This document shows, piece by piece, positions 1-64,000 of a stretch of DNA of 64,000 nt. The notes beneath the pieces are model-generated. The model was not told the origin of the DNA. It did no database searches and was given only the letters and a program-made list of their open reading frames with translations. A program made the position numbers and the translations under genes. Numbering within the stretch: position 1 is the stretch's first letter; the number at the start of each line of letters is the position of its first letter. Source of the DNA: a virus. Location of the stretch: IMG/VR virus record IMGVR_UViG_3300036766_000876, positions 1 through 64,000 of that record; one strand, given 5' to 3'.

Positions 1-62
1 GGGCATCTGGTTCTCCGGAGGTAGCTGTCAAGCAAGGCGGTCGAGGAATACCACACTACGTT

Positions 63-1928
63 TCAAGGCACCCCAGCGTGCTTCTTGGCGAGGAGCTTCA
101 CGGTGGCGAGCACGCCCTTCTGCGAGAGCTTCTGCCCCTTGAGGAGCTTCTTGGCGAGCACCACCTTGGCGTCCTTGGTGGCCGCCTCATAGGCCGCTGC
201 GTGCTCGCTGGCAGGGACGCCGGCCTTCTTCAGGGCCGCCTTCGCCACCTCGTTCCACAGCTTCCGGTACGGAGGCGCCTTCCCGTGGAGCTCCTCCATC
301 TTGGCGACAGAACCAGGCGAGGGATGGATGCCCTCCTCGTGGAGCGCCTCTGCGGCCTCCTGGAAGCCGGCCTTCCACTCTGCGTCTCGCGCGGAGGTGT
401 GGCCCTCAGTCACCTTCGCGATGTGGACCTGATGCTTGAGCTCGCTCTTGACCTCCGCCTCGGAGAACTTCTTGCCGTGCGCGGCACGCTCTCCATGCGT
501 CTCAAGCTCGCCCTTCGTCGCCTGCATCGCCTTGTCCACGATCGCTTGCTCGGCCGGCGCGAGGTTCTTCTTGTTCGCCTGGTAGCCGAGCTCCTTCATG
601 GCCCAGCTCTTCCACTTGTCCTTGTAGGACTTCGCCGTGTACTGGCCCTGCTCGTTGGCGGGCGTCTTCCCAACAGCAGCCTCGACATGAGCAACGGAGG
701 TGGCCGTCGCTGCCGGCTCAAGGCCCGCGGACAGCTTCACTGGCGGAGGGGCGACCCACTCGGAGTTGTGGTACCCCGTTGACTGCGTGGGTTGGTTGGC
801 GTTGTCGGCCTTCCCTTTGAGCCACGTCTTCATCCCATCGGCGGAATTTGTCTTCGGGTCGAAGCTCGATGTCTTGGAGAACTCCGCCACGAACTTCTCG
901 ACGTGTTCATGCGTCCCTGTCAGCTCAACGGTTGCGGGGGAGGTCAGTGCTCGGCTCGTCCAGGGGGTTGTCACCTTTCCGCCAGCACCCTCGATGTGGG
1001 CCTTGAGTGCGGGGTCGCTCGACTTCACCTGGAACGAAATCGTGGGGAGGGGCTTGGAGGCCGGCTCCAGCTTCTTCCCCTCGCCACTGCCGGTGAGCCC
1101 CTTGGAGGCGAAGTACGCATGGATTTCGGAGCCAGCCTTCCCGGCGATGTTCTGCATTTTGACTTCGGTCGGGCCGGCGCACATGACGGAGTGCTCCTTC
1201 TCGCTGGGGTGGTTGTCCGCGAGCCCTGGGGAAGCCTTGTGCGTGAAGAGGATTGCTTCCTTCGGGACCTGCATCCGGAACACGACACCAGAGCCGCTTG
1301 CATGGCCGAAGCCCGCGGCGACTTCGTCTGAAGCGGAGAAGCAACTCAGGCTGTTGAAGTTCACCTCCAGCTTGGCGTCGTCGTAGTGGATACCTTGGTC
1401 CGCGAGAGCCTTGGCAAACTCAACCACAGCCTTCGCCTGAGGCCCCGTCACGCCCCGCGCTAGCTCCATCATCGCCGGCTCCTTCACGAGCGCCGCTTGG
1501 GTGATGGCGTAGGTGGCTGCAATCGTCTTCTTCCACTTTTCTGCTTGGTCCGCAGGAAGGTTGAACCCCTTCTTGACGTTGCTGGATGTGTCCGTACTGG
1601 AGGCGGCACCAGGGATGTCCTCCACCTCTCGCCCGAGGAGCTTTCCCAGCGCGCCTTGGAGCTGCGCTGCCAACGAGGACTTGCAGGAGCCCGCCCAGTC
1701 CTTGCTGATGAACTTCGCCAGGTCAGCGTCGCCACCAAGCGCAGCGACAGTCTGACTGAACGCGGACATGCTCACGTAGCTGCCGGGGTCGCTTGCGTCC
1801 CATCCCTTTTCCGTGAGCTGGTCGCGTACGGCATCAGGCTTCACCCAGTAGTTCTGGGTGAACGTCTTGCCAGCGCGTTCCACCTGCTTGGGGATTGGGA
1901 CGAGGGCCGCCCCTGTGCTCTTCGCCAT
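63..1928 (-). CDS. Putative ADP-ribosyltransferase (R-S-E clade) domain protein, possibly virion-associated
   Basis: ART motifs in order: ELARG (R), LSCFSASDEVAAGF (SxS), SEKEHSV (ExE). Lies just downstream of the MuF head gene. Confidence 0.6.
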   Translation of the reverse strand: MAKSTGAALVPIPKQVERAGKTFTQNYWVKPDAVRDQLTEKGWDASDPGSYVSMSAFSQTVAALGGDADLAKFISKDWAGSCKSSLAAQLQGALGKLLGREVEDIPGAASSTDTSSNVKKGFNLPADQAEKWKKTIAATYAITQAALVKEPAMMELARGVTGPQAKAVVEFAKALADQGIHYDDAKLEVNFNSLSCFSASDEVAAGFGHASGSGVVFRMQVPKEAILFTHKASPGLADNHPSEKEHSVMCAGPTEVKMQNIAGKAGSEIHAYFASKGLTGSGEGKKLEPASKPLPTISFQVKSSDPALKAHIEGAGGKVTTPWTSRALTSPATVELTGTHEHVEKFVAEFSKTSSFDPKTNSADGMKTWLKGKADNANQPTQSTGYHNSEWVAPPPVKLSAGLEPAATATSVAHVEAAVGKTPANEQGQYTAKSYKDKWKSWAMKELGYQANKKNLAPAEQAIVDKAMQATKGELETHGERAAHGKKFSEAEVKSELKHQVHIAKVTEGHTSARDAEWKAGFQEAAEALHEEGIHPSPGSVAKMEELHGKAPPYRKLWNEVAKAALKKAGVPASEHAAAYEAATKDAKVVLAKKLLKGQKLSQKGVLATVKLLAKKHAGVP

Positions 1929-1937
1929 GGGGGGTGC

Positions 1938-2147
1938 CTACTCCTCGACAGGCTTGGTTTCGCGGAGCTCGTGGAGCCAGTCGTCGTCCGAGAGGTCGAT
2001 GACACCGGGCCCTGGCTTCTTGACGGCTCCGATGGATGGGAAGAGTGCCGGCCCGCCGCGCCGCTTCTCAGCATCCGTGCGAGCGCCAGCACTCTCCTTG
2101 GCAGCCTTGGCCGCGAACGCCTTGAGCTGGTCCTTGGTCATGGCCAT
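1938..2147 (-). CDS. Hypothetical protein (69 aa)
   Basis: Fills the gap between MuF and ART genes; AAGGA Shine-Dalgarno upstream. Confidence 0.6.
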   Translation of the reverse strand: MAMTKDQLKAFAAKAAKESAGARTDAEKRRGGPALFPSIGAVKKPGPGVIDLSDDDWLHELRETKPVEE

Positions 2148-2183
2148 GTCGGTTGTCCTTGTACAACGAAATGGTGAGACTCG

Positions 2184-3143
2184 TCACCGCACCAGCCAGG
2201 CCCGCCGCCCGGCCTGGTAGCGCCAGCCAGGCACACCCCAGTCAGCCATCCACGGGGAGAGCACTGCACGATCGTTGGGCCTGTTGGGAGGGAAGTCCCA
2301 CGAGAGTCCGATGAGCCCCTGGTACACCTTCGTGCTGCCGTCCCCATCTGGGAACGGAGCCGGCCCGGAGGGCATGGTGAAGGCCTGCCCCGGGGACGCC
2401 ACCTGGCCGTGCATGCTGATGGAGTCCGTCGCCACCCTGTCGTCGAGGGGCTCACCCTCGTCGGAGCAGTTCTCCTCCCAGCGCATCATCAGCTCCGGAA
2501 TCTCGATGGAGCTCTCCGCCACGCCGTCGCGAGCGCTCTGGTTGAAGGCGTAGGCGAGCTCGGTGCGGACAATCCGTTCGCCCTGCCACCACTCCCCATC
2601 AATGGCCTTGGCAGTGTCGTCGTAGGCGTCGCTGAGGGAGCCGCCAGACAAGAGCGTGACGGCGAGCTTCTTCTCCACCTTCTGGACGACGTTGACGCCG
2701 TAGCGGTTCATGGATGCCTGGTGCATACGCATCAGGGAAGGCTCCCTGCCCTTCACCACGCCGGCCAGAGCTCCCGCTTCGTCGATGGGGAGCGTCACCT
2801 CACTGCCGGTGAAGTGCTTGGAGAGGCGCGCCACATCCCCGACGAGCCCCTTGAGCGCCACCTCCTGCGCGTTCTTCGAGAGGGGCTTCATGTCGCCCGC
2901 CAAGCGCTTCATCACCACGGCCTGGCCCTGGCGGAGCTGCATGAGGATGGCGCGCGCTTGGTGGGACGTGAAGCTGTCCTTGTGCCCACCCTTCACCTCT
3001 CGACGGATGCGCGCCAGGACGCTCGCCTGGGCCTCCTCGTAGACGCCCTTCATCTTCAACGCACCCTGGGCCTTGACGAGCTTCTCCAAGCGCAGGCGGT
3101 GCGTGTTGACCGCCTGCATGAAGGCCTTGGGCGTCTTCGCCAC
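2184..3143 (-). CDS. Head morphogenesis protein (MuF / SPP1 gp7 family)
   Basis: ERIVRTELAYAFN, DDRV...MHGQV and PPNRPNDRAVL motifs; near portal. Confidence 0.85.
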   Translation of the reverse strand: MAKTPKAFMQAVNTHRLRLEKLVKAQGALKMKGVYEEAQASVLARIRREVKGGHKDSFTSHQARAILMQLRQGQAVVMKRLAGDMKPLSKNAQEVALKGLVGDVARLSKHFTGSEVTLPIDEAGALAGVVKGREPSLMRMHQASMNRYGVNVVQKVEKKLAVTLLSGGSLSDAYDDTAKAIDGEWWQGERIVRTELAYAFNQSARDGVAESSIEIPELMMRWEENCSDEGEPLDDRVATDSISMHGQVASPGQAFTMPSGPAPFPDGDGSTKVYQGLIGLSWDFPPNRPNDRAVLSPWMADWGVPGWRYQAGRRAWLVR

Positions 3144-3146
3144 GGC

Positions 3147-3362
3147 TCAGCTCTTTTTCTGGATGCGCACGACGACGGCCTCTGGCCCGTCCTTGCCGTC
3201 GGGGTTCCAGAAGAACGCCGCGTCATGGCCGGCGAAGTCGGCCCCATCACGCTTCGTCGCCAGCGCGACGATGAGCCCGCGGAGCTCCTCTGCGCTGATG
3301 GGGTGGCGCTTGCCGGCCATCGCGGGATCGGACATCAAGGCTTCGGCTTCCTCGTTCGTCAT
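3147..3362 (-). CDS. Hypothetical protein
   Basis: Compact ORF within the operon. Confidence 0.55.
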   Translation of the reverse strand: MTNEEAEALMSDPAMAGKRHPISAEELRGLIVALATKRDGADFAGHDAAFFWNPDGKDGPEAVVVRIQKKS

Positions 3363-3392
3363 GGCTTCTTTCCGGCCCGTGTTGGGCCTCTG

Positions 3393-3650
3393 TTAGGCGG
3401 TGAGTAACACGAGCTTCGGCTCAGCTTCAGCAGGCTCTTCCTCAACCACGAGCGGGGCTGCCTCCGGAGGCTCTGGGAGCGCGTCGATGTCCACCTTCGT
3501 GACTGGCCACACCTGGCCACCCAACGACTCCCCGCGCAGCACTCGGCGGCAGCGAGCACTGTCTGGGCAGCCTGCCGCGGTGACATCAGGGGCGGAGAGG
3601 TCACACACCGGGCAGACGAGCCAGGGCTCGTGCCCGCCATGTCCCTTCAC
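3393..3650 (-). CDS. Hypothetical Cys-rich protein
   Basis: GTG start overlaps upstream TGA; CPVC...C...C. Confidence 0.45.
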   Translation of the reverse strand: MKGHGGHEPWLVCPVCDLSAPDVTAAGCPDSARCRRVLRGESLGGQVWPVTKVDIDALPEPPEAAPLVVEEEPAEAEPKLVLLTA

Positions 3651-4045
3651 GGAACGGCCACCACCAGCTTGTGGGTGGAGGAGAGGCCCATCTCCTCGAA
3701 CTCGACGACGAACCAGTCCTCCTTCTTGGCCGCCAGACGTTGGAGGCTCGTCTTGCACTGGTCGCAGGCGAAGAGGGACTGGACGTGGACCATCCGCCCG
3801 TACGCTGTAGGGAAGGACGGATCCTTCCCACCGAGCATCAGCACGAGCTGCATCAGCTCCCGTGGGTACTTCGCGCGGAACTCGTCGATGGGCGCGAGGA
3901 AGCGCGCCCGCATCGCCGGAGGGCCGCCGCACGTCGAGCACTCCATCCCCGAGTACATCGTCTTCCGGAAGTACTCGTCAGGGGTGCTGCGCCCACCATC
4001 GAACTTCTTGACGTGGACCGTCTTCGTCTTCTTCGCGTCGCTCAT
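3647..4045 (-). CDS. Hypothetical zinc-finger protein
   Basis: Starts MSDAKK after a promoter motif; CSTC and CDQC pairs. Confidence 0.6.
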   Translation of the reverse strand: MSDAKKTKTVHVKKFDGGRSTPDEYFRKTMYSGMECSTCGGPPAMRARFLAPIDEFRAKYPRELMQLVLMLGGKDPSFPTAYGRMVHVQSLFACDQCKTSLQRLAAKKEDWFVVEFEEMGLSSTHKLVVAVP

Positions 4046-4055
4046 GTTCCTCTTC

Positions 4056-4082
4056 CTTGCCCCGCTGTCCTGAATTTTTCCC
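4056..4082 (-). promoter_or_regulatory. GGGAAAA-N13-GGGCAAG phage promoter motif
   Basis: Exact match, 10 nt upstream of ATG 4045. Confidence 0.7.
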
Positions 4083-4315
4083 AGCGTGCCGCGCTGGACT
4101 TCGGCTCCGTGCCCCTCTGCGTGAGCCCCTTCGCAGCCACCTCCAACCTCCGCCACCTCACGAACTCCGTGTTGTACGCCGTCTGGCAGTCGGCGCGCAC
4201 GCACATCACGCGGCGGATGCTCCCCTTCGGAAGGAGCCGACAGCAAAACGCGCAGCGCCTGGGGCCGGCCTCCTCTTGAAACCTGCGGATGGCCGGACAC
4301 CGCGACAGCTTCAGC

Positions 4316-4540
4316 TCACCTGCCGGCGGTCGCGCCATGGAATGACGCCTCCGTCTTGAGCGCGTCGCCAATCTCTTGGAGGTGGACGATGCGCAACCGG
4401 ATGAGCGCAGCCCGGTCCTCAAGGGCAGCGGCCCGGTCCTCCAGCGCCGTCAGCCGCGCTGCCTCTGCCCGCTGGCCAACGCGGTAGCCGACACCGAGAC
4501 AAAGCACGGCCAGGGCCGCGCCTATGAACGCCTTGACCAT
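4316..4540 (-). CDS. Small membrane-anchored coiled-coil protein
   Basis: Hydrophobic N-terminus; ALEDRAA repeat. Confidence 0.55.
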   Translation of the reverse strand: MVKAFIGAALAVLCLGVGYRVGQRAEAARLTALEDRAAALEDRAALIRLRIVHLQEIGDALKTEASFHGATAGR

Positions 4541-4543
4541 GCG

Positions 4544-6427
4544 CTACTCCTGTGGGGCAGCGGGCAACAGAGCGCCCGGGGCCGCCTTGGGGTTGGGGTT
4601 CTCCGGCTGGTTGGCGGAGGCCATCTGTGCCATCAGGTCCGCCTGCTGCTGGGCCCCATTGGCGCGCACCTTCTCCACGAGGTCGTTCTTGTCCTCAGCC
4701 TTGAAGTACGCGGCCACGAAGCCAATGGCCGTCTCGTCGTCAATGAGCCCGCCCTGGAGGGCTGCGGCCGCGGCGGTGGCGGCAATCTGGACGTCCTGGA
4801 GGGACGGCTGGATGTAGTCCGGCCACTGGAGTTGGATGGTGCCGCCGGTCCCAAGCTCGCGCTCGACGGCCTGCATGACGCCGAGCTCATCCTTGACGTA
4901 CCTCGGGGGGAGCTGGACGACGCCGCGCGTCATGGTGGCAAACTGGTGGAGCATCCCGTCGTTGGCCTCCATACCTGGGGCCGCCGGAGCTCCCTGCGGA
5001 GCGGCAGGAGGCGTTCCGGGGCCGGGAGGAGTACCGCCGGCCGGAGCCTGAGCCTCCGCGCCCAAGGTTGCCCCGGGAGCAGCAATCGCAGCCTGGGGCA
5101 GGCCCTGGGGTGGGGGAGGTGCCTGAGGCAGTAGGCGGGGCTTCGAGAGCGCCTGAGCCGCTCGCCAAGCCATCTCCAGGACGGGGATGACGGCCTTCTG
5201 CCCGTACTGCTCCCGGTAGATGTCAGCCTTGCTGAACATCGACTGCATGTTCCGCTCGACCTCAGTGGCCGTCTTCCCACCGGAGACGGCCTGGTGCTCC
5301 AGCACGCACTGGGCGACCTCCAGCGCCATCCCGCGGAGCTGCTCAGCGAGCTCCAGGGCCGCCTTGGGGCCGGTGGCGGTGATTTCCAGGAACGAGGCAG
5401 AGCCATCCGGCACGCGGAGGGCCCTGTCCCGGCCCATCTGGACGTCGGCCAGCTCAGCCTTGGTGGTGAGGACGAGCTGTGGGTCGCAGTTGGCAATCAG
5501 CGCGCGCTGGGCCTGGGAGACGAGGGAGTCGATGGACGACACCATGTCGTAGACGGACTCCGGGCAATCCGGGTCCCCATCCACGTCGTCCTGCACGGGG
5601 ATGTTCTGCACCCAGACGATGGGGCAGAAGCCGAAGTTGTGGTCCGCCCGGCGCGCCTCCTGCCACTGGGGCTCCTCGCCGTCGTCAACCGGGGCCGGCT
5701 CGAAGAGGACGTCGCTGTTGGCGTCGATGATGCGGCGGTACCAGTACTCCTTCGTCTCCCACTTACCCGTCTCCGGGTCGCGCTCTTCCTTGGGGTAACG
5801 GTAGCGCTTCTCCAGCTTGATGAGCGTGGTGGAGCCGTGCTCGTCGAACTCGGGGAAGCACCAGCGCGGATCGTGCACCTCGATGGCCGGCTTGCCGTTG
5901 ACGAACTGGAAGCCGATGGCCGTGCTGCCCATGGACCCGCCGTACTGGCGCGCCTGAATCATCTGCTGCCAGATGCGCGTGGAGTCCGCCAAGGCGCGGA
6001 GCCAGTCCTCCGTCGCGGGGTCCCCATCCACCTTGATTTCCGGGTGCTGCCCCTCGCTGAAGAGGAGCCCCGTGAAGCGGTCCACGATGACCTTCACCAG
6101 AGCGTAGGGCGCGGTCGGCTTCCGGTACTTGAGCGGGAGGCTGGCCCCTGAGCCGTCAACGAAGCCGGGCGGCATGAAGCCCTGCGTAGAGATGACCTCG
6201 TCGTTGAAGGCGTCCGTGGCCTGCTTCCCGTCCCAGTCCACCTTCCGGTGCTTGTAGTGGGCGCAACGGTAGACGCTCCACAGGCGGTTGAGCTCCTGCT
6301 GGCGCTCGGACATCCCCAGGCGGGCAATGCGGTCCATGGCGGCTGCTCCGCGGTCCTTCCCGCCGAGCCCACCCTTCCCGGCGAGGACGCCGGCCATGCG
6401 ACTGAAGATTCCCTGTCCAGACGCCAT
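4544..6427 (-). CDS. Portal protein (SPP1-like)
   Basis: YALVKVIVDRFTGLLFSE and HNFGFCPIVWVQN motifs; upstream of MuF; Pro/Ala-rich insert. Confidence 0.8.
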   Translation of the reverse strand: MASGQGIFSRMAGVLAGKGGLGGKDRGAAAMDRIARLGMSERQQELNRLWSVYRCAHYKHRKVDWDGKQATDAFNDEVISTQGFMPPGFVDGSGASLPLKYRKPTAPYALVKVIVDRFTGLLFSEGQHPEIKVDGDPATEDWLRALADSTRIWQQMIQARQYGGSMGSTAIGFQFVNGKPAIEVHDPRWCFPEFDEHGSTTLIKLEKRYRYPKEERDPETGKWETKEYWYRRIIDANSDVLFEPAPVDDGEEPQWQEARRADHNFGFCPIVWVQNIPVQDDVDGDPDCPESVYDMVSSIDSLVSQAQRALIANCDPQLVLTTKAELADVQMGRDRALRVPDGSASFLEITATGPKAALELAEQLRGMALEVAQCVLEHQAVSGGKTATEVERNMQSMFSKADIYREQYGQKAVIPVLEMAWRAAQALSKPRLLPQAPPPPQGLPQAAIAAPGATLGAEAQAPAGGTPPGPGTPPAAPQGAPAAPGMEANDGMLHQFATMTRGVVQLPPRYVKDELGVMQAVERELGTGGTIQLQWPDYIQPSLQDVQIAATAAAAALQGGLIDDETAIGFVAAYFKAEDKNDLVEKVRANGAQQQADLMAQMASANQPENPNPKAAPGALLPAAPQE

Positions 6428-6437
6428 CTGTCAGCTC

Positions 6438-6992
6438 CTAGGTCCCGGCCGTGAAGTCCTGCGGCTCTGGTCGGTCGGCGTTGTATCGCATCCCGCGCGC
6501 CTTGGCCTTGGTGAGCTGCTTGCGCGCGACACTGCGCTTGAGGTTGGAGAGGTGGTCCACGAAGACGACTCCGTCCAGGTGGTCGAGCTCGTGCTGGAGC
6601 GAGTGCGCGAGCAGCCCGTCTCCCTCCACCTCGATGCGATTCCCCTCGACGTCCTGGGCCGCCACCTTCACCCACGTCGAACGCCGCACTTGCTCGACGA
6701 CTCCAGGGAGCGAGAGGCACCCCTCCTTGAGGAGCTGGCTCTCCCTGCGCTCCATGATGACGGGGTTGACGAGGGGCACCACCGAGCGGACGCCATTGCC
6801 GTCGATGACGAGGACCGTCACGAGCCGGATGGGCACGCCGAGTTGGGAGGCCGCGAGGCCAGCACCCTTCGCCTTGAGCATCGTGTCCTCCATGTCCTTG
6901 GCGAGCCGGCGGAGGCCCTCGTCGAACGAGGCGACGGGGCGGCAGTACTGCGCGAGGACAGCATGCGGCCAGATGAGAATCTCGCGGACCAT
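6438..6992 (-). CDS. def: Peptide deformylase
   Basis: All three PDF motifs: GAGLAASQLG, EGCLS, QHELDHLDG. Confidence 0.95.
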   Translation of the reverse strand: MVREILIWPHAVLAQYCRPVASFDEGLRRLAKDMEDTMLKAKGAGLAASQLGVPIRLVTVLVIDGNGVRSVVPLVNPVIMERRESQLLKEGCLSLPGVVEQVRRSTWVKVAAQDVEGNRIEVEGDGLLAHSLQHELDHLDGVVFVDHLSNLKRSVARKQLTKAKARGMRYNADRPEPQDFTAGT

Positions 6993-6995
6993 GTG

Positions 6996-7580
6996 TCAAA
7001 CCTTTCCGACCAGCGTGCGCCTGTCGATGCGGCGACGGAGGCCCCAGTACCAGATTCTGCGCTTCAAGCCGAACCACGTCCCACGCGCCCACCACGTCCA
7101 GAGGATGAACCACGCGAGGTGGAGCGCCGTGCCGCCGTTGAGGATGACGTGCCACTTGTCCGGCCAGCCGATGCCGATTTCATGGCCGTCCTCCAGGGCG
7201 GAGAAGACGTACAGGAGGCCCTTCCTGTTGGGGTCCGTCATCTCCGCGTACGACACCAACTTGCGCGTGCGTGGCTCGCGACCCGTTCCGTTCGTCGCGA
7301 CGTAGACCTTCGCGGCCGCCCCTGGAGGAGAGCGTTGCCCATCGCCGTGCTGGTCGTCCCCGAGGAGGTCCACCATCCCGTTCACCACGCCATTGTGCCA
7401 GCGGTGCCGCTTGAAGCGGGGCAAGCGCAGAGGCTTCAACAGCGGATGGAGCTCCTCCTGGATGCCGAGCCGCCGCCTGGCGTCCCACTGGGCGCTGCGA
7501 CTCTTGGCGACGCGGCCGATCCACAGGATGGCAAGGCAGGCGAGTGTCGCCGCGGCGTGGCCCCACCAGTAGGGACTCAC
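6996..7580 (-). CDS. Hypothetical membrane protein
   Basis: GTG start overlaps HU stop; N- and C-terminal hydrophobic segments. Confidence 0.5.
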   Translation of the reverse strand: MSPYWWGHAAATLACLAILWIGRVAKSRSAQWDARRRLGIQEELHPLLKPLRLPRFKRHRWHNGVVNGMVDLLGDDQHGDGQRSPPGAAAKVYVATNGTGREPRTRKLVSYAEMTDPNRKGLLYVFSALEDGHEIGIGWPDKWHVILNGGTALHLAWFILWTWWARGTWFGLKRRIWYWGLRRRIDRRTLVGKV

Positions 7581-7840
7581 CGCTTCGCGTCCCGCGCCGC
7601 GCGGAAGCCGACGAGGGTGTGGGCCGGGACACGAATGAGGTCCTTGCTCTTGATGTCCCGCACGTTGCGCGCCGCCCGGGACTTCCTGATGAAGACTCCG
7701 AAGCCCGGGACACCAACACGCCCGCCATGGAGCACGCTGTCCTTGATGTGCGTGAAGGCGCTCTCCAGGATGGCGCGCGTAGCCTTGATGGTGAGCTGCG
7801 AGTCCCGCGCTGTCTCGCGGATGAGCGTGTCCCACGTCAT
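7577..7840 (-). CDS. HU/IHF-family DNA-binding protein
   Basis: 87 aa; RVGVPGFGVF...RAARNVRD...IRVPAHTLVGFRAA. Confidence 0.9.
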   Translation of the reverse strand: MTWDTLIRETARDSQLTIKATRAILESAFTHIKDSVLHGGRVGVPGFGVFIRKSRAARNVRDIKSKDLIRVPAHTLVGFRAARDAKR

Positions 7841-8076
7841 GTGACCTCCTGGCCGGAAGCCGAGCAGCGCTGCCGGGTGTTGGGGCTCCTGTCGTGCCCT
7901 TGGATGGTGAGGGCTGACCGGTAGTCGAAGGGTGTCTCCGGCGTTACCTCCTCCCCCCACCGCCAGCGGGCGAGCTCCTTGCGCATCCACTGGACCTTCA
8001 CCCAGCGCCCGCAGCCAGGGCACTGGGTCAGGCCGGCGAGCGCCGTCGCTGCTACCCGGGCCTCGTGGTCGCTCAC
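7837..8076 (-). CDS. Hypothetical protein
   Basis: Translationally coupled ORF; CPGC...H...C. Confidence 0.5.
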   Translation of the reverse strand: MSDHEARVAATALAGLTQCPGCGRWVKVQWMRKELARWRWGEEVTPETPFDYRSALTIQGHDRSPNTRQRCSASGQEVT

Positions 8077-8591
8077 GGGAGCTTCACCACCTTCAGCCAA
8101 GCCTCGTAGGCCTCCTCAGCCTTCCGGATGCCGGCCGCCTCCCAGCCCGCGTGGTCGTACTGGACCTGCCCGTCGATGACGAGCTCGCACATGTGGGCCA
8201 TCTCGTGCGCGAGGGCGAGCATCGAGCGCCCCACGTCAACGACGTACCCGCCACGCTCAGGGTCCGTTCCCGCCTGTCCGGCCACCAGACGGCGGGAGAG
8301 GTCGCTCCAGGACTCCGACTCGCGGACGGACACACGGATGAGGTGCCCAACGAGGGCGAGGTTGGCCGCCGTGAAGCGGGTGTTGTTGATGAGTTCCGTC
8401 TCCGCGCGCTGGAGCCGCTTGACGATGAGGGCCGGCGGCACGTCCTTCGGAGCCATGTACATCGCGCCAGGGTAGTACCCGGGGAGCGGCTTCCACGGTG
8501 GGTACAGGGAGCGGAGCACCTTCCAGCCGACAACGAAGATGGCCGTCAGGGCGATGGCGAGGACCGGCCCGATGATGATCCAGGGGCTCAC
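8073..8591 (-). CDS. Membrane-anchored HExxH putative metallopeptidase
   Basis: N-terminal TM helix; LAHEMAH. Confidence 0.5.
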   Translation of the reverse strand: MSPWIIIGPVLAIALTAIFVVGWKVLRSLYPPWKPLPGYYPGAMYMAPKDVPPALIVKRLQRAETELINNTRFTAANLALVGHLIRVSVRESESWSDLSRRLVAGQAGTDPERGGYVVDVGRSMLALAHEMAHMCELVIDGQVQYDHAGWEAAGIRKAEEAYEAWLKVVKLP

Positions 8592-8929
8592 GGCAGCACC
8601 AGCTCGATGGCGGCGAGGGCTCGGCCCCGAAAATCGAACCACGTCTCGTTCCTGTTTGGGGGCTCCTTGAATGGCTGGAGTGCCTCACGCGCCAGCCTGA
8701 GCGCGTCCAGCACCGGGGAGCCGTCAGAGGCGAGGGCGGCACGCGCGATGCGCCCACCCTCTTCCTTGCTGCTCATGCTGTTCTGGCTGGAGAGCGAGAT
8801 GTGGTGCAGCGCAGACTCCAGCACCGCCACCCGCGCCTGGGCCTTGGCGATTTCCTCGCGCTGTCGCAGCGCCTTGGCGTTGCCTGCCTCTATCCACACC
8901 GCGTCCTCGGTCATTCCACGCACAGTCAC
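8588..8929 (-). CDS. Hypothetical protein
   Basis: Coupled ORF; MTEDAVWIEA-GNAK resembles the start of the 10218 ORF. Confidence 0.5.
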   Translation of the reverse strand: MTVRGMTEDAVWIEAGNAKALRQREEIAKAQARVAVLESALHHISLSSQNSMSSKEEGGRIARAALASDGSPVLDALRLAREALQPFKEPPNRNETWFDFRGRALAAIELVLP

Positions 8930-9201
8930 GGCTCCTCCAGAATCGCGAGGGCGTCGCCCAGGCCGCACTCGCACAAGTCTGGTTCGCAATCAGGCCCATG
9001 GTCCATTGCCCGGAATTGCTCCGTGACGCGCGTGAGCTTGTCCTGGGCCTTGGCGAGGTCGGCGCGGAGGGTGTCCATGATTCCCATCTCCGCCTCCAGC
9101 CGCCTGCACCCCTCGGCATAGGAATCCGGGACGAGATTTCGGCGCGCCTCCTCCGCATCGGCGCGCATGTCCGCCCAGGCATCACTGCGAGAGCCGCTCA
9201 T
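8926..9201 (-). CDS. Hypothetical protein
   Basis: ATGA coupling; coiled coil followed by H-C-C-C. Confidence 0.5.
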   Translation of the reverse strand: MSGSRSDAWADMRADAEEARRNLVPDSYAEGCRRLEAEMGIMDTLRADLAKAQDKLTRVTEQFRAMDHGPDCEPDLCECGLGDALAILEEP

Positions 9202-9482
9202 CGCTTGCCGCCCTTCTTCGCCTTCGCGCGCTCGGCTTCGAGTCGGTTGAGGGTTTCTACCGCAGACCCAAGCGAGCCGCCGTAATCTGGGGTGTTGGCG
9301 TACCAACGCATCGCCGCCTTCACGACTGCCCGCTCCGCGCGAGTGAGCCCCGCCTTGTTGAGGGCGTTGGCGATGGACGCGCCTCGGTCAAATGTGCCGA
9401 TACAGACAACCTGACCAGTGGCGTCAATGACGGTGCCGTGCCGCCTGTCAATATGCGCCGGCAGTTTGATTCGCGGGCTCAT
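9198..9482 (-). CDS. Hypothetical protein
   Basis: MSPRIKLP start with GGTGG SD-like site. Confidence 0.45.
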   Translation of the reverse strand: MSPRIKLPAHIDRRHGTVIDATGQVVCIGTFDRGASIANALNKAGLTRAERAVVKAAMRWYANTPDYGGSLGSAVETLNRLEAERAKAKKGGKR

Positions 9483-9513
9483 CGCGCCACCGCTGCGTCG
9501 AGTTCGGTGGGCT

Positions 9514-10221
9514 TCATGGCTCCACCCAGCCCTTCGGCTTCGGGCACACGCTCGCCCAGGCGGCCTCATTGGCCGGCAGCGAGCGCCGCACCAGCAGGCG
9601 GTGAATCTCCTCGCTCGACTCGGCGGGCTCGCTCGCGGCGTAGCGGTTGCCGAGGCCCCCAGACGCCAGCAGGTCGAGCCCGGCGAGGTTGCGCTCGCCC
9701 GTGCGCTGGATAGTGACGGCGCCCGGCAGTAACTCGTACTCGTCGCCATCGACCCGGCGCAGCCAGCCGACGCGGGTTACGGCGTACCCATAATAGGCAC
9801 CCGTCGTCTGTATCACCTTCAGCCCTTCTCGCATGTCCGGCTCCTTCGTCAGCAGCTTGAAAAGGTTTTGATTTGCGGCGTCGTCGTCGGCGGCGTCGGA
9901 GGCGTCGGAGGCGGCGCGGGTGGCGTCGGCGGCGTCGGAGGCGGAGGCGTCGTCGGCGGTGGCGTCGTCGGCGGCGTCGGAGGCGCGGGTGGCGTCGGCG
10001 GCGTCGGAGGCGGTGGCGTCGTCGGCGGCGTCGGCGGCGCGGGCGGCGTCGGAGGCGGAGGCGTCGGCGGCGGCGGCGGAGGCGGTGGCGTCGTCGGAAA
10101 TCCACCAGAGCACCACACCAAGGCGCGTCTCGCGCCGCCCGTGCTCGATGTGCCAGTCGCTCAGCACGCGCCGCGCGTCAGGCTCGCTGCGGCGGTTGAG
10201 GAGTGCGAGTGGCGGCCTCAC
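9514..10221 (-). CDS. Protein with TIGR02996-like N-terminus, Ala/Asp repeat tract and C-terminal globular domain
   Basis: PDARRVLSDWHIEHG; (A/D/S/T) tract; internal AAGGAG-ATG at 9834. Confidence 0.55.
   Translation of the reverse strand: MRPPLALLNRRSEPDARRVLSDWHIEHGRRETRLGVVLWWISDDATASAAAADASASDAARAADAADDATASDAADATRASDAADDATADDASASDAADATRAASDASDAADDDAANQNLFKLLTKEPDMREGLKVIQTTGAYYGYAVTRVGWLRRVDGDEYELLPGAVTIQRTGERNLAGLDLLASGGLGNRYAASEPAESSEEIHRLLVRRSLPANEAAWASVCPKPKGWVEP
9876..10097. repeat. Low-complexity GCC/GAC/TCC/ACC codon repeat
   Basis: About 220 bp of ggcgtcggcggcgtcggag-type units. Confidence 0.85.
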
Positions 10222-10541
10222 GGCTCCACCCCCGGCACGACTCCGAGAGCGGCGGCGGCGCGAGACGTTCCTTTAGTGCTCACGGTTCCTTTCGCCTTTG
10301 CGCTGACACTCTGGTTGATGATTCTGGCAATTTCCTCACCATATGCGTCTGCAAGCAGGTTGTTGTGTCGCTCCACCTCACTGACCGCCGCCTGGAGCGC
10401 CTCGCGGAGCTTGGCGTTCTCCTCGCGGAGCCGCAGCACCTCCCGAGCGAACGCCCTCACCTTGGCGTTGCCGATGTTCTCTGCCACGAGGTTCTCAGCC
10501 TCCATCCACACGTCTTCCTCAGTCATGGTGGCGCTTGTCAT
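10218..10541 (-). CDS. Hypothetical coiled-coil protein
   Basis: MTSATMTEEDVW...; coupled to neighbours. Confidence 0.5.
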   Translation of the reverse strand: MTSATMTEEDVWMEAENLVAENIGNAKVRAFAREVLRLREENAKLREALQAAVSEVERHNNLLADAYGEEIARIINQSVSAKAKGTVSTKGTSRAAAALGVVPGVEP

Positions 10542-10617
10542 CGCTCCCTCCGGGCAACGACGCCGAGCCACCAGACGATGGTGAGAAGCAGCAGTGCGAT
10601 TGCGGTCATGGGCTCTC

Positions 10618-10644
10618 CTTGCCCCAGGCCGCCCAGATTTTCCC
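10618..10644 (-). promoter_or_regulatory. GGGAAAA-N13-GGGCAAG phage promoter motif
   Basis: Exact match, 8 nt upstream of ATG 10609 (23-aa TM peptide). Confidence 0.7.
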
Positions 10645-10652
10645 CACCGAGG

Positions 10653-11270
10653 TCACTTCCACCAGTGGACCTCCGCCGGCTTGATGCTCTCCTCCATCGT
10701 TGCCCAACAGACTCGGGCGGACCCGGCCGGCGCCATCGCAGCGAAGACGAGCTCCGCGACAGAGCCAACGGTGACGCAAGCCGCGGAGGGCTCCTTGTAG
10801 TCCATGTACGCCCACCCCCCGGCCTGCATCTTCAGGAGGCATACGACGTGACCGTCCACGCGGAGGTTCCCCGGCTCGCACCAGAAGGCCGCGAGGAACA
10901 TCGGCGGTGCCGCCACCTCGCGCAGGAGGCCGGCCCACATGGAGCGGGTGATGGCTGCGATGAGGAAGGCCGCGTGGTCCTCGCAGTCGAGGCCGGACGT
11001 TGGGGTGAGCTCTTCCCCAGCGAAAATCTGCTGGGCCCGCTCGGGGCGCATCGTCACATCCCAGAATTGGCGTGGCCCGTCCGCCCGCCAGAGGCGCCCC
11101 CACTGGAGGAACGGCGGCAGCAAGTCCAGCGAGGCGAAGGTGCGAATCTTCACCGCTCCGTAGCCACGCTCGAACAGCGCCCGGTAGATGACGGACTTCG
11201 CCTGGTAGAGGCGAAGCCTGAGGTACAGCCACATCGCCAGGCGGCAGAGGAACAACCAGACGGAGCGCAT
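10653..11270 (-). CDS. Transglutaminase-like (papain-fold) cysteine enzyme
   Basis: GLDCEDHA...GHVVCLL...WAYMD gives a C-H-D triad. Confidence 0.65.
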   Translation of the reverse strand: MRSVWLFLCRLAMWLYLRLRLYQAKSVIYRALFERGYGAVKIRTFASLDLLPPFLQWGRLWRADGPRQFWDVTMRPERAQQIFAGEELTPTSGLDCEDHAAFLIAAITRSMWAGLLREVAAPPMFLAAFWCEPGNLRVDGHVVCLLKMQAGGWAYMDYKEPSAACVTVGSVAELVFAAMAPAGSARVCWATMEESIKPAEVHWWK

Positions 11271-11452
11271 GGGGGCTCAGCCGTCGCAGGGGCCGGTGAG
11301 GGCTCCGGAGGCGGACACCACACCGCAGCGGCGGCAGACGCGGGCCTGCCCGCTGGGCGCCCTTGCGTGAGAGAACACGTACCAGACGTGCTCCTGGGGA
11401 GTGACCAGGAACAAGGTGGGCGCTGGCGAGAGGTGTGTCTGGGGCACGACGT

Positions 11453-11698
11453 TCACTTGGACAGCTCCTTCATGAGTGCGTCCGCGTAGGCGACTGCCCG
11501 CCGCGCGGCATCCTGCGGGGAGAGGTTGGGGCCGTTGACGGTGAGCAGGCCCTGGAGGGCCGCCACAGCGGCCTCCGAGCGGCGGGCATCCGTCACCCAG
11601 GAGGCCTGCCGGAGCTCAGCCGCTGGCTGCGCGCCCTCAGCCGGAGGCACTGGCGCCGCCGGACGGTTGAGGAACAGGGGCGCTGGTGGGACCGTCAT
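11453..11698 (-). CDS. Hypothetical protein
   Basis: C-terminal AAVAALQGLL...ARRAVAYADALMKEL, common in small phage proteins. Confidence 0.55.
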   Translation of the reverse strand: MTVPPAPLFLNRPAAPVPPAEGAQPAAELRQASWVTDARRSEAAVAALQGLLTVNGPNLSPQDAARRAVAYADALMKELSK

Positions 11699-11906
11699 TC
11701 GCGCCGGATAGCACGAGACGGGCGAGCTCCTCCAGCGCGTACCCCAAGGCCTTCCGCTTGGAGCGGCTGGTGGCGGAGGCTACGTGGCCGCAGCCGTGGA
11801 GTTGGCAGGTGAAGTACGTCCCACCGAGCTGCTCCACGGGAATCCACAGAGCCATGCGCACGGCCTCCGGCAGCGCGAGGGAGAGCACGTCGGCCGGCTC
11901 GCTCAC
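11637..11906 (-). CDS. Hypothetical protein
   Basis: Coupled ORF. Confidence 0.45.
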   Translation of the reverse strand: MSEPADVLSLALPEAVRMALWIPVEQLGGTYFTCQLHGCGHVASATSRSKRKALGYALEELARLVLSGANDGPTSAPVPQPSGGASASG

Positions 11907-12262
11907 TTCCGGGCCTCGTCCACCAGCACGTCCGCCATCTGGAGGGCCTGGCGCGCGTACCGCCGCATGGCCTCCGGCTCTGTTGGAATCGGTGAGTGGT
12001 TGGCGAGGAGCCCACTGGCGATGCCGATGCGGAAGCTGACCTTCCTGTCCGCCTCATGGCGGGCGATGTCCTCTGCCCGGTGCGCGTTGGACGTAGTGGC
12101 TACCTTCGCGAGGTCCTCGCGCAGCTCCGCCGCGTTCACAGCGAGGGCAGCCTTCAGCATCTCCGCCATGTTCGTGTCGAGGCGAAGCTGGAAGGCCGCC
12201 CGCTCCAACTCCCTCCGCTTCGCGTCGTACTCCAGTGCTTCCTTCAGCTCCGCTTCCGTCAT
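11903..12262 (-). CDS. Hypothetical protein
   Basis: GGAGGAG SD before MTEAELKE; C-terminus resembles the 11453 ORF. Confidence 0.6.
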   Translation of the reverse strand: MTEAELKEALEYDAKRRELERAAFQLRLDTNMAEMLKAALAVNAAELREDLAKVATTSNAHRAEDIARHEADRKVSFRIGIASGLLANHSPIPTEPEAMRRYARQALQMADVLVDEARK

Positions 12263-12654
12263 GGTGCTCCTCCGTGTGCTGCGTTTGACACAACGAGCCT
12301 GCGAACGGAATCCCGCGCTGCCTCGCGCTCCGCAATCCTGCGGTGAATCTCCGCCACAAATGGGATGGCCCGGGTGCTGGCGACCTGCTCGTCCCCACCA
12401 TCGAAGTTGCAACGGAAAAGAGCACCCTCGGAAGTGATGGTGACACGCCCGAAGTACTCCATGCCGCCGCCGTACCTCGTCTGGCCCTCAAGCGTGACTT
12501 GGTAGGTGACCCGAAAGTGGACGCTCACCCAGCGCTTGGTGCGAGCGATGTCCTCGTACCCGCCGTCGAACTCCCCGCCAATCTCGTAGGCGACGACGCC
12601 CGGCAGGAACGCCAGCACGCCATTGCAGGCCTCCGCGAACTCCGGGTACGTCAT
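12259..12654 (-). CDS. Small protein with C-terminal RL tag
   Basis: ...ARDSVRRLVV; ATGA coupling. Confidence 0.55.
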   Translation of the reverse strand: MTYPEFAEACNGVLAFLPGVVAYEIGGEFDGGYEDIARTKRWVSVHFRVTYQVTLEGQTRYGGGMEYFGRVTITSEGALFRCNFDGGDEQVASTRAIPFVAEIHRRIAEREAARDSVRRLVVSNAAHGGAP

Positions 12655-13046
12655 CCCGCTGCCCCGAGGCGCCAAGCCGCGGCCTCCTTCGGGAGAATCT
12701 CCTTGGCCCACCAGCAGGCGCTAGCGAAGGAGCTGCATGGGAGGAGCAGCTTCTCCGGCTGGCCCGGGACGTACAGGAGGAGCTCGTACCACTTGGTCGT
12801 CACCTTCTCCGAGTACCAGAGCGGTCGCCGCGCGTGCCCTGGTGGGTGGACAGAGCGCGCCATGAGGTGGACGCCTGTCCCCTGCGTGACGTGGGGCGAC
12901 CACTTCGTCGTCTCGATGAAGAGCGCCCAAGCGGAGCCGTGTTCCACGGCCACGCGAGGCTCGCAGTGGAGCCCGTGCTCCCTCGCAGTCCGCTTCCGCC
13001 TCCGGACGAGGTTGGCCCACTCCCGGTTCTCCCAATTCTTGTTCAA
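12651..13046 (-). CDS. Small protein with C-terminal RL-G tag
   Basis: ...KEAAAWRLGAAG*. Confidence 0.55.
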   Translation of the reverse strand: MNKNWENREWANLVRRRKRTAREHGLHCEPRVAVEHGSAWALFIETTKWSPHVTQGTGVHLMARSVHPPGHARRPLWYSEKVTTKWYELLLYVPGQPEKLLLPCSSFASACWWAKEILPKEAAAWRLGAAG

Positions 13047-13381
13047 CGCGCCTCCGCCATCTCTGTGAGGCGCCCAACAGCCGCCTTCGCCCTGGCAGCG
13101 CCCTCCGCCTCCACCAGCGCCTCCTTGAAGAGTCGGAAATGGAGCAGTGCTCCACCAGGGCCACGCCATGCCTTGAAGACACGCGAGCGCCCATTCCAAG
13201 GCCGGTCCGGCTCTACAAAGTCCAGCCTCTCGTAGAAGGCGCAATGGGCTCCATCAACCTCGACCTCCCAGAGGCCAAGGCCCTTGTGGGTCAGCCAGGC
13301 CCCGCTCTTGAGCAGCATCCGCTCGTTGACGAGCAGCCTGCTGGGGCTCTTCCCAGTGACGCCAGTGACGCCGCGCATCAT
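13043..13381 (-). CDS. Small protein with C-terminal RL tag
   Basis: ...AKAAVGRLTEMAEAR*. Confidence 0.55.
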   Translation of the reverse strand: MMRGVTGVTGKSPSRLLVNERMLLKSGAWLTHKGLGLWEVEVDGAHCAFYERLDFVEPDRPWNGRSRVFKAWRGPGGALLHFRLFKEALVEAEGAARAKAAVGRLTEMAEAR

Positions 13382-13722
13382 CCTTGGAGCCTCCACCGCG
13401 CGTCGAGCACTTCAAAGTCTCGCCGCACAGCGTCCATGGCGGCCTCTGGGGATGTGTACTTCCCGGCAGAAGCCGACGGGACCTTCAGCCCCGTCGCGGC
13501 AGCGAACCAGGAGACGCCCCAGCTCGGAAACAGAGCCGTCAGCTCGGCGGTGAGGACAACGGTTGGCCCACGCGCCCGGGCGTAGCTCATGGTGCCCCGC
13601 TCGTCGTCGAACGCGGCCAACAACCGGAACTGGAAGTCATCGACGGCGAGAGCAGTGAGCCCGCGGGCCTGCGCGAGGAGGACGACGCTCACCAAGGTCT
13701 GCTCCGCGGGTGTGATGCTCAC
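13378..13722 (-). CDS. Small protein with C-terminal RL-G tag
   Basis: ...VLDARWRLQG*; GGAGGAG SD. Confidence 0.6.
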   Translation of the reverse strand: MSITPAEQTLVSVVLLAQARGLTALAVDDFQFRLLAAFDDERGTMSYARARGPTVVLTAELTALFPSWGVSWFAAATGLKVPSASAGKYTSPEAAMDAVRRDFEVLDARWRLQG

Positions 13723-14420
13723 CGGCTCCTCCCTTGCCCCGGCCGGTCCCGTTTTCCCGGCACACTCGGGAGCGCCACAGGGGCAACGTACGGGCGGATG
13801 TCGGTGATGCCGTGGGACTCGAACGCCTCCCTGAGAGTCGGGAAGCGCCGGCCGGCCAAGGCAAACACAGGGGGCTTCCGCGTGCGGCCACCGAGGCGAT
13901 CCACGGACTCGTTCACCACCTCCAGCTCGCGCTCCATCTCCCAACGTGCGCCGTACAGCTTCCTGTTGAGCTCCGTCTCCATGAGGACTCCCTCCACGGC
14001 CAAGCGGAGCGCCGCTCGAAGGCTGGCGCTGGAGCCAAGCCAGACGTGCTCCTGGTGCCGGCGAGCACGGCTGAGCCGCCACCAGCGCTCCATCTGAACG
14101 CCCCAGCGCCTCCCATTGAAGAAGAGCCAGCAGGTGACGGAGGCGCGGCTCCAGAGGCCCCAGCGGAGGACCTTGGTGCGCTTCTTCAGGCGCTTCCCGA
14201 TACTGCTCGGCGCCATCTCATCCCGGGCCTCGCGCGCCTTGGGGCCGTAGCTCTCCCAGATGAACGCCTCGTGCAGTGCTGCGTAGTGCTGGGAGGTGAA
14301 GCCGTGCGCCTCCAGCTCCGCCCGGACAGCGAGCTCGTACACCAGGCGAGGGAGGCCTCCTGGGTGGTGGCCGGAGATGAACGTCTGCTCCCGCATGAGC
14401 CTCGTTCGGTACACGCTCAT
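13719..14420 (-). CDS. Hypothetical protein with sub-terminal RLGG tag
   Basis: ...NESVDRLGG... Confidence 0.55.
   Translation of the reverse strand: MSVYRTRLMREQTFISGHHPGGLPRLVYELAVRAELEAHGFTSQHYAALHEAFIWESYGPKAREARDEMAPSSIGKRLKKRTKVLRWGLWSRASVTCWLFFNGRRWGVQMERWWRLSRARRHQEHVWLGSSASLRAALRLAVEGVLMETELNRKLYGARWEMERELEVVNESVDRLGGRTRKPPVFALAGRRFPTLREAFESHGITDIRPYVAPVALPSVPGKRDRPGQGRSR
13733..13758 (-). promoter_or_regulatory. GGGAAAA-N12-GGGCAAG phage promoter motif
   Basis: 12-nt spacer variant, 10 nt upstream of GTG 13722. Confidence 0.6.
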
Positions 14421-14797
14421 CGCCCGCGGAGCCTCCGCACGGAGTCCGTCGTGACGACTTGCTCCTTGGCGTCCTGGATGGCGTCGTCGAGCTTGTCGAA
14501 CCAGCGCTCCCCGAGGGGGCCAGACGACAGGTACTCCTTGGACGCGGCGAGCTCCGGCCCGTACTGCGGCCAGCGGCGCACCCCTGCGACAGGGTCCCCG
14601 AAGATGATGCCCGTCTTCAGGCGAAGCGTGTTCCGCTTCTCCACCTCCTCGCCACCAAAGCGGATGTGCCACCGCCGCTGCTTCTGACGCTCGCAGACGA
14701 CGTGGTGCTCGTCGTCGATGATGACCCGCGCCCCAACGGGCATGGTGGCGATGTTCCAGCGATGGGGCCCTGGCGAGGGCTGGATGCCGGTCCTCAT
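14417..14797 (-). CDS. Small protein with C-terminal RL-G tag
   Basis: ...TDSVRRLRGR*. Confidence 0.6.
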   Translation of the reverse strand: MRTGIQPSPGPHRWNIATMPVGARVIIDDEHHVVCERQKQRRWHIRFGGEEVEKRNTLRLKTGIIFGDPVAGVRRWPQYGPELAASKEYLSSGPLGERWFDKLDDAIQDAKEQVVTTDSVRRLRGR

Positions 14798-15087
14798 CCT
14801 GCGAGCCTCCGCCTGGCATCCTCGCGGAGCCCCTCTCGGAGCGCCGCCCGAAATACGACGGGCCAGCGGCCTTCCGACACGAGCACGTCGTCAGCGGCTC
14901 TGGACTTGACGATGACGGCCCGCCACGTTCCGTTCGCGCGCCCGATGGCGACCATCGTGGCGATCCGCCAGTTTCTGTCGGGGCAGATTTGCAGCATGTA
15001 CATGTTGCGCGAGCGCCGGAACAACGCCGCAACTCGCTTCACTCGGCGGACGAAGCGGAGGAGGGATGACCGGGGCCCCATCACCAC
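14794..15087 (-). CDS. Small protein with C-terminal RL-G tag
   Basis: ...REDARRRLAG*. Confidence 0.55.
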   Translation of the reverse strand: MVMGPRSSLLRFVRRVKRVAALFRRSRNMYMLQICPDRNWRIATMVAIGRANGTWRAVIVKSRAADDVLVSEGRWPVVFRAALREGLREDARRRLAG

Positions 15088-15290
15088 TCCTGTGGAGGCG
15101 CAATCTCACCGATGGCGAGCTCGTTCTTCCCCTTGTACCGCGCGTGGAAGTACATCTTCTGTCGCCCGCCCATCAGCATCTTCACCTCCTCTGAGAGGGG
15201 AGCCTCGAACTGGACGGTGCGCTTCTCGTCGTGTGCGAGCATCCGCTGGAAGCCGTTGACGCCGATGGACACCTGAATCTTGAGAATCAT
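15081..15290 (-). CDS. Hypothetical protein
   Basis: MILKIQVSI... directly after a promoter motif. Confidence 0.6.
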   Translation of the reverse strand: MILKIQVSIGVNGFQRMLAHDEKRTVQFEAPLSEEVKMLMGGRQKMYFHARYKGKNELAIGEIAPPQEW

Positions 15291-15616
15291 GCTTCCCCCT
15301 CTTGCCCCGTGGACTCGGCTTTTTCCCAACGTGCGCCGGGCCGCCCCGTGAACGCTGGGTCCTGGAGCTCCCCCGTCAAGCGCCACACCGTGGCCGCGAG
15401 GGCGATGAGCCCCTTCGCCTCCGCCATGGCGTCGGTGAATGTCCCATGGCGAGTCCTGCCCTCCGCCCATTGCGTCTCCCATGGCATCGAGCTGACGAAG
15501 TACTTGCCCTCCGCGAGAAGGACGTACAGCGCGTTGCGCACAGCCTTGTTGTTCACCCGCCAGACGGGCTTCCGCTTCCACTGCTTGTAGTACGTCCCGT
15601 CCCTGTCAGCGCCCAC
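15287..15616 (-). CDS. Small protein with RL-G tag
   Basis: ...LAATVWRLTGE... Confidence 0.55.
   Translation of the reverse strand: MGADRDGTYYKQWKRKPVWRVNNKAVRNALYVLLAEGKYFVSSMPWETQWAEGRTRHGTFTDAMAEAKGLIALAATVWRLTGELQDPAFTGRPGARWEKAESTGQEGEA
15301..15327 (-). promoter_or_regulatory. GGGAAAA-N13-GGGCAAG phage promoter motif
   Basis: Exact match, 10 nt upstream of ATG 15290. Confidence 0.7.
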
Positions 15617-15887
15617 GGAGCCGCCCCTCCGCGTCCCTGGCGAGCCGGAGCTCGACGGCGGAGCGCAGCCCTTCGTGGAACGGGAGCGTCACCGGCTCGA
15701 AGCCCATCGTCTCAGCCACCTTGAGCAGCCAGGTGTGGTGCTTCTCGCAAAGTGAGAGGGGCAGGGTGGCCCCGGGCCATGTCCCGATCCACTTCGTTGG
15801 TTCTCCGCAAAGCTCGGTGTCGAGGCGCCGCTCCAGCTTCTGGTTGCAGCGCAGCTCCATGTGGTGCGTGAGGTCCGAGGTGTTCAT
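15606..15887 (-). CDS. Small Cys/His protein with C-terminal RL-G tag
   Basis: ...ARDAEGRLRGR*. Confidence 0.55.
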   Translation of the reverse strand: MNTSDLTHHMELRCNQKLERRLDTELCGEPTKWIGTWPGATLPLSLCEKHHTWLLKVAETMGFEPVTLPFHEGLRSAVELRLARDAEGRLRGR

Positions 15888-16423
15888 TCGAGTCCCTGCT
15901 CCTCCGCCTCTTCGGCCGCGCCCAGCTTGGCCCGGCGCCGCCTGTACGTCTCGCGGCACTCGGGGCAGGGCTTGAGCTGCGTGGCCAGGAAGTCCGGCAC
16001 GCGCCCGGACAAGGCCTCCTTGGCGAAGAGGGCCCTGAGCCGCTCCTCCGCCTGCTGCACGCAGTCGATGGGGACGTCCTGGGGCGACATCACGTTGCTC
16101 GTTGGCTTGCGCGCCCCGCGCGCCCGAGGCCACGCGCCCTTCCAGACGTCGGGCCTCAGGGCCGGGTTGGAGAGGCGCATCGACAGGAGGCCGGACTTCC
16201 AGCGCCGGAGGTACACCACCAGGACGGAGATGGAGGAGGCCCCACAGTACGAGGTGCCGTCCTCCCGGGTGCGCATCATCCGGAGCTGGGCCACGCCCTG
16301 CTCCCCAGCGCCAACGTCCTTCCCGATGCGATGGACGTGCTCGTGGACGGAGCAGCCCGGCGGGCAGAGGCCACCGAAGAGGGGGCTCCAGGCAGCGCGC
16401 GAGGTGGGGCGGTAGGGACTCAC
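15884..16423 (-). CDS. Hypothetical Cys-containing protein
   Basis: Coupled ORF; CPPGC, CPEC. Confidence 0.5.
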   Translation of the reverse strand: MSPYRPTSRAAWSPLFGGLCPPGCSVHEHVHRIGKDVGAGEQGVAQLRMMRTREDGTSYCGASSISVLVVYLRRWKSGLLSMRLSNPALRPDVWKGAWPRARGARKPTSNVMSPQDVPIDCVQQAEERLRALFAKEALSGRVPDFLATQLKPCPECRETYRRRRAKLGAAEEAEEQGLE

Positions 16424-16890
16424 CCGTGCCTCACCCTGCGGGGTAGCTTCCCCTGGAGCCGCCGCGTGGCCTCCTCCGCGAGGAGCTGGTCCTCGAAGGC
16501 CCGGGCCGCCAGCCGGATGTTGCGGAGGCGGTACGGGTCCTCCACGAGGTACTTCCCATCCACGCCCTGCTTCAGCCGCCAGACCTCCGCGTAGTGAGCA
16601 ACGTGGCCGGAGCTGATGTGGACGTCCTCCCGCTCAAAGAGGCCCGTGTTGAAGAGGAGCTCGCGAACGTCGCATGGCTCGTGCTCCCTGACGTGAATCT
16701 CGTCGTCTCCCAGGAGCTCGTCCGGGAGGTTGGTGGAGAGCGTGTCCCAGGGCACCTGCTGCGGCCCGAGCACCTGGAAGGCCGGGCGCCTGTTGCCGTA
16801 CCGGCCGACCTTGAGCGTGTAGACGCCGCGATGGGGGCCGGTCGCCAAGACGAGCGGTAGGTCCTGGAGCGCCTCGAACGGGGATGCCAT
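16420..16890 (-). CDS. Protein with C-terminal RL-G tag
   Basis: MASPFEAL...; ...AEEATRRLQGK. Confidence 0.6.
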   Translation of the reverse strand: MASPFEALQDLPLVLATGPHRGVYTLKVGRYGNRRPAFQVLGPQQVPWDTLSTNLPDELLGDDEIHVREHEPCDVRELLFNTGLFEREDVHISSGHVAHYAEVWRLKQGVDGKYLVEDPYRLRNIRLAARAFEDQLLAEEATRRLQGKLPRRVRHG

Positions 16891-16899
16891 GCCCTCTCC

Positions 16900-16926
16900 C
16901 TTGCCCCGGTGGGGCCAGTTTTTCCC
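16900..16926 (-). promoter_or_regulatory. GGGAAAA-N13-GGGCAAG phage promoter motif
   Basis: Exact match, 9 nt upstream of ATG 16890. Confidence 0.7.
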
Positions 16927-17279
16927 TACAGGCTCCGGTCCGGATCCGGCGCCTGGCCGAGCAACCTCTCCAGGGCCTCCCTCTGAGACTCCGACATCGA
17001 GTAGAGCGCCACCGCCCGCGCGTGGCCGGCCAGCGCCTCCGCCTCCGTGCAGTACCGCTCCTGGTAGGGCCACTTCCCAGAGCCCATGTGCTGGACCATC
17101 GTCTCGAAGATGACCGGCTCCGCGTCCGTGCTGAAGCTGTGATCGCTCCCGAGCCAGACGGTGGACACCCAGTAGGCCCCGCACGTCGTCTCCGCCACCC
17201 GCTTGTACTTCGAGTCCGTGAGGAGGGCGCCGTACTCCTCGTACGTGAGCGGCTGCCCCTGCTTGTCGAAGTGCCTCAC
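16926..17279 (-). CDS. Small phage protein with RL-G tag
   Basis: VSTVWLGSDH...FETMV...RYCTEAEALAGH; ...REALERLLG. Confidence 0.65.
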   Translation of the reverse strand: MRHFDKQGQPLTYEEYGALLTDSKYKRVAETTCGAYWVSTVWLGSDHSFSTDAEPVIFETMVQHMGSGKWPYQERYCTEAEALAGHARAVALYSMSESQREALERLLGQAPDPDRSL

Positions 17280-17587
17280 AGCGGAGCCCCCAAGCGCACG
17301 AGGGAGTCCTTCTCGATGGCCCAAGCCAGGAGGCTCTGAGCCACCTCCCCGGCCTTGAGCCCGAGCTCGCGGTACTCGGCGTTGCCGAGAAACCTGTTGG
17401 ACTCACCCGTCCAGTTGATGCCCCAATGGATGAAGAGCCGGAAGGTGAGGATGACGTCTGGCCCCGTCGTGACCTGGACCGCCACACGGCCCTTGAAGAC
17501 TTCCGCCTTGACGCTCTTCGCGCCGAAGCGTTCCTCCAGGGCGCGGAAGACGGCCCGCTTGACGGTGTGCGTCGTGTCCGGGCTCAC
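17276..17587 (-). CDS. Small protein with C-terminal RL-G tag
   Basis: ...EKDSLVRLGAPL*. Confidence 0.55.
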   Translation of the reverse strand: MSPDTTHTVKRAVFRALEERFGAKSVKAEVFKGRVAVQVTTGPDVILTFRLFIHWGINWTGESNRFLGNAEYRELGLKAGEVAQSLLAWAIEKDSLVRLGAPL

Positions 17588-17913
17588 GTTGCCGGCCCAA
17601 TCCAGTCGAGGTGATGCGGAACGTGGGAGCCGTCCAGGCGACGAGCTGCTTGCTCCGCCTTGCGCTTCTCCTGTTGGAGCCGGCGCTTCTCGTCCCACTT
17701 CCGGAGCTCGTGGTCCATGTACGGGCGGAGGTCTGTCGGGTCCACGCCCTCCTTCCACGAGGTGCGCACCCACGCCGGGTATGGGTGGGACGAGTACCGC
17801 CCCGGGTTGGTCCACGGGAGCACCACCCGGTCGCCCCACTTGGTAAGCGCACCAGCCGCGCCCACCCACTCCTCGAAGGTGAGGCCCTCCGGGTTGGTGG
17901 AGTAGCGAGCCAT
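17584..17913 (-). CDS. Small protein with RL-G tag
   Basis: ...AEQAARRLDGS... Confidence 0.55.
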   Translation of the reverse strand: MARYSTNPEGLTFEEWVGAAGALTKWGDRVVLPWTNPGRYSSHPYPAWVRTSWKEGVDPTDLRPYMDHELRKWDEKRRLQQEKRKAEQAARRLDGSHVPHHLDWIGPAT

Positions 17914-18293
17914 CACCAAACCCCGGGTCTGTCTGAACGCCACTCAGGGAGCACAACCCCAAGGCGCACCTTCGCGGCGGCCACGTTGTACAGGCGCAGC
18001 GCCTCGACCTTGGCCTCCTTGAGAGAGCAGCGGAGCTTCGTGAGGCCCCCGTGGAGGTCCCTGCGCGGGCGCACAGAGAGGTCCCAGGCATCCCACCTCT
18101 TGGAGAAGATCCGCCTGGAGAGACGCGCGCAGACGAAGCGCCCGTCACCGGGCCCCTCGAACGAGCCGGCCCGTGGGAGGAGCCACAGAAGGTGGTCGCC
18201 AAAGGTGTCCCGCCTCCACCAGAACGTGAGCGGCTCCGGGAGCTTGGTGCGCCTGGCGAGCTCCTCAAGCTCGGCGTACGTGTAGGTCTTCAC
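17913..18293 (-). CDS. Small protein with RL-G tag
   Basis: ...VAAAKVRLGV... Confidence 0.55.
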   Translation of the reverse strand: MKTYTYAELEELARRTKLPEPLTFWWRRDTFGDHLLWLLPRAGSFEGPGDGRFVCARLSRRIFSKRWDAWDLSVRPRRDLHGGLTKLRCSLKEAKVEALRLYNVAAAKVRLGVVLPEWRSDRPGVW

Positions 18294-18589
18294 CAGTGCT
18301 CCCTCTGCTCCTGGAGGGCCACCTTCAGCTCATCCCGCTCCGCTTCGAGCCGGGCGACGTACGTCTTGGCGAGGTCGAGCCCCTTCGCCATCGCCTGCCC
18401 CTGCGTCTGGTAACCGGCCTTCGCTGCGGAGGCGGCAGCCCGCATGATGAGCGAGCAGGCCCGGGCCCAATCGAGAGCAGGCATACGCTGGAGGGCTGCA
18501 AGCCGGGCCTTCAGCTCGGCAATCTCCTCTAGGGCAGCTTCGTAGGTGGCGGGAGGGGGTGGCGCTGGACGGCGGGAAGGGACCTTCAT
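18290..18589 (-). CDS. Hypothetical coiled-coil protein
   Basis: MKVPSRR..., ATGA coupling. Confidence 0.5.
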   Translation of the reverse strand: MKVPSRRPAPPPPATYEAALEEIAELKARLAALQRMPALDWARACSLIMRAAASAAKAGYQTQGQAMAKGLDLAKTYVARLEAERDELKVALQEQREHW

Positions 18590-18858
18590 CGCTTCCTCCG
18601 CTTCAGTGTCAGGGCCTCGCACGCGCGGAAGGCCGCGCGCTGGGCCGCCTGCCAGGTGCGGGCGCGGCCAACGGACATCCCCTCGTTGGCATCCATGGCG
18701 GACTGGGCCTTCACCCACTCGGTAGGATTCTCCACGCGCCAGCTCCACTCCTCCTTGTGGAACTTCCCATGGACGAGGACGCTGAAGTGCTTGTGCCCGA
18801 CCGTCACCGCGAGGTTGGAGACGCCGAACTGCACCTTGAGGCCGCTGCTCTTGCGCAT
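18586..18858 (-). CDS. Hypothetical protein
   Basis: MRKSSGLK... directly after a promoter motif. Confidence 0.55.
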   Translation of the reverse strand: MRKSSGLKVQFGVSNLAVTVGHKHFSVLVHGKFHKEEWSWRVENPTEWVKAQSAMDANEGMSVGRARTWQAAQRAAFRACEALTLKRRKR

Positions 18859-18867
18859 GCCCTCTCC

Positions 18868-18894
18868 CTTGCCCGGGCCCGCCCGCTTTTTCCC
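18868..18894 (-). promoter_or_regulatory. GGGAAAA-N13-GGGCAAG phage promoter motif
   Basis: Exact match, 9 nt upstream of ATG 18858. Confidence 0.7.
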
Positions 18895-21602
18895 TACCGG
18901 CTGAGGACGTCCATCCGGCCAGCCTCGACGCGCATGGAGCCGAGGCGGTGCCCCTCGCGGGCGAACCAGCTCGCCATGAGGGAGTCCCCGGTATGCGCTG
19001 CGGGCGCGTAGTAGAGCATCTCCTGGATCCACGTCGCGATTTCTGGATGGGCCGGCATCCCGCCTCGGGAGGGGATGATCCACTTCCGGCCGGCGAGCTC
19101 CGTCGCCATCGACTCGATGCCGAACTCCGGGTGCGCCTTGTTCCGCCCCGTGGTGAACGGCCTGATGGGGACGGCGAAAGCGCCCCTGGCGAACTGGACG
19201 ATGAAGTCCTGAGCGTTGTGAACGACGAAGTCCTCCACCGTGTAGCTCTCGTCCTCCTCGACGGTGAGGTTGAAGACGGCCCCTCCCTTGTTGTCGAGGA
19301 ACGGCGCCTCCTCCATGTCTGGCACCTTGCTCCAACCGTGGAGCCTCTCCAGTACGATGGTGCCGTTTGACTTGCGCCTCGTCTTGGCGGCATCGCTCTC
19401 GAACCAGCGCTTCCAACGTTCCGCCTCCGTCGGCGTTGTCATCCTCTTCCGCAAAGCGCTTGAGCCCTCGTGCGTGAGGGTGAGCAGGTTGAGCGGGCGC
19501 CGCGTCACGACTCGCCCCTCGATGCTGTCTGTCTTCCGGTCGCTGGCGCTGAGCGCCATCGGGATGCCGGCCTGCCCCAGCGTGCTCCGGACGAACATCA
19601 TCCAGTCCCTGGAGATGCTGCACCCAGACAGGAACCACTGCGGCCACTTCGTCGAGGCGTTGTTGGGGCGCGCGCAACCGTCCCCCATCAGCCAGCCGCG
19701 CACCAGCGCGAGGCGGAGCCTCAGTGGCCAGCCCATCCACTTGAGGGGCAGGCACTTCTTGGCGCCCGTCCCGATCCGGAGCGCGTTCGCGAGCTGCGTC
19801 GAGGAGACGACGACGCGCAGCGTGCCCCTGTCCGTTGGGCGCAGCGTCACCTTCCCCCTCACGAGCTTCCACACCTCTCGCTCCACGAGGGCCGCGAGGT
19901 ACGTCTCCTTCTTGCCGAACGTCCAGTACACCTGGCCGCGCGTGGCGTGCCCCTCCGCCATGAAGAGCCCCAGCACGAGGGCGAGGTCCTCCGTGACGGG
20001 CACCGTCTTCGCGGCGTCCCTGAGCGTCTCCGGCAGGTGGAACTGTGCCTTCAGGGCAGGCCAGCGGGGCAGCGCCACCGCCGCGTACGCCGGCTCATCG
20101 CGCACCCCGTAGGACACCCACTGCGCCGCCCCGACTGGCCGGTGGTGGCCCGTCGAGGAGCGCCCGGCCTTGCGGAGCCAGAACCAATGGTTGGGCGTCG
20201 TGACGACTGGCAAGCAACCCTTCGCCTGCGCCCTCACCGTCGTCTGGGCGGTGCCCTCATGCGTCCCGGTGACGGGGCGCCAGCGCCCCTTGTGCGTCCA
20301 GACGAGGTCCCCGAGCTGGACCTGCTCGATGGGCTTGTAGCCCTCGCTGGTGAGCACGCGAGTCCCTGGGGCGAAGCAGGCGTTGTTCTCCACCACGACG
20401 ATGGAGAGGAACCGGCGGTGGTGGTCGATGATGCGGGAGACAATCTCCGGCCCGCTCCACTTCCCCCGCTCGATGTTCAGCACCTCCCTGTCGTTGGTGT
20501 TGGGATGGACGGCGATGGTGAAGAGCACCGTCGAGTCGGAGCCATCCTTCTGCTGCACGGCGAGGTCCACTCCCGTGTACGTCTTGAAGCCCGGGGGGAG
20601 CTTGTCCATCCCGTAGCAGAGCTGCTTGCCCTCGCCACGCGCCAGGCAGACGTCGATCCACTCCTTCTTGAAGCGGGCCTCGTCGTCGGAGCGCGCCACG
20701 CAGAGGAGCTGTCGGGCGAACTCCAGTGGCCCCAGCGTCTCCCGGACGCGGGCGATGCGCTCTGGGGGCCAGCGCTCCGCCCACCTCGGAGTGCCGTCCT
20801 CCAGGAGCACCGGGTAGCGCATCGCCTTGAAGCCCGGCATGCGAGCCAGCCGGTGGAGGGCGTCGTCGGGGTGGAAGGCCGTGCCCACGACGAGGACGCG
20901 CCCCTTTGACGTGAGGCGGGAGAGGCAAGCCGCCTGGAGCCACGCGAAGCAGTCCTCCCTCCCCTGCGCGCTGCGGGTGTTCTCCACGTCGAGGAGGTCA
21001 TCCACGATGAGGAGGTCGAGCCGGGAGCCGAGGATGTTTCCGTGGACGCCGATGCCCTGGATGGAAGGGTCCTTCGAGATGCTCTGACGCTTCACCGTGA
21101 TGGCGCTCGTCGTCCACTGGTCCGAGCTGGGGCGGAGGTCCGGGAACACCGCGTGGAGCTCCGGGCTCGACTCGATGTACCGCTTGATGGAGCGGAGCAC
21201 CTTCTGGCTCTGCCCCGCCGTGTTGGAGACGATGCCGATGCGCAGACCCTTGTCCCGCCCGAGCTCGAAGAGCGTGCGGGCGATGCTGAGCTGGCTCGTC
21301 TTCCCGGACTCGATGGAGCTCCAGAGCATCAGCCTGTCGTTCTCGCTCGCCAGCTTGTGCCAGGCCCGGTGGACCTCCGCCTGCTCCAAGGGAAGGCCAG
21401 TCCGCTCGTCTCGCATGACGGTAGTGACGAAGCAGTTGATGTCCTCACGGGCGGCCTCCAGGAGGTTCTGCGTCAGGTAGGCGTCGGACTCGGCATCGAG
21501 CGGCACCTCCACGGCCAAGTCCAGGGCAGCAGGCTGCCCCGCCGGCCAAGCACTGAGGGTGGGGCCGCCGAAGAGGCTGGTTGGCGTTGGGGCGTTTGCC
21601 AT
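18894..21602 (-). CDS. terL: Terminase large subunit containing an intein
   Basis: Walker A SIESGKTS, Walker B LLIVDD, VGT coupling motif, nuclease GVDLA and HTGDSLMA. Confidence 0.9.
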   Translation of the reverse strand: MANAPTPTSLFGGPTLSAWPAGQPAALDLAVEVPLDAESDAYLTQNLLEAAREDINCFVTTVMRDERTGLPLEQAEVHRAWHKLASENDRLMLWSSIESGKTSQLSIARTLFELGRDKGLRIGIVSNTAGQSQKVLRSIKRYIESSPELHAVFPDLRPSSDQWTTSAITVKRQSISKDPSIQGIGVHGNILGSRLDLLIVDDLLDVENTRSAQGREDCFAWLQAACLSRLTSKGRVLVVGTAFHPDDALHRLARMPGFKAMRYPVLLEDGTPRWAERWPPERIARVRETLGPLEFARQLLCVARSDDEARFKKEWIDVCLARGEGKQLCYGMDKLPPGFKTYTGVDLAVQQKDGSDSTVLFTIAVHPNTNDREVLNIERGKWSGPEIVSRIIDHHRRFLSIVVVENNACFAPGTRVLTSEGYKPIEQVQLGDLVWTHKGRWRPVTGTHEGTAQTTVRAQAKGCLPVVTTPNHWFWLRKAGRSSTGHHRPVGAAQWVSYGVRDEPAYAAVALPRWPALKAQFHLPETLRDAAKTVPVTEDLALVLGLFMAEGHATRGQVYWTFGKKETYLAALVEREVWKLVRGKVTLRPTDRGTLRVVVSSTQLANALRIGTGAKKCLPLKWMGWPLRLRLALVRGWLMGDGCARPNNASTKWPQWFLSGCSISRDWMMFVRSTLGQAGIPMALSASDRKTDSIEGRVVTRRPLNLLTLTHEGSSALRKRMTTPTEAERWKRWFESDAAKTRRKSNGTIVLERLHGWSKVPDMEEAPFLDNKGGAVFNLTVEEDESYTVEDFVVHNAQDFIVQFARGAFAVPIRPFTTGRNKAHPEFGIESMATELAGRKWIIPSRGGMPAHPEIATWIQEMLYYAPAAHTGDSLMASWFAREGHRLGSMRVEAGRMDVLSR
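19215..20378 (-). mobile_element. 388-aa intein with LAGLIDADG homing endonuclease
   Basis: Starts CFAPGTRVLT; block B TTPNH; LGLFMAEG and RGWLMGDG; ends VFNLTVEEDESY...VVHN; +1 residue is Ala. Confidence 0.92.
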
Positions 21603-21605
21603 GGC

Positions 21606-22601
21606 CTACTTGCTTTCTGTTGGTGAGAGGGCTATCGCGGGCGAGCCCGCGACGCTGCTGGAGCCGCCGGCCCCTCCCGCCACCATGCGCATCCCCTGGG
21701 CAGCCGCCCGGGCAGTGGCCTCCGCCCGCTTGTCCTCCAGATGGCGCTGGATGGCCCTGAGCTTGATTTCCTTCTCCTCCAGGCCTCCATCCACGGTGGT
21801 GATGCCCAGCACCTCTGTCGGCTGGCCCATGCGCAGGCGCTCTCCCTGGAGCGCGAGGATGAGGCTCTTCTCCGCGGCCTCCACCAGGCGAATCATCTCC
21901 CGGGCCATCCGCAGCGCCTGTTGTGGGCTCAGCTTGGAGAGGTCCCCCATGGCCGTGCGGAGCTGACTGGCGATGAGCTGGGCATCCTTCAGGATGAGCG
22001 CAGCGATGGCGGTGGCGCCCAGGGCCGCCTTCCGGCCGAACTTCGCAGCCTGGGCCTCGTCCGCCATCGTCTCCGCGGCGTCCACCTTGGCCCGCCGGAG
22101 GAGGTCCGCCAGGCGCATCTTGGCCTGCGTCTCAGCGTTGCCCATGGTGGCCATGGCCACGGCTTCCGCGTCGGCAAGCTTCTTCAGGCTCAGGGCCTCC
22201 ACCTCCGCCAGGCGCTTCTCCGCCTCCGCCATGAGGCTGATGGCGCGCTTCTCCGCCGCCTCAGCCTTCTCCGCGGCGTTGACGAGCATCAGCTCGGCGG
22301 TGGCCGTCCCTACGGAGGCCTCCGTCATGGAGTCCTTGATGATGTCCGCGGCCGCGATCGCACTCAGCCCCTCGGAGCCGAAGCCCTCCCGGGCCGCCCT
22401 GGCGAAGAGCTGCTCCTTGTGGATGAGCTCCTTGATGGCGATGCACCCGTCGATGCTCTTCCAGCCCGTGTGCCAGAGGCCGGACACCGTCTCCCGGTTG
22501 AGGCCCGTCACCTTGGCCACCTTGGAGAACTTCGGCCCGTATTGCCGCAGGTAGTGGACAGCCGAGTCGTACAGCGCCTTTGTCCGTTTGATTCCGGCCA
22601 C
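21606..22601 (-). CDS. Putative terminase small subunit
   Basis: Immediately upstream of TerL; N-terminal HTH (FSKVAKVTGLNRETVSGLW) and long helical region. Confidence 0.55.
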   Translation of the reverse strand: MAGIKRTKALYDSAVHYLRQYGPKFSKVAKVTGLNRETVSGLWHTGWKSIDGCIAIKELIHKEQLFARAAREGFGSEGLSAIAAADIIKDSMTEASVGTATAELMLVNAAEKAEAAEKRAISLMAEAEKRLAEVEALSLKKLADAEAVAMATMGNAETQAKMRLADLLRRAKVDAAETMADEAQAAKFGRKAALGATAIAALILKDAQLIASQLRTAMGDLSKLSPQQALRMAREMIRLVEAAEKSLILALQGERLRMGQPTEVLGITTVDGGLEEKEIKLRAIQRHLEDKRAEATARAAAQGMRMVAGGAGGSSSVAGSPAIALSPTESK

Positions 22602-22828
22602 TTGCGTCCCTTCCCTAATGCCGCAGGCCTGGTTGGCCTACCCGAGTGAAGCCCCGTGGAGGGTCCCCAAATGCCGCAGGGCACCTCGCCTGCGGCATTC
22701 CTTAACACGGTCCAGCCCCGAGTCGAGAGCCCCCGGAGGCACCTGCGGCATTAGGAGCGGCATTCGGATGCCCAAGCGCGGCCGGCCAGACACGGCTGGA
22801 TGGCTAATGCCGCAGGTGATGCCGCAGC
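22541..22828. repeat. Cluster of direct and inverted AATGCCGCAGG repeats (candidate pac/TerS-binding region)
   Basis: Perfect copies at 22617, 22670, 22806 (+) and 22689, 22742 (inverted); partial copies at 22541, 22757, 22818. Confidence 0.75.
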
Positions 22829-22871
22829 CGGCCCAGGGGGCCTAGAAGGCCCCGAGACGGGCGCAGAGGCT

Positions 22872-23210
22872 TCAGGGTGGGGAAGGGCTGGGTTGCCCCG
22901 CGCTCAGCCTGTAGGCGGCATCCCTGGCAGCGAGGAGGGCATCGGCTGCGTTCAGCGCCTCCTCCAAAGTCGGGAACTGCTCGTCAGCGACATTCATGAC
23001 GCCGGGCTTGCCGCTCCGCATCACGGAAGCCCCGTGGCCCGGGCTGCCTTCATGGACGTAGGCGCAGAGCTTGGTGTGGGTACCCCCAAAGGGTGTGCGC
23101 TCCAACCAGATGAAGCCCTCCCAGAGCCGGGTGCCTTGAGCCGCCTTCACGCACAGCCACCTTGCGCCGGAGGGACCGACCCAGCCGTCGTCAGGGCCAG
23201 TCCGCCTCAT
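22872..23210 (-). CDS. Small protein with C-terminal RL tag
   Basis: ...AARDAAYRLSAG. Confidence 0.55.
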   Translation of the reverse strand: MRRTGPDDGWVGPSGARWLCVKAAQGTRLWEGFIWLERTPFGGTHTKLCAYVHEGSPGHGASVMRSGKPGVMNVADEQFPTLEEALNAADALLAARDAAYRLSAGQPSPSPP

Positions 23211-23557
23211 CGCTGGTCCCGGCTCCCTGTCAGACGCCTGGCTGCCTCACCGGCCCGGAGCTCTGCCTCAGCAGCGTCCAGGGCCTCCCCGCGACTCTTG
23301 TACCTCCGGCGCAGGTAGTCAGAGGCGGAAGCCATCCTGTAGCGCGCCCGCCGGAGGGGTAGGTTGGCGGCCTGCCCTACGGTGAGGACGCACCACTTGC
23401 CCCGGGGGAGCAGGACAACGTACCGGCGCCAGTTGATGAGGCCGCTGATGAGCTCCACCATCCAGACCTCATCTGAGTCGATGTCGTTGTCCTCCAGGCG
23501 TCGCCGGGTCGGCTCCCGGCTCGTCTCGTAGACGGGGTGAATCACCCGAGCCTCCAT
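23207..23557 (-). CDS. Small protein with C-terminal RL-G tag
   Basis: ...AGEAARRLTGS. Confidence 0.55.
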   Translation of the reverse strand: MEARVIHPVYETSREPTRRRLEDNDIDSDEVWMVELISGLINWRRYVVLLPRGKWCVLTVGQAANLPLRRARYRMASASDYLRRRYKSRGEALDAAEAELRAGEAARRLTGSRDQR

Positions 23558-23829
23558 GCCGCGGCCATGGCACGGAGCCAGACCTCAGCAGCCTGGAAGG
23601 CCTCCTCCTTGGTGGAGAACAGAGGGAGCCCCGCCACCCTGTTGGCCCTCACGCGCTTCTTGTCCGCCAGCACGGCCCAACTGGGCGCTGGAGCGCTTGG
23701 AGGGCCAAGCCTGCTGCGGACCCACGCCAGGTAGATGTTGGTCCCATGAGCGCCGCGAGGCTCCCTCAGCTCCACCACCCACGTCTCGGGCTGGTACCCG
23801 TCCAGGAGTGCGTAGTGGACGGCGCTCAC
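23542..23829 (-). CDS. Small protein with C-terminal RL-G tag
   Basis: ...AMAAAWRLG*. Confidence 0.55.
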   Translation of the reverse strand: MSAVHYALLDGYQPETWVVELREPRGAHGTNIYLAWVRSRLGPPSAPAPSWAVLADKKRVRANRVAGLPLFSTKEEAFQAAEVWLRAMAAAWRLG

Positions 23830-24122
23830 GGCCAGCGAGCCCCGAGGCGCAGGCTGGCATCGCAGACGACGAGGAGGTCCTTGGCGGCCTCGACGGCCTC
23901 CGCCTCGGTCGCCAGCGCCGTGTAGGAGAGGCGCACCCAGCGGCCGTCCCCGAGGTCCACGTCGTGCGGAGCGCAGTCCACCAGCCACCGGCCATCGTAC
24001 ATCTGGAGGACGCTGCGGTGGAGGTTGCCAAGGCTCAGCAGGACCATCCTCCGCTTGGAGCCCGGCGAGTCCCCCGCCAAAGGCTTCCCCTCCGACACGA
24101 CGACGCTCCGCTGGCCGCTCAC
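23826..24122 (-). CDS. Small protein with C-terminal RL-G tag
   Basis: ...VCDASLRLGARWP*. Confidence 0.55.
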   Translation of the reverse strand: MSGQRSVVVSEGKPLAGDSPGSKRRMVLLSLGNLHRSVLQMYDGRWLVDCAPHDVDLGDGRWVRLSYTALATEAEAVEAAKDLLVVCDASLRLGARWP

Positions 24123-24454
24123 AGGATGCCCAACAGCCGGCGCGATGCGTCCTGCTTCACCCACTCGGACAAGGCGCGGAGGGCTGCCTTGCTGAAGCCG
24201 TCGTACGCGCCCAAGTGCCGGCCGCCGCCCCACTGGTCGTGGTCGAACACGGTCAGCTCCCAGTGCATGCCAACCTTCTGCATGGCGACGTAGTGCTTGG
24301 CCCTCCCGTGGCGAACCCCGTCGTCGAGCTGGACGAGCTCCCACTGCCCGATGCGCTGGCAGACGAGGTCCGCCCCAGAGGCCTTGAGCGCCTCGATGAG
24401 GGCCCCTGCGCCCGGGGAGAGCATATCCGCTGGTACGTCGAAGATGGATGTCAC
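24119..24454 (-). CDS. Small protein with C-terminal RL-G tag
   Basis: ...KQDASRRLLGIL*. Confidence 0.6.
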   Translation of the reverse strand: MTSIFDVPADMLSPGAGALIEALKASGADLVCQRIGQWELVQLDDGVRHGRAKHYVAMQKVGMHWELTVFDHDQWGGGRHLGAYDGFSKAALRALSEWVKQDASRRLLGIL

Positions 24455-24849
24455 GTCCCGGCCCCAAGCCGGAGCCCGGCCTCAGCGATGAGGAACTCCC
24501 TGGAGAGCTCCCGGAGGACGTCCGCCGCGAAGGAACAGGGGATGCCGCTGACGGTCATGTGGGTGGCGCCGAAGCTGCTGGGCTCCGCGAAGGCCTCCAT
24601 CATGACGTGGACGCGCGCAGACGGGAGGGCCGACAAGGGGAGCGGCTTGTCCGAATCCACCATCAGGAGGAGCGTCACCGTTGCCTGGACGCCGAACCGG
24701 GGCCCCGGGCGGACCTCCAGCGTGACATGGAGCCTCCCGTGGTAGGGCGCCGCCGCGTCGTTGACGAGAGGGAGCAGCCAGTCGTTGAAGGCGCCTGCAT
24801 GGCGCTCCTCCAGGCTCTCCGCCAGAGAGCGGTTTCGCGTGGCGGTCAT
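24451..24849 (-). CDS. Small protein with C-terminal RL-G tag
   Basis: ...IAEAGLRLGAGT*. Confidence 0.55.
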   Translation of the reverse strand: MTATRNRSLAESLEERHAGAFNDWLLPLVNDAAAPYHGRLHVTLEVRPGPRFGVQATVTLLLMVDSDKPLPLSALPSARVHVMMEAFAEPSSFGATHMTVSGIPCSFAADVLRELSREFLIAEAGLRLGAGT

Positions 24850-25208
24850 GCTCCACCCCCGAGTCGAAGCTCCGCCTCGATGGCGCTGAGCTGCTGGCGG
24901 ACGAAGACGTCGAGCCCCTCCGGGCTGGTGGCCTTCCAAATCTGGGCACCCCTGGCGACGAAGCCATCCCCGGACTGCAAGGAGCCAACGAGGAGCGTTC
25001 GCTGGCCCATGTTGGGAAGGCTCACCGACTGCCCTGGGAAGTGCGTCGGCTTCAAGCCCACCACGAGCTGGTGGCAAGTCCCAAACAGCTTCGCGTCCAC
25101 GATGAGCGCAATGTCCGTGTCAGGACCAGGGCCCGTCCTGGCGAGGGCGGTCGTAATTGAGAGGGCCGGGTGAAGCTCCCGGAGGTGGTCCCAGCGCCAG
25201 GTCCACAT
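24846..25208 (-). CDS. Small protein with C-terminal RL-G tag
   Basis: ...AIEAELRLGGGA*. Confidence 0.55.
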   Translation of the reverse strand: MWTWRWDHLRELHPALSITTALARTGPGPDTDIALIVDAKLFGTCHQLVVGLKPTHFPGQSVSLPNMGQRTLLVGSLQSGDGFVARGAQIWKATSPEGLDVFVRQQLSAIEAELRLGGGA

Positions 25209-25942
25209 CAGAAGGCCCCCTGGTTGGCCGCATGGGAGAAGTGCCGAGGCCTGTCGCGGAACTCTCGCCAGGAGTGCTCCCCAAGGAGCCTGTTGGCCGC
25301 GTCCTGGGCGAGCACCTCCCTGGCGAGCGCCAACACCACCGGGCAGAAGCGGTACGGGGTGCGCTCCGCCCCCTCGCAGACGGGGATGTGAGGCCACCCC
25401 ACCATCGCCTTCCAGAGCCCGTCGTGGTCGAGCCCGAGGAGGTCCTGCGCCTGCCCCTGGCTGAGCGTCTCTCCCTTGGGCTCCGCCCGCATCTGGAAGC
25501 GGATGCTCTCGAAGCCTGTTGTGTAATTCCTGGACCGCATGTGAAGGAGCTCGGAGCCTTCCCACAGCGGGAGCGGTGCCTCCTTCGAGCAGCGGGCGCA
25601 GAGCCACTTCCCACCGAGCTTGATGGTCGGCTTCCCACGGCAGCGCCGGTAGTCCCGCGGGCGGGCCTTGAGGAAGGCGAGCAGCGGGCCGGTACCCCGA
25701 GCCCTCGGCTTGACGGGGTAGAGCTGCCGGTTGGCGCACTTGGGGAACGGCTCAAAGGCGAGCTCGAAGCGTTCGTCGGTGGCCGGCCAGCCGTTGTAGA
25801 CGCTGTACGCCGGGAAGAGCCGCTCACCCTTGAACTCGCGCGCCTTCGACTCCTCGGGCAGGGCCGCCTGGATGGCGGTGGCAAGCCCGTCACGCCAGGC
25901 CTTCACCATCGCACGCTTGCGGTACCCGCGGAGCCACGTCAT
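25208..25942 (-). CDS. Hypothetical protein with RL-G tag
   Basis: ...AQDAANRLLGE... Confidence 0.55.
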   Translation of the reverse strand: MTWLRGYRKRAMVKAWRDGLATAIQAALPEESKAREFKGERLFPAYSVYNGWPATDERFELAFEPFPKCANRQLYPVKPRARGTGPLLAFLKARPRDYRRCRGKPTIKLGGKWLCARCSKEAPLPLWEGSELLHMRSRNYTTGFESIRFQMRAEPKGETLSQGQAQDLLGLDHDGLWKAMVGWPHIPVCEGAERTPYRFCPVVLALAREVLAQDAANRLLGEHSWREFRDRPRHFSHAANQGAF

Positions 25943-26415
25943 CGCTTCCACCAGAGGAAGACGGAGCCGAACTCGGGCTGGCCCTGCTTCTTCGCCAGGA
26001 GGTCCCCGGGCTTCCCGTACTGGAGGCGTGCCGGGAGGAAGCGAACATGCAGTGGGGAGCCAGGCCTGTCGCGGAACGGCTCGACGTGCTCGTGCCACCA
26101 GGCGAGGTCCGTCCGCGTCGCGGGGAGGAGCATCCCGATGACCTTCACCACGCGGCGCCTGCGCCTCCACTCACTCCAGGCCTTCTTCACCCAGGGGCCC
26201 ACGTTGCTCCAGGGAGGGTTGCACCAGACGCGCCCCCACCAGGAATGGAGGAGCCCGTTGTCGGCCTTGGTGAGGTACTTCGGGGCGAGGTGCGCCTCCA
26301 GGCAGGCCGCCACGTCGAGGTCCCACGCCTTCACGCCGGCAGCGGCGTTGCAGAGCAGCTTGACGTGCTCCAGCGTGTAGCGCTCGTCGGTGTCGAGGTC
26401 CGCGATGCCCACCAC
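25939..26415 (-). CDS. DNA N6-adenine methyltransferase (phage Dam-like family); start uncertain
   Basis: DLDVAA, DNGLLHSW, VWCNPPWS, MLLPATRTDLAWWH. Confidence 0.85.
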   Translation of the reverse strand: MVGIADLDTDERYTLEHVKLLCNAAAGVKAWDLDVAACLEAHLAPKYLTKADNGLLHSWWGRVWCNPPWSNVGPWVKKAWSEWRRRRRVVKVIGMLLPATRTDLAWWHEHVEPFRDRPGSPLHVRFLPARLQYGKPGDLLAKKQGQPEFGSVFLWWKR

Positions 26416-26464
26416 CTCCGGGAAGGCTTCGAGCTGACCCGTCAGGGCCCACCGGAGACTCCGC

Positions 26465-26701
26465 TCAGCCGCCGATGAGGCGGGTGACGGCCTCTTGGGC
26501 GAGGGCCGCCTCGACGTCTGAGCGGCGGTAGTAGATGGCGACGTGCGAGCCATCCCTCACCAACCTCCGTTCGAGGCCAATCTGGAGGTAGTCGCTGGCG
26601 TGGCGCCTGTCGGCCAGGGAGTTGAGCGACATAGCGAGCTCGTCCGGATCGACGGAGTGCTCCATCGCTGCCTGCTCCACGCTGACCCAGGAGTCGTCCA
26701 C
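26465..26701 (-). CDS. Small HTH-like protein with C-terminal RL-GG tag
   Basis: ...AQEAVTRLIGG*. Confidence 0.55.
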   Translation of the reverse strand: MDDSWVSVEQAAMEHSVDPDELAMSLNSLADRRHASDYLQIGLERRLVRDGSHVAIYYRRSDVEAALAQEAVTRLIGG

Positions 26702-26712
26702 ACGCCCTCCCC

Positions 26713-26739
26713 CTTGCCCCGGCCGGCCTACTTTTTCCC
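26713..26739 (-). promoter_or_regulatory. GGGAAAA-N13-GGGCAAG phage promoter motif
   Basis: Exact match upstream of GTG 26701. Confidence 0.7.
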
Positions 26740-27276
26740 GAGGAGCCTGACCTCCAACACCTCAAGCAGCGACTCGGGCGGTAGCACGGCCACCAATTCC
26801 AGCCTGTCCTCCTCCGGGAAGCCATCGAAGAAATTACGCGCCTTGGTGACGCGCCCTTTCACCCACGTTGGGTTCTGGAGCTCCGTCCCGGCGACTGCCG
26901 CGCGCTCCGCTCGACGCTTCTCCCCGAGGCCTGGAGGGAGCGAGACGAGGGCGCACACCTGGCGGACTCCGGTGTTGCCAAAGAAGGTGCGTGCAGTGCT
27001 GTTGCTGAAGCGGTCCCCATCGAGCACCGTCAGCAGAGCCTTCTGGTAGAGCACCTCCCGCCAGAAGCCCAGCGCCACGTCCACGCCGTTGTAGGGCACG
27101 GTGTCCGCACCATCGAACGCCGCGCCTGTGTAGTGCCCGGCAGCGACCACTCGGGGACCGATGGTCCACTTCGGCTTCGCCTGGAGGCGCACTTCCGCGT
27201 CGAGGAGCCCGCGGGCCAGCGTCGTCTTGCCTGAGCCGGGCTCCCCCACCAGCCAGAGGACAGTCCCCCGGTTCAC
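26728..27276 (-). CDS. P-loop nucleotide kinase of the DNA-modification cluster
   Basis: GEPGSGKTT, GHY...FDGADT, DGDRF, QNPTWVKGR. Confidence 0.75.
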   Translation of the reverse strand: MNRGTVLWLVGEPGSGKTTLARGLLDAEVRLQAKPKWTIGPRVVAAGHYTGAAFDGADTVPYNGVDVALGFWREVLYQKALLTVLDGDRFSNSTARTFFGNTGVRQVCALVSLPPGLGEKRRAERAAVAGTELQNPTWVKGRVTKARNFFDGFPEEDRLELVAVLPPESLLEVLEVRLLGKK

Positions 27277-28124
27277 GCGAACCCCAACAAGTGCAGCGCC
27301 TGCTCTGCTGCCCAGAAGCTCATCAAGCCCCCAATGCGGCCGCCCCCCGTGGCGACCACCAGCGAGTCCGCGACGGCAGTCACCGTCGGGCCCTTGTCCA
27401 CCAGCGGGCGCCAGCCATGGTAGCGCCGCACCTCTTGGCGCTCCCCGAGGTACGGAGCGACGCGCGCCAGCATCTTCTGGATGTACTCCTCGGAGTGCCC
27501 CTCGCGCTTCTCCTGCGTGGCGCAGACGCGAATCATCCCCGGGTTCCACTCCCGGACGGCAATCTGGTTGTACGGGGTGACTTCATGGAGGAGCACCTCC
27601 TTGTGCGGGGGCTCACCCGCGAGAATCACCCCAGACCCAGCCAGCCGCTTGACGCCAATCGTTGGTAGGCCGCTGGCCGAGAGCAGCTCGTCGGTCCACG
27701 CGCCAGCGGCCACGACCACCCCGCGGGCTTGCCAACGCTCACCCGTCACCTGCACGAAGCCGGAGCCGACACGCTCCACCTCTGCTTCCGCGTCTGGAGG
27801 GCGGAGCGCGAGGAACCCAGCCGGGCTGAACGTGTACCAGTCCTGTCGGTAGCGGGACTTGGTGCGGTCCTTCATCCCATGGACACGCGCACCCGAGTTG
27901 TAGAGCGCAACGCCACAGCTCTCCGCCTGTGCGCGGGCCCGCTGGAGCCGGCCCTTCCACTCACCGCTGTACCAGCCATCCGCGAAGTACCCACTGGCAG
28001 CGGGGCTCGCTGCCTCCGCGCGAGCACCGTCCACCAGCAGGACAGAGTGCCCCGCGCGCTCCGCCATCAGCGCCGTCGCGACGCCCCAGTACCCAGCGCC
28101 CACCACGATGAGGTCCGCGTCCAC
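27273..28124 (-). CDS. FAD-dependent oxidoreductase (glycine/D-amino-acid oxidase-like)
   Basis: VVGAGYWG, VVAAGAW, GWRP, ATGGGRIG. Confidence 0.85.
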   Translation of the reverse strand: MDADLIVVGAGYWGVATALMAERAGHSVLLVDGARAEAASPAASGYFADGWYSGEWKGRLQRARAQAESCGVALYNSGARVHGMKDRTKSRYRQDWYTFSPAGFLALRPPDAEAEVERVGSGFVQVTGERWQARGVVVAAGAWTDELLSASGLPTIGVKRLAGSGVILAGEPPHKEVLLHEVTPYNQIAVREWNPGMIRVCATQEKREGHSEEYIQKMLARVAPYLGERQEVRRYHGWRPLVDKGPTVTAVADSLVVATGGGRIGGLMSFWAAEQALHLLGFA

Positions 28125-28535
28125 TCACAGCCTCCGGTAGATGTTGAAGAGCCGAGTCCCATCAGTACTCGTCTTCTGCCCGGCGAGCGAGAAGCCAAGG
28201 CGCTGGTAGAAGCTGTTGGACTCGGCGCTGTCGGCGTTCGTCTTCAGCTCCATTGGGTAGCCGATGGCTGCGAGCAGCTCCTTGCCGAGGCCCTGTCGCT
28301 TGGCTGCCGGGTCCACCGCCACCTCGTAGAGGACCTTCACGCCGTCGCGCTGCCTGGTGAGGTAGTGGGCGAAGGCGAGCTCGGGGATGCCGATCCACCG
28401 CGCGTTCTTCGGGAGCGGGTTCCATGCACGCCACCAGATGACGCCCGGGTCCGTCCCCAGGATGTGCTCGTAGTGCTTCCAGATGCGAATCACCCATGGC
28501 TTGTCGGCCAGGGTGAGGCCCACGACGCGGCTCAC
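28125..28535 (-). CDS. GNAT acetyltransferase
   Basis: VAVDPAAKRQGLGKEL and SNSFYQRLGF. Confidence 0.85.
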   Translation of the reverse strand: MSRVVGLTLADKPWVIRIWKHYEHILGTDPGVIWWRAWNPLPKNARWIGIPELAFAHYLTRQRDGVKVLYEVAVDPAAKRQGLGKELLAAIGYPMELKTNADSAESNSFYQRLGFSLAGQKTSTDGTRLFNIYRRL

Positions 28536-29416
28536 ACCAGCACCTCGCCCGTCTTGAGGTAGTGCCCCTTGAGCTCCTTGCGCACGCCCATCCAGCCGCC
28601 GAACTCCCCCAGGTACTTGTGGTCGAACGAAGCGAGGCGCGCCTTCTTCAGAGCCTCGGAGCAGGGGGCCAGTGTCTCCCGCTGTTGGTCGAGGTCGTGC
28701 CCCATGTAGTACGAGCCCTTCGAGAGGGAGTTGAAGTCGCAGCAAGCCGTCTCCAGCATGTCGAGCCCGTTGAATGGCACCAGCCGGCGGACTGCCTCGT
28801 CGTGGACGGCCTGCTGGAGCTCGACATCGACCACGATTCGCTTCCAGCTCTCACCAGTGATGCGGACCATGCCCGGCACCGGGCCCGCCGTCTCACCGCC
28901 GCCTCCGACTCCAATGTCCGCCGCGGTGATGGGGTAGCCATGGACGTTCTTCAGGAGGTCGGCCCACTTGTAGCTACTCCAGTGGCCGCCGTACGGCACC
29001 TGTTGGAAGGCCCCGCGCACCTGCTGCCAGCCGGCCTTCCCGCCCGGCCCAACGGCCGCCTCCACCCAGTTGCTCAGCTTCCCACCGAAACGGGAGCGTA
29101 CGAGTGCGAGGAGGGTGTTCACATGGAGCGCTGCCAGGTTGTTCCCTCGGAAGCCTCTGCGCTCAGTACCGGTGGCGAGGCGCAGGTCGTTGGGGAGCTC
29201 CCTTGGAGAGGGATAGCGGGTCCACGCCAGCTCAGCGCTGCTCAGGTTGTACCAAGTCACGTACAGGAGGGTGCGCCACAGGGCCTGCTCCGTGGGGATG
29301 CCCTCGTCGGCGTAGAAGCGCTTGAGCACGGGGTACGTCGGGTCGAGGTCCCCGCTGACAATCTGAGCCGTGGCGAAGGTGCAGAACTTCGCGAACACCG
29401 GCTCCACCAGCTTCAT
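28532..29416 (-). CDS. Amino acid:DNA transferase (aGPT-Pplase2 family)
   Basis: GDLDPTY, TERRGFR, GHWSSYKWADLL, LETACCDF, YYMGHDLD motifs. Confidence 0.75.
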   Translation of the reverse strand: MKLVEPVFAKFCTFATAQIVSGDLDPTYPVLKRFYADEGIPTEQALWRTLLYVTWYNLSSAELAWTRYPSPRELPNDLRLATGTERRGFRGNNLAALHVNTLLALVRSRFGGKLSNWVEAAVGPGGKAGWQQVRGAFQQVPYGGHWSSYKWADLLKNVHGYPITAADIGVGGGGETAGPVPGMVRITGESWKRIVVDVELQQAVHDEAVRRLVPFNGLDMLETACCDFNSLSKGSYYMGHDLDQQRETLAPCSEALKKARLASFDHKYLGEFGGWMGVRKELKGHYLKTGEVLV

Positions 29417-30249
29417 GGAGCCGCCGGCCCGCGGCGCTTCTGCTCGCGGGAGGTCTTCACAGCGCGGATCCGCTCCAGCTCCTGGATGGGCGTGCCGCAG
29501 TGACACATCCCCTGGAGCGCGTAGTAGACGATGGTGTAGCGGTAGGCCCGCGGGGAGAGCTTCCTGAACGGGGTGACTCCATGAAGGAAGTGCTGCGCGT
29601 TGAAGATGCTCAACGTGCCGTCGCGTACCGCCAGAGCCACGTCGAGCTGGGGCACCGCCAGGTAGCCCCCCTCCAGGTCCTTCTTGAAGGTGAGCATCGC
29701 GTTCCAGGTGCCCGGGTAGTTCCCAGTGTCGAAGTGGTACCGGAGCAGGTTGTTCCAGTTGCAGATGCCGCTGGTGTAGCTGCTGTTGGGGAGAATCCAC
29801 TCCGGCTTCGTCTGCGCGCGGACGATGGCCTCTTGGTGGGCCGCCTGCTCCGGGAGGTAGTGCTTGAGGTAGCGCGTCGCCAGGGCAGCGCCTTCGCACA
29901 AGACGGAGTGCTCCGCTGGTGACTCATGGGCGAGCGCGGCTGTCGTGCAGAAGTCCCGCCGGATGGTGATGCGCGGCTGGTACCCGATGACCCTACTCGT
30001 CGTCTTCAAGCCCGCCGTCCTGGCGGTGGACTGGTACTCGATGGCCTGCACCGCGTTGCGGATGGCGGACGTCTCCTCTGTTGGTGGCACGATGTACAAG
30101 CCGGCCAACACGCCATCCACGTACAGCAGGGAGGACTCCTCCAGTAGCTGGGAGCAGTCCTCCGCCTTGGGGGCAACCTTGCGCAGGAGCTTCTTGGTGT
30201 CGAGCTCCCTGCTCTTGAGGTCCACCCTCGGCAGGACCGGGAACGTCAC
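29413..30249 (-). CDS. TET/JBP-family 2OG-Fe(II) dioxygenase
   Basis: YHFDTGN (HxD), GGYLAVP, LHGVTP, RYTIVYY. Confidence 0.85.
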   Translation of the reverse strand: MTFPVLPRVDLKSRELDTKKLLRKVAPKAEDCSQLLEESSLLYVDGVLAGLYIVPPTEETSAIRNAVQAIEYQSTARTAGLKTTSRVIGYQPRITIRRDFCTTAALAHESPAEHSVLCEGAALATRYLKHYLPEQAAHQEAIVRAQTKPEWILPNSSYTSGICNWNNLLRYHFDTGNYPGTWNAMLTFKKDLEGGYLAVPQLDVALAVRDGTLSIFNAQHFLHGVTPFRKLSPRAYRYTIVYYALQGMCHCGTPIQELERIRAVKTSREQKRRGPAAP

Positions 30250-30941
30250 GCCTTGCTCGGTTTCTCCCAGTGCTCCAGGAGCTTCTGGAAGACCTCGGTG
30301 TTGGAAGCGACGCCCATTGCCTTCTGGGCCGCCTCCAGCCGCGTGACGATGACGTCGTACTGTGGTGCCTCGAAGTACAGGACGATCTGCTTGATTTCCG
30401 CCGCCAAGAACTTGGGGAGGAGCTCGTCGGGCGAGGCACCAACGACCGGAGCCGTCGCGGCTGCGACCTCCCTGTCAAGGGCGTCGAGGTCCGTCTGCTG
30501 GAAGCCCGTGCCGAGGAGTGTGGATGTGTCCGAGAGGTCGCGCAGGATGTCGGCCAGCCCCGCCTCGTCCCACCCACCAATCTCCACCAGGCGGTTCGAG
30601 GTCAGCAAGTACGCCTCTGCCTCCGCCACGTCCTTGAAGGCGACGCCCCGCACCACAGGGACCATCCAGTCCTGGCCCTTCATGGCGATGCGCGCTGGTG
30701 GCGTCTTCCCTGCGGCCTTCCGTCGCTGGAGCGCCTCCAGCCGCCCGTGGCCGGCCACCAGCTTCCCGGACTTCTCATCCAGGATGAGAGGCTCTGTGAA
30801 GCCGAAGCGTTCAAGGCTCGCGTCGATTCCAGGCTCGTCGTGCTTCTTGGGGTTGCGCGGCCAGCGCTGAACCTCCGCCAGTGGGACGTACTCGACGCGG
30901 TAGCCCTTCTCTGCCTGCTTCTCGGTCATCACGGCCTCCAT
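30246..30941 (-). CDS. ParB/Srx N-terminal domain protein
   Basis: PRNPKKH, SLERFGFTEPL, LVAGHGRLEA. Confidence 0.85.
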   Translation of the reverse strand: MEAVMTEKQAEKGYRVEYVPLAEVQRWPRNPKKHDEPGIDASLERFGFTEPLILDEKSGKLVAGHGRLEALQRRKAAGKTPPARIAMKGQDWMVPVVRGVAFKDVAEAEAYLLTSNRLVEIGGWDEAGLADILRDLSDTSTLLGTGFQQTDLDALDREVAAATAPVVGASPDELLPKFLAAEIKQIVLYFEAPQYDVIVTRLEAAQKAMGVASNTEVFQKLLEHWEKPSKA

Positions 30942-30954
30942 GTGTCAAACCACC

Positions 30955-31266
30955 CTAGCCCCGCTTCGACCGCGCTCCAAGCATCCGCGCGGCCTGTGCA
31001 GAACGAATCCGACGAGAGCGCTCCCGGTACACAGAAGCCCACTCGCTCCATGCCTCGACGGAGCGCACCGCGTACCACCAGCCGCCGCGGCGCCCAAGCG
31101 GCTTCATGTCGAAGACACCGGCCCGCTTGGCGCTCATGAAGGCGCTGGGGCTGAGGATGCCGTACGGCCAACCAACCCAGTGGATGTAATCCCGGAACTC
31201 CCCATCCACGAGCGGTGGCCGATCCGGAACGGAGTCTCCTGTTGCCCTCCGGTCAAGCTCAGCCAC
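30955..31266 (-). CDS. Hypothetical protein
   Basis: Fills the gap; ends AQAARMLG (tag-like). Confidence 0.5.
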   Translation of the reverse strand: MAELDRRATGDSVPDRPPLVDGEFRDYIHWVGWPYGILSPSAFMSAKRAGVFDMKPLGRRGGWWYAVRSVEAWSEWASVYRERSRRIRSAQAARMLGARSKRG

Positions 31267-31275
31267 TGGGGAGCC

Positions 31276-32892
31276 TCACGAGACTCTCCCCGCCTCCACC
31301 TTCCAGCGGAGCGCAGCGGGTGCCCTGGCAGCGAGGGACTCGTTGTGCGTGATGAGGACGACGGCCCTGTCCTTGGCGAGCTCCGCCAGGACATCCACAA
31401 CCGCCTCGATGCCATCGTCGTCGAGGGCGTCCATCACCTCGTCGAGGAAGAGCGTTCCCCGGCCGGCGAAGGCGAGGAGGAGGGCGAGGTCTATCCGCCG
31501 CCGCTCCCCACCGCTGCTTGCCTTGTAGCCCTCGCCACCGCCAGCCCCAAGGACGGTGATGCCGATGGCGTCAGAGAGGCCTCCGGCCTTCCTCTCGCTG
31601 TAGGGCTTGAGCTCAAGCCGCAGCCCCGGCCCGGCCAGCCGGGCCAACCACCCATTCGCGGCCGCCTCAAGCCCGGAGAGCAGCCGGGTGAGCATCCCTG
31701 CGCGCGCGCCACGCAGGCCAAGGGCAGCTTCAGCCGCAGTGAGTATCGTTGCCTCTCGGCGCAGCGAGGGCAGCTCCTGCTCAACCTCCTGCCGCAGTGC
31801 CTCCGCCTTTTGCTGCTCCGCAGCGGCCCTGGCGAGCGTGTCCTCCGCCGTCTTCCGGCTTCGCCCGGCCTGCTCCGCCGCCCCGGCCTCCCGGCTGGCC
31901 GCAGCTTCCCTCTCACGCAGACGGGAGAGCGTCTTCTCGTCGTCCGAGAGCTGCACCGCGAGGGCCTCCAATTCCCCGGCCTTCGCTTCCCTCGCGCCCT
32001 TGGCGGCCGCCTCTGCTGCCAAGGCGTCCTGCTCCAGCCGGGTGCGCGCAGCCACGTCTACCGGGAGGGTCTGTCCGCACTCGCCGCAGGTTGCCCCGGG
32101 CTTCGACAGCCGTCCAAGCCGGTGGCGGACGTTGACGGCCTCCTGTCGGTGGACAGACTCCGCTGAGGCGAGCTCCTGCTGCTCCTTGCGCAGGTCCTTG
32201 AGCGAGGCCTCGGTGGTGCGTACGGAATGTCTGAGGTTGGCCAGCACCGTCCCATGACCACCAAGCGGTGGCGCTGGTGGGAGTGCCGCCAGAGTGCGCT
32301 CAGCGTCCTCCCGCCGAGTACCGTGGAGCTCCGCCTCGCGCTGGAGCATTTGCGCGCGCCCGGTGGATGCGTCCAAGCGGGTCTGCACACCGCGAAGCTC
32401 CGCACGACAGCGTTCCAGCGCGGCGTCGAAGCGCCCGAGGCCCAGCCACGCCTCCAGGAAGAGCTTGCGCTCCTTGTCCGTCGCCATGGTGAAGTGCGCC
32501 GCGTCCGCGCTGCTGAAGACGTGGGTGCGCCGCCAGGACTCGAAGCCGCCAATGACGGCCTCCAGCGCGTCCTGGGCCTTCGTGGTTGTCGGGTACTCGG
32601 TGCCGCGCCCCTCTGGGTCCGTCCATGAGAGCTTGGCTGAGCCGCTCTTGCGGATCCGCTCCGCGGTGGCCGCATCCGTCTCCAGCCTCACGCAGCAGGG
32701 CTTCTTCCCATCCCCGCCTGGATGTGTCCCCCGGAGCGTCTCACCGAAGGCCCCCCAGGCAACCGCCTCTGGGATGCTGGACTTGCCGCCGCCGTTAGGC
32801 CCCGTGACGACAACAAGGCCGCGCTCCGGGAAGTCGAGCACCGTGTCCTCGTGCTTGGTGAAGCCATCCAGCTCGACGCGGCTCACGTTCAC
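31276..32892 (-). CDS. SbcC/Rad50-like SMC ATPase
   Basis: GPNGGGKSS, zinc hook CGECGQ, SSGGERRR, FLDEVMDALD, ITH. Confidence 0.9.
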   Translation of the reverse strand: MNVSRVELDGFTKHEDTVLDFPERGLVVVTGPNGGGKSSIPEAVAWGAFGETLRGTHPGGDGKKPCCVRLETDAATAERIRKSGSAKLSWTDPEGRGTEYPTTTKAQDALEAVIGGFESWRRTHVFSSADAAHFTMATDKERKLFLEAWLGLGRFDAALERCRAELRGVQTRLDASTGRAQMLQREAELHGTRREDAERTLAALPPAPPLGGHGTVLANLRHSVRTTEASLKDLRKEQQELASAESVHRQEAVNVRHRLGRLSKPGATCGECGQTLPVDVAARTRLEQDALAAEAAAKGAREAKAGELEALAVQLSDDEKTLSRLREREAAASREAGAAEQAGRSRKTAEDTLARAAAEQQKAEALRQEVEQELPSLRREATILTAAEAALGLRGARAGMLTRLLSGLEAAANGWLARLAGPGLRLELKPYSERKAGGLSDAIGITVLGAGGGEGYKASSGGERRRIDLALLLAFAGRGTLFLDEVMDALDDDGIEAVVDVLAELAKDRAVVLITHNESLAARAPAALRWKVEAGRVS

Positions 32893-33536
32893 GTCGTCCT
32901 CCGCTCCTTCCAGGCGGCCACGGCGGAGGCAATCTCGTGCGTCACTTCCTCCAAGCCCGTCTTGGACACGATGACCCACCTGTCCGGGGAGCCCTCGTGG
33001 GCCATCTGCTTCCAAAGCTCCCGGTAGTTGTTGGCCACCTGCCAAAGGTGTTCCGCGTTCCGCTCGTACCTGTCACGCGCCTCAGGCCGGCGCTTCGCCA
33101 GGAGCTCTGGAGTGCTGTCGAGGAGGATGAACAAGTCGGGCTGTGGCAGCCACCTGTGGAGCCCGATGAGGTACTCGCCGTCGAGCCCATCGGCCTTGCC
33201 ATAGGCGTAGCCGGAGGGCCAGTAGCGGTCCATCACCACGTTGCCAGCGGCGGCATCCTCGAAGAGCTGGCTCGCCACCTCCATCCTGTTGGCCACCTGG
33301 AGCGCCTGGAAGACGAGGGCGTCGATGTGCTTCTCGCGCGCAACGTCGATGCCCTTCTGCACGTCGTCCTCGCTGTGCGTGGACCACGTCCCTGCCAGGT
33401 GCTCGTAGATGAGCTTCCCCGTCGGGCTGTCCTTGTTGGGGAACTTCCACAGCTTCGCCCGGAGCCGGCCCGCCAGGATCGCGCACTGCGTCGTCTTGCC
33501 GGACCCGTCCAGCCCCTCGATGCAAACGATTGCCAT
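32889..33536 (-). CDS. tmk: Thymidylate (dTMP) kinase
   Basis: IEGLDGSGKTTQ, FP, MDRYWPSGYAY, PQPDLFILLD. Confidence 0.9.
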   Translation of the reverse strand: MAIVCIEGLDGSGKTTQCAILAGRLRAKLWKFPNKDSPTGKLIYEHLAGTWSTHSEDDVQKGIDVAREKHIDALVFQALQVANRMEVASQLFEDAAAGNVVMDRYWPSGYAYGKADGLDGEYLIGLHRWLPQPDLFILLDSTPELLAKRRPEARDRYERNAEHLWQVANNYRELWKQMAHEGSPDRWVIVSKTGLEEVTHEIASAVAAWKERRTT

Positions 33537-33545
33537 GAACCTCTC

Positions 33546-33572
33546 CTTGCCCTCAGCGGGGCGTTTTTTCCC
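33546..33572 (-). promoter_or_regulatory. GGGAAAA-N13-GGGCAAG phage promoter motif
   Basis: Exact match, 9 nt upstream of the tmk ATG. Confidence 0.7.
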
Positions 33573-33921
33573 AGACAGCGACCGGAGCCCCGTGCCGCGA
33601 GCCCCTCGTGGTGGCGACGAAGCGCCCCGTCTTCCGGATGGTCCGCTCCTTGGCTATGGCCTGCATCACACCGCCGAGTGCCCGCGGTTCCGGAGGCGGC
33701 GCCAGGCCGGTAGCCCAGACATCGTCTGCCGTGAAGCCGCCCGGCCGGTTGGCTGCGACACCGAGGATGGCCGCTCTTGCTGCGAGCTCCCAGCCAGTTG
33801 GGGCAGCCGCCAGGGCCCTCTGCGCGGCACGCCTACCGAGCACTCTGCTGTGCTCGCGCTCCTCGTTGGCGAGCTTGGCAGCCTCTTCGATGAGGGTGAG
33901 CGTTCCCTGGTTCCCCATCAC
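33553..33921 (-). CDS. Hypothetical (winged-helix-like) phage protein
   Basis: FTADDVW...PRALGGVM...I..TG. Confidence 0.6.
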   Translation of the reverse strand: MMGNQGTLTLIEEAAKLANEEREHSRVLGRRAAQRALAAAPTGWELAARAAILGVAANRPGGFTADDVWATGLAPPPEPRALGGVMQAIAKERTIRKTGRFVATTRGSRHGAPVAVWEKTPR

Positions 33922-35027
33922 GGAGCGCCTCCAGCCATGAAGGAGCGCACCTTGGCGAGTACGTCCTGGCGGAGCTCCGGATCCTCCAGTGGCATCTGCC
34001 CGACATAGGCCGCCAGGGCGGCATCGACCGTCGTCGCCTCCCGGGCCGCGCCAGACGCCTGGCTCATAGCCACCTTGGCCTCCGTAGCATCAGGGATGAG
34101 CTCGACAACGACGTCCTCCTCGACCAGTGCGGCCCCCTCCGCCCTGGCCTCCACCTCCTCCGATGGCTCGAACGTCCTCCGCATGTACGGCTGGCAGCCC
34201 TTGGACAACGCCCGCCGGGCCTCCACGGCGTTGGAGACGAAGCGCGGCCCGGGAACGGGGATGACCTCCACGTCCCCGGCAGACCAGCCCTTCCGCGAGC
34301 CATCGTGGAGGAACGCCATGGTGCCGTACCCGAGGCCCGGATTGTTCCACCCAGTGGGAGCGAGGCACCCCACTTGGCAGACTGTCAGCCCGCCCTCCTC
34401 CCACAGCTTGGGCTCGTGCCAGTTGCCGGCGAAGGCGTGGGTGAAGCCGTGCGCGTGCATCAGCTCCCGGAGGGCGTCAACGTGGATGCTGTCATGGGCA
34501 CCCTGGAGCCACGGAGGCGTGCTCCCGTCCTGGATGCCGAGGTGGACCACCAGCACCCTGCGCTCGTACTTGAAGTCCTTGGCGGCTGCCGCAACGACGC
34601 GGGGGAGCCACTCGCTGGCGGGCCCCGGCTTGAACGGGATGGCGAGCAGGCTCAGCCCGTCGTCCTGGAAGAGCGCTGGCGAGTCAGACACATCCGCCAC
34701 GGGCAGCAGCGGAGCCAGGGAGTTGTCCCCCCGTACCTCGGAGGTCATCTCATGGTTGCCGAGGAGCGCCACCACGTCGATGTTGGACTTCGCGGCCGCC
34801 TCGAAGATGTGCTGCGCCTCCCGGATGAGCTGGGGCTCCGGCTTGGCGGAGTCGAACAGGTCCCCGCACGAGACGAGGGTGTCGCACTTCCGGTCCTGCG
34901 CCTCCATCACCGCCCTGGTGAGGGCGCCGAGCACGAGCCGCCCACGCCGGTTGACTCCGCGCTCCATGGCGCCGCCGTGCTGCTTGGGAGAGCCGAGGTG
35001 TACGTCGCTCACGAAGGCGATCGTCAC
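33918..35027 (-). CDS. SbcD/Mre11-like metallophosphoesterase nuclease
   Basis: SDVHLG, GDLFD, GNHE, H, GNWH. Confidence 0.88.
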   Translation of the reverse strand: MTIAFVSDVHLGSPKQHGGAMERGVNRRGRLVLGALTRAVMEAQDRKCDTLVSCGDLFDSAKPEPQLIREAQHIFEAAAKSNIDVVALLGNHEMTSEVRGDNSLAPLLPVADVSDSPALFQDDGLSLLAIPFKPGPASEWLPRVVAAAAKDFKYERRVLVVHLGIQDGSTPPWLQGAHDSIHVDALRELMHAHGFTHAFAGNWHEPKLWEEGGLTVCQVGCLAPTGWNNPGLGYGTMAFLHDGSRKGWSAGDVEVIPVPGPRFVSNAVEARRALSKGCQPYMRRTFEPSEEVEARAEGAALVEEDVVVELIPDATEAKVAMSQASGAAREATTVDAALAAYVGQMPLEDPELRQDVLAKVRSFMAGGAP

Positions 35028-36004
35028 TTGGCGGCCTTCGCCTTCTTGGGCTTCTCGCCACCCAGGCGCTCTGCCGCCTCGCTCACCGTTGGCGAGGGCC
35101 AACCAAGCGCCAGGTACGCAGCCTCCGAGCTCCTGGTGGCGTCCGGGACGAGCTTGAGGTCCTTGGCGTGGTTGAGCGTCGTCCAGGAGTCGTCCCACCC
35201 ATTCTGGAAGTGCAGGAAGGAGAGCATCTCCCGGCCCGGCTCACCCAGCTTGTTCTTGTGACACTTCACCTTCACCTCCAGGCCTCCGTCGCGCCGCTTG
35301 ACGCCGGCTGTCCGCAGGCGCGCCGTGGCGTAGAACTTGAGCGCCTTCCCACCAGGCGTGTACTCGGGCGAGCCCCACATCACGCCCGGCTTCTCCCGAA
35401 TCTGGTTCACGAAGATGACATGCGCGTGCTTCCCCTTGAGGGCCTTCACCAGTCGCGGGATGAACTTCGACATCACCCGCGCCATTGGGCTCATGTGCGC
35501 GTCCTCCACATCGCTCTTGCCCTCCGCCTCCGTCACCATGGCCGGCACGGAGTCGTAGACGGCGAGGAGCGGGACGTCGTTCTTGTGGGCGTCCACCGTG
35601 TCGAGGAGGAGCTGGAACGCCTCCTCCGCGGAGTCGATGTCAGACGCCATCAGCAGCTCCTCCTTGTTGACGCCGAGGACGTCGCACCGCTCCTGGGTGC
35701 AGGCGTTCTCCACGTCGATGTAGAGCCCGATGCCGGCCCGCTGGACCTCCGCCAGGCAGCCCATGACGAGGGAGCTCTTCCCGGAGGACTCCGGCCCGAA
35801 AATCTCGCTCATCCGCTCGAAGGCGAAGCCACCCGGCCCGAGGACGTAGTGGTTGAGAGCAGAGAGCGGCGACGGCACAGCCCCAAGGACGTGGCCGATG
35901 TTCCCCTTGGCCATCGTGGTGAGCGAGTCCCCGTGCTTCTTCCCAACACGCTCCAGGATGCGCTCCAGCGCCTTCAGCTTCGCGGACTGCTTGTCGTCGG
36001 CCAC
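35024..36004 (-). CDS. recA: RecA-family recombinase
   Basis: EIFGPESSGKS, YDSV, FVNQIREKPGV...TPGGKALKFYA. Confidence 0.92.
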   Translation of the reverse strand: MADDKQSAKLKALERILERVGKKHGDSLTTMAKGNIGHVLGAVPSPLSALNHYVLGPGGFAFERMSEIFGPESSGKSSLVMGCLAEVQRAGIGLYIDVENACTQERCDVLGVNKEELLMASDIDSAEEAFQLLLDTVDAHKNDVPLLAVYDSVPAMVTEAEGKSDVEDAHMSPMARVMSKFIPRLVKALKGKHAHVIFVNQIREKPGVMWGSPEYTPGGKALKFYATARLRTAGVKRRDGGLEVKVKCHKNKLGEPGREMLSFLHFQNGWDDSWTTLNHAKDLKLVPDATRSSEAAYLALGWPSPTVSEAAERLGGEKPKKAKAAK

Positions 36005-36103
36005 GTTGGCTCCGTTTCATGTGTCAAAGATGGAAGTGGGCGTGCTCTCCGCCCTGTCACGCCTCGTCCGGCCCGCTGCCGGTCGGCGTTCACCGGCCGT
36101 GCT

Positions 36104-36886
36104 TCAGTACTCGATGTCTTCCTTGTCCTGAGCCTTGGGCGTCACATCCCGCTCCTGGCGGCCTCTGCCACCTGAGCCGGAGCGCTTGTTGTCGCCCCCA
36201 CCGCGGGCCTCGAACTCCCCTTCGAGAGCCTTGTCCTGCTCCTCGTCGGAGGGAAGCTGCTCGACCGTCTCCAGGTCTACCTGGCTGCCGATGAGCTCCT
36301 CCGCGTTGGGGAGGGCGCTGGCCTCGCGAGCGACCGTGTGGCCGGTGTACTTGGTGTTCATCTTCTCACCAGTACGCTTGAAGACGACGTTGTAGCCCTT
36401 CACCGGGTCCGCGAAGACACTCCCCACGTCGGCCATCTCGATGGCCGCCATGATGTCCTTGAACAGCCCCGGGCTCATCTTCCAGACCTGCACGCCCTTC
36501 TCGGGCTCCTGCATGTCCACCACGTTGACGTACATCGAAGAGCGCGGCTGGTACGCCTTGGCCGCCTCCGCGTCCGCCCGATTCCCACTGGCGCGGAGCT
36601 GCTGCCCCTTCTCGCACAGCGGGCACGGCTGGTTGGTCTGGAACTTGGCGCAGACGAGGGCCTTCGTGTCACCGCCCGCCGTGAAGAAGTGCTTGTGCCA
36701 CGCCTTCATCGGCTTCCGGCCCTTGAGCGGGGGGAGGAAGCGCACGACGTTCTTCCCCTGCTTCGGGGTGAAGCCCGAGGCGAAGCTTGTTGGGAGCGCC
36801 TCCGCCTCCTTCTGCATCTCCGACAGGTCGAAGCTGCCGTACTGCACCAACTGCGAGCCCTGCTTCTTCTCAATCTCGTTGCCCAT
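36104..36886 (-). CDS. Single-stranded DNA-binding protein (gp32-like)
   Basis: GKNVVRFLPP, CPLCE, DPVKGYNVVFKRTG...TKY, acidic tail. Confidence 0.75.
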   Translation of the reverse strand: MGNEIEKKQGSQLVQYGSFDLSEMQKEAEALPTSFASGFTPKQGKNVVRFLPPLKGRKPMKAWHKHFFTAGGDTKALVCAKFQTNQPCPLCEKGQQLRASGNRADAEAAKAYQPRSSMYVNVVDMQEPEKGVQVWKMSPGLFKDIMAAIEMADVGSVFADPVKGYNVVFKRTGEKMNTKYTGHTVAREASALPNAEELIGSQVDLETVEQLPSDEEQDKALEGEFEARGGGDNKRSGSGGRGRQERDVTPKAQDKEDIEY

Positions 36887-36975
36887 CGTGTCACCTCTGG
36901 TTGCGGCTCCTTGCCATCGCGCCTTGCGGAAGTCCGCCGTGCGCCCCGGCTCGTCGCCTGGTTGTACGTCTGCTG

Positions 36976-37446
36976 CTACTCCCCAACTCCTCTGCCCTCC
37001 CTGTTGCGGAGCGCTGAGCGCTCCCGGAGCTGAACGTCGCCTTGCATCTCCTGGCGCTGAGTCGCGCCCTCGGAGACGAGCATCTCCCGCTTGGTCCGCA
37101 GCGACTCCAGGATGCCCCGGAGGTGCTCGCGCTCCGCCTGCGCCTCGATGAGCGCCAGGTGCGCCTCGTCGTAGGCCGGATCCATCGTCACCAGCGCGTC
37201 CACTGCTGCCTCCGTGGGGGGCTTCTTCCCCTCCGGGGCCTCCTTGTGCTTCAGGTAGAGGCCGGCGCGACACTTCTTCTCGTCGCGCTCCCGCATGAGC
37301 ATCACCCTGTTGGCCGCGGAGTACTTCTCGTTCCAGTAGGCGTAGTCGCCCGACATGCGGGCGAACTCCTCGTGGAGCTGTGTTGGCTCGAAGTCAACGC
37401 ACTGCTTGAGGAAGTCGCTCACCTCTACGTCACCGATGTTCGCCAT
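36976..37446 (-). CDS. UvsY-like recombination mediator (putative)
   Basis: Helical; KKPPTEAAVDALVTMDPAY; next to SSB and RecA. Confidence 0.5.
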   Translation of the reverse strand: MANIGDVEVSDFLKQCVDFEPTQLHEEFARMSGDYAYWNEKYSAANRVMLMRERDEKKCRAGLYLKHKEAPEGKKPPTEAAVDALVTMDPAYDEAHLALIEAQAEREHLRGILESLRTKREMLVSEGATQRQEMQGDVQLRERSALRNREGRGVGE

Positions 37447-37474
37447 GCTCCCAACCTTTCTTGTCCACCCTCTA

Positions 37475-37501
37475 CTTGCCCCATGGGACTGACATTTTCC
37501 C
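37475..37501 (-). promoter_or_regulatory. GGGAAAA-N13-GGGCAAG phage promoter motif
   Basis: Exact match in the intergenic space after the polymerase. Confidence 0.7.
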
Positions 37502-40086
37502 TACAGCTTCACCTTCTCCAGGCTCCCCCAGGACGCCCCCATCTCGACGTCCACCTCCAGGGGCACGAAGTCGGTGGCCCAAGGGAAGTTGAGCATCTCG
37601 TGGCGAGCGGCCAGCGCGGCGTCCTTCCACGTCTTCTTGGGAGCCACCAGCATGATGCTGTCGTGGATGGGGAGCACGAGCTCCGCGTCGATGGCCCCGG
37701 CCTCGATTCGGCTCACCACGCGGGCGATGGAGGCGACGCAGAAGTCGCTGGAGGTGCCCTGGATGGGGCTGTTGATGGCGCCGTTCTTGGCATTGGAGGC
37801 CGCGTACCGCCCCTCGTCGCTGTCGTCCCCGATCCGCCACAGCGGCCGCCACCGGGCCTTCTGGCCCTCCCAGATTGTCCAGCAGCCGCCCGCGGCCCGA
37901 GCGAAGGACACAGCCTCCCTCGTCCAGCGGCCGTACGCCTTGAACTCCCCGAAGATGGCCGCACGAATGGCCGCCGCCCTGTGCTCGTCGATGCCGAGCT
38001 CCGCGGCCAGGGAGCGGTCCGTCTTCCCGTAGGCGATGCCAAAGTTGTACGCCTTGGCGCCTGTGCGGTGGACCTTCGTCACCTGCTCCGGCTCGATGTT
38101 CCAGGCGAGCTTGCAGATGAGCTTCGCTGTGCCGAGGTGGAAATCCACGCCTGACTTGAACAGCGCGGCCATGGCCTCGTCCCGGCTGAGGAGCGCCGCA
38201 ATCCGGAGCTCTAGCTGGCTGTAGTCGAGCTGGACGAGGACCTTCCCATGCGGCGCGCGGAAGCAGTCCCGGGCCCGCTTGCCGTCCGCGTCGTCCGCCC
38301 GTGGCAGGTTCTGGAGGTTGGGATTGCTGCACGACGTCCTTCCAGACCGCGCCCCGTCCAGGTGGATGCTGGGGCGGATCCTCCCGTCGTCGTCAACGTA
38401 CCGCGGCCAGTCGTCGGAGTAGCCCACGAGCTTCTGGTGGTGGCGGTACTCCAGGATGTACCCAGGGAGCGGGTGTTGCCCCTTGAGGAGGCTGAGCGCC
38501 TCCTCCCCAGTGCTCGGCGCCCCGCCCTCCGTCTTGAATGGCGGGTTGAGCCCGAGCTCGTCATACAGCACGCGCGCAAGCTGCTGCGGGCTGTCCACGT
38601 TGAGCGTCGTTCCACCAAGCGCGTACTGCTGCACCTTGTCGAAGGCCTCGTCGCGCGCCTGGCGAGCCATGTCCCCGAACAGGAGGCCCGCCTGCGCGTC
38701 GAAGGGCACACCCCACTCCTCCACGCGCTGGATGGCGACTGCCGCCGGCATCACGACGTTGTCGAGAATGGCCTGGCGCTCGGGGCTCCGCATCACCTCC
38801 AGGCTCAACCTCGACTCGATGCGCGCCGTGGAGAGCGCGTCCCGCGCGGCGTACCGCTGGCGGAGCTCCGGCTGGAGGAAGGCGAAGGCGATGGCCTTGG
38901 GGTTGGGGGCGTACTTGGCGATGTCGAAGCCCTGCCACTCCTCCAGGTCGATGTCGTTGAGGAAGCTGAACGAGCCTGTCCTCGCGGCGGCATCCTTTGC
39001 CTGCTGGGCGGCAGCCGTGGCGATGCGCAGACACACTGCGTCGAGCGCCTCGTCCGCCTCCCGCTTGTGGCCGCCCATCCCAACGAGCTCAGCCATGTCT
39101 GCCAGGTTGCCCGTCGCCTCCGGGTCCATCAGCTTCCGCTTCAGCCGCACATCGAAGGAGATGCCCCTCACGATGCAGCCGAGAGCCGACTTGAGCGCTG
39201 CCTGATCCACCTTGACGTTGGCCCCGCCCTTGGGCGCGCTGGCGTCCTCCAACAGGGAACGGAGAGGCGCGAACACGGCGGCATCGAGGAGCGCCTTCTC
39301 GCCCCAGACGAAGACTTCCTGTCCGCCAACAGGGGCCGCGGAGAGCTCCAGCAACTTGAAGTCGGGCCCCCACTTGCTCCCTGCGTACTCCAGGTCGAAC
39401 GCGAAGGAGTCCGCCGCCTTCAGGACACCAACAGCGGAGGCGCTGTCCTCCGGCGTCTCCACAACGGCTGCCTCCGCTGAGAGGTGCCACGGCTGCTGGA
39501 CGGCCGCCTTGAGCGCCCACCGGAGGTCCTCCTCGAAGTACTTCCACAGGAAGCGGTTGTGCCCACAGTCGCGTGGGTGGAGCACAAAGAAGACCGGCAC
39601 CGGCCTCCCGTCGTTCCACAGCCAGGTGTACGTCTTCCGCGCGTTGAGGGGCTGCACCCTGCGGCCCACAAAGGAGAGCGCCGCCTCCGCCCCGAGGAGG
39701 ACGACGCGATCCGGCTGCGTCTCCCTCAGCGTCTCCGCCAGGTGGCTCCGGCACGCCAGGATGTCACGGTCCGTCGTCTCCACCTTGCCGAGGCACCGGA
39801 TGCCGCTGTCCAAGACGATGCCACCGTCCCACCAGCGGCGTACCAACGGGCGGAGCTTCGCGCTCGCGGCCCCAACGAACGGCCGCCCCTCCATGTCCTC
39901 CGCCCTACCCGGACGGTCCCCTACGACAAGGAGCTTTGGCCCCTCGGCAGGGAACACCTCCGGCATGAGCACCCGCTTGCGCCCGTCCGACTGAGCGCAG
40001 CGGTTGCAATCCTGGCCAACCTGGCGTGGCGTGGCGAGCTCGACCGCGAGGCGCGGTGGCGTCGGGTAGAGCTTGATGCGCCGCAC
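37501..40086 (-). CDS. polA: Family A DNA polymerase with N-terminal uracil-DNA-glycosylase-like domain and 3'-5' exonuclease
   Basis: UDG4-like VVGDRPGRAED.EGRPFVG; exo FDLEY and YAARDA; motif A DYSQLELR, B KAYNFGIAYG, C IHDS. Confidence 0.93.
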   Translation of the reverse strand: MRRIKLYPTPPRLAVELATPRQVGQDCNRCAQSDGRKRVLMPEVFPAEGPKLLVVGDRPGRAEDMEGRPFVGAASAKLRPLVRRWWDGGIVLDSGIRCLGKVETTDRDILACRSHLAETLRETQPDRVVLLGAEAALSFVGRRVQPLNARKTYTWLWNDGRPVPVFFVLHPRDCGHNRFLWKYFEEDLRWALKAAVQQPWHLSAEAAVVETPEDSASAVGVLKAADSFAFDLEYAGSKWGPDFKLLELSAAPVGGQEVFVWGEKALLDAAVFAPLRSLLEDASAPKGGANVKVDQAALKSALGCIVRGISFDVRLKRKLMDPEATGNLADMAELVGMGGHKREADEALDAVCLRIATAAAQQAKDAAARTGSFSFLNDIDLEEWQGFDIAKYAPNPKAIAFAFLQPELRQRYAARDALSTARIESRLSLEVMRSPERQAILDNVVMPAAVAIQRVEEWGVPFDAQAGLLFGDMARQARDEAFDKVQQYALGGTTLNVDSPQQLARVLYDELGLNPPFKTEGGAPSTGEEALSLLKGQHPLPGYILEYRHHQKLVGYSDDWPRYVDDDGRIRPSIHLDGARSGRTSCSNPNLQNLPRADDADGKRARDCFRAPHGKVLVQLDYSQLELRIAALLSRDEAMAALFKSGVDFHLGTAKLICKLAWNIEPEQVTKVHRTGAKAYNFGIAYGKTDRSLAAELGIDEHRAAAIRAAIFGEFKAYGRWTREAVSFARAAGGCWTIWEGQKARWRPLWRIGDDSDEGRYAASNAKNGAINSPIQGTSSDFCVASIARVVSRIEAGAIDAELVLPIHDSIMLVAPKKTWKDAALAARHEMLNFPWATDFVPLEVDVEMGASWGSLEKVKL

Positions 40087-40674
40087 TCAGCCCTCGCCGG
40101 CCTCTCCATAGGCGGCGAGGTTGGACACCACCTTGTCGCGGAGGTCGCGCACACGGGACACCACAGGCAGCGCGCGGAGCTTCTCGCACTCTGCGATGAT
40201 GGCCTCCACGTCGGAGGGCTTGAAGCCCTTGGACTTCATCACCCAGTCGAGGACCTCGATGAAACGCCCCGTCTTCGCCACCTTCTCCGGCACGCCCTCG
40301 ATGGCGGGCGACGGCTGCGCCGCTGGAGCCGCCGACTCCGTCTCTGAAACCTTCTTGGCCCCCTGCCCCACCCACGGAGCGGCCTCCTGGACAGCCTCCT
40401 TGGGCGCAGAAGACAACGAAGGGCTCGTGGCCATGGCCTCTACCAGCGCACGTGGGCTCGCAGCAGCCCTTGGCACCTCGACCGTCGAGCCAGCAGCCGG
40501 CCCGCCCACGCGCACGGCCTGGATGGACTTCGAGGCGAGCTTCTCCAGCACCGCGTAGGCGTCCTCCAGGGAGAGCCCGCTGATGCTCAGCACTGGGGCG
40601 TCGTACCGGACCAGCCTCAGCCCGCCCATCACCTCAGCCTCGCCACCAAACTCCGTCACCTTCGTCAAAGCCAT
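40087..40674 (-). CDS. Hypothetical protein
   Basis: Abuts the polymerase start. Confidence 0.6.
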   Translation of the reverse strand: MALTKVTEFGGEAEVMGGLRLVRYDAPVLSISGLSLEDAYAVLEKLASKSIQAVRVGGPAAGSTVEVPRAAASPRALVEAMATSPSLSSAPKEAVQEAAPWVGQGAKKVSETESAAPAAQPSPAIEGVPEKVAKTGRFIEVLDWVMKSKGFKPSDVEAIIAECEKLRALPVVSRVRDLRDKVVSNLAAYGEAGEG

Positions 40675-40713
40675 GTCGTCCAGCCTCCCCGGGGTTGATT
40701 CCCCGCCTTCCCC

Positions 40714-40740
40714 CTTGCCCGGCTCGCTCCAGTTTTTCCC
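40714..40740 (-). promoter_or_regulatory. GGGAAAA-N13-GGGCAAG phage promoter motif
   Basis: Exact match, intergenic. Confidence 0.7.
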
Positions 40741-41130
40741 TCACGCCTTCCCGGTTGTGAACTGCGGGAACGTGAACGGCTCGTTGCCCCGCGGCTGCTC
40801 CTTCTGGCCCGTGTGGAAGACGTGCTCCTGCATCCACTCCTCGATGAGGCTCCTCACACCGTCCGGGGCCGCGTCGATGAGGTCCACCGCGTGCTGGCGG
40901 GAGCCGGCCTGGTGGAGCCCCTCCTCGATGTCGGAGAAGAGCTCCTCCAGGAGCTGGTCCACCAGCAGGTACACCGTCACGGTCGCGGAGAGCCGCGAGT
41001 CCTCCTTGGTGTTGCACGGGAGGTGGTACACCTCGCGGAGGGCTCGCTTGAGAGCATCAGCCACCTCCCCAACGTGGATGCCCCTTGGCTCCACCCGCTT
41101 CCTGCGCCGCTGCTCGGTCACGTCAGACAT
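40741..41130 (-). CDS. Hypothetical protein
   Basis: MSDVTEQ with GGAGG SD. Confidence 0.55.
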   Translation of the reverse strand: MSDVTEQRRRKRVEPRGIHVGEVADALKRALREVYHLPCNTKEDSRLSATVTVYLLVDQLLEELFSDIEEGLHQAGSRQHAVDLIDAAPDGVRSLIEEWMQEHVFHTGQKEQPRGNEPFTFPQFTTGKA

Positions 41131-41969
41131 CTTCGCACCTCCTCCGCCAACCACGCCTTGTCCACTTCATCTGGGTCCTTCTTTGGTGGGAGCCGCACGC
41201 TCCCAGCCCGCTGCCCCTCCAGCCCCAGGCGCATCGCCAGGGCATCCCCCTCCTCCCATGCGTCCCCATCCAGGACGATGGCCACGGGCCGGGGGCAGTC
41301 GGCCAGGGCGAGGACCTGCGGCTCGCTGGGCTTCCCCAACAGGGCCACGGCGTCCGGCCAGAGCGCCAGCGCGTCGAGCACGCCCTCCACCACCATCACC
41401 GGGCGCTCCGTCTGCTCGTTCAGCGCGGTGTGATTGTAGAGCAAGTTGGCCCGGTCCATCCGTGGCGGGTACAGGTACGGTGAGACAGCGAGCCCCGTCC
41501 AGTCGCGCGTGACGTACCCCTGCCACACGTTGTCTGGGGAGAGCACCGGCACCACGATGCGGTCCTTGTACCTGCCGGCGACACACGCCCCGACCTTGGC
41601 CTGCCTCCAGACGCCCTCGTCAACGAGCCCCCTGCCCAGGAGGTACTTCCGTGCCGGAGCCAGCGAGAGCGCCCCGCGCCCCTCCGCGCTGGCGAGCTCG
41701 TAGAAGCCCTCCGGCGCGCCCATGTCCGCCGGCCCATCGAGCTCCGGGCGCAGCTCAAACTCCTTCGCGTCGTAGCCCTCCAGGCGCCCGACAAGCCCAC
41801 ACTTGAAGCAGCGGTACCAACCAGTCGCCGGGCTGAACGAGAAGCAACCTCGCCTGTCGGCCTTCCCAGTGCGGACGATGCACGCCAGGCAGATGCCGCG
41901 GACGTGCTCCCCACCTCCGTGGCAGGCACGCGCGGACTTCTCCGCCAGCTCTCGAACGTTGGACTTCAG
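41118..41969 (-). CDS. DNA primase (Zn finger plus TOPRIM), probable CTG start
   Basis: TOPRIM VVEGVLDAL and LDGDA; in-frame upstream CLAC...WYRCFKCG; no ATG/GTG/TTG before the Zn finger. Confidence 0.85.
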   Translation of the reverse strand: MKSNVRELAEKSARACHGGGEHVRGICLACIVRTGKADRRGCFSFSPATGWYRCFKCGLVGRLEGYDAKEFELRPELDGPADMGAPEGFYELASAEGRGALSLAPARKYLLGRGLVDEGVWRQAKVGACVAGRYKDRIVVPVLSPDNVWQGYVTRDWTGLAVSPYLYPPRMDRANLLYNHTALNEQTERPVMVVEGVLDALALWPDAVALLGKPSEPQVLALADCPRPVAIVLDGDAWEEGDALAMRLGLEGQRAGSVRLPPKKDPDEVDKAWLAEEVRRCLT

Positions 41970-42241
41970 ATGTCCTCCTCGTAGAGGACATCACCGCTGC
42001 ACTCGAACGTGGCCCCGTGGCCAGTGCTGTAGGACTTGGCGAAACTGATGAGCCGCAACCGCTGGAGCGTCATGGGCGAGCCCCGCGACTGCTTGCTCGT
42101 CGAGCGGATGACGATGAAGCCCTGGCCCAAGCCCTCTTCGTCCATCCGGTCCGCCAGCAGGCGCTGGAGGTCCGCCGTCGAGAGCCCGGCCAGCCTGGCG
42201 ACGGCATCGGCGCGGAGCTCGCTGTCGCGGCGTGGACTCAA
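41966..42241 (-). CDS. Hypothetical protein
   Basis: Coupled to helicase and primase. Confidence 0.5.
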   Translation of the reverse strand: MSPRRDSELRADAVARLAGLSTADLQRLLADRMDEEGLGQGFIVIRSTSKQSRGSPMTLQRLRLISFAKSYSTGHGATFECSGDVLYEEDI

Positions 42242-43797
42242 AACGGGGCTGCCTCTCCACCAGCGTCTCCGCCGCCCGGCTCGTCGTCCTCATCATCACC
42301 AGGCACTCGCATGGCGTTCTTCAGCCCCTTGTAGGCGTCGCTGACGGTGGCTCCCAGGAGGAGCGCAGCGGAGGCGGCAGCGCTCGCGGTCTTGACGTCC
42401 AGCGCGCCCGAGAGCGGGGTGAAGCCCACCAGCGGCGTGTGAGACGCAGGGAGGTGATGCGTGATGAGCGGGAGCGGCCGCCGGTCGATTGGGGCCACCT
42501 GGCCGCAGGCGAAGTTGGTGGGCACGGGCCCGGCCTTCTTGCGGCCCTCCCCGTAGCGAATCTTCGCCAGCCAGAAGGTCATCTCCTTCGTCTCGTCATC
42601 GAGGTTGAGGGTGATGAACTGGTCCACCACGCGCGCCTTGTGCATGGAGTCGGCGGTGTGCTCCAGGTCAATCATCTTCCCCTTCTTCTCATCCCGGCCG
42701 CGGCTCTGGCTCGCTGTCAGACCCAGCTTCCGCTCCGCTTGGACGTGGATGCGCATCTTCTCGTAGACGACGCGCATCTCCTGGTACATGCCCTTCTCGT
42801 CCACCTTCCCGGTGGAGGTCAGCTTGTCGGCGTAGTCCACCACGAGCACGTCCACCCGCCTCCCAAGCCGCCGCTCGATTTCGCGCTCCCACTCGATGAG
42901 CATTTCCACGGTGGTGACGTGCGGCGCGAAGTCCTGCACGACGACGGGCGTCGGCTTGTACGCCCGGAGGCGCATGTCCACGGCCTTGTCGTCCGTGCCA
43001 CCGTACACCTCGTCGATGGTGAAGCCCGTCTGGTTGGCGTAGATGCGAGAGAGGACCTGCTCCGTCGGGAGCTCCAGCGTCGCGTAGGCCACCTGGAGGT
43101 TCCTCATGCTGAGCTGGCTGGCGATGTGGCTCAAGGTCATCGACTTGGCTCCACCAGCCGCCGCCATGAAGCACGTCAGCGTCCCCCATGGGACGCCTCC
43201 ATTGAGGGACTCATCCAGCCCGGCCACGCCGAACTCGCACTTGGGCATCCCTCGGACACGGGCGATGGCAGCCAGCCCGGCATCCGGCGTGGCAACGATG
43301 CCGATGCCGGCCTCACCCTTCCCGAGGGACTCCTCGCGCTGCATGATGGAGCGAAGCTGCTCCCAGTCCTCGGCGCCGTGCTCGTCAACGGCCGCCTGCG
43401 CAGCGGCGAAGCGCAGCCGCTTCCGGAGTACTGCCACCAGCTCCGCCTCGACCTCCTCCGCGTCTGGTGGGCGATCCACGTCGTCGTAGGCGTCGAAGAG
43501 CCCGGCGACGGAGCGCACGTCCTCCTCGGTCAGCTTGCCAGCCTCCCGGCGAGAGGCGACGTGGGCAATGACGACGGCGGAGCTCGACGGGCCCGCGCCT
43601 CGCTCCCGGAGGATGGTCTGCGCGCTCTCCAGAGCCAGCCTGCACTCCGGCTGCTTCAGGAGCTCCGGCCGGCACTCGTGCGCGGTGCGCGCCAGGAAGC
43701 GCGGCACCGTGCAGGCGAGGAAGGCTACGGCCCGCTCGAACTCCTTGGGCAGGTTGTACGGCGCGTCCTGTCGTCCAGCCTTCTTCTGTGGTGCCAA
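42238..43797 (-). CDS. DnaB-like replicative helicase
   Basis: AAAGGAKS (atypical Walker A), TLEL, VVDYAD, TASQ, KIRYG. Confidence 0.85.
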   Translation of the reverse strand: MAPQKKAGRQDAPYNLPKEFERAVAFLACTVPRFLARTAHECRPELLKQPECRLALESAQTILRERGAGPSSSAVVIAHVASRREAGKLTEEDVRSVAGLFDAYDDVDRPPDAEEVEAELVAVLRKRLRFAAAQAAVDEHGAEDWEQLRSIMQREESLGKGEAGIGIVATPDAGLAAIARVRGMPKCEFGVAGLDESLNGGVPWGTLTCFMAAAGGAKSMTLSHIASQLSMRNLQVAYATLELPTEQVLSRIYANQTGFTIDEVYGGTDDKAVDMRLRAYKPTPVVVQDFAPHVTTVEMLIEWEREIERRLGRRVDVLVVDYADKLTSTGKVDEKGMYQEMRVVYEKMRIHVQAERKLGLTASQSRGRDEKKGKMIDLEHTADSMHKARVVDQFITLNLDDETKEMTFWLAKIRYGEGRKKAGPVPTNFACGQVAPIDRRPLPLITHHLPASHTPLVGFTPLSGALDVKTASAAASAALLLGATVSDAYKGLKNAMRVPGDDEDDEPGGGDAGGEAAPF

Positions 43798-43798
43798 G

Positions 43799-45610
43799 TC
43801 ACTCCCTCAGGGCCTTTGGCAGTTGCCAGACCCAGCGGCCTTCGTTGATTCGCTCACGCACTACTTGCCCCACGCGCATCGAATTTTCCCGAGCAATCCG
43901 CCGCGCCTCGCTCGCCCCCTCCGGGAAGTGCGCAGCCACCAGGGGCTCGATGCTGGCCCGGTCCCGGAGCGGGAGCCCCAACACGTCGAGCATCAGCTTG
44001 CGGTAGCGGTCCCCGAACTCCTTGCCAGAGCGAGTCGGGATGAGCGCTGTCACCGAGTAGTCGCCGGCCGACTCCCGGAACATCCACCGGCCCTCTGTCA
44101 GCGTCTTGGGGGACAGGAGCATCTTCGTCTGCGGCACGAAGCGCTTCCTGGCGTTGGTGGGGAGCTTCGTCAGGATGCGGTCCAGCGCCCAAGCGACCCA
44201 GGCCCCAGGCCGGATGTCGTGCTCCAGGAAGACGTCCAGCGCGTCCTCGAAGTACTTCCGCGTCTCGCCGGCCATGCGGATGGGGCGGCACCTCCCGACA
44301 CGGGACTCCACGGCTGAGCGGTACCACTTGGCGCAGAAGGCGAGCTGTGCGTCCCTCACCTTGTCCTCCGGGATGTCCTCGTACGTGGGCACCTTCGGGG
44401 GTGGTGGTAGCTGCGAGCACGTCTCGTCAGCGGTGGGGTGAGGAGGCAGCCCGTTGAGCCCCGGCAGGGTGACTCCGGGGAACGGGCCCGAGAAGGCCCC
44501 GAGGGCCTCTAGACGAGCGCGGGTGGCTGGGGTGCCGCCCTCCCCCACCTTGGGGGTTGAAAACAGCGAGGCGGGCCTCTCGCGGCCTTCCGGCAGGACT
44601 TCGCGGAGGGAGGTAGCGGCCGGCTTCTTGAGCTTTGGAGCCTTCTTGGGTGCCACGTTGGGGGCCTCTTCCGTTGAACTTTGAAGGGTGCACGCGGCGG
44701 GCTGTTTCGCCGCGTGCGTTCCCGAGCGAAGCGAGGGAACAAGCTCCTTAGAGACTTGTAGAGGGTAACTACTTAGGGGCGCCTCTTGATCGTGCCCCAG
44801 TTCGGCGCCTCTATCGTGGCCTGTCGGATTCAAAACGGCCTCGAACTTTTGGTGCTTTTCTTCGGCGCCGACTTGGCGTGGGTCCACCCAGTTCTCCTTG
44901 GCTCCTTTCTGGATGTTCGCTCGCGCGGGGAGCCATTGGTGGTTCTCCGGGCGCATGGCCTCAAGGACGTGAGCCTGTTGTGTGAGGTCGAACCTGGCCA
45001 ATGGCTTCACATGGTCGATGTGCCAAGCGGAGCGTTCCCCGGGGCACGGTCCGAGCGCCTCGCAGATCGCCTGGTAACTGAAGCCGTGAATGTCGTCGAA
45101 AGCAGGCCTAGCTTTGCCGCTGGTGGCCCAGCTCCGGAAGGCGTTCGCCAGGTTCGCTCTGAGGCGCCGCGCAACTTCCTCTGAGGCGGTAGACTGGATT
45201 TTTTTGACGCCAGCACCCTCCCGTTTCCCACCGTGGTTCCGGCTGATTGGGAGCTTCATCACCGTTCCCCAGGTGTCTGTGGGGACGAGGACGTGCTCGC
45301 GGCCGGCCCACGCGCCTCGCACCTCCCGGACGTACACGCGGATGGGTGCGCCGGAGTCCTGCCTCTTCCAGACGAAGCCGAGGTCCCTCACCAGCCCCGC
45401 CTCCCGGAGGCGCATCAGGGCCCGCTGAGCGGTGCGCCGCTTGAGCTTGGAGAAGCCCTTGGCCCGGCAGATGCCTGGCACCGTGGCGGTGACGGTGCCG
45501 TAGTAGTCCCTCAGCCGGCAGAGGTAGCTCCACACCTGCACCGCCACGTCCCCCAAGCGGAGCTCGAAGCTCCTCCGCGGGATGCGCGCGTCCCCAACGA
45601 GGGAGCTCAA
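43799..45610 (-). CDS. Replication-initiator-like protein (N-terminal wHTH) with internal HNH domain
   Basis: RRTAQRALMRLREAGLV; WHIDHVKPL...ENHQWLPARANIQKG; lies upstream of DnaB. Confidence 0.6.
   Translation of the reverse strand: MSSLVGDARIPRRSFELRLGDVAVQVWSYLCRLRDYYGTVTATVPGICRAKGFSKLKRRTAQRALMRLREAGLVRDLGFVWKRQDSGAPIRVYVREVRGAWAGREHVLVPTDTWGTVMKLPISRNHGGKREGAGVKKIQSTASEEVARRLRANLANAFRSWATSGKARPAFDDIHGFSYQAICEALGPCPGERSAWHIDHVKPLARFDLTQQAHVLEAMRPENHQWLPARANIQKGAKENWVDPRQVGAEEKHQKFEAVLNPTGHDRGAELGHDQEAPLSSYPLQVSKELVPSLRSGTHAAKQPAACTLQSSTEEAPNVAPKKAPKLKKPAATSLREVLPEGRERPASLFSTPKVGEGGTPATRARLEALGAFSGPFPGVTLPGLNGLPPHPTADETCSQLPPPPKVPTYEDIPEDKVRDAQLAFCAKWYRSAVESRVGRCRPIRMAGETRKYFEDALDVFLEHDIRPGAWVAWALDRILTKLPTNARKRFVPQTKMLLSPKTLTEGRWMFRESAGDYSVTALIPTRSGKEFGDRYRKLMLDVLGLPLRDRASIEPLVAAHFPEGASEARRIARENSMRVGQVVRERINEGRWVWQLPKALRE
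43864..43890 (-). promoter_or_regulatory. GGGAAAA-N13-GGGCAAG phage promoter motif
   Basis: Exact match within the 3' end of the upstream gene, ahead of the helicase. Confidence 0.65.
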
Positions 45611-47061
45611 GGCGCCCCCAGTGGCAGCGCCCGCTGTTGGCTGTCCGTAGGAGCGGAGGGCACCAGGCTGACGACGGACACCTGGAACTTCTCCCGCTGG
45701 TAGGCGAGCCGGCGAGCCTTGGCGTGGCGCTCCAGCCAGGCCTCCCCCTCGTCCGCCACGTCCCACACCTCGAAGGTGTCCTTGCCGTCGGAGCGCCGCA
45801 TGCCGCGGCCGATCCGCTGGAGGGCCGCGATGACGCTCTTCCCGCCCGAGGCAACAACAACGGAGCGGAGCTCAGGGATGTCCACACCCTCCTGGAAGAT
45901 GACGCTGCTCACCAGCACCTCGGTGTCTCCGCGCAGCAGCCGGCGCACAGCGTCCTTCCGGGCCTGGAGGCTGGCGTCCCCCCAGATGAAGTCGCTGCGG
46001 AGGCTCCTGGCCTTGAGGGCCCTGTCGAACGCCTTGCCATGGAGAATCTCCTTCACGAAGACGAGGCATGGCTTCTCCGCCCGCGCCACGGCTGCCAGCA
46101 GCGCCCGGTTCCGCTGGAGGCTCCGCACCACGCCCTCGTCGTACACCTTGTTCCACTTCCAGCGCCGGATGAGCCCGTGTTGGTCCACCTGGCGGAACTC
46201 CTGCTTCACCTTCACCATCTTGATGAGGGGCTTCGCCAGGTAGCCTGCCTTGATGAGGCTGTCCGCGCGGTGCTCGTAGATGACGGGCCCAAGGCTCGCC
46301 ACGGCGAACACCCCGCGCTTGTCCTCCCTGTCGAGCGGCGTGGCGCTGATGCCCAGGCGGAGGCGCGCGTTGGGCAGCGCCATCGACACCTCGTAGTAGC
46401 TAGCCGCCGGCAACGTGTGGGCCTCGTCCACGATGAGGCCCGTCCACGCCTTGAAGGACGCCAGGTGCTTCCCCTTCTTCAGTGCGGAGGAGAGGCTCTG
46501 GAAGGTGGCACAGGTGAAGTGCGCCTCCTCGTTCCAGGCCCCCTCCCCGATGCGCCCGGCCTTGTTGCCGGTGAGGGCCTCGTACCGCTCCGCCGCTTGC
46601 TCCATCAGGGTGGCCCTGTGGGCGAGGAAGAGCCAGCGCACCGTCGGGAAGCGCTGCGCGATGGCAACGGCCACGTTCGTCTTCCCGCCGCCAGTGGCAA
46701 TCTGGATGATGCCGCGCTCCAACCGCACGGCCACCGTCTCCGCGTCGAGCTGGTAGCCACGCGCCGTCGAGCCGTCGGCCGTCAGTGGCGACGGGATGGC
46801 CACTGGGCCAGGGCCCCGCCCGTCGATGACTTGCGCCTGGATGCCGCACGCCCTGGCGCTCTCCATCACGCCGGGGAGGAAGCCGGCCGGGAAGGTGCTC
46901 TCCAACAGGTCGTAGAAGCGGACCCGGTCCACCTCCCCCTTGGCGAAGAGGCCTCGCTTGTCGCTGAAGGTGAGCCCGCTGTCCTTGCTCCGCAGCCACT
47001 CCACCTCCTCGTCGGAGGCGCGCGTCACCTTCACGTTCAGGTTGCCCTTGGTCAGCCACAT
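45607..47061 (-). CDS. SF2 DEAH helicase (UvsW/XPB-like)
   Basis: ATGGGKT, DEAH, SAT, EGVDIP, QRIGRGMR. Confidence 0.92.
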   Translation of the reverse strand: MWLTKGNLNVKVTRASDEEVEWLRSKDSGLTFSDKRGLFAKGEVDRVRFYDLLESTFPAGFLPGVMESARACGIQAQVIDGRGPGPVAIPSPLTADGSTARGYQLDAETVAVRLERGIIQIATGGGKTNVAVAIAQRFPTVRWLFLAHRATLMEQAAERYEALTGNKAGRIGEGAWNEEAHFTCATFQSLSSALKKGKHLASFKAWTGLIVDEAHTLPAASYYEVSMALPNARLRLGISATPLDREDKRGVFAVASLGPVIYEHRADSLIKAGYLAKPLIKMVKVKQEFRQVDQHGLIRRWKWNKVYDEGVVRSLQRNRALLAAVARAEKPCLVFVKEILHGKAFDRALKARSLRSDFIWGDASLQARKDAVRRLLRGDTEVLVSSVIFQEGVDIPELRSVVVASGGKSVIAALQRIGRGMRRSDGKDTFEVWDVADEGEAWLERHAKARRLAYQREKFQVSVVSLVPSAPTDSQQRALPLGAP

Positions 47062-47094
47062 GACAGCACCCCTCTTGCCCCCAGCGTTGCCCCT

Positions 47095-47298
47095 TTACCG
47101 CTTCCATCCATCCGGCCGCCGCCCGTCGAGCCGTACCGGCTTGGCGATCGGCCTCTGCCACACCTCCCTCGCCAGCGCCTTCTTGAGGTACCAGATGGAG
47201 TCCTGGAGCTCGTCGCGCCCAGCCAGTCTCCTGGCAGCGTCCTCTGCGGCCTTCCGCTGGAGCACCTCCTTGCTGTACCCAAGGAGGGCCCGCTTCAC
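47095..47298 (-). CDS. Small protein with N-proximal RL-G tag
   Basis: AAEDAARRLAG; GTGA coupling. Confidence 0.5.
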   Translation of the reverse strand: MKRALLGYSKEVLQRKAAEDAARRLAGRDELQDSIWYLKKALAREVWQRPIAKPVRLDGRRPDGWKR

Positions 47299-47519
47299 GC
47301 CTGGCTGCCCATCATTCGGGCCGCCTCCGGGCTGGTCTGCTTCAGGTAGGCGACGACGCTCCGCCACTCAACCCAGTGGGCGGCACCGAGGCGCTCCCCA
47401 TGGACGGCACCAGCCTTAATCCAGTTGTAGATGGTCGGGAGGGTGAGCCCCAGGCGCGCGGCCACCTCCTTGGCGGGCACGTACCCCTTGGCGCGTAGCT
47501 TGTCCTTGATGTTGAGCAT
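47295..47519 (-). CDS. HTH DNA-binding protein (excisionase/HTH_17-like)
   Basis: AKEVAARLGLTLPTIYNWIKAG. Confidence 0.8.
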   Translation of the reverse strand: MLNIKDKLRAKGYVPAKEVAARLGLTLPTIYNWIKAGAVHGERLGAAHWVEWRSVVAYLKQTSPEAARMMGSQA

Positions 47520-48190
47520 CAGCTTGCCTCCTTGCGCTTCGTGTCTTCCCCGAGGAGCACCATCAGCCCCGCGGCCATGTCTCCGCCCTTGCCCGCCGCC
47601 CTGCGCAGGCCCTTCTTGGCGCGCAGGAAGTCCGCCCGCGCGGTGAACTCCAGCTCCAGGAGGAATGGCTTCGTTGGCGCGTCCTCCGCTTGGTAGTCCT
47701 CGGCGGAGGGCACGGCCATGTCCGGCGAGAGAGCGGCATCGACGTCCTGGCTGACCGCCCCCATCAGGTCCCTCACCTCGTCCTCGTTGAAGCCCGTCAC
47801 GGTGAGCTGCTCCGTGCTCCAGCCGGCCTCAGCGAGCTCCTTGAGGATGCTCCCCACCATCGTCAAGTCCGGCTCCCCGCGGAGGTTGTTCATCCCCACG
47901 CGGAGGGCCCGCTCCTCGTCCTCCGTCCCACTGGCCACGACGCAGGGCACCTCCCCCATGCCCAGCTTCCGCGCGGCCAGGAGGCGGTGGTGCCCGTCCA
48001 CCACGGAGAACAGAGTCTCCCCGTGGCGCTCCGCGCCCTTCAGCGGGCGCACCAGCAACGGCTGGAGGAAGCCGAACCGCTGGATGGCCAGGACGAGCAG
48101 GTCGAACTTCTCCGTGCTCATCTGGTTGGGGTTGTCCTGCGCCGGCTGGAGGAGCTCCACCCGGATGTTCCTGCTGACGACGTTGCTCAT
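47519..48190 (-). CDS. ParB N-terminal domain protein
   Basis: NPNQM, IQRFGFLQPLLVR, VDGHHRL, NNLRG. Confidence 0.85.
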   Translation of the reverse strand: MSNVVSRNIRVELLQPAQDNPNQMSTEKFDLLVLAIQRFGFLQPLLVRPLKGAERHGETLFSVVDGHHRLLAARKLGMGEVPCVVASGTEDEERALRVGMNNLRGEPDLTMVGSILKELAEAGWSTEQLTVTGFNEDEVRDLMGAVSQDVDAALSPDMAVPSAEDYQAEDAPTKPFLLELEFTARADFLRAKKGLRRAAGKGGDMAAGLMVLLGEDTKRKEAS

Positions 48191-48735
48191 CGTATCTCCT
48201 CGTACAGCGCTTGCGCCTCGCTGCTGCGCCGGGCTCGTCGGGTCATCTCCTTGCGGGCCCGGTACACCTCTGCCACGGGCACCGCCGCCTGGCGAGCGAG
48301 CTCGCTGGAGGTCACCAACCCCAGGGCCGCCGCCAGGCCCAGCTTCCCCTCTGTCGGGTCGAGCGGCCGCAGCACGTCGTAGACACGCTCCGCGAGCTGT
48401 CTGTCCTCCGCGAGGGAGGCCGGCGAGGGAGCGGTGGCGGCGAGTGTGTACAGCGGGTCTTCTCCGAGCGCTGTTGGGCAGGCGCGCTCCAACCCGTGCT
48501 GGGCCCTGTTGCAGACCCTGTCATCTCGGATTTCCCACCAGTGGCGCTGGACGCCCTTCAGGACGGCTCTGTAGCAGTAGGTCTTGAAGGGCCCCTTGTC
48601 CGGGTCGTACGTCTGACGTGCATCGAGGACGACGAGGACGGCCTGTTGGAGTAGGTCCTGCGCCACGTACCGAGCGATGGGCCTGCGCCGAAGGAAGTAC
48701 TGCGTCGCTGCCTGGGCAATCTCCATGTCTTCCAT
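48187..48735 (-). CDS. Phage sigma70-family factor (region 2 plus HTH)
   Basis: QDLLQQA...YDPDKGPFKTYCY; C-terminal SSELARQAAVPVAEVYR. Confidence 0.7.
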   Translation of the reverse strand: MEDMEIAQAATQYFLRRRPIARYVAQDLLQQAVLVVLDARQTYDPDKGPFKTYCYRAVLKGVQRHWWEIRDDRVCNRAQHGLERACPTALGEDPLYTLAATAPSPASLAEDRQLAERVYDVLRPLDPTEGKLGLAAALGLVTSSELARQAAVPVAEVYRARKEMTRRARRSSEAQALYEEIR

Positions 48736-48785
48736 TTTTGTTTTCCCTTCCCCTTTGTTTTCTTACACGATTTTCGGAGCACAGG

Positions 48786-49346
48786 CTACGGCGTTCCAGG
48801 GCCTCGCTGGAGCAGGGGGGAGCCGGTGAGGCTTGCCCCGGCCAACAGCGCCTTCCGGCGCGTGAGGCTCTTAGACGCCTCGCGAATCCGAGCCACGACG
48901 ACACGGTCGTCCCGCCTGTCAGAAAGGAGCACGCTCTCGATGGCGAGCAACGCCCAGAGCGGCGTCCAGGCCTCGTTGGGTACGTGGCCCCAACGGATTG
49001 GCGGCCTCTGGAGCGGCGCCTTGGCCTCTGCGATGCGGGCGAGCTTCCACCCATCGCCTACCTGACCCCAACCGCGACGCTTCATCTTCAGGCGCCACCT
49101 GGCAGTCTGCGCCTCCGGCGAAGTCCGCCGCCCCTCCCGGGTGTCAGAGCCGATGTTGAGCTTGGGCTTGGCGATGTTGGGGTACTCCTTGTCCATCAGG
49201 GCGAGGAGGCGCCTGGCCTGGAGGCGCACCTCATGCCGGGCGTTCCCCCTGGCGATGCGCCCCTGCTCCTTGTCGAGCCTCCCCAGGTTCACCGCCATGG
49301 CGCGGACCAGCCCCCGGAACTGTGGGTCGTACGATGCCAACCTCAT
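48786..49346 (-). CDS. Hypothetical basic protein
   Basis: GAGGAG SD before MRLASY. Confidence 0.55.
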   Translation of the reverse strand: MRLASYDPQFRGLVRAMAVNLGRLDKEQGRIARGNARHEVRLQARRLLALMDKEYPNIAKPKLNIGSDTREGRRTSPEAQTARWRLKMKRRGWGQVGDGWKLARIAEAKAPLQRPPIRWGHVPNEAWTPLWALLAIESVLLSDRRDDRVVVARIREASKSLTRRKALLAGASLTGSPLLQRGPGTP

Positions 49347-49360
49347 GGTGCTTCTCCTCT

Positions 49361-49425
49361 CGTTGGGAGCTGAAGCGCTCCAGCAGGTGCCCCGGGAACC
49401 GCCCGGGGCACCCATGCAGGGCTCA
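49361..49425 (-). repeat. Structured intergenic element class A, copy 1
   Basis: TGAGCCCTGCATGGG-[hairpin]-CTGCTGGAGCGCTTCA...CCCAACG. Confidence 0.7.
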
Positions 49426-49839
49426 GACCTTCCGCTTGTACTTGTCGCTCCACCGCTCCAGCTTCTCGATGGAGCCCTTCACCGCCTCCGAAAGCTGGGC
49501 GTCATCCCAGTCCTCGTAGTGCTTCCGCCCGCACGCCCCGCACGCGCTCTCCTTGACGTTGAGGTGCGGCACGAGCACCTTGAGCTCCGCCACTGCTCGA
49601 CCCAGGAGCTTCGTGATGACGTTCCTGCGGGCGACGGCAGCCTCCGAGTTGGACTGCGCCGGGAGGACCTCCATCACGTCCTCCTCATCGAGGTGCGTCA
49701 GGTCGCAGGCTCCGGTGGGCCAGGTTCCATCTGGCTCCGGGAGCTCCGCCCACCAGCAATTGCTGCCAGGAGGGGAGACGCGCCCCTTGAGGCGCGCGTG
49801 CTCGCCAGACTTCAGCCGGACGACGTCGCCGGCCTTCAC
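49423..49839 (-). CDS. Hypothetical protein
   Basis: KAGDVVRLKSG; CGACG. Confidence 0.6.
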   Translation of the reverse strand: MKAGDVVRLKSGEHARLKGRVSPPGSNCWWAELPEPDGTWPTGACDLTHLDEEDVMEVLPAQSNSEAAVARRNVITKLLGRAVAELKVLVPHLNVKESACGACGRKHYEDWDDAQLSEAVKGSIEKLERWSDKYKRKV

Positions 49840-50738
49840 GGCGCCTCCTCTCGCGCCATGGCGATGAGGGCCGCCGCCGCCAAGTTCGCCTGGAGCTGCT
49901 CCAAGCGGGTACGCACCTCCTCCAGCTTCACCCCGAGGAGCCGCTCGTACACGCCCAGCTTCTCGGTGGCATCCTCGCAGCGGCCCACGCGCGTCTTGAT
50001 GGCGCGTGTGCCCATGCCGTCCGCCGTCTGCGCGGCAGCAGCCAGCTCAGCCTCCATGGAGCCGCTGAACTGGTCCGCCTCCCGGCGGAGCGAGTCGAGG
50101 ATGGCGTCCACGGCCTCACTCGACTGGAGCGCTGGAATCTCCGCGATGAAGGTGGCGGAGGCAGCGCGCAGGGAGGCAACAACCTTCCGCCAGATGGGGA
50201 GCGTCTGGCGCGGGATGAAGTACACCCCGCCCGTGTCGCGGAGGGGCACCGCCTGGACGTGCTTCACCATCTGGCAGAGCCACTCAGCGGTGTCGTACGC
50301 CTCCAGCCGGCGCATGTTGGCCCGGAAGGCTGCGTGAATCTGGTCTGACACGAGCGACGTCGCCCCGGAGTGCGACATGTCGAGGTAGCAGCCATCGGGG
50401 TGGACGTCGGACTTCACCAGCCGGACCTGGAGGATGACTTGGTACTGGAGCGGCGCGCTGGCGTCGTCCTCCGCAGAGTGCTCGGAGACGAGCGCGTACC
50501 CCTTGCCCGGGAGGGCGCGCATCAGGACCCGCTTGTCCACTTGGTCCTGCATCGCCCGCCGGAGGGCCACCTCGGGGGAGGGCAGGTCCGGGAGGAGCTT
50601 CTCGTCCATGCCCTGCGCCACGAAGGCTGCGCGGAGAGCATCGAAGTTGGTTTCCCCAGACAACCTCCAGAGGACGATTGCCCCGGCTGCGTCTCGGCTC
50701 ACGTCGCTGATTGCCATCACGTCTGCGATTGCGTTCAT
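49836..50738 (-). CDS. Conserved hypothetical protein associated with the AAA/vWA module
   Basis: GAIVLWRL, AVPLRDTGGVYFIP; strong SD. Confidence 0.65.
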   Translation of the reverse strand: MNAIADVMAISDVSRDAAGAIVLWRLSGETNFDALRAAFVAQGMDEKLLPDLPSPEVALRRAMQDQVDKRVLMRALPGKGYALVSEHSAEDDASAPLQYQVILQVRLVKSDVHPDGCYLDMSHSGATSLVSDQIHAAFRANMRRLEAYDTAEWLCQMVKHVQAVPLRDTGGVYFIPRQTLPIWRKVVASLRAASATFIAEIPALQSSEAVDAILDSLRREADQFSGSMEAELAAAAQTADGMGTRAIKTRVGRCEDATEKLGVYERLLGVKLEEVRTRLEQLQANLAAAALIAMAREEAP

Positions 50739-50754
50739 TGTGTAGCTCCTTCCT

Positions 50755-50822
50755 CGTTGGGGACTTGAGCGTCCCAGCAGGGGTCCCGAGCAGGCTGCCT
50801 CGGTCCCCCCATGCGTCGCTCA
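50755..50822 (-). repeat. Structured intergenic element class A, copy 2
   Basis: TGAGCGACGCATGGG-[hairpin]-CTGCTGGGACGCTCA...CCCAACG. Confidence 0.65.
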
Positions 50823-52196
50823 ACCTCCTGAAGCGCTCTTCAACACGACGACCTTCCCCCACTTCGCGGGGGCCTCGTTGGCGCCGGCACCACACACGAG
50901 CCAGATGGTGTTCATCCGCATTGGCTCCGGCCCAGGGTCCCCGATGTGCCCGTCCGTGCAGATGACGAGCACCTCCGGGCGCCGGGCCGCCTTGCAGGCA
51001 GCGTCGATGGCGGGCTTCATGTCCGTCCCGCCTCCGCCCTTCATGGCGGCCGCTGCCTCCTTCACATTGCGGATCCTCACCGCCGCGTGGACGTCAGCGT
51101 CGCAGGCGTAGAAGGCCACCTCCGCGCCAACGGCCGCCAGGATGCCCTTCACTTCCTGGAGCCCCTCCTTGATGGAGTCGTCCCCCATGGAGCCAGAGGT
51201 GTCCTGGATGACGGCCACGGCCGGGATGGGCATGCGCAGCGCCGGGAACACCGGCTTGCCGCTCCCGTACCCGATGGCTCCCTGCCGCCGCGACGGCCTG
51301 TCGTAGCGGTAGTCACCGGCACCAGGGCGGTAGGCGATGGCGTTGCGCACGACGCGCGCCAACTCCTGCTGCCAGGGTACCTGCGGTGGCCCCAGGACTT
51401 CCTCCGCCCAGCGCTGGAGGCCCGCTGGGACGGAGCCCCGGCCCTTGCTGGCAGTGTGCTTGCGGACGGCCTCAGCGACGGCGCGCTGAACCCGCTTCTG
51501 CTCCGCCGAGCTCTTCCCCAGCTCAGCCGGGACGCTGTCCTCCAGCTCCCCAGCCTTGTTGCCTGCCCCGGAACCACACCCTGCGCAGCCTCCGTGAGGC
51601 ACTACAACGTCCCCCTCACCGGGGGCACCCTTCCCCTTGCCGCTCTGCGGCTTGCCGTCTCCGGGCTGCCTCTGCGCCATCCCGGCCTTGCCCTGGGGCG
51701 GAGCCTTCCGGCGCAGCGCCGCGTAGTACTCCTCTGCCAGGCGCCCCTCCGGTTGGCCGAAGTCCCCTGGGAGCACCTGGTAGTGAATCGACTGCCCAGC
51801 CAGGTCCTCGTGGATGAACTTCCCGTCCACCCTCGGGTACTTCGCGCCGGCCGCCACGAGGTCGTCGTCAATCTCGGCGTCAGCAGCGTAGTTCCAGAGC
51901 TTGGCGAGGTCCGGCTGCGCGGTGGCGCCGACCTGCTCTGCCCGCTGGAGGTGCGTCCGTACCCAGTGGCAGGCCTCGTGGAGGAGCGTCCAAGCAGCCT
52001 CCTCGACGCTCCACACCGCACTCAGCGCCGGGTCCCAGAGGAGCACCCCGCGCTTGGTGACGGCCATCGTCTTCAGCCCAGGCGTTTGGTGGGGCACGAG
52101 CCCCATCACCGCCGCGCTGAAGTACGGCATGAGCTGCGTGGCCTTGATGCGCGCCGCCGCGAACCAGCTCGCAGGGTCCTTCAGTGCATTTGCCAT
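50820..52196 (-). CDS. HExxH metallopeptidase-like plus vWA domain protein (DUF2201-type)
   Basis: TMAVT, LLHEACH, WNYAADAEI; MIDAS DTSGSM, GGGGTD, TDG. Confidence 0.88.
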   Translation of the reverse strand: MANALKDPASWFAAARIKATQLMPYFSAAVMGLVPHQTPGLKTMAVTKRGVLLWDPALSAVWSVEEAAWTLLHEACHWVRTHLQRAEQVGATAQPDLAKLWNYAADAEIDDDLVAAGAKYPRVDGKFIHEDLAGQSIHYQVLPGDFGQPEGRLAEEYYAALRRKAPPQGKAGMAQRQPGDGKPQSGKGKGAPGEGDVVVPHGGCAGCGSGAGNKAGELEDSVPAELGKSSAEQKRVQRAVAEAVRKHTASKGRGSVPAGLQRWAEEVLGPPQVPWQQELARVVRNAIAYRPGAGDYRYDRPSRRQGAIGYGSGKPVFPALRMPIPAVAVIQDTSGSMGDDSIKEGLQEVKGILAAVGAEVAFYACDADVHAAVRIRNVKEAAAAMKGGGGTDMKPAIDAACKAARRPEVLVICTDGHIGDPGPEPMRMNTIWLVCGAGANEAPAKWGKVVVLKSASGG

Positions 52197-52228
52197 GGTT
52201 GGTTCTCCTTGTTGGGGGTTGGTTGGGG

Positions 52229-53383
52229 CTACTCGCTCCTGGCCACGAAGCCCGCCGCCGCCAGGATGGGCTGAATCTTGGCGAGGCTGGCGTACGCGCT
52301 CTTCCCGCTGGTGAAGCCCTTCTTGGCGAGCACCATGGCGGCATCCACGACGATGTCTGCGTTCTTGTCGATGACAGTGCCGATGATTTCCCACAGCTTC
52401 TCAGCCCGCTCCTTACGCTTGGGAGCCTTGTCCGGAGCGATGAGCGCCGCGCAGGAGGCGAGCACCGACACCGTGCGGTCCAGCCGGCGGACGTCGTGCT
52501 TGAACTCCGTGTTGCCGTCGAGCACGTCGGCCGGATCCGGCAGGTCAACCTCCTTGATGTAGGAGAGGAACTCCGCCGCCGCCCCGACGCCGATGAACGC
52601 CGTCAGGAGCTCCTCCTTGTCGGCCTGGTCGATGCGATGCAGCTCCGCGCCCGCCCACGCGCGGCACCCGAGCTCCCAGGTGCGGTGCGACGGCCACGCG
52701 CGCCCCGCCTCCGGGCTGCCGGACTTGGGCATCATGTGGAGCATCGACGGCTTGGCCGTGATGAAGCCCGAGACGAGCCCCTTGGCGCGGGCGAACGGCT
52801 CTGCCCACTCCTTCTCGACACGGGCCTCCAGGTCCGCCGCCTTCACCTTGATGGCGCCGGCCTCACCGCCGCCCAGCAGCCAGGCGCTCCACTGGCGCGC
52901 GTCCGGCTTCTCCCAGGCGAGGTGCCCGAAGCGGTTTGCCAGCGGGGGAGCGAGGTCCCAGCCGCCGGCCGCGTCACCCACCTTGTTCTGCGCCGCAAGG
53001 ATGCGGACGGTGTGGGGCATCTTGTACTCCCCCACGGCGCCGTCGGTCGCCAGCCGGAGCATCGCGGCCTGCATGGCGGGAACGTTGGTGTTCAGCTCGT
53101 CGAGGAAGACCACCCCGCGGAGCGCCTTGGCCATGTCCAGCGCCCACGCCGGGGGCACCAGGCGGAAGCGGTCGTCCTCCAGGCGGGCCAGGCCGCCAAC
53201 GTCCGTGGGCTCCCGGATGCTTCCGAGGATGACCTCGACCTTGAGCCCGTAGTCGAGCTCCACCTGCTCGACGATGTTCGTCTTCGCCGTCCCGGGCTCC
53301 CCCTCGAAGATGACCGGGAGGCCCCAGCGGCCCTTGCTGCCGGGGGTGAAGAGGACCACCTTCATGATTGCCTTGATGTCCAC
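52229..53383 (-). CDS. MoxR-type AAA+ ATPase
   Basis: GEPGTAKT, FLDELN, AAQN, PLANRF, PSHRTW. Confidence 0.9.
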   Translation of the reverse strand: MDIKAIMKVVLFTPGSKGRWGLPVIFEGEPGTAKTNIVEQVELDYGLKVEVILGSIREPTDVGGLARLEDDRFRLVPPAWALDMAKALRGVVFLDELNTNVPAMQAAMLRLATDGAVGEYKMPHTVRILAAQNKVGDAAGGWDLAPPLANRFGHLAWEKPDARQWSAWLLGGGEAGAIKVKAADLEARVEKEWAEPFARAKGLVSGFITAKPSMLHMMPKSGSPEAGRAWPSHRTWELGCRAWAGAELHRIDQADKEELLTAFIGVGAAAEFLSYIKEVDLPDPADVLDGNTEFKHDVRRLDRTVSVLASCAALIAPDKAPKRKERAEKLWEIIGTVIDKNADIVVDAAMVLAKKGFTSGKSAYASLAKIQPILAAAGFVARSE

Positions 53384-53406
53384 GGTGTCCGACCTTTCGT
53401 GCTGCG

Positions 53407-53471
53407 CGTTGGGAGCATGAGCGCTCCAGCAGGACGCCCAGAGCCTTCCTGGGCGCCCCATGCAGGGCTCA
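53407..53471 (-). repeat. Structured intergenic element class A, copy 3
   Basis: TGAGCCCTGCATGGG-[hairpin]-CTGCTGGAGCGCTCA...CCCAACG. Confidence 0.7.
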
Positions 53472-53711
53472 CTCGAAGAACTGCGGGTTCTTGGTCTGGC
53501 GCTTCACCTCCGCCACCACGCCGTGGAGGAGGTCGTCGATGGCGGCCACCGTCACCGTCTCGGCCACCTGATGCCGCACGATGGCGAGGATGCGCGCCTC
53601 CACGATGGCGATGCGCATCGTGCTGGTGAGGTACTTGAACGCCCGCCCACGCTCGAAGTCCACTTCGAGGACTTCCTTGGCGAAGGTCCGCTTCTGGCTG
53701 GCGTTCCACAT
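53469..53711 (-). CDS. Hypothetical early protein
   Basis: AAGGAGG SD before MWNASQ. Confidence 0.6.
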   Translation of the reverse strand: MWNASQKRTFAKEVLEVDFERGRAFKYLTSTMRIAIVEARILAIVRHQVAETVTVAAIDDLLHGVVAEVKRQTKNPQFFE

Positions 53712-54202
53712 CAGAGCACCTCCTTTTCGTTCTGCACGGAGCTCTCCTCTTCGCCCATGCAGATTTCGCAGTGCTCCCGCTCTTCTTCTGGGTGCTCGCC
53801 GCAGCACTCAGCGACGTGGCAGCCATCGGCTTCTTCCCCCAACTCCACCAGCCGTGCCTCCGCTTCCTGCACTGAGAACATGCCGTTCTCAGTGCATCCT
53901 TCATCGTTGAAAATCCCAAATTCCGGCATGTGGTTCCTTTCCAGTTGTGGGGGTGTGGTGGCCTTGAGGCGCGCCCGGCTGAACGCAGCGAGCCACGTAG
54001 GGCCTGTCCCGAGGCAGCTCACGGAGGACAGCTCCGCGCGCCGCAGCCAGATGGTGCGCGTCCCACCACTGGCCTCCGCGAAGGCTTGCGGGCCGAACTC
54101 CCGGACCGCCAGGAGGGTGGCCTGCTTCGCCGTGAGGCGCTCTCGGCGGATTGGGCCGCCGAGCCGCGTGATGGCATCGGCCGCTTCCAGGGGCAGCTTC
54201 AT
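53711..54202 (-). CDS. Hypothetical early protein (possible internal start at 53929)
   Basis: ATGA coupling; N-terminal AADAITRLGG; Cys/His-rich C-terminus. Confidence 0.5.
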   Translation of the reverse strand: MKLPLEAADAITRLGGPIRRERLTAKQATLLAVREFGPQAFAEASGGTRTIWLRRAELSSVSCLGTGPTWLAAFSRARLKATTPPQLERNHMPEFGIFNDEGCTENGMFSVQEAEARLVELGEEADGCHVAECCGEHPEEEREHCEICMGEEESSVQNEKEVL

Positions 54203-54417
54203 GTGCACACCCGGATGCAGACGTAGCAGTTGGTGGCGGGGAAGCGCCGCTTGGCCTCCGCCCGGGCCGCCTTCTTGGCCTCGGTGTACGTGCAGGACGG
54301 AGTGACCCACCAGGGCTCCTTGTGGTCGTCGTCTGGGAAGGTGAACGCCCAGCTCCCGTAGCCGCGAGGATTGCCGTGGCTGAGGCGGTACTCGCTGGTG
54401 TCGAAGTCGATGGTCAT
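54199..54417 (-). CDS. Hypothetical early protein
   Basis: SHGNPRGYGSWAF...TYTEAKKAA. Confidence 0.6.
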   Translation of the reverse strand: MTIDFDTSEYRLSHGNPRGYGSWAFTFPDDDHKEPWWVTPSCTYTEAKKAARAEAKRRFPATNCYVCIRVCT

Positions 54418-54644
54418 GGCCGCCTCCCAACCAGACGCAGGACACGTTCGAGCTCGGCAACCAGCCGAGCCGCGTTGGTCTGCATGTCGCGGAGGTTTGC
54501 TACACAGTCCTCCGCCGTCTCGCAGGACTCGGCGTCGCTGCGATTCATCTCCAGCTCTTGCGTGCAGGCCTCCAGGTTGCTGTCGCCAAGCTCCTCCAAC
54601 ATCTCCTCCAACGACGTGCTGAAGCGCTTCCCGAGCGTGCTCAT
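54414..54644 (-). CDS. Hypothetical early protein
   Basis: ATGA coupling. Confidence 0.55.
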   Translation of the reverse strand: MSTLGKRFSTSLEEMLEELGDSNLEACTQELEMNRSDAESCETAEDCVANLRDMQTNAARLVAELERVLRLVGRRP

Positions 54645-54853
54645 CGCAGCACCAGGACAGACTTGCGGCCGGGGCCGTCGTCACCGACCACCAGCGCGCA
54701 GTGGTAGTCGGACTGCACCACCGTCTCCTTCTCGCCACTGGTGACCTCGCGGACGATGGTGCTCTTCCAGTAGTCCCCGGATGGGACGGCGAAGTGGACC
54801 TTGGTGCCCGGGGGGAACGCCGACAGCAGCTCCATCAGCTCTTTGGCAGTCAT
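54641..54853 (-). CDS. Hypothetical early protein
   Basis: MTAKELMELLSAFPP...SGDYW. Confidence 0.65.
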   Translation of the reverse strand: MTAKELMELLSAFPPGTKVHFAVPSGDYWKSTIVREVTSGEKETVVQSDYHCALVVGDDGPGRKSVLVLR

Positions 54854-55107
54854 GAGCGCACCCCAAGCACTGGCAGCAGGGCTGCGATGATTTTGCGAGC
54901 CTCATCGACCATGCAGTCGCCTCCGGGGCACGGAGCCCCGGGAGCAAGCGGCTTGGACTTGCTGCTCCAACTGTGGTTGTGGTCCCCGGTCAGCTCGTAG
55001 GCGTGCAGGGCTTCGGGCAGTGTCCGAATTGCACGCAGCACATCTGCGAGTGCCTCTCGGGCAGCTCGCTTGCGCTCGTCTGCCAAAATGCTTCCCATGC
55101 TTGTCAT
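54850..55107 (-). CDS. Hypothetical early protein
   Basis: ATGA coupling. Confidence 0.5.
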   Translation of the reverse strand: MTSMGSILADERKRAAREALADVLRAIRTLPEALHAYELTGDHNHSWSSKSKPLAPGAPCPGGDCMVDEARKIIAALLPVLGVRS

Positions 55108-55505
55108 GACTGGCTCCCTTTCAACGAGTTGGTGAGGCGGCGAATCTCCGCCTTGGTCACAGCAATCGACTCGAACACTGCCGTCAGCTCCTCATCGCGC
55201 TCCGCCCGCTCTGCGCGGGACGAAACCTTCCTGCCAAGGAGCGCCGCCCTGTCAGCCTCGAACTCGGCCAGCGCGCCCCGCTCGGTGTCCAAGAGGCTGT
55301 TGATGGCCGTGATGCGGAGGACCGCTGCCTGCGCAGCAGCCGCCCGCTGGGCATCGACCTTGGCGCGGTACTCCGGGCTGGCCCGGTAGGCGCGCTCCTC
55401 TGCTGCGAACCGTGCGTCAACGACGAGGAGGTCCAGGAGGGCCTTCGCCAGGCCCTCCGGCATGGCGTTGATGGCCACGTAGGCCTTCTTGTGGCTGGCG
55501 CTCAT
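55104..55505 (-). CDS. Hypothetical coiled-coil protein
   Basis: MSASHKK, coupled. Confidence 0.55.
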   Translation of the reverse strand: MSASHKKAYVAINAMPEGLAKALLDLLVVDARFAAEERAYRASPEYRAKVDAQRAAAAQAAVLRITAINSLLDTERGALAEFEADRAALLGRKVSSRAERAERDEELTAVFESIAVTKAEIRRLTNSLKGSQS

Positions 55506-55771
55506 CGCGCACGCTCCAGCGCATCGACCAAGCGGTAGTCGCCAGCGGCGCCCATACGTGCAGCTTGGTCGTGCTGCGCGTCCAAGGCCGAATCCACCGC
55601 GCACCCTGCGCAGGAGTCGATGTACCCATCGAGCCCTGGAACGCTCCAGGGCCGCGACCCGTAGGCGCCGCACCGGGGGCAGTCACCGTCAATCGGCCCC
55701 AGGCACTTGATCCTGGCCAATTCGTGCAAGGACAGCGTGCTCCACGGGGTTGCCGTGCTGTGTGCATCCAT
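55502..55771 (-). CDS. Hypothetical Zn-ribbon protein
   Basis: AAGGAG SD; CPRC...CAGC. Confidence 0.55.
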   Translation of the reverse strand: MDAHSTATPWSTLSLHELARIKCLGPIDGDCPRCGAYGSRPWSVPGLDGYIDSCAGCAVDSALDAQHDQAARMGAAGDYRLVDALERAR

Positions 55772-55927
55772 TTTGTTGCTCCTTGTTCGTTGGGTGCTCT
55801 TTTGCACCGCTGAGCAGCGGAGGCTGACTGCGCCTCCGCCGGCACGCGCTGCTGTTCGAGCTACTCGACTCGGCCACACGTCGCCGCGATGAGGGCGACG
55901 CACACCAGCACCGCCAGGGCGACCATT

Positions 55928-56191
55928 TCAGTCCTCTCCGCAGCAGGCCTTCGCGTCACGCAGCGTGTCGAAGTCCTGGAGGGTGGGCCGCCCGGCGACG
56001 GGGTGCCGTGCCGTGTCCCAGAGCACCCACTCCCGCTTCCAACAGCCGTTGCGGCTGCTGGCCATCATCCGGCTGTGGATGACGTAGCGCCCATCCGCGC
56101 TGGTGTACTCGACCTCGTTCCAGCCGCCTCGTGTTGCTGTCCGCTTCCAGGGTCCAAGGCTCATGGCGCCTCCTTCGTTGGTCGGCTTCAT
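55928..56191 (-). CDS. Hypothetical early protein
   Basis: Trp-rich; ends FDTLRDAK. Confidence 0.55.
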   Translation of the reverse strand: MKPTNEGGAMSLGPWKRTATRGGWNEVEYTSADGRYVIHSRMMASSRNGCWKREWVLWDTARHPVAGRPTLQDFDTLRDAKACCGED

Positions 56192-56193
56192 GT

Positions 56194-56412
56194 TCAGCCC
56201 TCCGCCAGGCTGCCATCGGGCTGGACGATTCCGTAGACGCGGCCAACAGCGACCTCACCGCGGTAGAAAATTGCGGCGACACCACCGTTGACCGTCACGT
56301 TCACCTGGACCCTGTCGTACTCCGGAGCCACCGGGGACCCGATGGTCGCCAGCCACAGCGCGGCCGCCTTCGCCGCCAGCCTCTGAGTCTCAAACAGCTT
56401 GTCGTTGCTCAT
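56194..56412 (-). CDS. First early gene, hypothetical
   Basis: AAAGGA SD. Confidence 0.55.
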   Translation of the reverse strand: MSNDKLFETQRLAAKAAALWLATIGSPVAPEYDRVQVNVTVNGGVAAIFYRGEVAVGRVYGIVQPDGSLAEG

Positions 56413-56855
56413 GTGCTTCCTTTCGTTGGGTGCTGGATCGCACCACTCAGCCCGCGACCTCGTCGCGCTGCTGGGTGGAACGGGCGAGCTCTCGCTCGCC
56501 GCTCCGCTCTCTCGCCGGTCTTCCCTCCGTGCCCATGCACGCCCGCTGCAACCAACCCGCCCTCTGGGAGCCCTCCCGATCGTCGCCTCTTCGGCGCCTC
56601 GCGGTTGTTGGGACTCTTCCCAGTTTTACCCGGCTTCTATGCGGAGACTTCGGTGCCGAGCTGGACGCGGGTAAAGCCCCCGTCCGGCTTGTCCGCCTCC
56701 CCGGATGCCTAGTGGGCCGGGAGATGCGGGCGCTCAGTGTTGTCGGCTCCGGGTCGCTTTGGGGGGAGGTCGCGTCCGGGGGGAGGTGGCCGTTTCCGGC
56801 CTGCCTCTACCGCCCTTCCGCTTCCCGCCGCCCGCCGCCGCCCGCCACCAACAAC
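56413..56855 (-). ncRNA. Candidate structured 5' leader or ncRNA (about 440 nt)
   Basis: No credible ORF; multiple hairpins including GAAA and GAGA tetraloops. Confidence 0.4.
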
Positions 56856-56861
56856 AAAGGA

Positions 56862-56910
56862 AGTATCCCTCCCAAAAAGAAAAAAAGCAAACAAACTCAA
56901 AAAATAAAAT
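56862..56910 (-). promoter_or_regulatory. Host sigma70-type early promoter with UP element
   Basis: TTGCTT (56890-85), 17 nt, GATACT (56867-62), with an upstream A/T tract; the most AT-rich stretch in the window. Confidence 0.7.
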
Positions 56911-56974
56911 AGGGCCAAGAACGCAGGGTCTTAGGAGCCCATGTGGAGCCGTCGAGCTCACTGTCGTGTTGGGC

Positions 56975-57001
56975 GGGAAAAAGCCCACTGGCCGGGGCAA
57001 G
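56975..57001 (+). promoter_or_regulatory. GGGAAAA-N13-GGGCAAG phage promoter motif (+ strand)
   Basis: Exact match, 8 nt before ATG 57010; orientation follows the gene. Confidence 0.75.
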
Positions 57002-57009
57002 GTACTGTC

Positions 57010-57471
57010 ATGCCTCTAAAACGCTCTCCGCAGCAGATAGGACGACTCTCCCGTCGTAAGGGTAAGGCCCATGAGCAAGCTGTCGCCCGGGCCCTCCGCG
57101 CTGTCTTCGGCGCAGGGGTGAAGCGCGGCTGGCAGGCGCGCGAGGGGGATGACGCTCCTGACATCGACGGCACCCCCTACTGGGTGGAGGCGAAGTGCGG
57201 CCGCCGGGTGAACTACCAGGCCGCCATGCAGCAGGTGGTGGACGCCAAGGAGAGCGCCCTCCGGAAGAAGGATCCGCGCGCCACACTCCCGCCGCTCGTC
57301 GTCGGGCGGGACGACAACGGGGAGGCCTTCGCGCTGCTCCGCTTCGAGGACTTCGTCAAGCTCCTGCGGACAAATGGCGAAGTGCCCGCAGCCGGCACAC
57401 CCGGAGTAGCTACTACCCCTGTGGCGCGGCCGGTCGAGGAGCTCACCCTGGCGCAGCCGCCAGGCCGGTGA
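57010..57471 (+). CDS. Holliday-junction resolvase-like PD-(D/E)XK nuclease
   Basis: SRRKGKAHE, PDI, WVEAK. Confidence 0.8.
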   Translation: MPLKRSPQQIGRLSRRKGKAHEQAVARALRAVFGAGVKRGWQAREGDDAPDIDGTPYWVEAKCGRRVNYQAAMQQVVDAKESALRKKDPRATLPPLVVGRDDNGEAFALLRFEDFVKLLRTNGEVPAAGTPGVATTPVARPVEELTLAQPPGR

Positions 57472-57806
57472 GCCCGCCCGTCGTCTCCCCTTCAGACGAC
57501 CCGCGCTGGGCGCTCTCCACGTCGCCCATCAGGAGCGACCGTTGGGAGCGCCGCCTGGCGGTGGGGGACCTCTCCTGCCACCTCCGCTGCGAGCGCGTCT
57601 TCAAGATGAAGGGGCGCTGGGGAGCGCGTGTCGGAAGGGGCAAGGACGTCTGGATGTGGGAGCTCATCCGCACCGCCTGGAGCATCTCCGCCGGCAGTGC
57701 GGTGTCCCTCGTCCAAGCGATGGAAGACGCCAACAGGGCCTTCGACGCAGCGGAGGCAGCCTTCCGGTTCAGTGGGCGGACGCCGGACTACCTCGACCAG
57801 GACTAG
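57468..57806 (+). CDS. Hypothetical protein (tag-like AEAAFRFSG)
   Basis: GTGA coupling to the resolvase. Confidence 0.5.
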   Translation: MSPPVVSPSDDPRWALSTSPIRSDRWERRLAVGDLSCHLRCERVFKMKGRWGARVGRGKDVWMWELIRTAWSISAGSAVSLVQAMEDANRAFDAAEAAFRFSGRTPDYLDQD

Positions 57807-58138
57807 CTCCCGGCGTCGAGGCTCCCAGCGTCCCGGGGGCCGCAGCGAATCCAGGCCTCGTCCTGCCAGCGCCGGGAGGCCTCCAGGGAGCCCGCGAGGC
57901 GCGCCCCAGGGCCAGGCAGCAGGCAGCCGGCGAAAACAGCAGGGCAGCCCGTCTCCGGCCCCTCAACGGGCACGGGGAGGATGGCCGGCGGGGGCTCCTT
58001 CAGGCACTCCCGGGCGACCTCGACCCGGACCGGCTCAGGGCACGGTCGGGCCGCCGAGCAGCCGGCGGAGGCGATCGCGCACAGCAGCAGGGTCCGCACA
58101 GGCAGCGACGTCCTTCTCCAGAATCTCAATCTCGGCAT
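57803..58138 (-). CDS. Lipoprotein, putative o-spanin (Rz1-like)
   Basis: Lipobox-like ASAG-C, Pro-rich, overlaps the upstream coiled-coil gene. Confidence 0.6.
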   Translation of the reverse strand: MPRLRFWRRTSLPVRTLLLCAIASAGCSAARPCPEPVRVEVARECLKEPPPAILPVPVEGPETGCPAVFAGCLLPGPGARLAGSLEASRRWQDEAWIRCGPRDAGSLDAGS

Positions 58139-58355
58139 GAAGCCTCCTCACGACGTCTTCCAGGCGAGCGCTGTCGTCCTTCCGGGCCGCCTCGGAGAGC
58201 TGAAGCCCTGTGGCATTGGCGTCCGCGTCGCGCCTGGCCTGGACCGTCTCGCCCTTGGATGTGGCGAGCTCCGCCTGGATGCCGCGGAGGCGCACCCACA
58301 TGACGAGGGTCGCCACTGCGCCGGCCAAGCCGGTCGCGAGAAGGGCCCAGCTCAA
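58035..58355 (-). CDS. Putative i-spanin (Rz-like)
   Basis: N-terminal TM helix plus coiled coil; in the lysis cassette. Confidence 0.6.
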   Translation of the reverse strand: MSWALLATGLAGAVATLVMWVRLRGIQAELATSKGETVQARRDADANATGLQLSEAARKDDSARLEDVVRRLHAEIEILEKDVAACADPAAVRDRLRRLLGGPTVP

Positions 58356-58951
58356 GGCGCCGCGGGGGCCGGAGCGCTTGGGGCCGCGGGCGGGGACTTC
58401 CGCGCCTGGAACCACTCCAGGATGTCCTTGCCCATCTCCCACAGGGCCGCGCCCGTCACCGCCACGGTCAGGATGGGCTTCACCAGCGTCCAGTTGACCG
58501 GCTCCCCGGCCATCAGGGCAGTACCGCAGCCGCCGGCCACGGCCGTCGCGATGTTGAGGAGCCAGCCGCCCGGCTTGGTGTCGAAGACGAACCAGAAGGG
58601 CTTGTCCCACAGGGAAGCGTCCGGGATGAGCTCGTGCAGCTTCTTCCCGTAGGTGCGGAGCAGGCTCACCACCAGGACGAGCAGGGCAGAGGCCGCCGCC
58701 CACCAGTTGCCGCTCTTGACGCTGGTGAAGACGAGCTTGACGAAGCTGACCGGGTTCTCCAGGGAGGGGGCTGCTGCGGCCGCGCCAGGGACGGCCAGCG
58801 GGTCCGCCGGCAGGACGACGACGGTGCCTGGCTCCGCCAGGGACAGGTCCCCAGGGCTGGCCGTCGGGGCGGGGGCCGGCATCGGCTGGGCGAACGCGAA
58901 GGGCGAGAGGCCCGCCACGAGGACTGCTGCGAGGATGAGGGCGGTCTTCAT
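58352..58951 (-). CDS. Membrane protein, holin candidate
   Basis: Signal-like N-terminus, 3 TM segments, between amidase and spanins. Confidence 0.5.
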   Translation of the reverse strand: MKTALILAAVLVAGLSPFAFAQPMPAPAPTASPGDLSLAEPGTVVVLPADPLAVPGAAAAAPSLENPVSFVKLVFTSVKSGNWWAAASALLVLVVSLLRTYGKKLHELIPDASLWDKPFWFVFDTKPGGWLLNIATAVAGGCGTALMAGEPVNWTLVKPILTVAVTGAALWEMGKDILEWFQARKSPPAAPSAPAPAAP

Positions 58952-58962
58952 GGGGCCGGAAG

Positions 58963-59718
58963 CTAGGGGCCCCCGAAGGCACCGTCAAGGATGGCAGGGA
59001 GGAGCTGGTCCAGCCAGCGCGAGCCTGGGTCCTCCTTGCGGCCCTGGTCGAACATGACGTGCCCGTACCTGCACACGTCGCGAATCAGGCCGTACTTGAG
59101 GTGGAGGGCCTGGACGAGGCGCCCCGCGGCCTGCTGCTGGTCAGCCGGGAAGTCGTCGAAGAAGGCATCCCCCACCTTGATGGCCCTGGAGGCGTCGAGC
59201 TCCAGGCGAGGGTCCGGCAGGCGCAGGGCCACGACAGCGGTGGGGTTGCTGTAGAACGGCCAGCAGTAGAACTTCCCTGCCACCTGGACGAGGCGCCCCG
59301 CGTTCTCCAGCTCCACGCCCACCGTCACCTTGTTGACGTTCGCCACCAGGCGGCCGCCTGCCCACGCGGTGGCGTCCCACTTCCCGTCCGGGCCGACTGT
59401 CGGGGGAGCCCCGATGCGGCCAGGTCGTCCGACGTGCCAGGAGCCCTTGGTGAAGGGGATGGACTGGAAGACGCGCCCGTCGCGGGCGATGAGGACGTGC
59501 CAGCTCGCTGCCCGGTCCTTCGCCTTGTCGTACTCCCGAATCTCATTCACCGTCGCCACGGCGAACTCCGGGGAGCGACAGCGACCACCCGTCCAGTGCC
59601 AGACGATGCCCGCCGGCCCCTGCCCGTCGAGCTGGGTGACGCGGGTGGAGGGGACCTTGATGACGGGCGGGAGGCCCTCCGCCGCTGCCTGTAGCCAGCC
59701 TGCGGAATCGACCATCAC
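58963..59718 (-). CDS. Endolysin, N-acetylmuramoyl-L-alanine amidase (Amidase_2)
   Basis: IVWHWT, SWHVLIARDG, WHVG, VGVELEN, GH...KEDPG. Confidence 0.9.
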   Translation of the reverse strand: MMVDSAGWLQAAAEGLPPVIKVPSTRVTQLDGQGPAGIVWHWTGGRCRSPEFAVATVNEIREYDKAKDRAASWHVLIARDGRVFQSIPFTKGSWHVGRPGRIGAPPTVGPDGKWDATAWAGGRLVANVNKVTVGVELENAGRLVQVAGKFYCWPFYSNPTAVVALRLPDPRLELDASRAIKVGDAFFDDFPADQQQAAGRLVQALHLKYGLIRDVCRYGHVMFDQGRKEDPGSRWLDQLLPAILDGAFGGP

Positions 59719-60098
59719 GGGAGGGTGGCCGCCGCCTCAAGCCGGAACGGGGAGAGGGGCACCACCGCGTTCCGCACCCCGCCCACTTCGTGCCAGACGT
59801 CGTAGACGTACTGGCCGGCCGCGAAGCGCTTGGTGTCCGCCGGAAGGACCGCAAAGGAAGCCGCCCCAGCGGCCAGCGTGGCCGTCTTGACGAACACCTT
59901 TTGGGCGTCCTCCGGCTTCTTCTTCAGCGTCCAGGTGAGGGTGCCGGCCGGGGCATTCTGCCCGCTGGGGAGCACCACCCTGAGCCGGAGCGTGACGTTG
60001 CTCCCAATGGGGAAGGAGAGCGCCAGGCGCGGGTTCTCCGGCACCCCGCTGGAGCGGGGACCACCGTCCTCCAGTACTCCAACGAGGTCGATGACCAT
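59715..60098 (-). CDS. Ig-like (BppU-like) virion accessory protein
   Basis: All-beta pattern; ADT....GQYVYDV. Confidence 0.5.
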   Translation of the reverse strand: MVIDLVGVLEDGGPRSSGVPENPRLALSFPIGSNVTLRLRVVLPSGQNAPAGTLTWTLKKKPEDAQKVFVKTATLAAGAASFAVLPADTKRFAAGQYVYDVWHEVGGVRNAVVPLSPFRLEAAATLP

Positions 60099-60102
60099 GG
60101 GG

Positions 60103-61560
60103 CTACTCGAAGAAGATGGAGCCGTAGGTGTTGGTGACGAGCTTGGGGCTGGCCGCCCGCATGGTGGCGTAGTCGGAGGCAGTGCCGTCGAGGCTGACTT
60201 CGGTTGTGCCTGTGAACGTGGTGCTCGTATCAACCCGCGCCTTAGCTCCAAACGAGAGCTTGAGGGCAGTCGTGTTGCCTGTCCCAATTACGGCTCGCAG
60301 CCAGAGCGCGCTCGTCCCTTCCAACTGGATACCAATCGCGTTGGCCGACACGTTGACGCCTGAGAACTGCGCGGAGGCGTATGGGAATCCCGGGCTGTTG
60401 ATTGTCGATGTCCAGCCAACGGTGGTGCAGTTTCTAATGGTGTTCTGGAGGAACTGTAGATTGAAGCTGGAGCCGACAAGCCAGCCCGATGCTGCCCCAT
60501 CGACGATGACACCCTGCGCACTTCCAGCCTGAATCGCCGTGGCGTTGACACCCTGGTTTCCGCCCTTGAGGAGTGTCGAGGACACTGACATCCCTGCGCT
60601 GGCGTCGTTGAGAAGAACGTGGGTCCCGACACCGGTAGGCATGACGCTGGACAGGTTGCGGATGGAGATCAGACCATTGCGCTCTCGCGAGGTAGTGGTG
60701 ATTCCATTGGAGCTACCAGCCGCCCCGATGACCTGAACACCCGTCACTTGGAGCCTGGCTAAGCCGCTTGCGAGCCCGATGGGCATTGCAGTGCTCGTCT
60801 CCAGACCGACCTTGAATACAGTGTAGAAGTTGCCCCTGTTGTTGATGAAGGCCAAGCCAGTCCCTGTTGGATAAGAGGTTGCGACGGATGAGAACGACGT
60901 GCCGGGGACCGGGCTGAACGCCTGGTTCACCCGCGTAACGGACTGCTGGATTTCGTAGCCCATGCCAGCGTCGAGGTTTGTCGCCGTTGCCCCCGCCGCC
61001 AAAGTTACCGTCGTCGCGGTGTTGTCGATGATCGGCCACATCGGGACCGTCACCTCGTTGTAGTTAGCCGGGACCTTTGAGACGACAGCAAAAAACTGAC
61101 CAATCAGCCCTCCGTCTGCCCAGTTCTGCGTTGTGTCAGTGATGACTGGCATGGCGGAAGAAGCCTGGGGGAGCACTGATGAAATGAGCCCACTGCCCGT
61201 CCCAGCATCCGGCGGAAACATACCCATCTTGCCCCGTAGTTCGAGGTTCGGAATGCTGGCGTCTGGGTTGACGCTGACAGCCGAGTTGAAGCCGTTGATG
61301 TAGGCCCCGACAAATCTGGTGATGCCGCCGTCCTCCAGACCAAGGAGCTGGACGGTCTGGTGGTGGTAGAGATTCTTCGGCACCTTGTCGTAGGCGCCCT
61401 GAATCGTCTTGCACGGCCGGTTCGGCTGGAGGCAGTCGAAGCCGTCGCTGCCGCCGGGGCCAACCCAGTAGGTCTGGTCCTTGGTGGTGACAGAGTCGGG
61501 CGGCATCCCGACGAAGGGCTGTGACTGGCCGAGGGCCAGCGCGACGAGGAGGGCGATCAT
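60103..61560 (-). CDS. Beta-helix protein with signal-peptide-like N-terminus
   Basis: MIALLVALALG; YWVGPGGSD...PCKTIQGA; Asn/Thr/Gly-rich beta repeats. Confidence 0.6.
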   Translation of the reverse strand: MIALLVALALGQSQPFVGMPPDSVTTKDQTYWVGPGGSDGFDCLQPNRPCKTIQGAYDKVPKNLYHHQTVQLLGLEDGGITRFVGAYINGFNSAVSVNPDASIPNLELRGKMGMFPPDAGTGSGLISSVLPQASSAMPVITDTTQNWADGGLIGQFFAVVSKVPANYNEVTVPMWPIIDNTATTVTLAAGATATNLDAGMGYEIQQSVTRVNQAFSPVPGTSFSSVATSYPTGTGLAFINNRGNFYTVFKVGLETSTAMPIGLASGLARLQVTGVQVIGAAGSSNGITTTSRERNGLISIRNLSSVMPTGVGTHVLLNDASAGMSVSSTLLKGGNQGVNATAIQAGSAQGVIVDGAASGWLVGSSFNLQFLQNTIRNCTTVGWTSTINSPGFPYASAQFSGVNVSANAIGIQLEGTSALWLRAVIGTGNTTALKLSFGAKARVDTSTTFTGTTEVSLDGTASDYATMRAASPKLVTNTYGSIFFE

Positions 61561-61576
61561 GGGTGCTCCGAGGGTA

Positions 61577-63931
61577 CTACGGGTTGGCGGGGTGGATGAC
61601 TTCAGCGAAGCACTGCTTGATGGTGGCCGTCTTCGCCGCGCCAGTGGTGAGCGTGACGTTGATGAACTGCTGGGCGGTGGTGCTGTTGAAGGTGGCCGCC
61701 GTGCCTGCGAGGACGTTGGTGGCGAGGTTGATGAAGCCCGCCGCAGCGGCGCTGTTGATGATGGTGCATTCACCAACGTTGGTGGCCGCCGCTCCGAGGG
61801 TGCGAATCGTCACCTCGATGGTGGCCCGCCACTCAGAGGCTGCGGCGGTGCCGATGGTCGAGGTGAACGTCTGGATGTTGGCGTCCGCCGTCGTACCAGC
61901 AGTGCCGACCTTGACGTTGAAGACGTTGGCCGCGACGCCGACAGCCGCCGCCGAGCCGCAGATGGTCCACTTCAGGGCCGTGCCAATCTGGAATCCCTGG
62001 GGAGGGACCGCGATGAGCGAGCCAGTGATGAGGGTCGCCGTGGCCGCCGCGATTGCCTGGTCCGCGATCGCAGCCGCCGATGTGACTGACGCGTCCATGC
62101 CTCCGTTGGTGGTCCAGTCGAAGTAGGCCCCTCCCTCGACGACAGGGACCGGAGCACCGTTCCCGAGCTGATACCTCAGCCAGTAGTGGGGCTGGCTCAT
62201 CGCCAGGAGCCTGGCTCCCGCATTGTTGACGCCCATGACGCTGACGCCACCAGCGCCCGCGTCGCCGTCGTTGAAGACGTTGTTGCGCGAGGCCAGCGTT
62301 GCCGAAACGATGCTGCCGTTCAGCCGCACGCCTGGCTTGCGGATGCGATTGATGGCCCCGTCGTTGGTGGCAATCCCACCGTTGATCATCATCTGGTTCG
62401 CGATGACGGAGTCGCTGTTGGCGTACTCGATTGCAGCAGGGCCCCAAGTTGTACCGTGCGAGAGCTGGAGCATCGTCATCGAGCCGCAGCAGGTGTTTGC
62501 CGCCGTGCCGCCGCCCAGCTCGATGCACTCCCCGTTGCCAGGCACAGCCTGGACGACGTTGCCGCCGTTGACTGTCGTTGGAGTCAAGACAACGTCTTCC
62601 AGCGCCACCACGCAGCCGGTCAGCGTCACAGAGCCGCCACCGCCCGTGTACCGGACGAGGGTGGGTGCTCCCACTGTCGTGGCCGTCCAGAGGTAGCCGC
62701 TGGTGGGAAGCGTGTTGGCTGCGACAGTCAGATTCTGCGGCGTCGTCGTCAGGACGACTGCGCTCGTCATCAGAATCGGCGTCGTCATAGCGACTGCCGG
62801 GTTGTCGAGCTGGCGCGAGCAGAACTGATTGATGCTGAAGCGGGTGGTGTCCTTCGCCTCTGTCGGCGTGGTGCCGATGTCTGTCCAGATTCCGCAAGCG
62901 AGTGCGTCGATGATGAACAGGTTGTGCAGGTTGAAACCGTGGCACGAGTAGAGCTTGAGCCCGTACAAGGCCTCGTTCTGGTCGCCGTTGCGGCAGTCGA
63001 TGGTGAGGTTCCGCACCGAGACGCCCTTGAGGGACTGGACGCCAGTCGGGTTGAACTCGAAGAAGCCGCCGAACCCTGTGGCTCCGTCCGAGTCAGTGCC
63101 CCACCAAGCGAGACGGGTGCCACCAGCCTTGGTGTAGTCGCCCGAGTCTGTCGTCCAACTGTTGGAGATTCCCTCGATGACGGCAGCCTTGTTGAAGACG
63201 ACGCGGCTGGTGAATCCGTAGGCGTTGGTCGCGCTCTGCCCGAAGAAGATGTGCGTGCCTGGGTACACCGCGTTGTTGACGGTGCTCACCATCAGCGTCG
63301 TCGCAGCCGCGTTGTCGGTGCCGAACGAGGTGCCCTTGTTGGAAACCGTGGTTCCTGCGTTGGCGTTGAGCGTGACGATGCTCGTCGATGTGAAGCTCAG
63401 GATGGTGGTGGTGAGCTGCACCCCGGCAGCTCCAGCCCCCGCCACGGTGATGCGCTTGCCAACGTCGCCAGCCACGAACGGTGCGCTGGTGGCGCAGGTG
63501 AGCGTGGCGAGCCCAGAAGTCATGGCCCCGTCGAACACCGTCGCCAAGTCTCCGACGAAGCCGAAGTCCGCGACGGCATCGTAGAACTGCCCCATCCGCT
63601 TCTTGTCCGTCGTGGACATCAGCCCCTTGAGGCTGGTGGTGGCCTCATCGAGCATCGCCGTCGTCTGTGTCGGCGTCAGGTTTTCTACAGAGCCCGTGCC
63701 TGCCGTTGTACGCCCGTGGATGACCGGGGCAGTGACGTTGACCAGCATCGCGTTGGTGACCGAGTTGGCTGGGGGCGTGCCGTTGAGCAGCGTCACCACC
63801 GCCGAGCTGTCCTTCGTCGCCGGGTAGCCGCTGACGGAATCGACGAAGAGGACGTGCTCCCCAGCGGCAGGCGTCGCCACAGTCGCGATGACCTTGTCGG
63901 GGAAGGTGATGGTCTGGTTCAGGTCGGCCAT
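61577..63931 (-). CDS. Tail fibre/tailspike protein
   Basis: Fibre-type ATTSLKGLMSTTDK repeat followed by a pectin-lyase-like beta-helix; T/G/A-rich. Confidence 0.7.
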   Translation of the reverse strand: MADLNQTITFPDKVIATVATPAAGEHVLFVDSVSGYPATKDSSAVVTLLNGTPPANSVTNAMLVNVTAPVIHGRTTAGTGSVENLTPTQTTAMLDEATTSLKGLMSTTDKKRMGQFYDAVADFGFVGDLATVFDGAMTSGLATLTCATSAPFVAGDVGKRITVAGAGAAGVQLTTTILSFTSTSIVTLNANAGTTVSNKGTSFGTDNAAATTLMVSTVNNAVYPGTHIFFGQSATNAYGFTSRVVFNKAAVIEGISNSWTTDSGDYTKAGGTRLAWWGTDSDGATGFGGFFEFNPTGVQSLKGVSVRNLTIDCRNGDQNEALYGLKLYSCHGFNLHNLFIIDALACGIWTDIGTTPTEAKDTTRFSINQFCSRQLDNPAVAMTTPILMTSAVVLTTTPQNLTVAANTLPTSGYLWTATTVGAPTLVRYTGGGGSVTLTGCVVALEDVVLTPTTVNGGNVVQAVPGNGECIELGGGTAANTCCGSMTMLQLSHGTTWGPAAIEYANSDSVIANQMMINGGIATNDGAINRIRKPGVRLNGSIVSATLASRNNVFNDGDAGAGGVSVMGVNNAGARLLAMSQPHYWLRYQLGNGAPVPVVEGGAYFDWTTNGGMDASVTSAAAIADQAIAAATATLITGSLIAVPPQGFQIGTALKWTICGSAAAVGVAANVFNVKVGTAGTTADANIQTFTSTIGTAAASEWRATIEVTIRTLGAAATNVGECTIINSAAAAGFINLATNVLAGTAATFNSTTAQQFINVTLTTGAAKTATIKQCFAEVIHPANP

Positions 63932-64000
63932 GAGGTCACTTCACTCCCACAAGAGCACCCCGGAGGTCGAGGCCCCCCTCCAAGCGGATGCCGAGCTTGA

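Follow-up and report, generated by a model that had tools for sequence, protein, structure and literature searches.

In an uncultured 94-kb sediment phage, 23 of the 26 small minus-strand genes on either side of the terminase gene carry a common motif near the C-terminus of their products, with the core [D/E]-A-x-x-R-L-x(0,1)-G placed at the end of a helix. We tentatively read this tag as a portable interaction helix, possibly a common docking or assembly element on otherwise different proteins. Translation of the array genes recovered all 23 copies listed in the original prediction; these lie on the minus strand of two translationally coupled arrays in the window (a 64,000-nucleotide stretch of this genome).

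12259-18293, minus strand: array 1, with fourteen tagged genes, the untagged 15081-15290 and the degenerate 15884-16423 (gene calls, translations)
17913-18293, 17584-17916, 17276-17587, 16926-17279, 16420-16890, 15606-15887, 15287-15616, 14794-15087, 14417-14797, 13719-14420, 13378-13722, 13043-13381, 12651-13046 and 12259-12654, minus strand: tagged genes of array 1
14794-15087, minus strand: 97-aa ORF whose translation ends in DARRRLAG followed by the stop; the 23rd tagged gene
18894-21602, minus strand: untagged 902-aa gene between the arrays, read as the large terminase in the original prediction, with a Hint/intein domain (Pfam Hint_2)
22872-26701, minus strand: array 2, with nine tagged genes and an untagged Dam methylase, 25939-26415 (gene calls, C-termini, overlapping stop/start junctions)
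26465-26701, 25208-25951, 24846-25208, 24451-24849, 24119-24454, 23826-24122, 23542-23829, 23207-23557 and 22872-23150, minus strand: tagged genes of array 2

The composition of array 2 agrees with the eight tagged genes, plus a ninth beyond a methyltransferase, that had been described. The three array genes outside the tagged set are 15081-15290, the Dam methylase (a Pfam PF05869 match) and 15884-16423, which contains only the degenerate AEERLRA and AKLG. A 4-nt overlap (ATGA/GTGA) with the start of the next gene is present at 16 of the 22 tagged genes that were called. This base of 22 excludes 14794-15087, which has a low codon-usage score and was skipped by the codon-based gene caller; it is the top non-training match of the tag HMM, at a weak 6.6 bits.

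Of the 29 proteins called across 12259-26701, 15 have the strict pattern [DEA][AS]xxRLx(0,1)G within their final 30 residues, compared with 1 of 109 in the rest of the genome and 0 of 206 control proteins from terminase-relative phage loci (Fisher p = 2e-17). After shuffling, the array proteins yield 0.045 matches on average and at most two, so the motif is enriched over both shuffled sequences and the C-termini of other phage proteins, the comparison proposed with the original prediction. A six-frame HMM search of the whole genome at E<=1 returned nothing beyond the 22 training copies, and the same search of five other phage records (53-69% GC, 308 kb in total) returned zero matches. In other phage records, homologues of the 902-aa gene are followed by large genes and no tagged arrays. 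Database comparisons, including Pfam, bear out the statement that no named family matches the motif. Its description as a C-terminal tag holds in that it lies close to the C-terminus; it is not strictly terminal, with 1 to 57 residues following RL.

Judged from sequence comparisons, the motif is modular and is found on no fewer than three or four unrelated bodies:

16420-16890, minus strand: 156-aa protein with a DUF4313-like body (~residues 1-107) followed by a strand, a long helix that ends in EATRRLQG, and a basic tail
16926-17279, minus strand: 117-aa member of a widespread phage family (WVSTVWLG...FETMVF...RYCTEAEALAGH), here termed FETMVF, with an extra C-terminal helix containing EALERLLG
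25208-25951, minus strand: 247-aa protein with DAANRLLG 23 residues before its end, a CxxC motif and an HTH-like stretch
26465-26701, minus strand: HTH-like 78-aa protein

The first of these has 26 homologues by phmmer, with E-values down to 3e-13 for DUF4313-matching members. Its body resembles DUF4313 (PF14190) through those homologues, 14 of 24 aligned sequences matching the Pfam model (best E=1.8e-5) and the window protein itself giving no match at E<=1. The model covers only the body; the motif helix matches no Pfam model and is missing in short-form homologues, which lack the extension and stop after YAEVWRL. About 13 long forms possess a ~45-aa extension, and at least eight distinct metagenomic clusters of these (~30% identical) end it in the motif, on the same helix, with the consensus ...lA.dA.rRL.G retained. 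Roughly half of the long forms have a single CxxC directly ahead of the helix. Alignment of this external family to the phage tag alignment (hhalign) gives E=1e-5 over 27 columns.

The FETMVF protein has 52 homologues, and a 21-sequence alignment together with a strict-motif scan of every fetched homologue locates the motif only in the closest, P0003, as DATDRLRG. The AlphaFold2 (AF2) model, at pLDDT 93, places the tag in a separate helix (97-106) after the core helix (79-93), and BFVD matches are to uncharacterized phage proteins (E=2e-8). By hhalign this family is unrelated to the DUF4313-like family (E=0.17) and to the core members described below (E=0.12). An orthologue of 25208-25951 on a Logan contig, P0055, is 70% identical and keeps the motif as DASKRLLG; here tail and motif are equally conserved, so this pair is uninformative on tail versus motif. 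Homologue searches otherwise revealed relatives from other metagenomes that keep the motif and do not keep the tail after Gly.

Some 15 members possess a common, ungapped ~30-residue module with constant spacing, which includes a preceding aromatic strand and a helix N-cap, [ST]xxE. In leave-one-out HMM searches 15 of the 22 members come out ahead of all other non-training proteins, and six of the seven weak members nonetheless match the strict pattern. BLAST among the tagged proteins detects no body similarity, in keeping with the dissimilar N-termini first reported, a description that is incomplete for the ~15 members with the longer module. A seemingly conserved Trp in the MAFFT alignment is an alignment artefact, lying 33-116 residues from the motif. 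The core is represented by:

23542-23829, minus strand: 95-aa protein with four AF2-predicted strands followed by a single helix (74-94) that ends AAAWRLG at the stop

The model of this protein, built from a paralogue alignment, has a pLDDT of 62 overall and 84-86 for the helix; no homologue was found in 5.8e9 clusters and no PDB match at Z>=5. Two members modelled with AF2 and ESM Atlas show a sheet followed by one helix, and their structural neighbours are sheet-plus-helix domains (integrase arm-binding, WGR; TM 0.53-0.59). Confidence is low in the modelled bodies of core members (pLDDT 62 and 0.46). Because the module spans the preceding strand and the helix N-cap, the ~15 small core members may well have arisen by tandem duplication of one small domain.

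Extended to most array genes, this becomes a different explanation of the motif: a diverged family of tandem duplicates of one beta-sheet-plus-C-terminal-helix domain, in which the motif is a helix end needed for the fold (salt bridge, packed Ala/Leu, Gly as C-cap) with no common partner, and recombination with resident 3' ends gave it to a few outliers. The tandem, co-oriented and coupled arrangement of the arrays, the ungapped module, the like build of the two modelled members and their neighbours, and the fit of the motif residues to generic helix-stabilizing features are all consistent with it. We nevertheless find it somewhat doubtful: BLAST detects no similarity of bodies, the bodies of at least three members come from independent families, some of whose proteins have the motif as a module and some not, and the short motif is significant even in members without the longer one (6/7). 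The idea of a portable peptide on interchangeable cargo is supported for the different bodies whose relatives retain the motif, and fits less well for the ~15 members in which strand and N-cap are also held in common.

Codon usage across the motif indicates that it is maintained by purifying selection on the protein, with a G-rich, Shine-Dalgarno-like codon bias for the downstream gene as an overlay. Among aligned identical residues, same-codon pairs number 604 against 604.7 expected, and Leu codons follow genome usage. Between 7 and 176 nt separate the motif from the next start, and no alternative start lies downstream of the motif. At the same time AGG is over-used for Arg (7/22 versus 13% genome-wide, p=0.02), GGG for Gly (13/19 versus 33%, p=0.002) and NGG as the codon before Arg (9/22 versus 7.8%, p=2e-5), and in short-tail genes these codons sit 5-11 nt upstream of the next start. 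This over-use and placement would be expected if the motif arose incidentally from the Shine-Dalgarno or junction sequence that serves the next coupled gene, or from a repeated DNA cassette. As a sole cause, such a nucleotide-level origin is largely refuted and almost certainly wrong: synonymous identity is at chance, spacing is not fixed, the D/E-A and Leu positions are not explained by a Shine-Dalgarno sequence, and outside homologues with long tails keep the motif including Gly. The earlier statement that the motif is no Shine-Dalgarno artefact is upheld at the protein level, with the reservation that codon choice carries a ribosome-binding-site effect.

In both AF2 models (23542-23829 and 16926-17279) the motif is helical; it makes up the final two turns of an amphipathic alpha-helix together with its C-cap. 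The conserved residues occupy one helical face, with the acid and Arg at i/i+4 and Ala and Leu adjoining. The hydrophobic moment points to 250 degrees over positions -20..-8 and to 120 degrees over -7..+1, so that the motif face is rotated by ~130 degrees relative to the apolar side of the earlier two-thirds of the helix; on account of this rotation the motif is read as an exposed interaction surface. Through it, differing proteins would attach to a common partner or to one another. The i/i+4 E...R pair, Ala/Leu stripe and Gly C-cap are also the look of a purely structural helix end, and the ~15 members are possibly plain paralogues of one fold; both observations count against the interaction reading. 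A helix-turn-helix with A-x-x-x-L-G as its turn was rejected, as 13 of 23 members have at most five residues after RL, too short for a recognition helix of ~10 residues.

The location of the arrays, between a DNA-hypermodification operon with Dam and the terminase, suggests a role in host takeover or counter-defence. Two proteins encoded elsewhere in the window are candidate tag readers:

50820-52196, minus strand: DUF2201 putative metallopeptidase with a VWA-like domain (Pfam)
52229-53383, minus strand: MoxR-like AAA+ protein (Pfam)

A more elaborate form of the interaction reading, which we regard as unlikely, would make the tag an address label: one reader (this pair or a host hub) would grip some two dozen unrelated small effectors by the same C-terminal helix and handle them as a group (to recruit, remodel, deliver or remove them at a set time), the label having spread between families in a lineage of uncultured phages. 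Distinctly unlikely, in our assessment, is self-association, in which tags would pair, for example antiparallel with D/E(-4) to R(0), small residues permitting close approach, to give homo- or mixed oligomers. In charge and size, the profile is self-complementary around position -2, and the single CxxC of about half of the DUF4313 long forms could presumably form a full zinc site only with a second chain; most members in this phage, however, have no CxxC. MIDAS sites typically bind an exposed acidic residue, and the tag is helical and partly apolar, which speaks against its serving as a substrate handle for the VWA-like domain. Such a handle, captured by the DUF2201 protein acting with the MoxR-like AAA+ protein, or else a degron or processing site at which the variable tails are trimmed, would allow timed remodelling or turnover, and we rate it very unlikely. 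The phage does encode both proteins, the tails after Gly look dispensable, and vWA domains have been proposed to capture a substrate peptide that MoxR then releases (PMC7159879); several members, however, have no tail to trim, and the 1-57 residues to the C-terminus are unlike end-recognized degrons. A capsid-loading or injection signal, in which small effectors would attach to a head component through the tag and be packaged and injected with the DNA, was among the options first proposed and is scarcely probable. It draws on the arrays flanking a gene read as the terminase, and is opposed by the promoter-like box that the arrays share with the replication genes and by the tag continuing a folded helix in place of a linker-borne peptide. 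An encapsulin-type cargo-loading peptide was rejected, as the motif continues a 20-residue helix without a flexible linker.

Several known systems resemble the tag in part. Encapsulin cargo-loading peptides are extended and follow a flexible linker, and the T4 capsid-targeting sequence is N-terminal and cleaved; both resemble the tag as short address labels on diverse cargo, whereas the phage tag is a helix that runs on from the folded body. The acidic C-terminal tails of T7 gp2.5 and gp4 dock on the polymerase, and clamp-binding peptides are likewise shared docking tails. The likeness is that a single phage carries one short C-terminal element, conserved as protein sequence, on several unrelated proteins; those elements are terminal, acidic or extended and have a known reader, whereas the phage tag is a helical [D/E]AxxRLxG lying up to 57 residues from the end of ~23 small proteins. 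Poxvirus ankyrin proteins end in PRANC, an F-box-like domain of ~40 residues whose partner is Skp1, and similarly join varied bodies to a single short C-terminal helical module across many genes of one viral genome; PRANC differs in its ~40-residue F-box-like domain and known partner, and no sequence relation to the phage tag was seen. Ubiquitin and ISG15 end in LRLRGG, the tail of a beta-grasp fold, and the likeness to R-L-x-G, including removable-looking tails after Gly in some phage members, is superficial. A ubiquitin-like or Pup-like tag was rejected, as the motif lies in an alpha-helix (74-94 of 23542-23829; 97-106 of 16926-17279), in contrast to a flexible beta-grasp tail or disordered Pup, and a GG end occurs only in 26465-26701 (...IGG), most members having a single Gly followed by 0-55 residues. 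Pfam scans of 50 other proteins of this phage (49-902 aa), mostly larger ones and many without any Pfam match, detected no E1, E2, ligase or JAB-type domain. Given the helical form of the tag and the rarity of GG ends, the ubiquitin-like ligation idea of the original prediction is not supported.

Beyond Gly, the tails are Pro/Gly-rich and diverge where the motif is retained (the P0003 pair and the DUF4313-like family). Under the interaction reading, these residues would be dispensable read-through into the ribosome-binding site or promoter of the next gene. Two tails contain the promoter-like box GGGAAAA-N13-GGGCAAG that is also found at the replication genes:

13733-13758, minus strand: box inside the 57-residue post-motif tail of 13719-14420
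15301-15326, minus strand: box inside the 29-residue post-motif tail of 15287-15616

The 13719-14420 ORF reads through the regulatory DNA of the next gene.

Two minus-strand, translationally coupled arrays of small genes (12259-18293 and 22872-26701) carry a common C-terminal tag, the helix end [D/E]-A-x-x-R-L-x(0,1)-G, numbered here with R as position 0 and L as +1. Genes were called with a self-trained codon model and their C-termini then read, placing [DEAQ][AST]xxRL, mostly followed by x(0,1)G, in 23 of the 26 array genes; a 4-nt overlap joins 16 of the 22 tagged genes as called to the start of the following gene. Every motif listed in the original prediction is present, at the C-termini of called genes or, for DARRRLAG, in ORF 14794-15087. 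The proposed enrichment also holds: 15 of the 29 proteins called across 12259-26701 have the strict pattern within their final 30 residues, against a mean of 0.045 in shuffled sequences, 1 of 109 other proteins of this genome and 0 of 206 proteins from the loci of terminase-relative phages. Six-frame HMM searches found no copies past the 22 training ones in the whole genome and no match in five further phage records that total 308 kb.

Outside the arrays the motif occurs at five sites, the RecA C-terminus and four N-terminal positions, one of them in an HTH protein. A composition estimate gives ~2-3 chance matches, which these sites fit, and they are not counted as tags. The loose form RLx(0,1)G is found in the last 30 residues of 8/109 proteins here versus 2/206 in control phages. 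Five proteins have such looser endings, which may be either tags or chance matches:

35024-36004, RecA, EAAERLGG plus a Lys/Ala tail
26728-27276, P-loop kinase, VRLLGKK
30955-31209, small protein, AARMLGARSKRG
54414-54644, small protein, LRLVGRRP
58035-58316, small protein, RRLLGGPTVP

Two further proteins, 57561-57806 (plus strand; ...AAEAAFRFSG...) and 18586-18858 (minus strand; ...AAFRACEALTLKRRKR), have module-like C-terminal helices without RL-G and weak tag-HMM scores, and are possible degenerate members.

Where two members have an identical residue at an aligned position, their codons coincide 604 times, and genome codon usage predicts 604.7; DNA-level conservation, gene conversion and a mobile cassette are therefore absent. 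Leu codons follow genome-like usage, and AGG (7/22), GGG (13/19) and NGG before the Arg (9/22, mostly Trp, Arg or Gly) are over-used. In short-tail genes, these G-rich codons lie 5-11 nt ahead of the next gene's overlapping start and therefore represent a Shine-Dalgarno (SD) signal in synonymous or near-neutral choices around the motif. The original prediction was thus right about conservation at the protein level and wrong in holding the codons free of an SD effect. As the cause of the motif, SD selection is rejected: Arg lies anywhere from 7 to 176 nt ahead of the next start, with no alternative start past the motif, the D/E-A and Leu positions are left unaccounted for, and outside homologues with long tails keep the motif.

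Promoter-like boxes of the form GGAAAA-N13-GGGCAAG number 12-17 on the minus strand, versus 3.2 expected. In some cases the box falls inside the tail that follows the motif of a tagged gene, only a few bases before the start of the gene downstream, and replication genes are preceded by the same box:

13733-13758, minus strand, GGGAAAA-N13-GGGCAAG, inside the long tail of 13719-14420; the next gene's box
15301-15326, minus strand, GGGAAAA-N13-GGGCAAG, inside the long tail of 15287-15616; the next gene's box
16900-16925, 18868-18893 and 26713-26738, minus strand, promoter-like boxes

The tails past the motif are Pro/Gly-rich, and the Gly seems to mark the end of the functional protein. The motif has stayed fixed in protein while every synonymous site drifted, with downstream ribosome-binding and promoter signals encoded in the surrounding codons.

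The proteins that carry the tag had been described as dissimilar, and BLAST among them indeed finds no similarity between bodies; a near-invariant "conserved Trp" in a MAFFT alignment is an artefact, lying 33-116 residues from the motif. The product of 16926-17279 is a member of a family common among phages (FETMVF; 52 homologues, BFVD fold matches at E=2e-8) whose alignment ends shortly past an AGHxxxV helix. Only this protein (EALERLLG) and P0003, the homologue nearest to it (56% identity; DATDRLRG), have an extra helix beyond, and their post-Gly residues are unrelated. The AF2 model of 16926-17279 (pLDDT 93) places the tag in a separate helix, residues 97-106.

For the DUF4313-like protein 16420-16890, 26 homologues were retrieved at ~30-45% identity, and DUF4313 is matched by 14 of 24 aligned members. 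Short forms end at the DUF4313 body, whereas ~13 long forms have a ~45-residue extension, and at least 8 distinct metagenomic clusters of these long forms end in ...lA.dA.rRL.G. A tag profile trained solely on 19 other proteins of the phage retrieves the C-termini of outside DUF4313-like proteins, and hhalign aligns this family with the phage tags over 27 columns at E=1e-5, with slight circularity from one common row. About half of the long forms (P0059, P0069, P0073, P0075, P0076 and P0082 in alignment A6) have a single CxxC directly before the tag helix at fixed spacing, a possible inter-chain zinc site. The motif of 25208-25951 is kept in a 70% orthologue. The FETMVF family is unrelated both to the DUF4313-like family and to the core members, the ~15 tagged proteins with a longer ~30-residue module. 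The motif is therefore modular, reaches beyond this genome and occurs on several bodies, a recurrent C-terminal module that Pfam models such as DUF4313 have missed.

The longer module, derived by ungapped anchoring on RL, comprises an aromatic strand residue, [ST]xxE-A, Ala at -16 and -12, hydrophobics at -8/-7, Ala at -6, D/E at -4, Ala at -3 and R-L-(x)-G. In leave-one-out searches, the omitted protein is the best of all non-training hits for 15 of 22 members (E from 4e-5 to 0.07); the other seven match over the last ~8 residues only, six of them with the strict pattern. In both AF2-modelled proteins the motif is predicted to form a helix end. On the geometry of a single ideal helix, the apolar face points to 250° at positions -20 to -8 versus 120° at -7 to +1, and D/E(-4) lies beside R(0), both adjoining A(-3), L(+1) and A(-6). 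This side-by-side pair and the turned apolar face lead us to infer that the last two turns would present a surface other than the one packing against the protein's own core.

Searches of Pfam, PHROGs and NCBIfam with all 22 members gave no significant match, and no PDB sequence matched the tag profile or the long-form DUF4313 profile. The core representative, 23542-23829, has no homologue beyond its own cluster and no match in a PDB fold search (best Z 4.8); Foldseek finds no PDB match for 16926-17279 at E<=0.001. The module may resemble an AP2/integrase-N strand-helix unit. ESM Atlas neighbours, taken as leads only (TM<0.6, low-confidence models), comprise integrase arm-binding, WGR, Tudor/SH3-like and DUF4314 domains. 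Viral contigs scanned with 21606-22601, 27273-28124 and outside homologues P0003, P0058 and P0065 gave no match, nor did metagenome contigs scanned with alignment A4 and P0058. Against 50,697 phage records, tblastn with four members and two outside homologues gave no match, and 16926-17279 gave a single weak one. Literature searches turned up nothing relevant on DUF4313 or on a comparable C-terminal tag common to several proteins of a phage, and PMC5512222 does not bear out an occurrence of DUF4313/4314 in polyvalent proteins. The element is a real, unusual sequence pattern that has no counterpart in Pfam, PHROGs, NCBIfam or the PDB, in line with the original prediction of no named family.

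The IMG/VR record measures 94,299 bp, and the window, its first 64 kb, is 68% G+C and transcribed nearly entirely from the minus strand. The sole public sequencing run containing this phage is a DNA sediment metagenome, probably its source; no RNA run is listed. Pfam assigns the following:

18894-21602, minus strand, 902-aa gene with a Hint/intein domain, originally read as large terminase
25939-26415, minus strand, Dam
26728-30249, thymidine-hypermodification-type operon: P-loop kinase 3, FAD oxidoreductase, amino-acid:DNA transferase, TET/JBP
SbcC-like, SbcD-like, RecA and gp32-like SSB
family A polymerase, DnaB-like helicase and ECF-type sigma factor
MoxR-like AAA+, DUF2201 metallopeptidase/VWA protein and peptide deformylase

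The Hint domain is inserted at ~residues 409-469 of the terminase-like protein. Homologues of this gene (records L003-L013) are distant, without arrays and without the tag; large genes follow them, whereas here 18 kb of small genes separate 18894-21602 from putative head genes. A 331-aa gene (21606-22601) precedes the terminase-like gene, and the intergenic stretch between it and 22872-23150 holds, at 22618-22826, six of the eight exact window copies of TGCGGCAT, in both orientations over 209 bp (2.5 copies expected per whole window). These could be operator or pac-like repeats ahead of a possible small-/large-terminase pair.

The tag is a selected, helical, modular C-terminal element. We rank first a reading in which its helix would be an interaction surface common to the array proteins, docking on one common partner. 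The tag would work in the manner of the docking tails and constant C-terminal adaptors known from other systems, but it is a member of no tested family. Ranked second is a reading in which the motif would have a structural role only, as the helix end common to a family of paralogues; with low confidence, the models suggest that tandem duplication of one small sheet-plus-helix domain may have given rise to the ~15 core members, and the motif itself occurs on several bodies. Tag-to-tag association ranks third; fourth is a tag that the MoxR/VWA-metallopeptidase pair of the phage would capture, or that would act as a degron; capsid loading is fifth. The ubiquitin-like end suggested originally fails on the features tested, as do the HTH, cargo-loading-peptide and SD-artefact readings. 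A single partner reading the helix would mean that ~1/6 of the phage genes are organised by one short motif, which would offer a handle to fish out that partner and assign a role to two dozen proteins otherwise without known relatives or function, and a small portable tag for engineering.

Outside the window, at 90103-91124 of the genome, four small proteins upstream of putative head genes have P-F-[TK]-[LV]-like ends, and comparable ends (...KRPFRFTR, ...RKPFKGF) occur in L003 and L004. By sequence this ending is a second C-terminal motif which, unlike the tag, is present in other phage records too.

Follow-up and report, generated by a model that had tools for sequence, protein, structure and literature searches.

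A candidate post-replicative thymine hypermodification operon combining a ParB-linked Tet_JBP dioxygenase with PaMx11-type tailoring enzymes in an uncultured phage

Organization of the locus

The window analyzed here covers the first 64,000 nucleotides of IMG/VR record IMGVR_UViG_3300036766_000876, from an uncultured high-GC phage; the full record is 94,299 bp long, with a CheckV completeness of 100%. Six genes were confirmed on the minus strand at positions 26728-30941. Pfam matches were counted when they exceeded the curated cut-offs. The genes and the features that flank them are listed below from upstream to downstream:

33546..33572, minus strand: bipartite GGGAAAA-N13-GGGCAAG motif immediately before the start of the thymidylate kinase gene
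32889..33536, minus strand: thymidylate kinase (PF02223 at 2.2e-23), first gene behind the motif
30955..31209, minus strand: 84-aa ORF between an SbcC-like gene and the ParB-like gene (third-position GC, GC3, 0.80)
30246..30941, minus strand: ParB-like protein (PHROG 620 match, AF2 fold)
29413..30249, minus strand: Tet_JBP dioxygenase (Tet_JBP, PF12851; 37.5 bits, cut-off 34.9; 1.7e-9)
28532..29416, minus strand: AADT, amino-acid:DNA transferase (ADDT, PF18724; 36.7 bits, cut-off 26.2; 4.8e-9)
28125..28535, minus strand: GNAT (Acetyltransf_7; 35.8 bits, cut-off 27; 1.1e-8)
27273..28124, minus strand: DAO-type flavoenzyme (DAO, PF01266; 90.8 bits, cut-off 27.9; 1.7e-25)
26728..27276, minus strand: Ploopntkinase3 kinase (PF18751; 34.0 bits, cut-off 27; 2.7e-8)
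26713..26739, minus strand: second GGGAAAA-N13-GGGCAAG copy, overlapping the Ploopntkinase3 kinase stop
25939-26553: PF05869 Dam-type methyltransferase, just downstream of the operon

An earlier note on this DNA had described a tight six-gene operon, and this is borne out: all six frames are backed by a GC3 of 0.84-0.91, five genes lie above Pfam cut-offs, the ParB-like gene is identified through PHROG 620, and adjoining genes share 4-nt start/stop overlaps or abut directly. The bipartite motif matches the window 13 times, where 0.69 matches would be expected, with no further copy between 33546..33572 and 26739. The upstream copy is a candidate promoter of the unit that holds the operon, and the copy at the kinase stop is a putative start of the next unit; the thymidylate kinase would thus share a putative transcription unit with the operon. 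Its presence suggests that the phage supports dTTP supply instead of removing dTTP. The 84-aa ORF had no match in Pfam or PHROG, and whether it is part of the pathway is uncertain.

Absence of a nucleotide-level or 5-methylcytosine route

Pfam profile searches of the full record returned no match to PF00303, PF02511, PF00145, PF18723, PF18748, PF01966 or PF00383, and no thymidylate-synthase-like hydroxymethylase, ThyX, C5-methyltransferase, HD-domain gene or dCMP deaminase was found; PF00145 was also missing from two related records. Both positive controls worked, with PF12851 recovering the Tet_JBP gene in the same genome and PF00303 recovering PaMx11 gp51. The complete genome holds neither a nucleotide-level source of 5-hydroxymethyluracil (5hmU) nor a source of 5-methylcytosine (5mC). 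The earlier note had seen no dUMP hydroxymethylase, canonical 5hmU DNA kinase or C5-methyltransferase in the window; that observation extends to the whole record, where the search that it proposed for a thymidylate-synthase-like gene or a C5-methyltransferase found neither.

The Tet_JBP dioxygenase and its ParB-like neighbor

The 278-aa Tet_JBP enzyme belongs to the Fe(II)/2-oxoglutarate dioxygenase family and keeps the HxD...H...R center, with H172, D174, H223, R237 and C251 invariant among 14 TET homologues (alignment A1). Its AF2 model (pLDDT 90.7) had CcTet, NgTET1, CMD1 and TET2 as best PDB folds (E-values down to 4e-12), and the 26 best listed PDB matches were all TET-family. After C251, which we take to be the counterpart of C280 in 5mYOX176, 27 residues remain and form a C-terminal helix (254-273). 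By analogy with phage T-dioxygenases, which convert T to 5hmU in a ParB-dependent manner (O’Toole et al. PNAS 2026, PMC13229309; preprint 10.1101/2025.08.14.668559), the enzyme is predicted to oxidize thymine to 5hmU on DNA.

The ParB-like protein is 227-231 aa long, the likelier start being the ATG at 30929 with GGAGG 8 nt upstream; in it, a linker connects the N-terminal ParB/Srx nucleotide-binding domain to a short C-terminal domain made of helices. PHROG 620 (‘ParB-like partition protein’) matched it at 1.3e-27, and Pfam gave no match, HTH families included; judged by its size and this lack of family matches, it appears to have no canonical DNA-binding HTH. In the AF2 model (pLDDT 74.7), residues 13-133 are confident and the closest solved folds are pNOB8 ParB, KorB, Noc and Bacillus/Myxococcus ParB, while helices 188-219 of the C-terminal domain are conserved in alignment A2. 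The same genome encodes a second ParB_N paralogue at 47519-48190.

In 10 related loci, a ParB homologue with a full reading frame adjoins the TET gene, lying directly upstream of it except in L024, where tailoring genes separate the two; the count includes L015 despite an in-frame stop. By analogy with the ParB-dependent enzymes, the protein is probably an activator of the adjacent T-dioxygenase and no bystander, and is therefore counted in the mechanism.

Tailoring enzymes

Functional residues of PaMx11 gp46 and gp47 were taken from PMC11472151. The AADT (formerly aGPT-Pplase2; 294 aa) has gp46 (8z2m) as its best PDB sequence match. Its residues D25, Y52, Y56, E85 and W146 align with gp46 D24, Y47, Y51, E92 and W146, and K150, E222, T223, C226 and D241 with K150, E243, T244, C247 and D262. 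Every catalytic and glycine-contacting residue of gp46 is thereby kept, including the catalytic cysteine (C226), the metal ligands (E222/T223) and the glycine contacts (D25/W146/K150). On the model of gp46, the enzyme is predicted to swap the phosphate of 5-phosphomethyl-U for the amino group of glycine.

The flavoenzyme (283 aa) aligns end to end with its best PDB match, the PaMx11 gp47 ‘flavin-dependent lyase’ (8z2o; E 1.1e-6). W51, Y52, Y185 and Q187 align with gp47 W51, F52, Y180 and Q182, and R199, R207, R239 and R263 with K202, R210, R242 and K268; the base cage and the carboxylate-binding Arg are kept, and gp47 Y244 is Leu here. An AADT adjoins or lies near a flavoenzyme homologue in 19 of the 20 loci examined (the exception is a 3-kb fragment), and the family occurs almost exclusively beside AADTs, in TET-bearing loci and in those with a thymidylate-synthase-like gene alike. 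The predicted activity, drawn from gp47, is that of an N-alpha-glycinyl-thymine oxidase/lyase releasing 5-aminomethyl-U and glyoxylate.

Three more GNAT models besides Acetyltransf_7 matched the 136-aa GNAT above cut-offs, and a stretch of 68 aa is 38% identical to PaMx11 gp48 (E 4e-10 against a small database). A GNAT is again found beside the AADT in L015, L030/L039 and L050, and ~1.6 kb past the flavoenzyme in L041. In keeping with gp48, the enzyme is predicted to acetylate 5-aminomethyl-U.

The Ploopntkinase3 kinase (182 aa) is 46-54% identical to kinases adjoining AADTs in IMG/VR loci and 28-31% identical to those of actinophage ParB-TET-AADT-kinase cassettes, and resembles PaMx11 gp49 weakly, at the N-terminus only (E 0.03). 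It is predicted to be a 5hmU-DNA kinase; in the literature, we found no report of a PF18751 member that phosphorylates 5hmU in DNA.

Proposed pathway and alternatives

We consider it probable that the locus is a post-replicative thymine hypermodification operon, in which a phage T-dioxygenase of the ParB-dependent kind is joined to PaMx11-type tailoring enzymes. The phage, which encodes its own thymidylate kinase, would replicate with ordinary dTTP. The Tet_JBP enzyme and the ParB-like protein would then convert a subset of thymines in dsDNA to 5hmU with Fe(II), 2-oxoglutarate and O2, and the Ploopntkinase3 kinase would phosphorylate the new hydroxyl with ATP. At the AADT, the conserved cysteine would attack C6, the phosphate would leave and the glycine amino group would be added to give N-alpha-glycinyl-thymine. 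Oxidation of the glycyl C-N bond by the flavoenzyme, with loss of glyoxylate, would yield 5-aminomethyl-uracil, whose amine the GNAT would acetylate with acetyl-CoA to 5-acetamidomethyl-uracil. The corresponding nucleoside, 5-AcNmdU, has a nominal mass of 299 (Lee et al. 2021). The likely purpose is to shield phage DNA from host nucleases.

In this genome, the pathway is based on the gene set, the folds, the conserved catalytic residues and the lack of a nucleotide-level route and of a C5-methyltransferase. In relatives, the dioxygenase step with its ParB dependence has been demonstrated, as have, for the PaMx11 enzymes, the three steps from the AADT onward; the kinase step for the PF18751 family, the glycine substrate and the final product are what we infer. 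Several points count against the pathway: the AADT and the flavoenzyme share only 24% and 25% identity with their PaMx11 counterparts, and the GNAT 38% over half of its length; the gene order is not that of PaMx11; the conserved AADT residues do not specify the amino acid; many ParB-dependent dioxygenases gave <5% 5hmU in E. coli; and the kinase validated in PaMx11 belongs to another family and has a partner, gp50, that is missing here.

A less probable but serious alternative keeps the same entry (ParB-assisted T oxidation, phosphorylation and AADT) and ends in a product other than 5-acetamidomethyl-U, through a different amino acid, a different flavin oxidation, a different acyl group, or a GNAT acting on the secondary amine before cleavage. 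Members of the AADT family differ in specificity, with glycine used in M6 and PaMx11 and serine in ViI (PMC8989533, Table 1), and the residues kept here are conserved family-wide and therefore do not fix the transferred amino acid. The AADT is also closer to uncharacterized actinophage enzymes (31-34%) than to gp46 and has two altered phosphate-pocket residues (K261 to H, E265 to Q); in the GNAT, the C-terminal half alone aligns with gp48, the N-terminal half being not alignable; and the order is AADT-GNAT-FAD, not the AADT-FAD-AT of PaMx11. Against a different product, the flavoenzyme’s best solved relative is an N-alpha-GlyT oxidase whose glycyl-carboxylate Arg is kept, and the trio of AADT, flavoenzyme and GNAT recurs in several lineages, as one shared chemistry predicts.

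We regard as very improbable a target other than thymine, in which the Tet_JBP enzyme would act on host-made 5mC or Dam-type N6-methyladenine and the downstream enzymes on a different base. Phage TETs of other clades oxidize 5mC, as do 5mYOX97 and 5mYOX176 in vitro (PMC13229309), the best structural match, CcTet, was solved with 6mA DNA, and the PF05869 methyltransferase is encoded nearby. That methyltransferase, however, has its own promoter-like motif ahead and the genome encodes no C5-methyltransferase; 5-substituted uracil is the only known substrate of AADTs and of the gp47-type lyase (PMC8989533, PMC11472151), and the ParB-linked TETs tested to date produce 5hmU (PMC13229309).

Equally hard to credit is a cluster left inactive or partly active by gene decay, or a ParB with a partition or packaging role unrelated to the oxygenase: L015, the closest related operon, has the ParB with the in-frame stop, some ParB/5mYOX pairs are nearly inactive in E. 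coli (PMC13229309) and the second ParB_N paralogue is present, but none of the six frames here is broken, their coding GC3 is strong, the catalytic residues are conserved, and ParB-TET adjacency is kept across distant loci.

Post-replicative thymine hypermodification is close to what the earlier note had proposed. Its DNA-level route is supported by the lack of a 5hmU or 5mC source, the TET center and fold, and the gp46, gp47 and gp48 homologues; because the flavoenzyme’s best solved relative is gp47 and the AADT keeps the gp46 catalytic residues, the mechanism given there stands as the best reading. What it had omitted is the role of ParB.

Comparison with known systems

The idea of TET-started thymine hypermodification is not new: it goes back to a 2021 prediction, and experiments published in 2026 demonstrated the first step. 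Lee et al. 2021 (NAR, PMC8989533, section 21) predicted from metavirome IMG/VR contigs that TET_JBP can stand in place of the hydroxymethylase. O’Toole et al. (PMC13229309) linked ParB-dependent T-dioxygenases to PF18751 kinases and PF18724 transferases (both models are in the preprint methods); many of these enzymes yielded <5% 5hmU in E. coli. Their 5mYOX clade C1 cassettes (e.g. 5mYOX176/ParB176) likewise have a ParB-like gene directly upstream of Tet_JBP and no C5-methyltransferase, and share with the operon the kinase and transferase linkage, a TET extension past the last conserved Cys, and a ParB with nucleotide-binding and C-terminal domains and no recognizable HTH. This likeness is one of gene content, domains, fold and residues. 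GATases, kinases and AADTs are the partners named in that text; a gp47-type flavin lyase together with a GNAT is not discussed there.

The gp46-gp49 5-AcNmdU pathway of PaMx11 (PMC8989533; 8z2m, 8z2o, Wen et al. 2024, PMC11472151) has an AADT, flavin lyase and GNAT of 292/286/140 aa, compared with 294/283/136 aa here, shares active-site residues with the operon and likewise has its kinase at the cluster end, with enzyme identities of only 24-38%. PaMx11 makes 5hmU pre-replicatively via the thymidylate-synthase homologue gp51 and has an HD-domain protein, whereas ParB and TET are found here; its HMUDK-type kinase, which has gp50 (PF18723) as helical partner, is replaced in the operon by a PF18751 kinase, and neither family of the 5-HMUDK-type pair (PF18748/PF18723) occurs in this genome.

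[quoted passage not shown] The TET, AADT and kinase are 31-35% identical to these counterparts; the actinophage cassettes have no GNAT, encode a conserved but uncharacterized ~290-aa protein where the operon has the DAO-type enzyme, and immediately precede the terminase gene at the end of the genome. Microbacterium phage Kozie genes 1-4 (OK040792), all annotated ‘hypothetical’, encode TET, AADT, DAO flavoenzyme and PF18751 kinase, as here, and Kozie likewise has no thymidylate-synthase-like gene, but lacks ParB and GNAT. Other metagenomic loci combine TET with GNAT, AADT and flavin lyase: among the IMG/VR loci, L030/L039 encode ParB, TET, GNAT, AADT and flavoenzyme with the kinase ~4 kb off, and L015 encodes ParB, TET, GNAT, AADT, the ~290-aa protein and kinase, both in gene orders that differ from that of the operon and at 38-58% identity.

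Gene structure and protein classification of the putative modification operon

The operon of six minus-strand genes between 30941 and 26728 (ParB-like, TET, AADT, GNAT, DAO flavoenzyme and PF18751 kinase) is real and intact and was read correctly. Each gene begins 4 nt before the stop of the previous gene or directly after it, and third-position G+C in the six reading frames is 0.84-0.91, in a window of 68% G+C whose minus strand carries almost all genes. Pfam matches above the curated cut-offs were obtained for Tet_JBP, ADDT (the Pfam name of the amino-acid:DNA transferase, formerly aGPT-Pplase2; AADT here), several GNAT models, DAO and Ploopntkinase3. The Pfam search with the first gene returned no match; its product matched PHROG 620 ('ParB-like partition protein') at 1.3e-27. 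The operon had been described in the earlier note with the same six genes, which is correct as written, with frames, overlaps and Pfam and PHROG matches in agreement. The 94,299-bp IMG/VR record, whose first 64 kb make up the window, is rated complete (CheckV). A DNA-level search of cultured phages gave a sole match, 285 bp at 67% within the TET gene, and PolA is at most about 30% identical to that of any cultured phage.

The AlphaFold2 (AF2) model of the ParB-like protein is confident over residues 13-133, and its best solved folds are pNOB8 ParB, KorB, Noc and the Bacillus and Myxococcus ParB proteins. For TET (AF2 pLDDT 90.7), the best structure matches were all TET enzymes (CcTet, NgTET1, CMD1 and human TET2), and H172, D174, H223, R237 and C251 are invariant in an alignment of 14 homologues from related loci. 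A 27-residue helix follows C251, in agreement with the C-terminal extension that was reported for ParB-dependent enzymes only (O'Toole et al., PMC13229309).

The closest solved relative of the AADT is PaMx11 gp46 (8z2m); in a 19-sequence alignment it keeps gp46 D24, Y47, Y51, E92, W146, K150, E243, T244, C247 and D262, with K261 replaced by His and E265 by Gln. Among solved structures the flavoenzyme is closest to PaMx11 gp47 (8z2o; alignment spanning residues 1 to 276). The gp47 residues W51, Y180 and Q182, which form the base cage, are kept, as is R242, which binds the carboxylate, and the residue matching K268 is again basic (gp46 and gp47 residue roles were taken from Wen et al.). The acetyl-CoA-binding half of the GNAT is 38% identical to PaMx11 gp48. 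The kinase, a PF18751 member with a Walker A motif, shares 28-31% identity with its counterparts in actinophage TET cassettes, and matched the validated PaMx11 kinase gp49 weakly and in the N-terminal part only; Pfam places gp49 near PF18748, and gp50 is the PF18723 helical domain.

Search for another source of the predicted 5hmU substrate

Family searches across the whole 94,299-bp record recovered no thymidylate-synthase-like gene (PF00303), ThyX, C5-methyltransferase, HMUDK kinase, HMUDK helical partner, HD-domain protein or dCMP deaminase. As positive controls, PF12851 recovers the TET gene and PF00303 recovers PaMx11 gp51 at 3e-26. The lack of a dUMP hydroxymethylase, canonical 5hmU kinase or C5-methyltransferase, noted earlier for the window, thus holds in searches of the whole record, and the proposed look through the rest of the genome for a thymidylate-synthase-like gene or C5-methyltransferase found neither. 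PF00303 is likewise absent from two cultured phages with complete genomes and TET cassettes, Kozie and Wooper, and from a 170-kb complete record bearing a related cluster. The phage encodes a thymidylate kinase, as would suit a phage that copies its DNA with ordinary dTTP and modifies it afterwards, and not the dTTP-depleting strategy used by PaMx11, M6 and ViI (Lee et al., PMC8989533).

Transcription context and neighbouring genes

In the window, 13 sites match the bipartite motif GGGAAAA-N13-GGGCAAG (0.69 expected by shuffling), every one at a gene start; the motif is a candidate promoter class for the phage sigma factor. The features around the operon are as follows.

18894-21602, minus: large terminase, 902 aa, with an insert at residues ~402-484 matching intein-bearing PHROGs
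25939-26553, minus: Dam-type N6-adenine methyltransferase (PF05869, 8e-15), directly after the operon and with its own motif copy
26713-26739, minus: next motif copy, overlapping the stop of the modification kinase
32889-33536, minus: thymidylate kinase
33546-33572, minus: motif copy just upstream of the thymidylate kinase
37501-40086, minus: family-A DNA polymerase with N-terminal uracil-DNA-glycosylase (UDG) domain (PF03167 + PF01612 + PF00476)
47519-48190, minus: second ParB_N protein, 223 aa, adjoining the phage sigma-factor gene (48187-48735)

Should the motif act as a promoter, the six modification genes would share a single unit with the thymidylate kinase, an SbcC-like ATPase and an 84-aa ORF. 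This putative unit sits between replication and recombination genes (UDG-PolA, SSB, RecA, SbcD) and the terminase region. The second ParB_N protein is 26% identical to the operon ParB in the N-terminal domain and dissimilar in the C-terminal part. With the Dam-type enzyme, the phage DNA may carry 6mA besides modified thymine. A 2025 preprint (10.1101/2025.03.26.645540) treats UDG-polymerase fusions as a subfamily occurring in phages whose thymidine is hypermodified (SP-15, YerA41), and here the fusion accompanies a putative TET-started pathway. A LAGLIDADG homing-endonuclease domain lies in a terminase-like ORF after the related cluster of locus L030.

Predicted modification pathway

The DNA-level route of the earlier note is kept as the best reading, with one addition: the ParB-like protein, left out of its chain, is included as the probable activator of the oxidase. 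ParB would activate TET, which would convert T to 5hmU on the polymer; 5hmU would then pass through 5-phosphomethyl-U, N-alpha-glycinyl-T and 5-aminomethyl-U to 5-acetamidomethyl-U. In outline, a post-replicative, TET-started hypermodification of thymine is highly probable, and the full chain ending in 5-AcNmdU is reasonably likely. We regard as tentative a two-way proposal for the novelty of the locus: either the PF18751 enzymes are 5hmU-DNA kinases of a second family, one that needs no partner, and 5-acetamidomethyl-U is made wholly on the polymer, or the divergent transferase and GNAT yield an uncatalogued thymine derivative. If the former is true, no complete DNA-level route to 5-acetamidomethyl-U would precede this one.

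The main alternative, which we judge unlikely, leaves the entry unchanged but has another base as its end product. In its favour are the variable specificity of AADTs, the low identity (24-38%) between these enzymes and their PaMx11 counterparts, and the GNAT alignment, which covers just half of the protein. That TET acts on 5mC or 6mA, or that the operon is inactive, is in each case very improbable.

Related loci in cultured phages and metagenomes

Cultured actinophages (Gordonia phage Wooper, Rhodococcus phage Tonitrus and several Mycobacterium phages) carry ParB, a Tet-like protein, aGPT-Pplase2 and kinase in the same order as here, annotated as a thymidine hypermodification system. Further arrangements are listed below; all but that of Kozie came from scans of IMG/VR and metagenomes.

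Gene arrangements in related loci
L004, Microbacterium phage Kozie (OK040792) genes 1-4, 1-3273: TET, AADT, DAO flavoenzyme, PF18751 kinase; all annotated 'hypothetical protein'
L015: ParB-TET-GNAT-AADT-(290-aa protein)-kinase
L030/L039: ParB-TET-GNAT-AADT-flavoenzyme; kinase about 4 kb off
L043-45, L052, L058: ParB-AADT-flavoenzyme-kinase-TET
L046: ParB-TET-AADT...flavoenzyme; contig 37% G+C
L023/L024 (IMG/VR): ParB-AADT-(PLP enzyme and/or radical SAM)-kinase-TET
L042, L053/54: flavoenzyme family with thymidylate-synthase-like gene and HMUDK-type genes, as in PaMx11

The cultured phage Kozie is predicted to convert thymine to 5-aminomethyl-U. In L023/L024, an M6-type tailoring set (5-aminoethyl-U chemistry) stands behind TET in place of a hydroxymethylase. 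Of the 20 loci retrieved, 19 have the flavoenzyme beside or near an AADT, and the remaining one is a 3-kb fragment; an IMG/VR scan with a single flavoenzyme sequence gave no match, and loci were recovered with the flavoenzyme alignment as query. In L014 the AADT (62%) and kinase (54%) are the closest, yet the TET is distant (25%), whereas L006-L013 have close ParB-TET pairs (TET 36-38%) and no AADT. Because identities are discordant between the modules, entry and tailoring modules are taken to be exchanged independently.

In L015, the operon closest to that of the window, the ParB gene (4107-4766) has an in-frame stop within the conserved LLADN-R-LV motif, which could be a sequencing error or mark a decayed activator gene. 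In TET cassettes of actinophages and IMG/VR loci, the gene after the AADT or kinase encodes a conserved ~290-aa protein (Wooper gene 5 type; L001:3054-3926, L002:3761-4642, L015:6849-7718, L017:6858-7757) with a GxGxxG Rossmann motif near its N-terminus. Examined as a possible divergent flavoenzyme of the gp47 type, it gave one weak DAO match (E 1e-4, below cut-off), and hhalign against the gp47-type family aligned the first 45 residues (the Rossmann motif) alone, with a probability of 9.6%.

Comparison with known systems

The association of TET/JBP, ParB, kinases and aGPT-Pplases in phages was reportedly first made by Iyer et al. 2013 (NAR 41:7635). The PaMx11 pathway was reconstituted by Lee et al. 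(PMC8989533), who also described metavirome contigs with TET_JBP in place of the hydroxymethylase and inferred in-situ formation of 5hmU. Two clades of phage Tet_JBP enzymes are thymine dioxygenases in vivo and in vitro, one of which requires an adjacent ParB-like protein on double-stranded DNA and shows a consistent linkage with genes for P-loop kinases and AADTs (O'Toole et al., PMC13229309); the preprint by these authors names PF18751 and PF18724. The operon adds a PaMx11-type tail to a kind of system already predicted and partly demonstrated, and leaves the current picture unchanged.

Its value is as a compact gene set for reconstitution, for which six short, intact genes in one uninterrupted row are convenient. 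In our literature search, no paper was found that takes TET-made 5hmU by way of a PF18751 kinase as far as a finished base; a reconstitution would have to show such a kinase accepting TET-made 5hmU, and a full hypermodified base written post-synthesis onto ordinary DNA. In this locus nature offers a clean case of modular exchange: the nucleotide-level 5hmU source of the PaMx11 type comprises a hydroxymethylase, dTTP-removing enzymes and the HMUDK kinase with its helical partner, whereas in the window a putative DNA-level source (ParB, TET and PF18751 kinase) stands ahead of tailoring chemistry shared with PaMx11.
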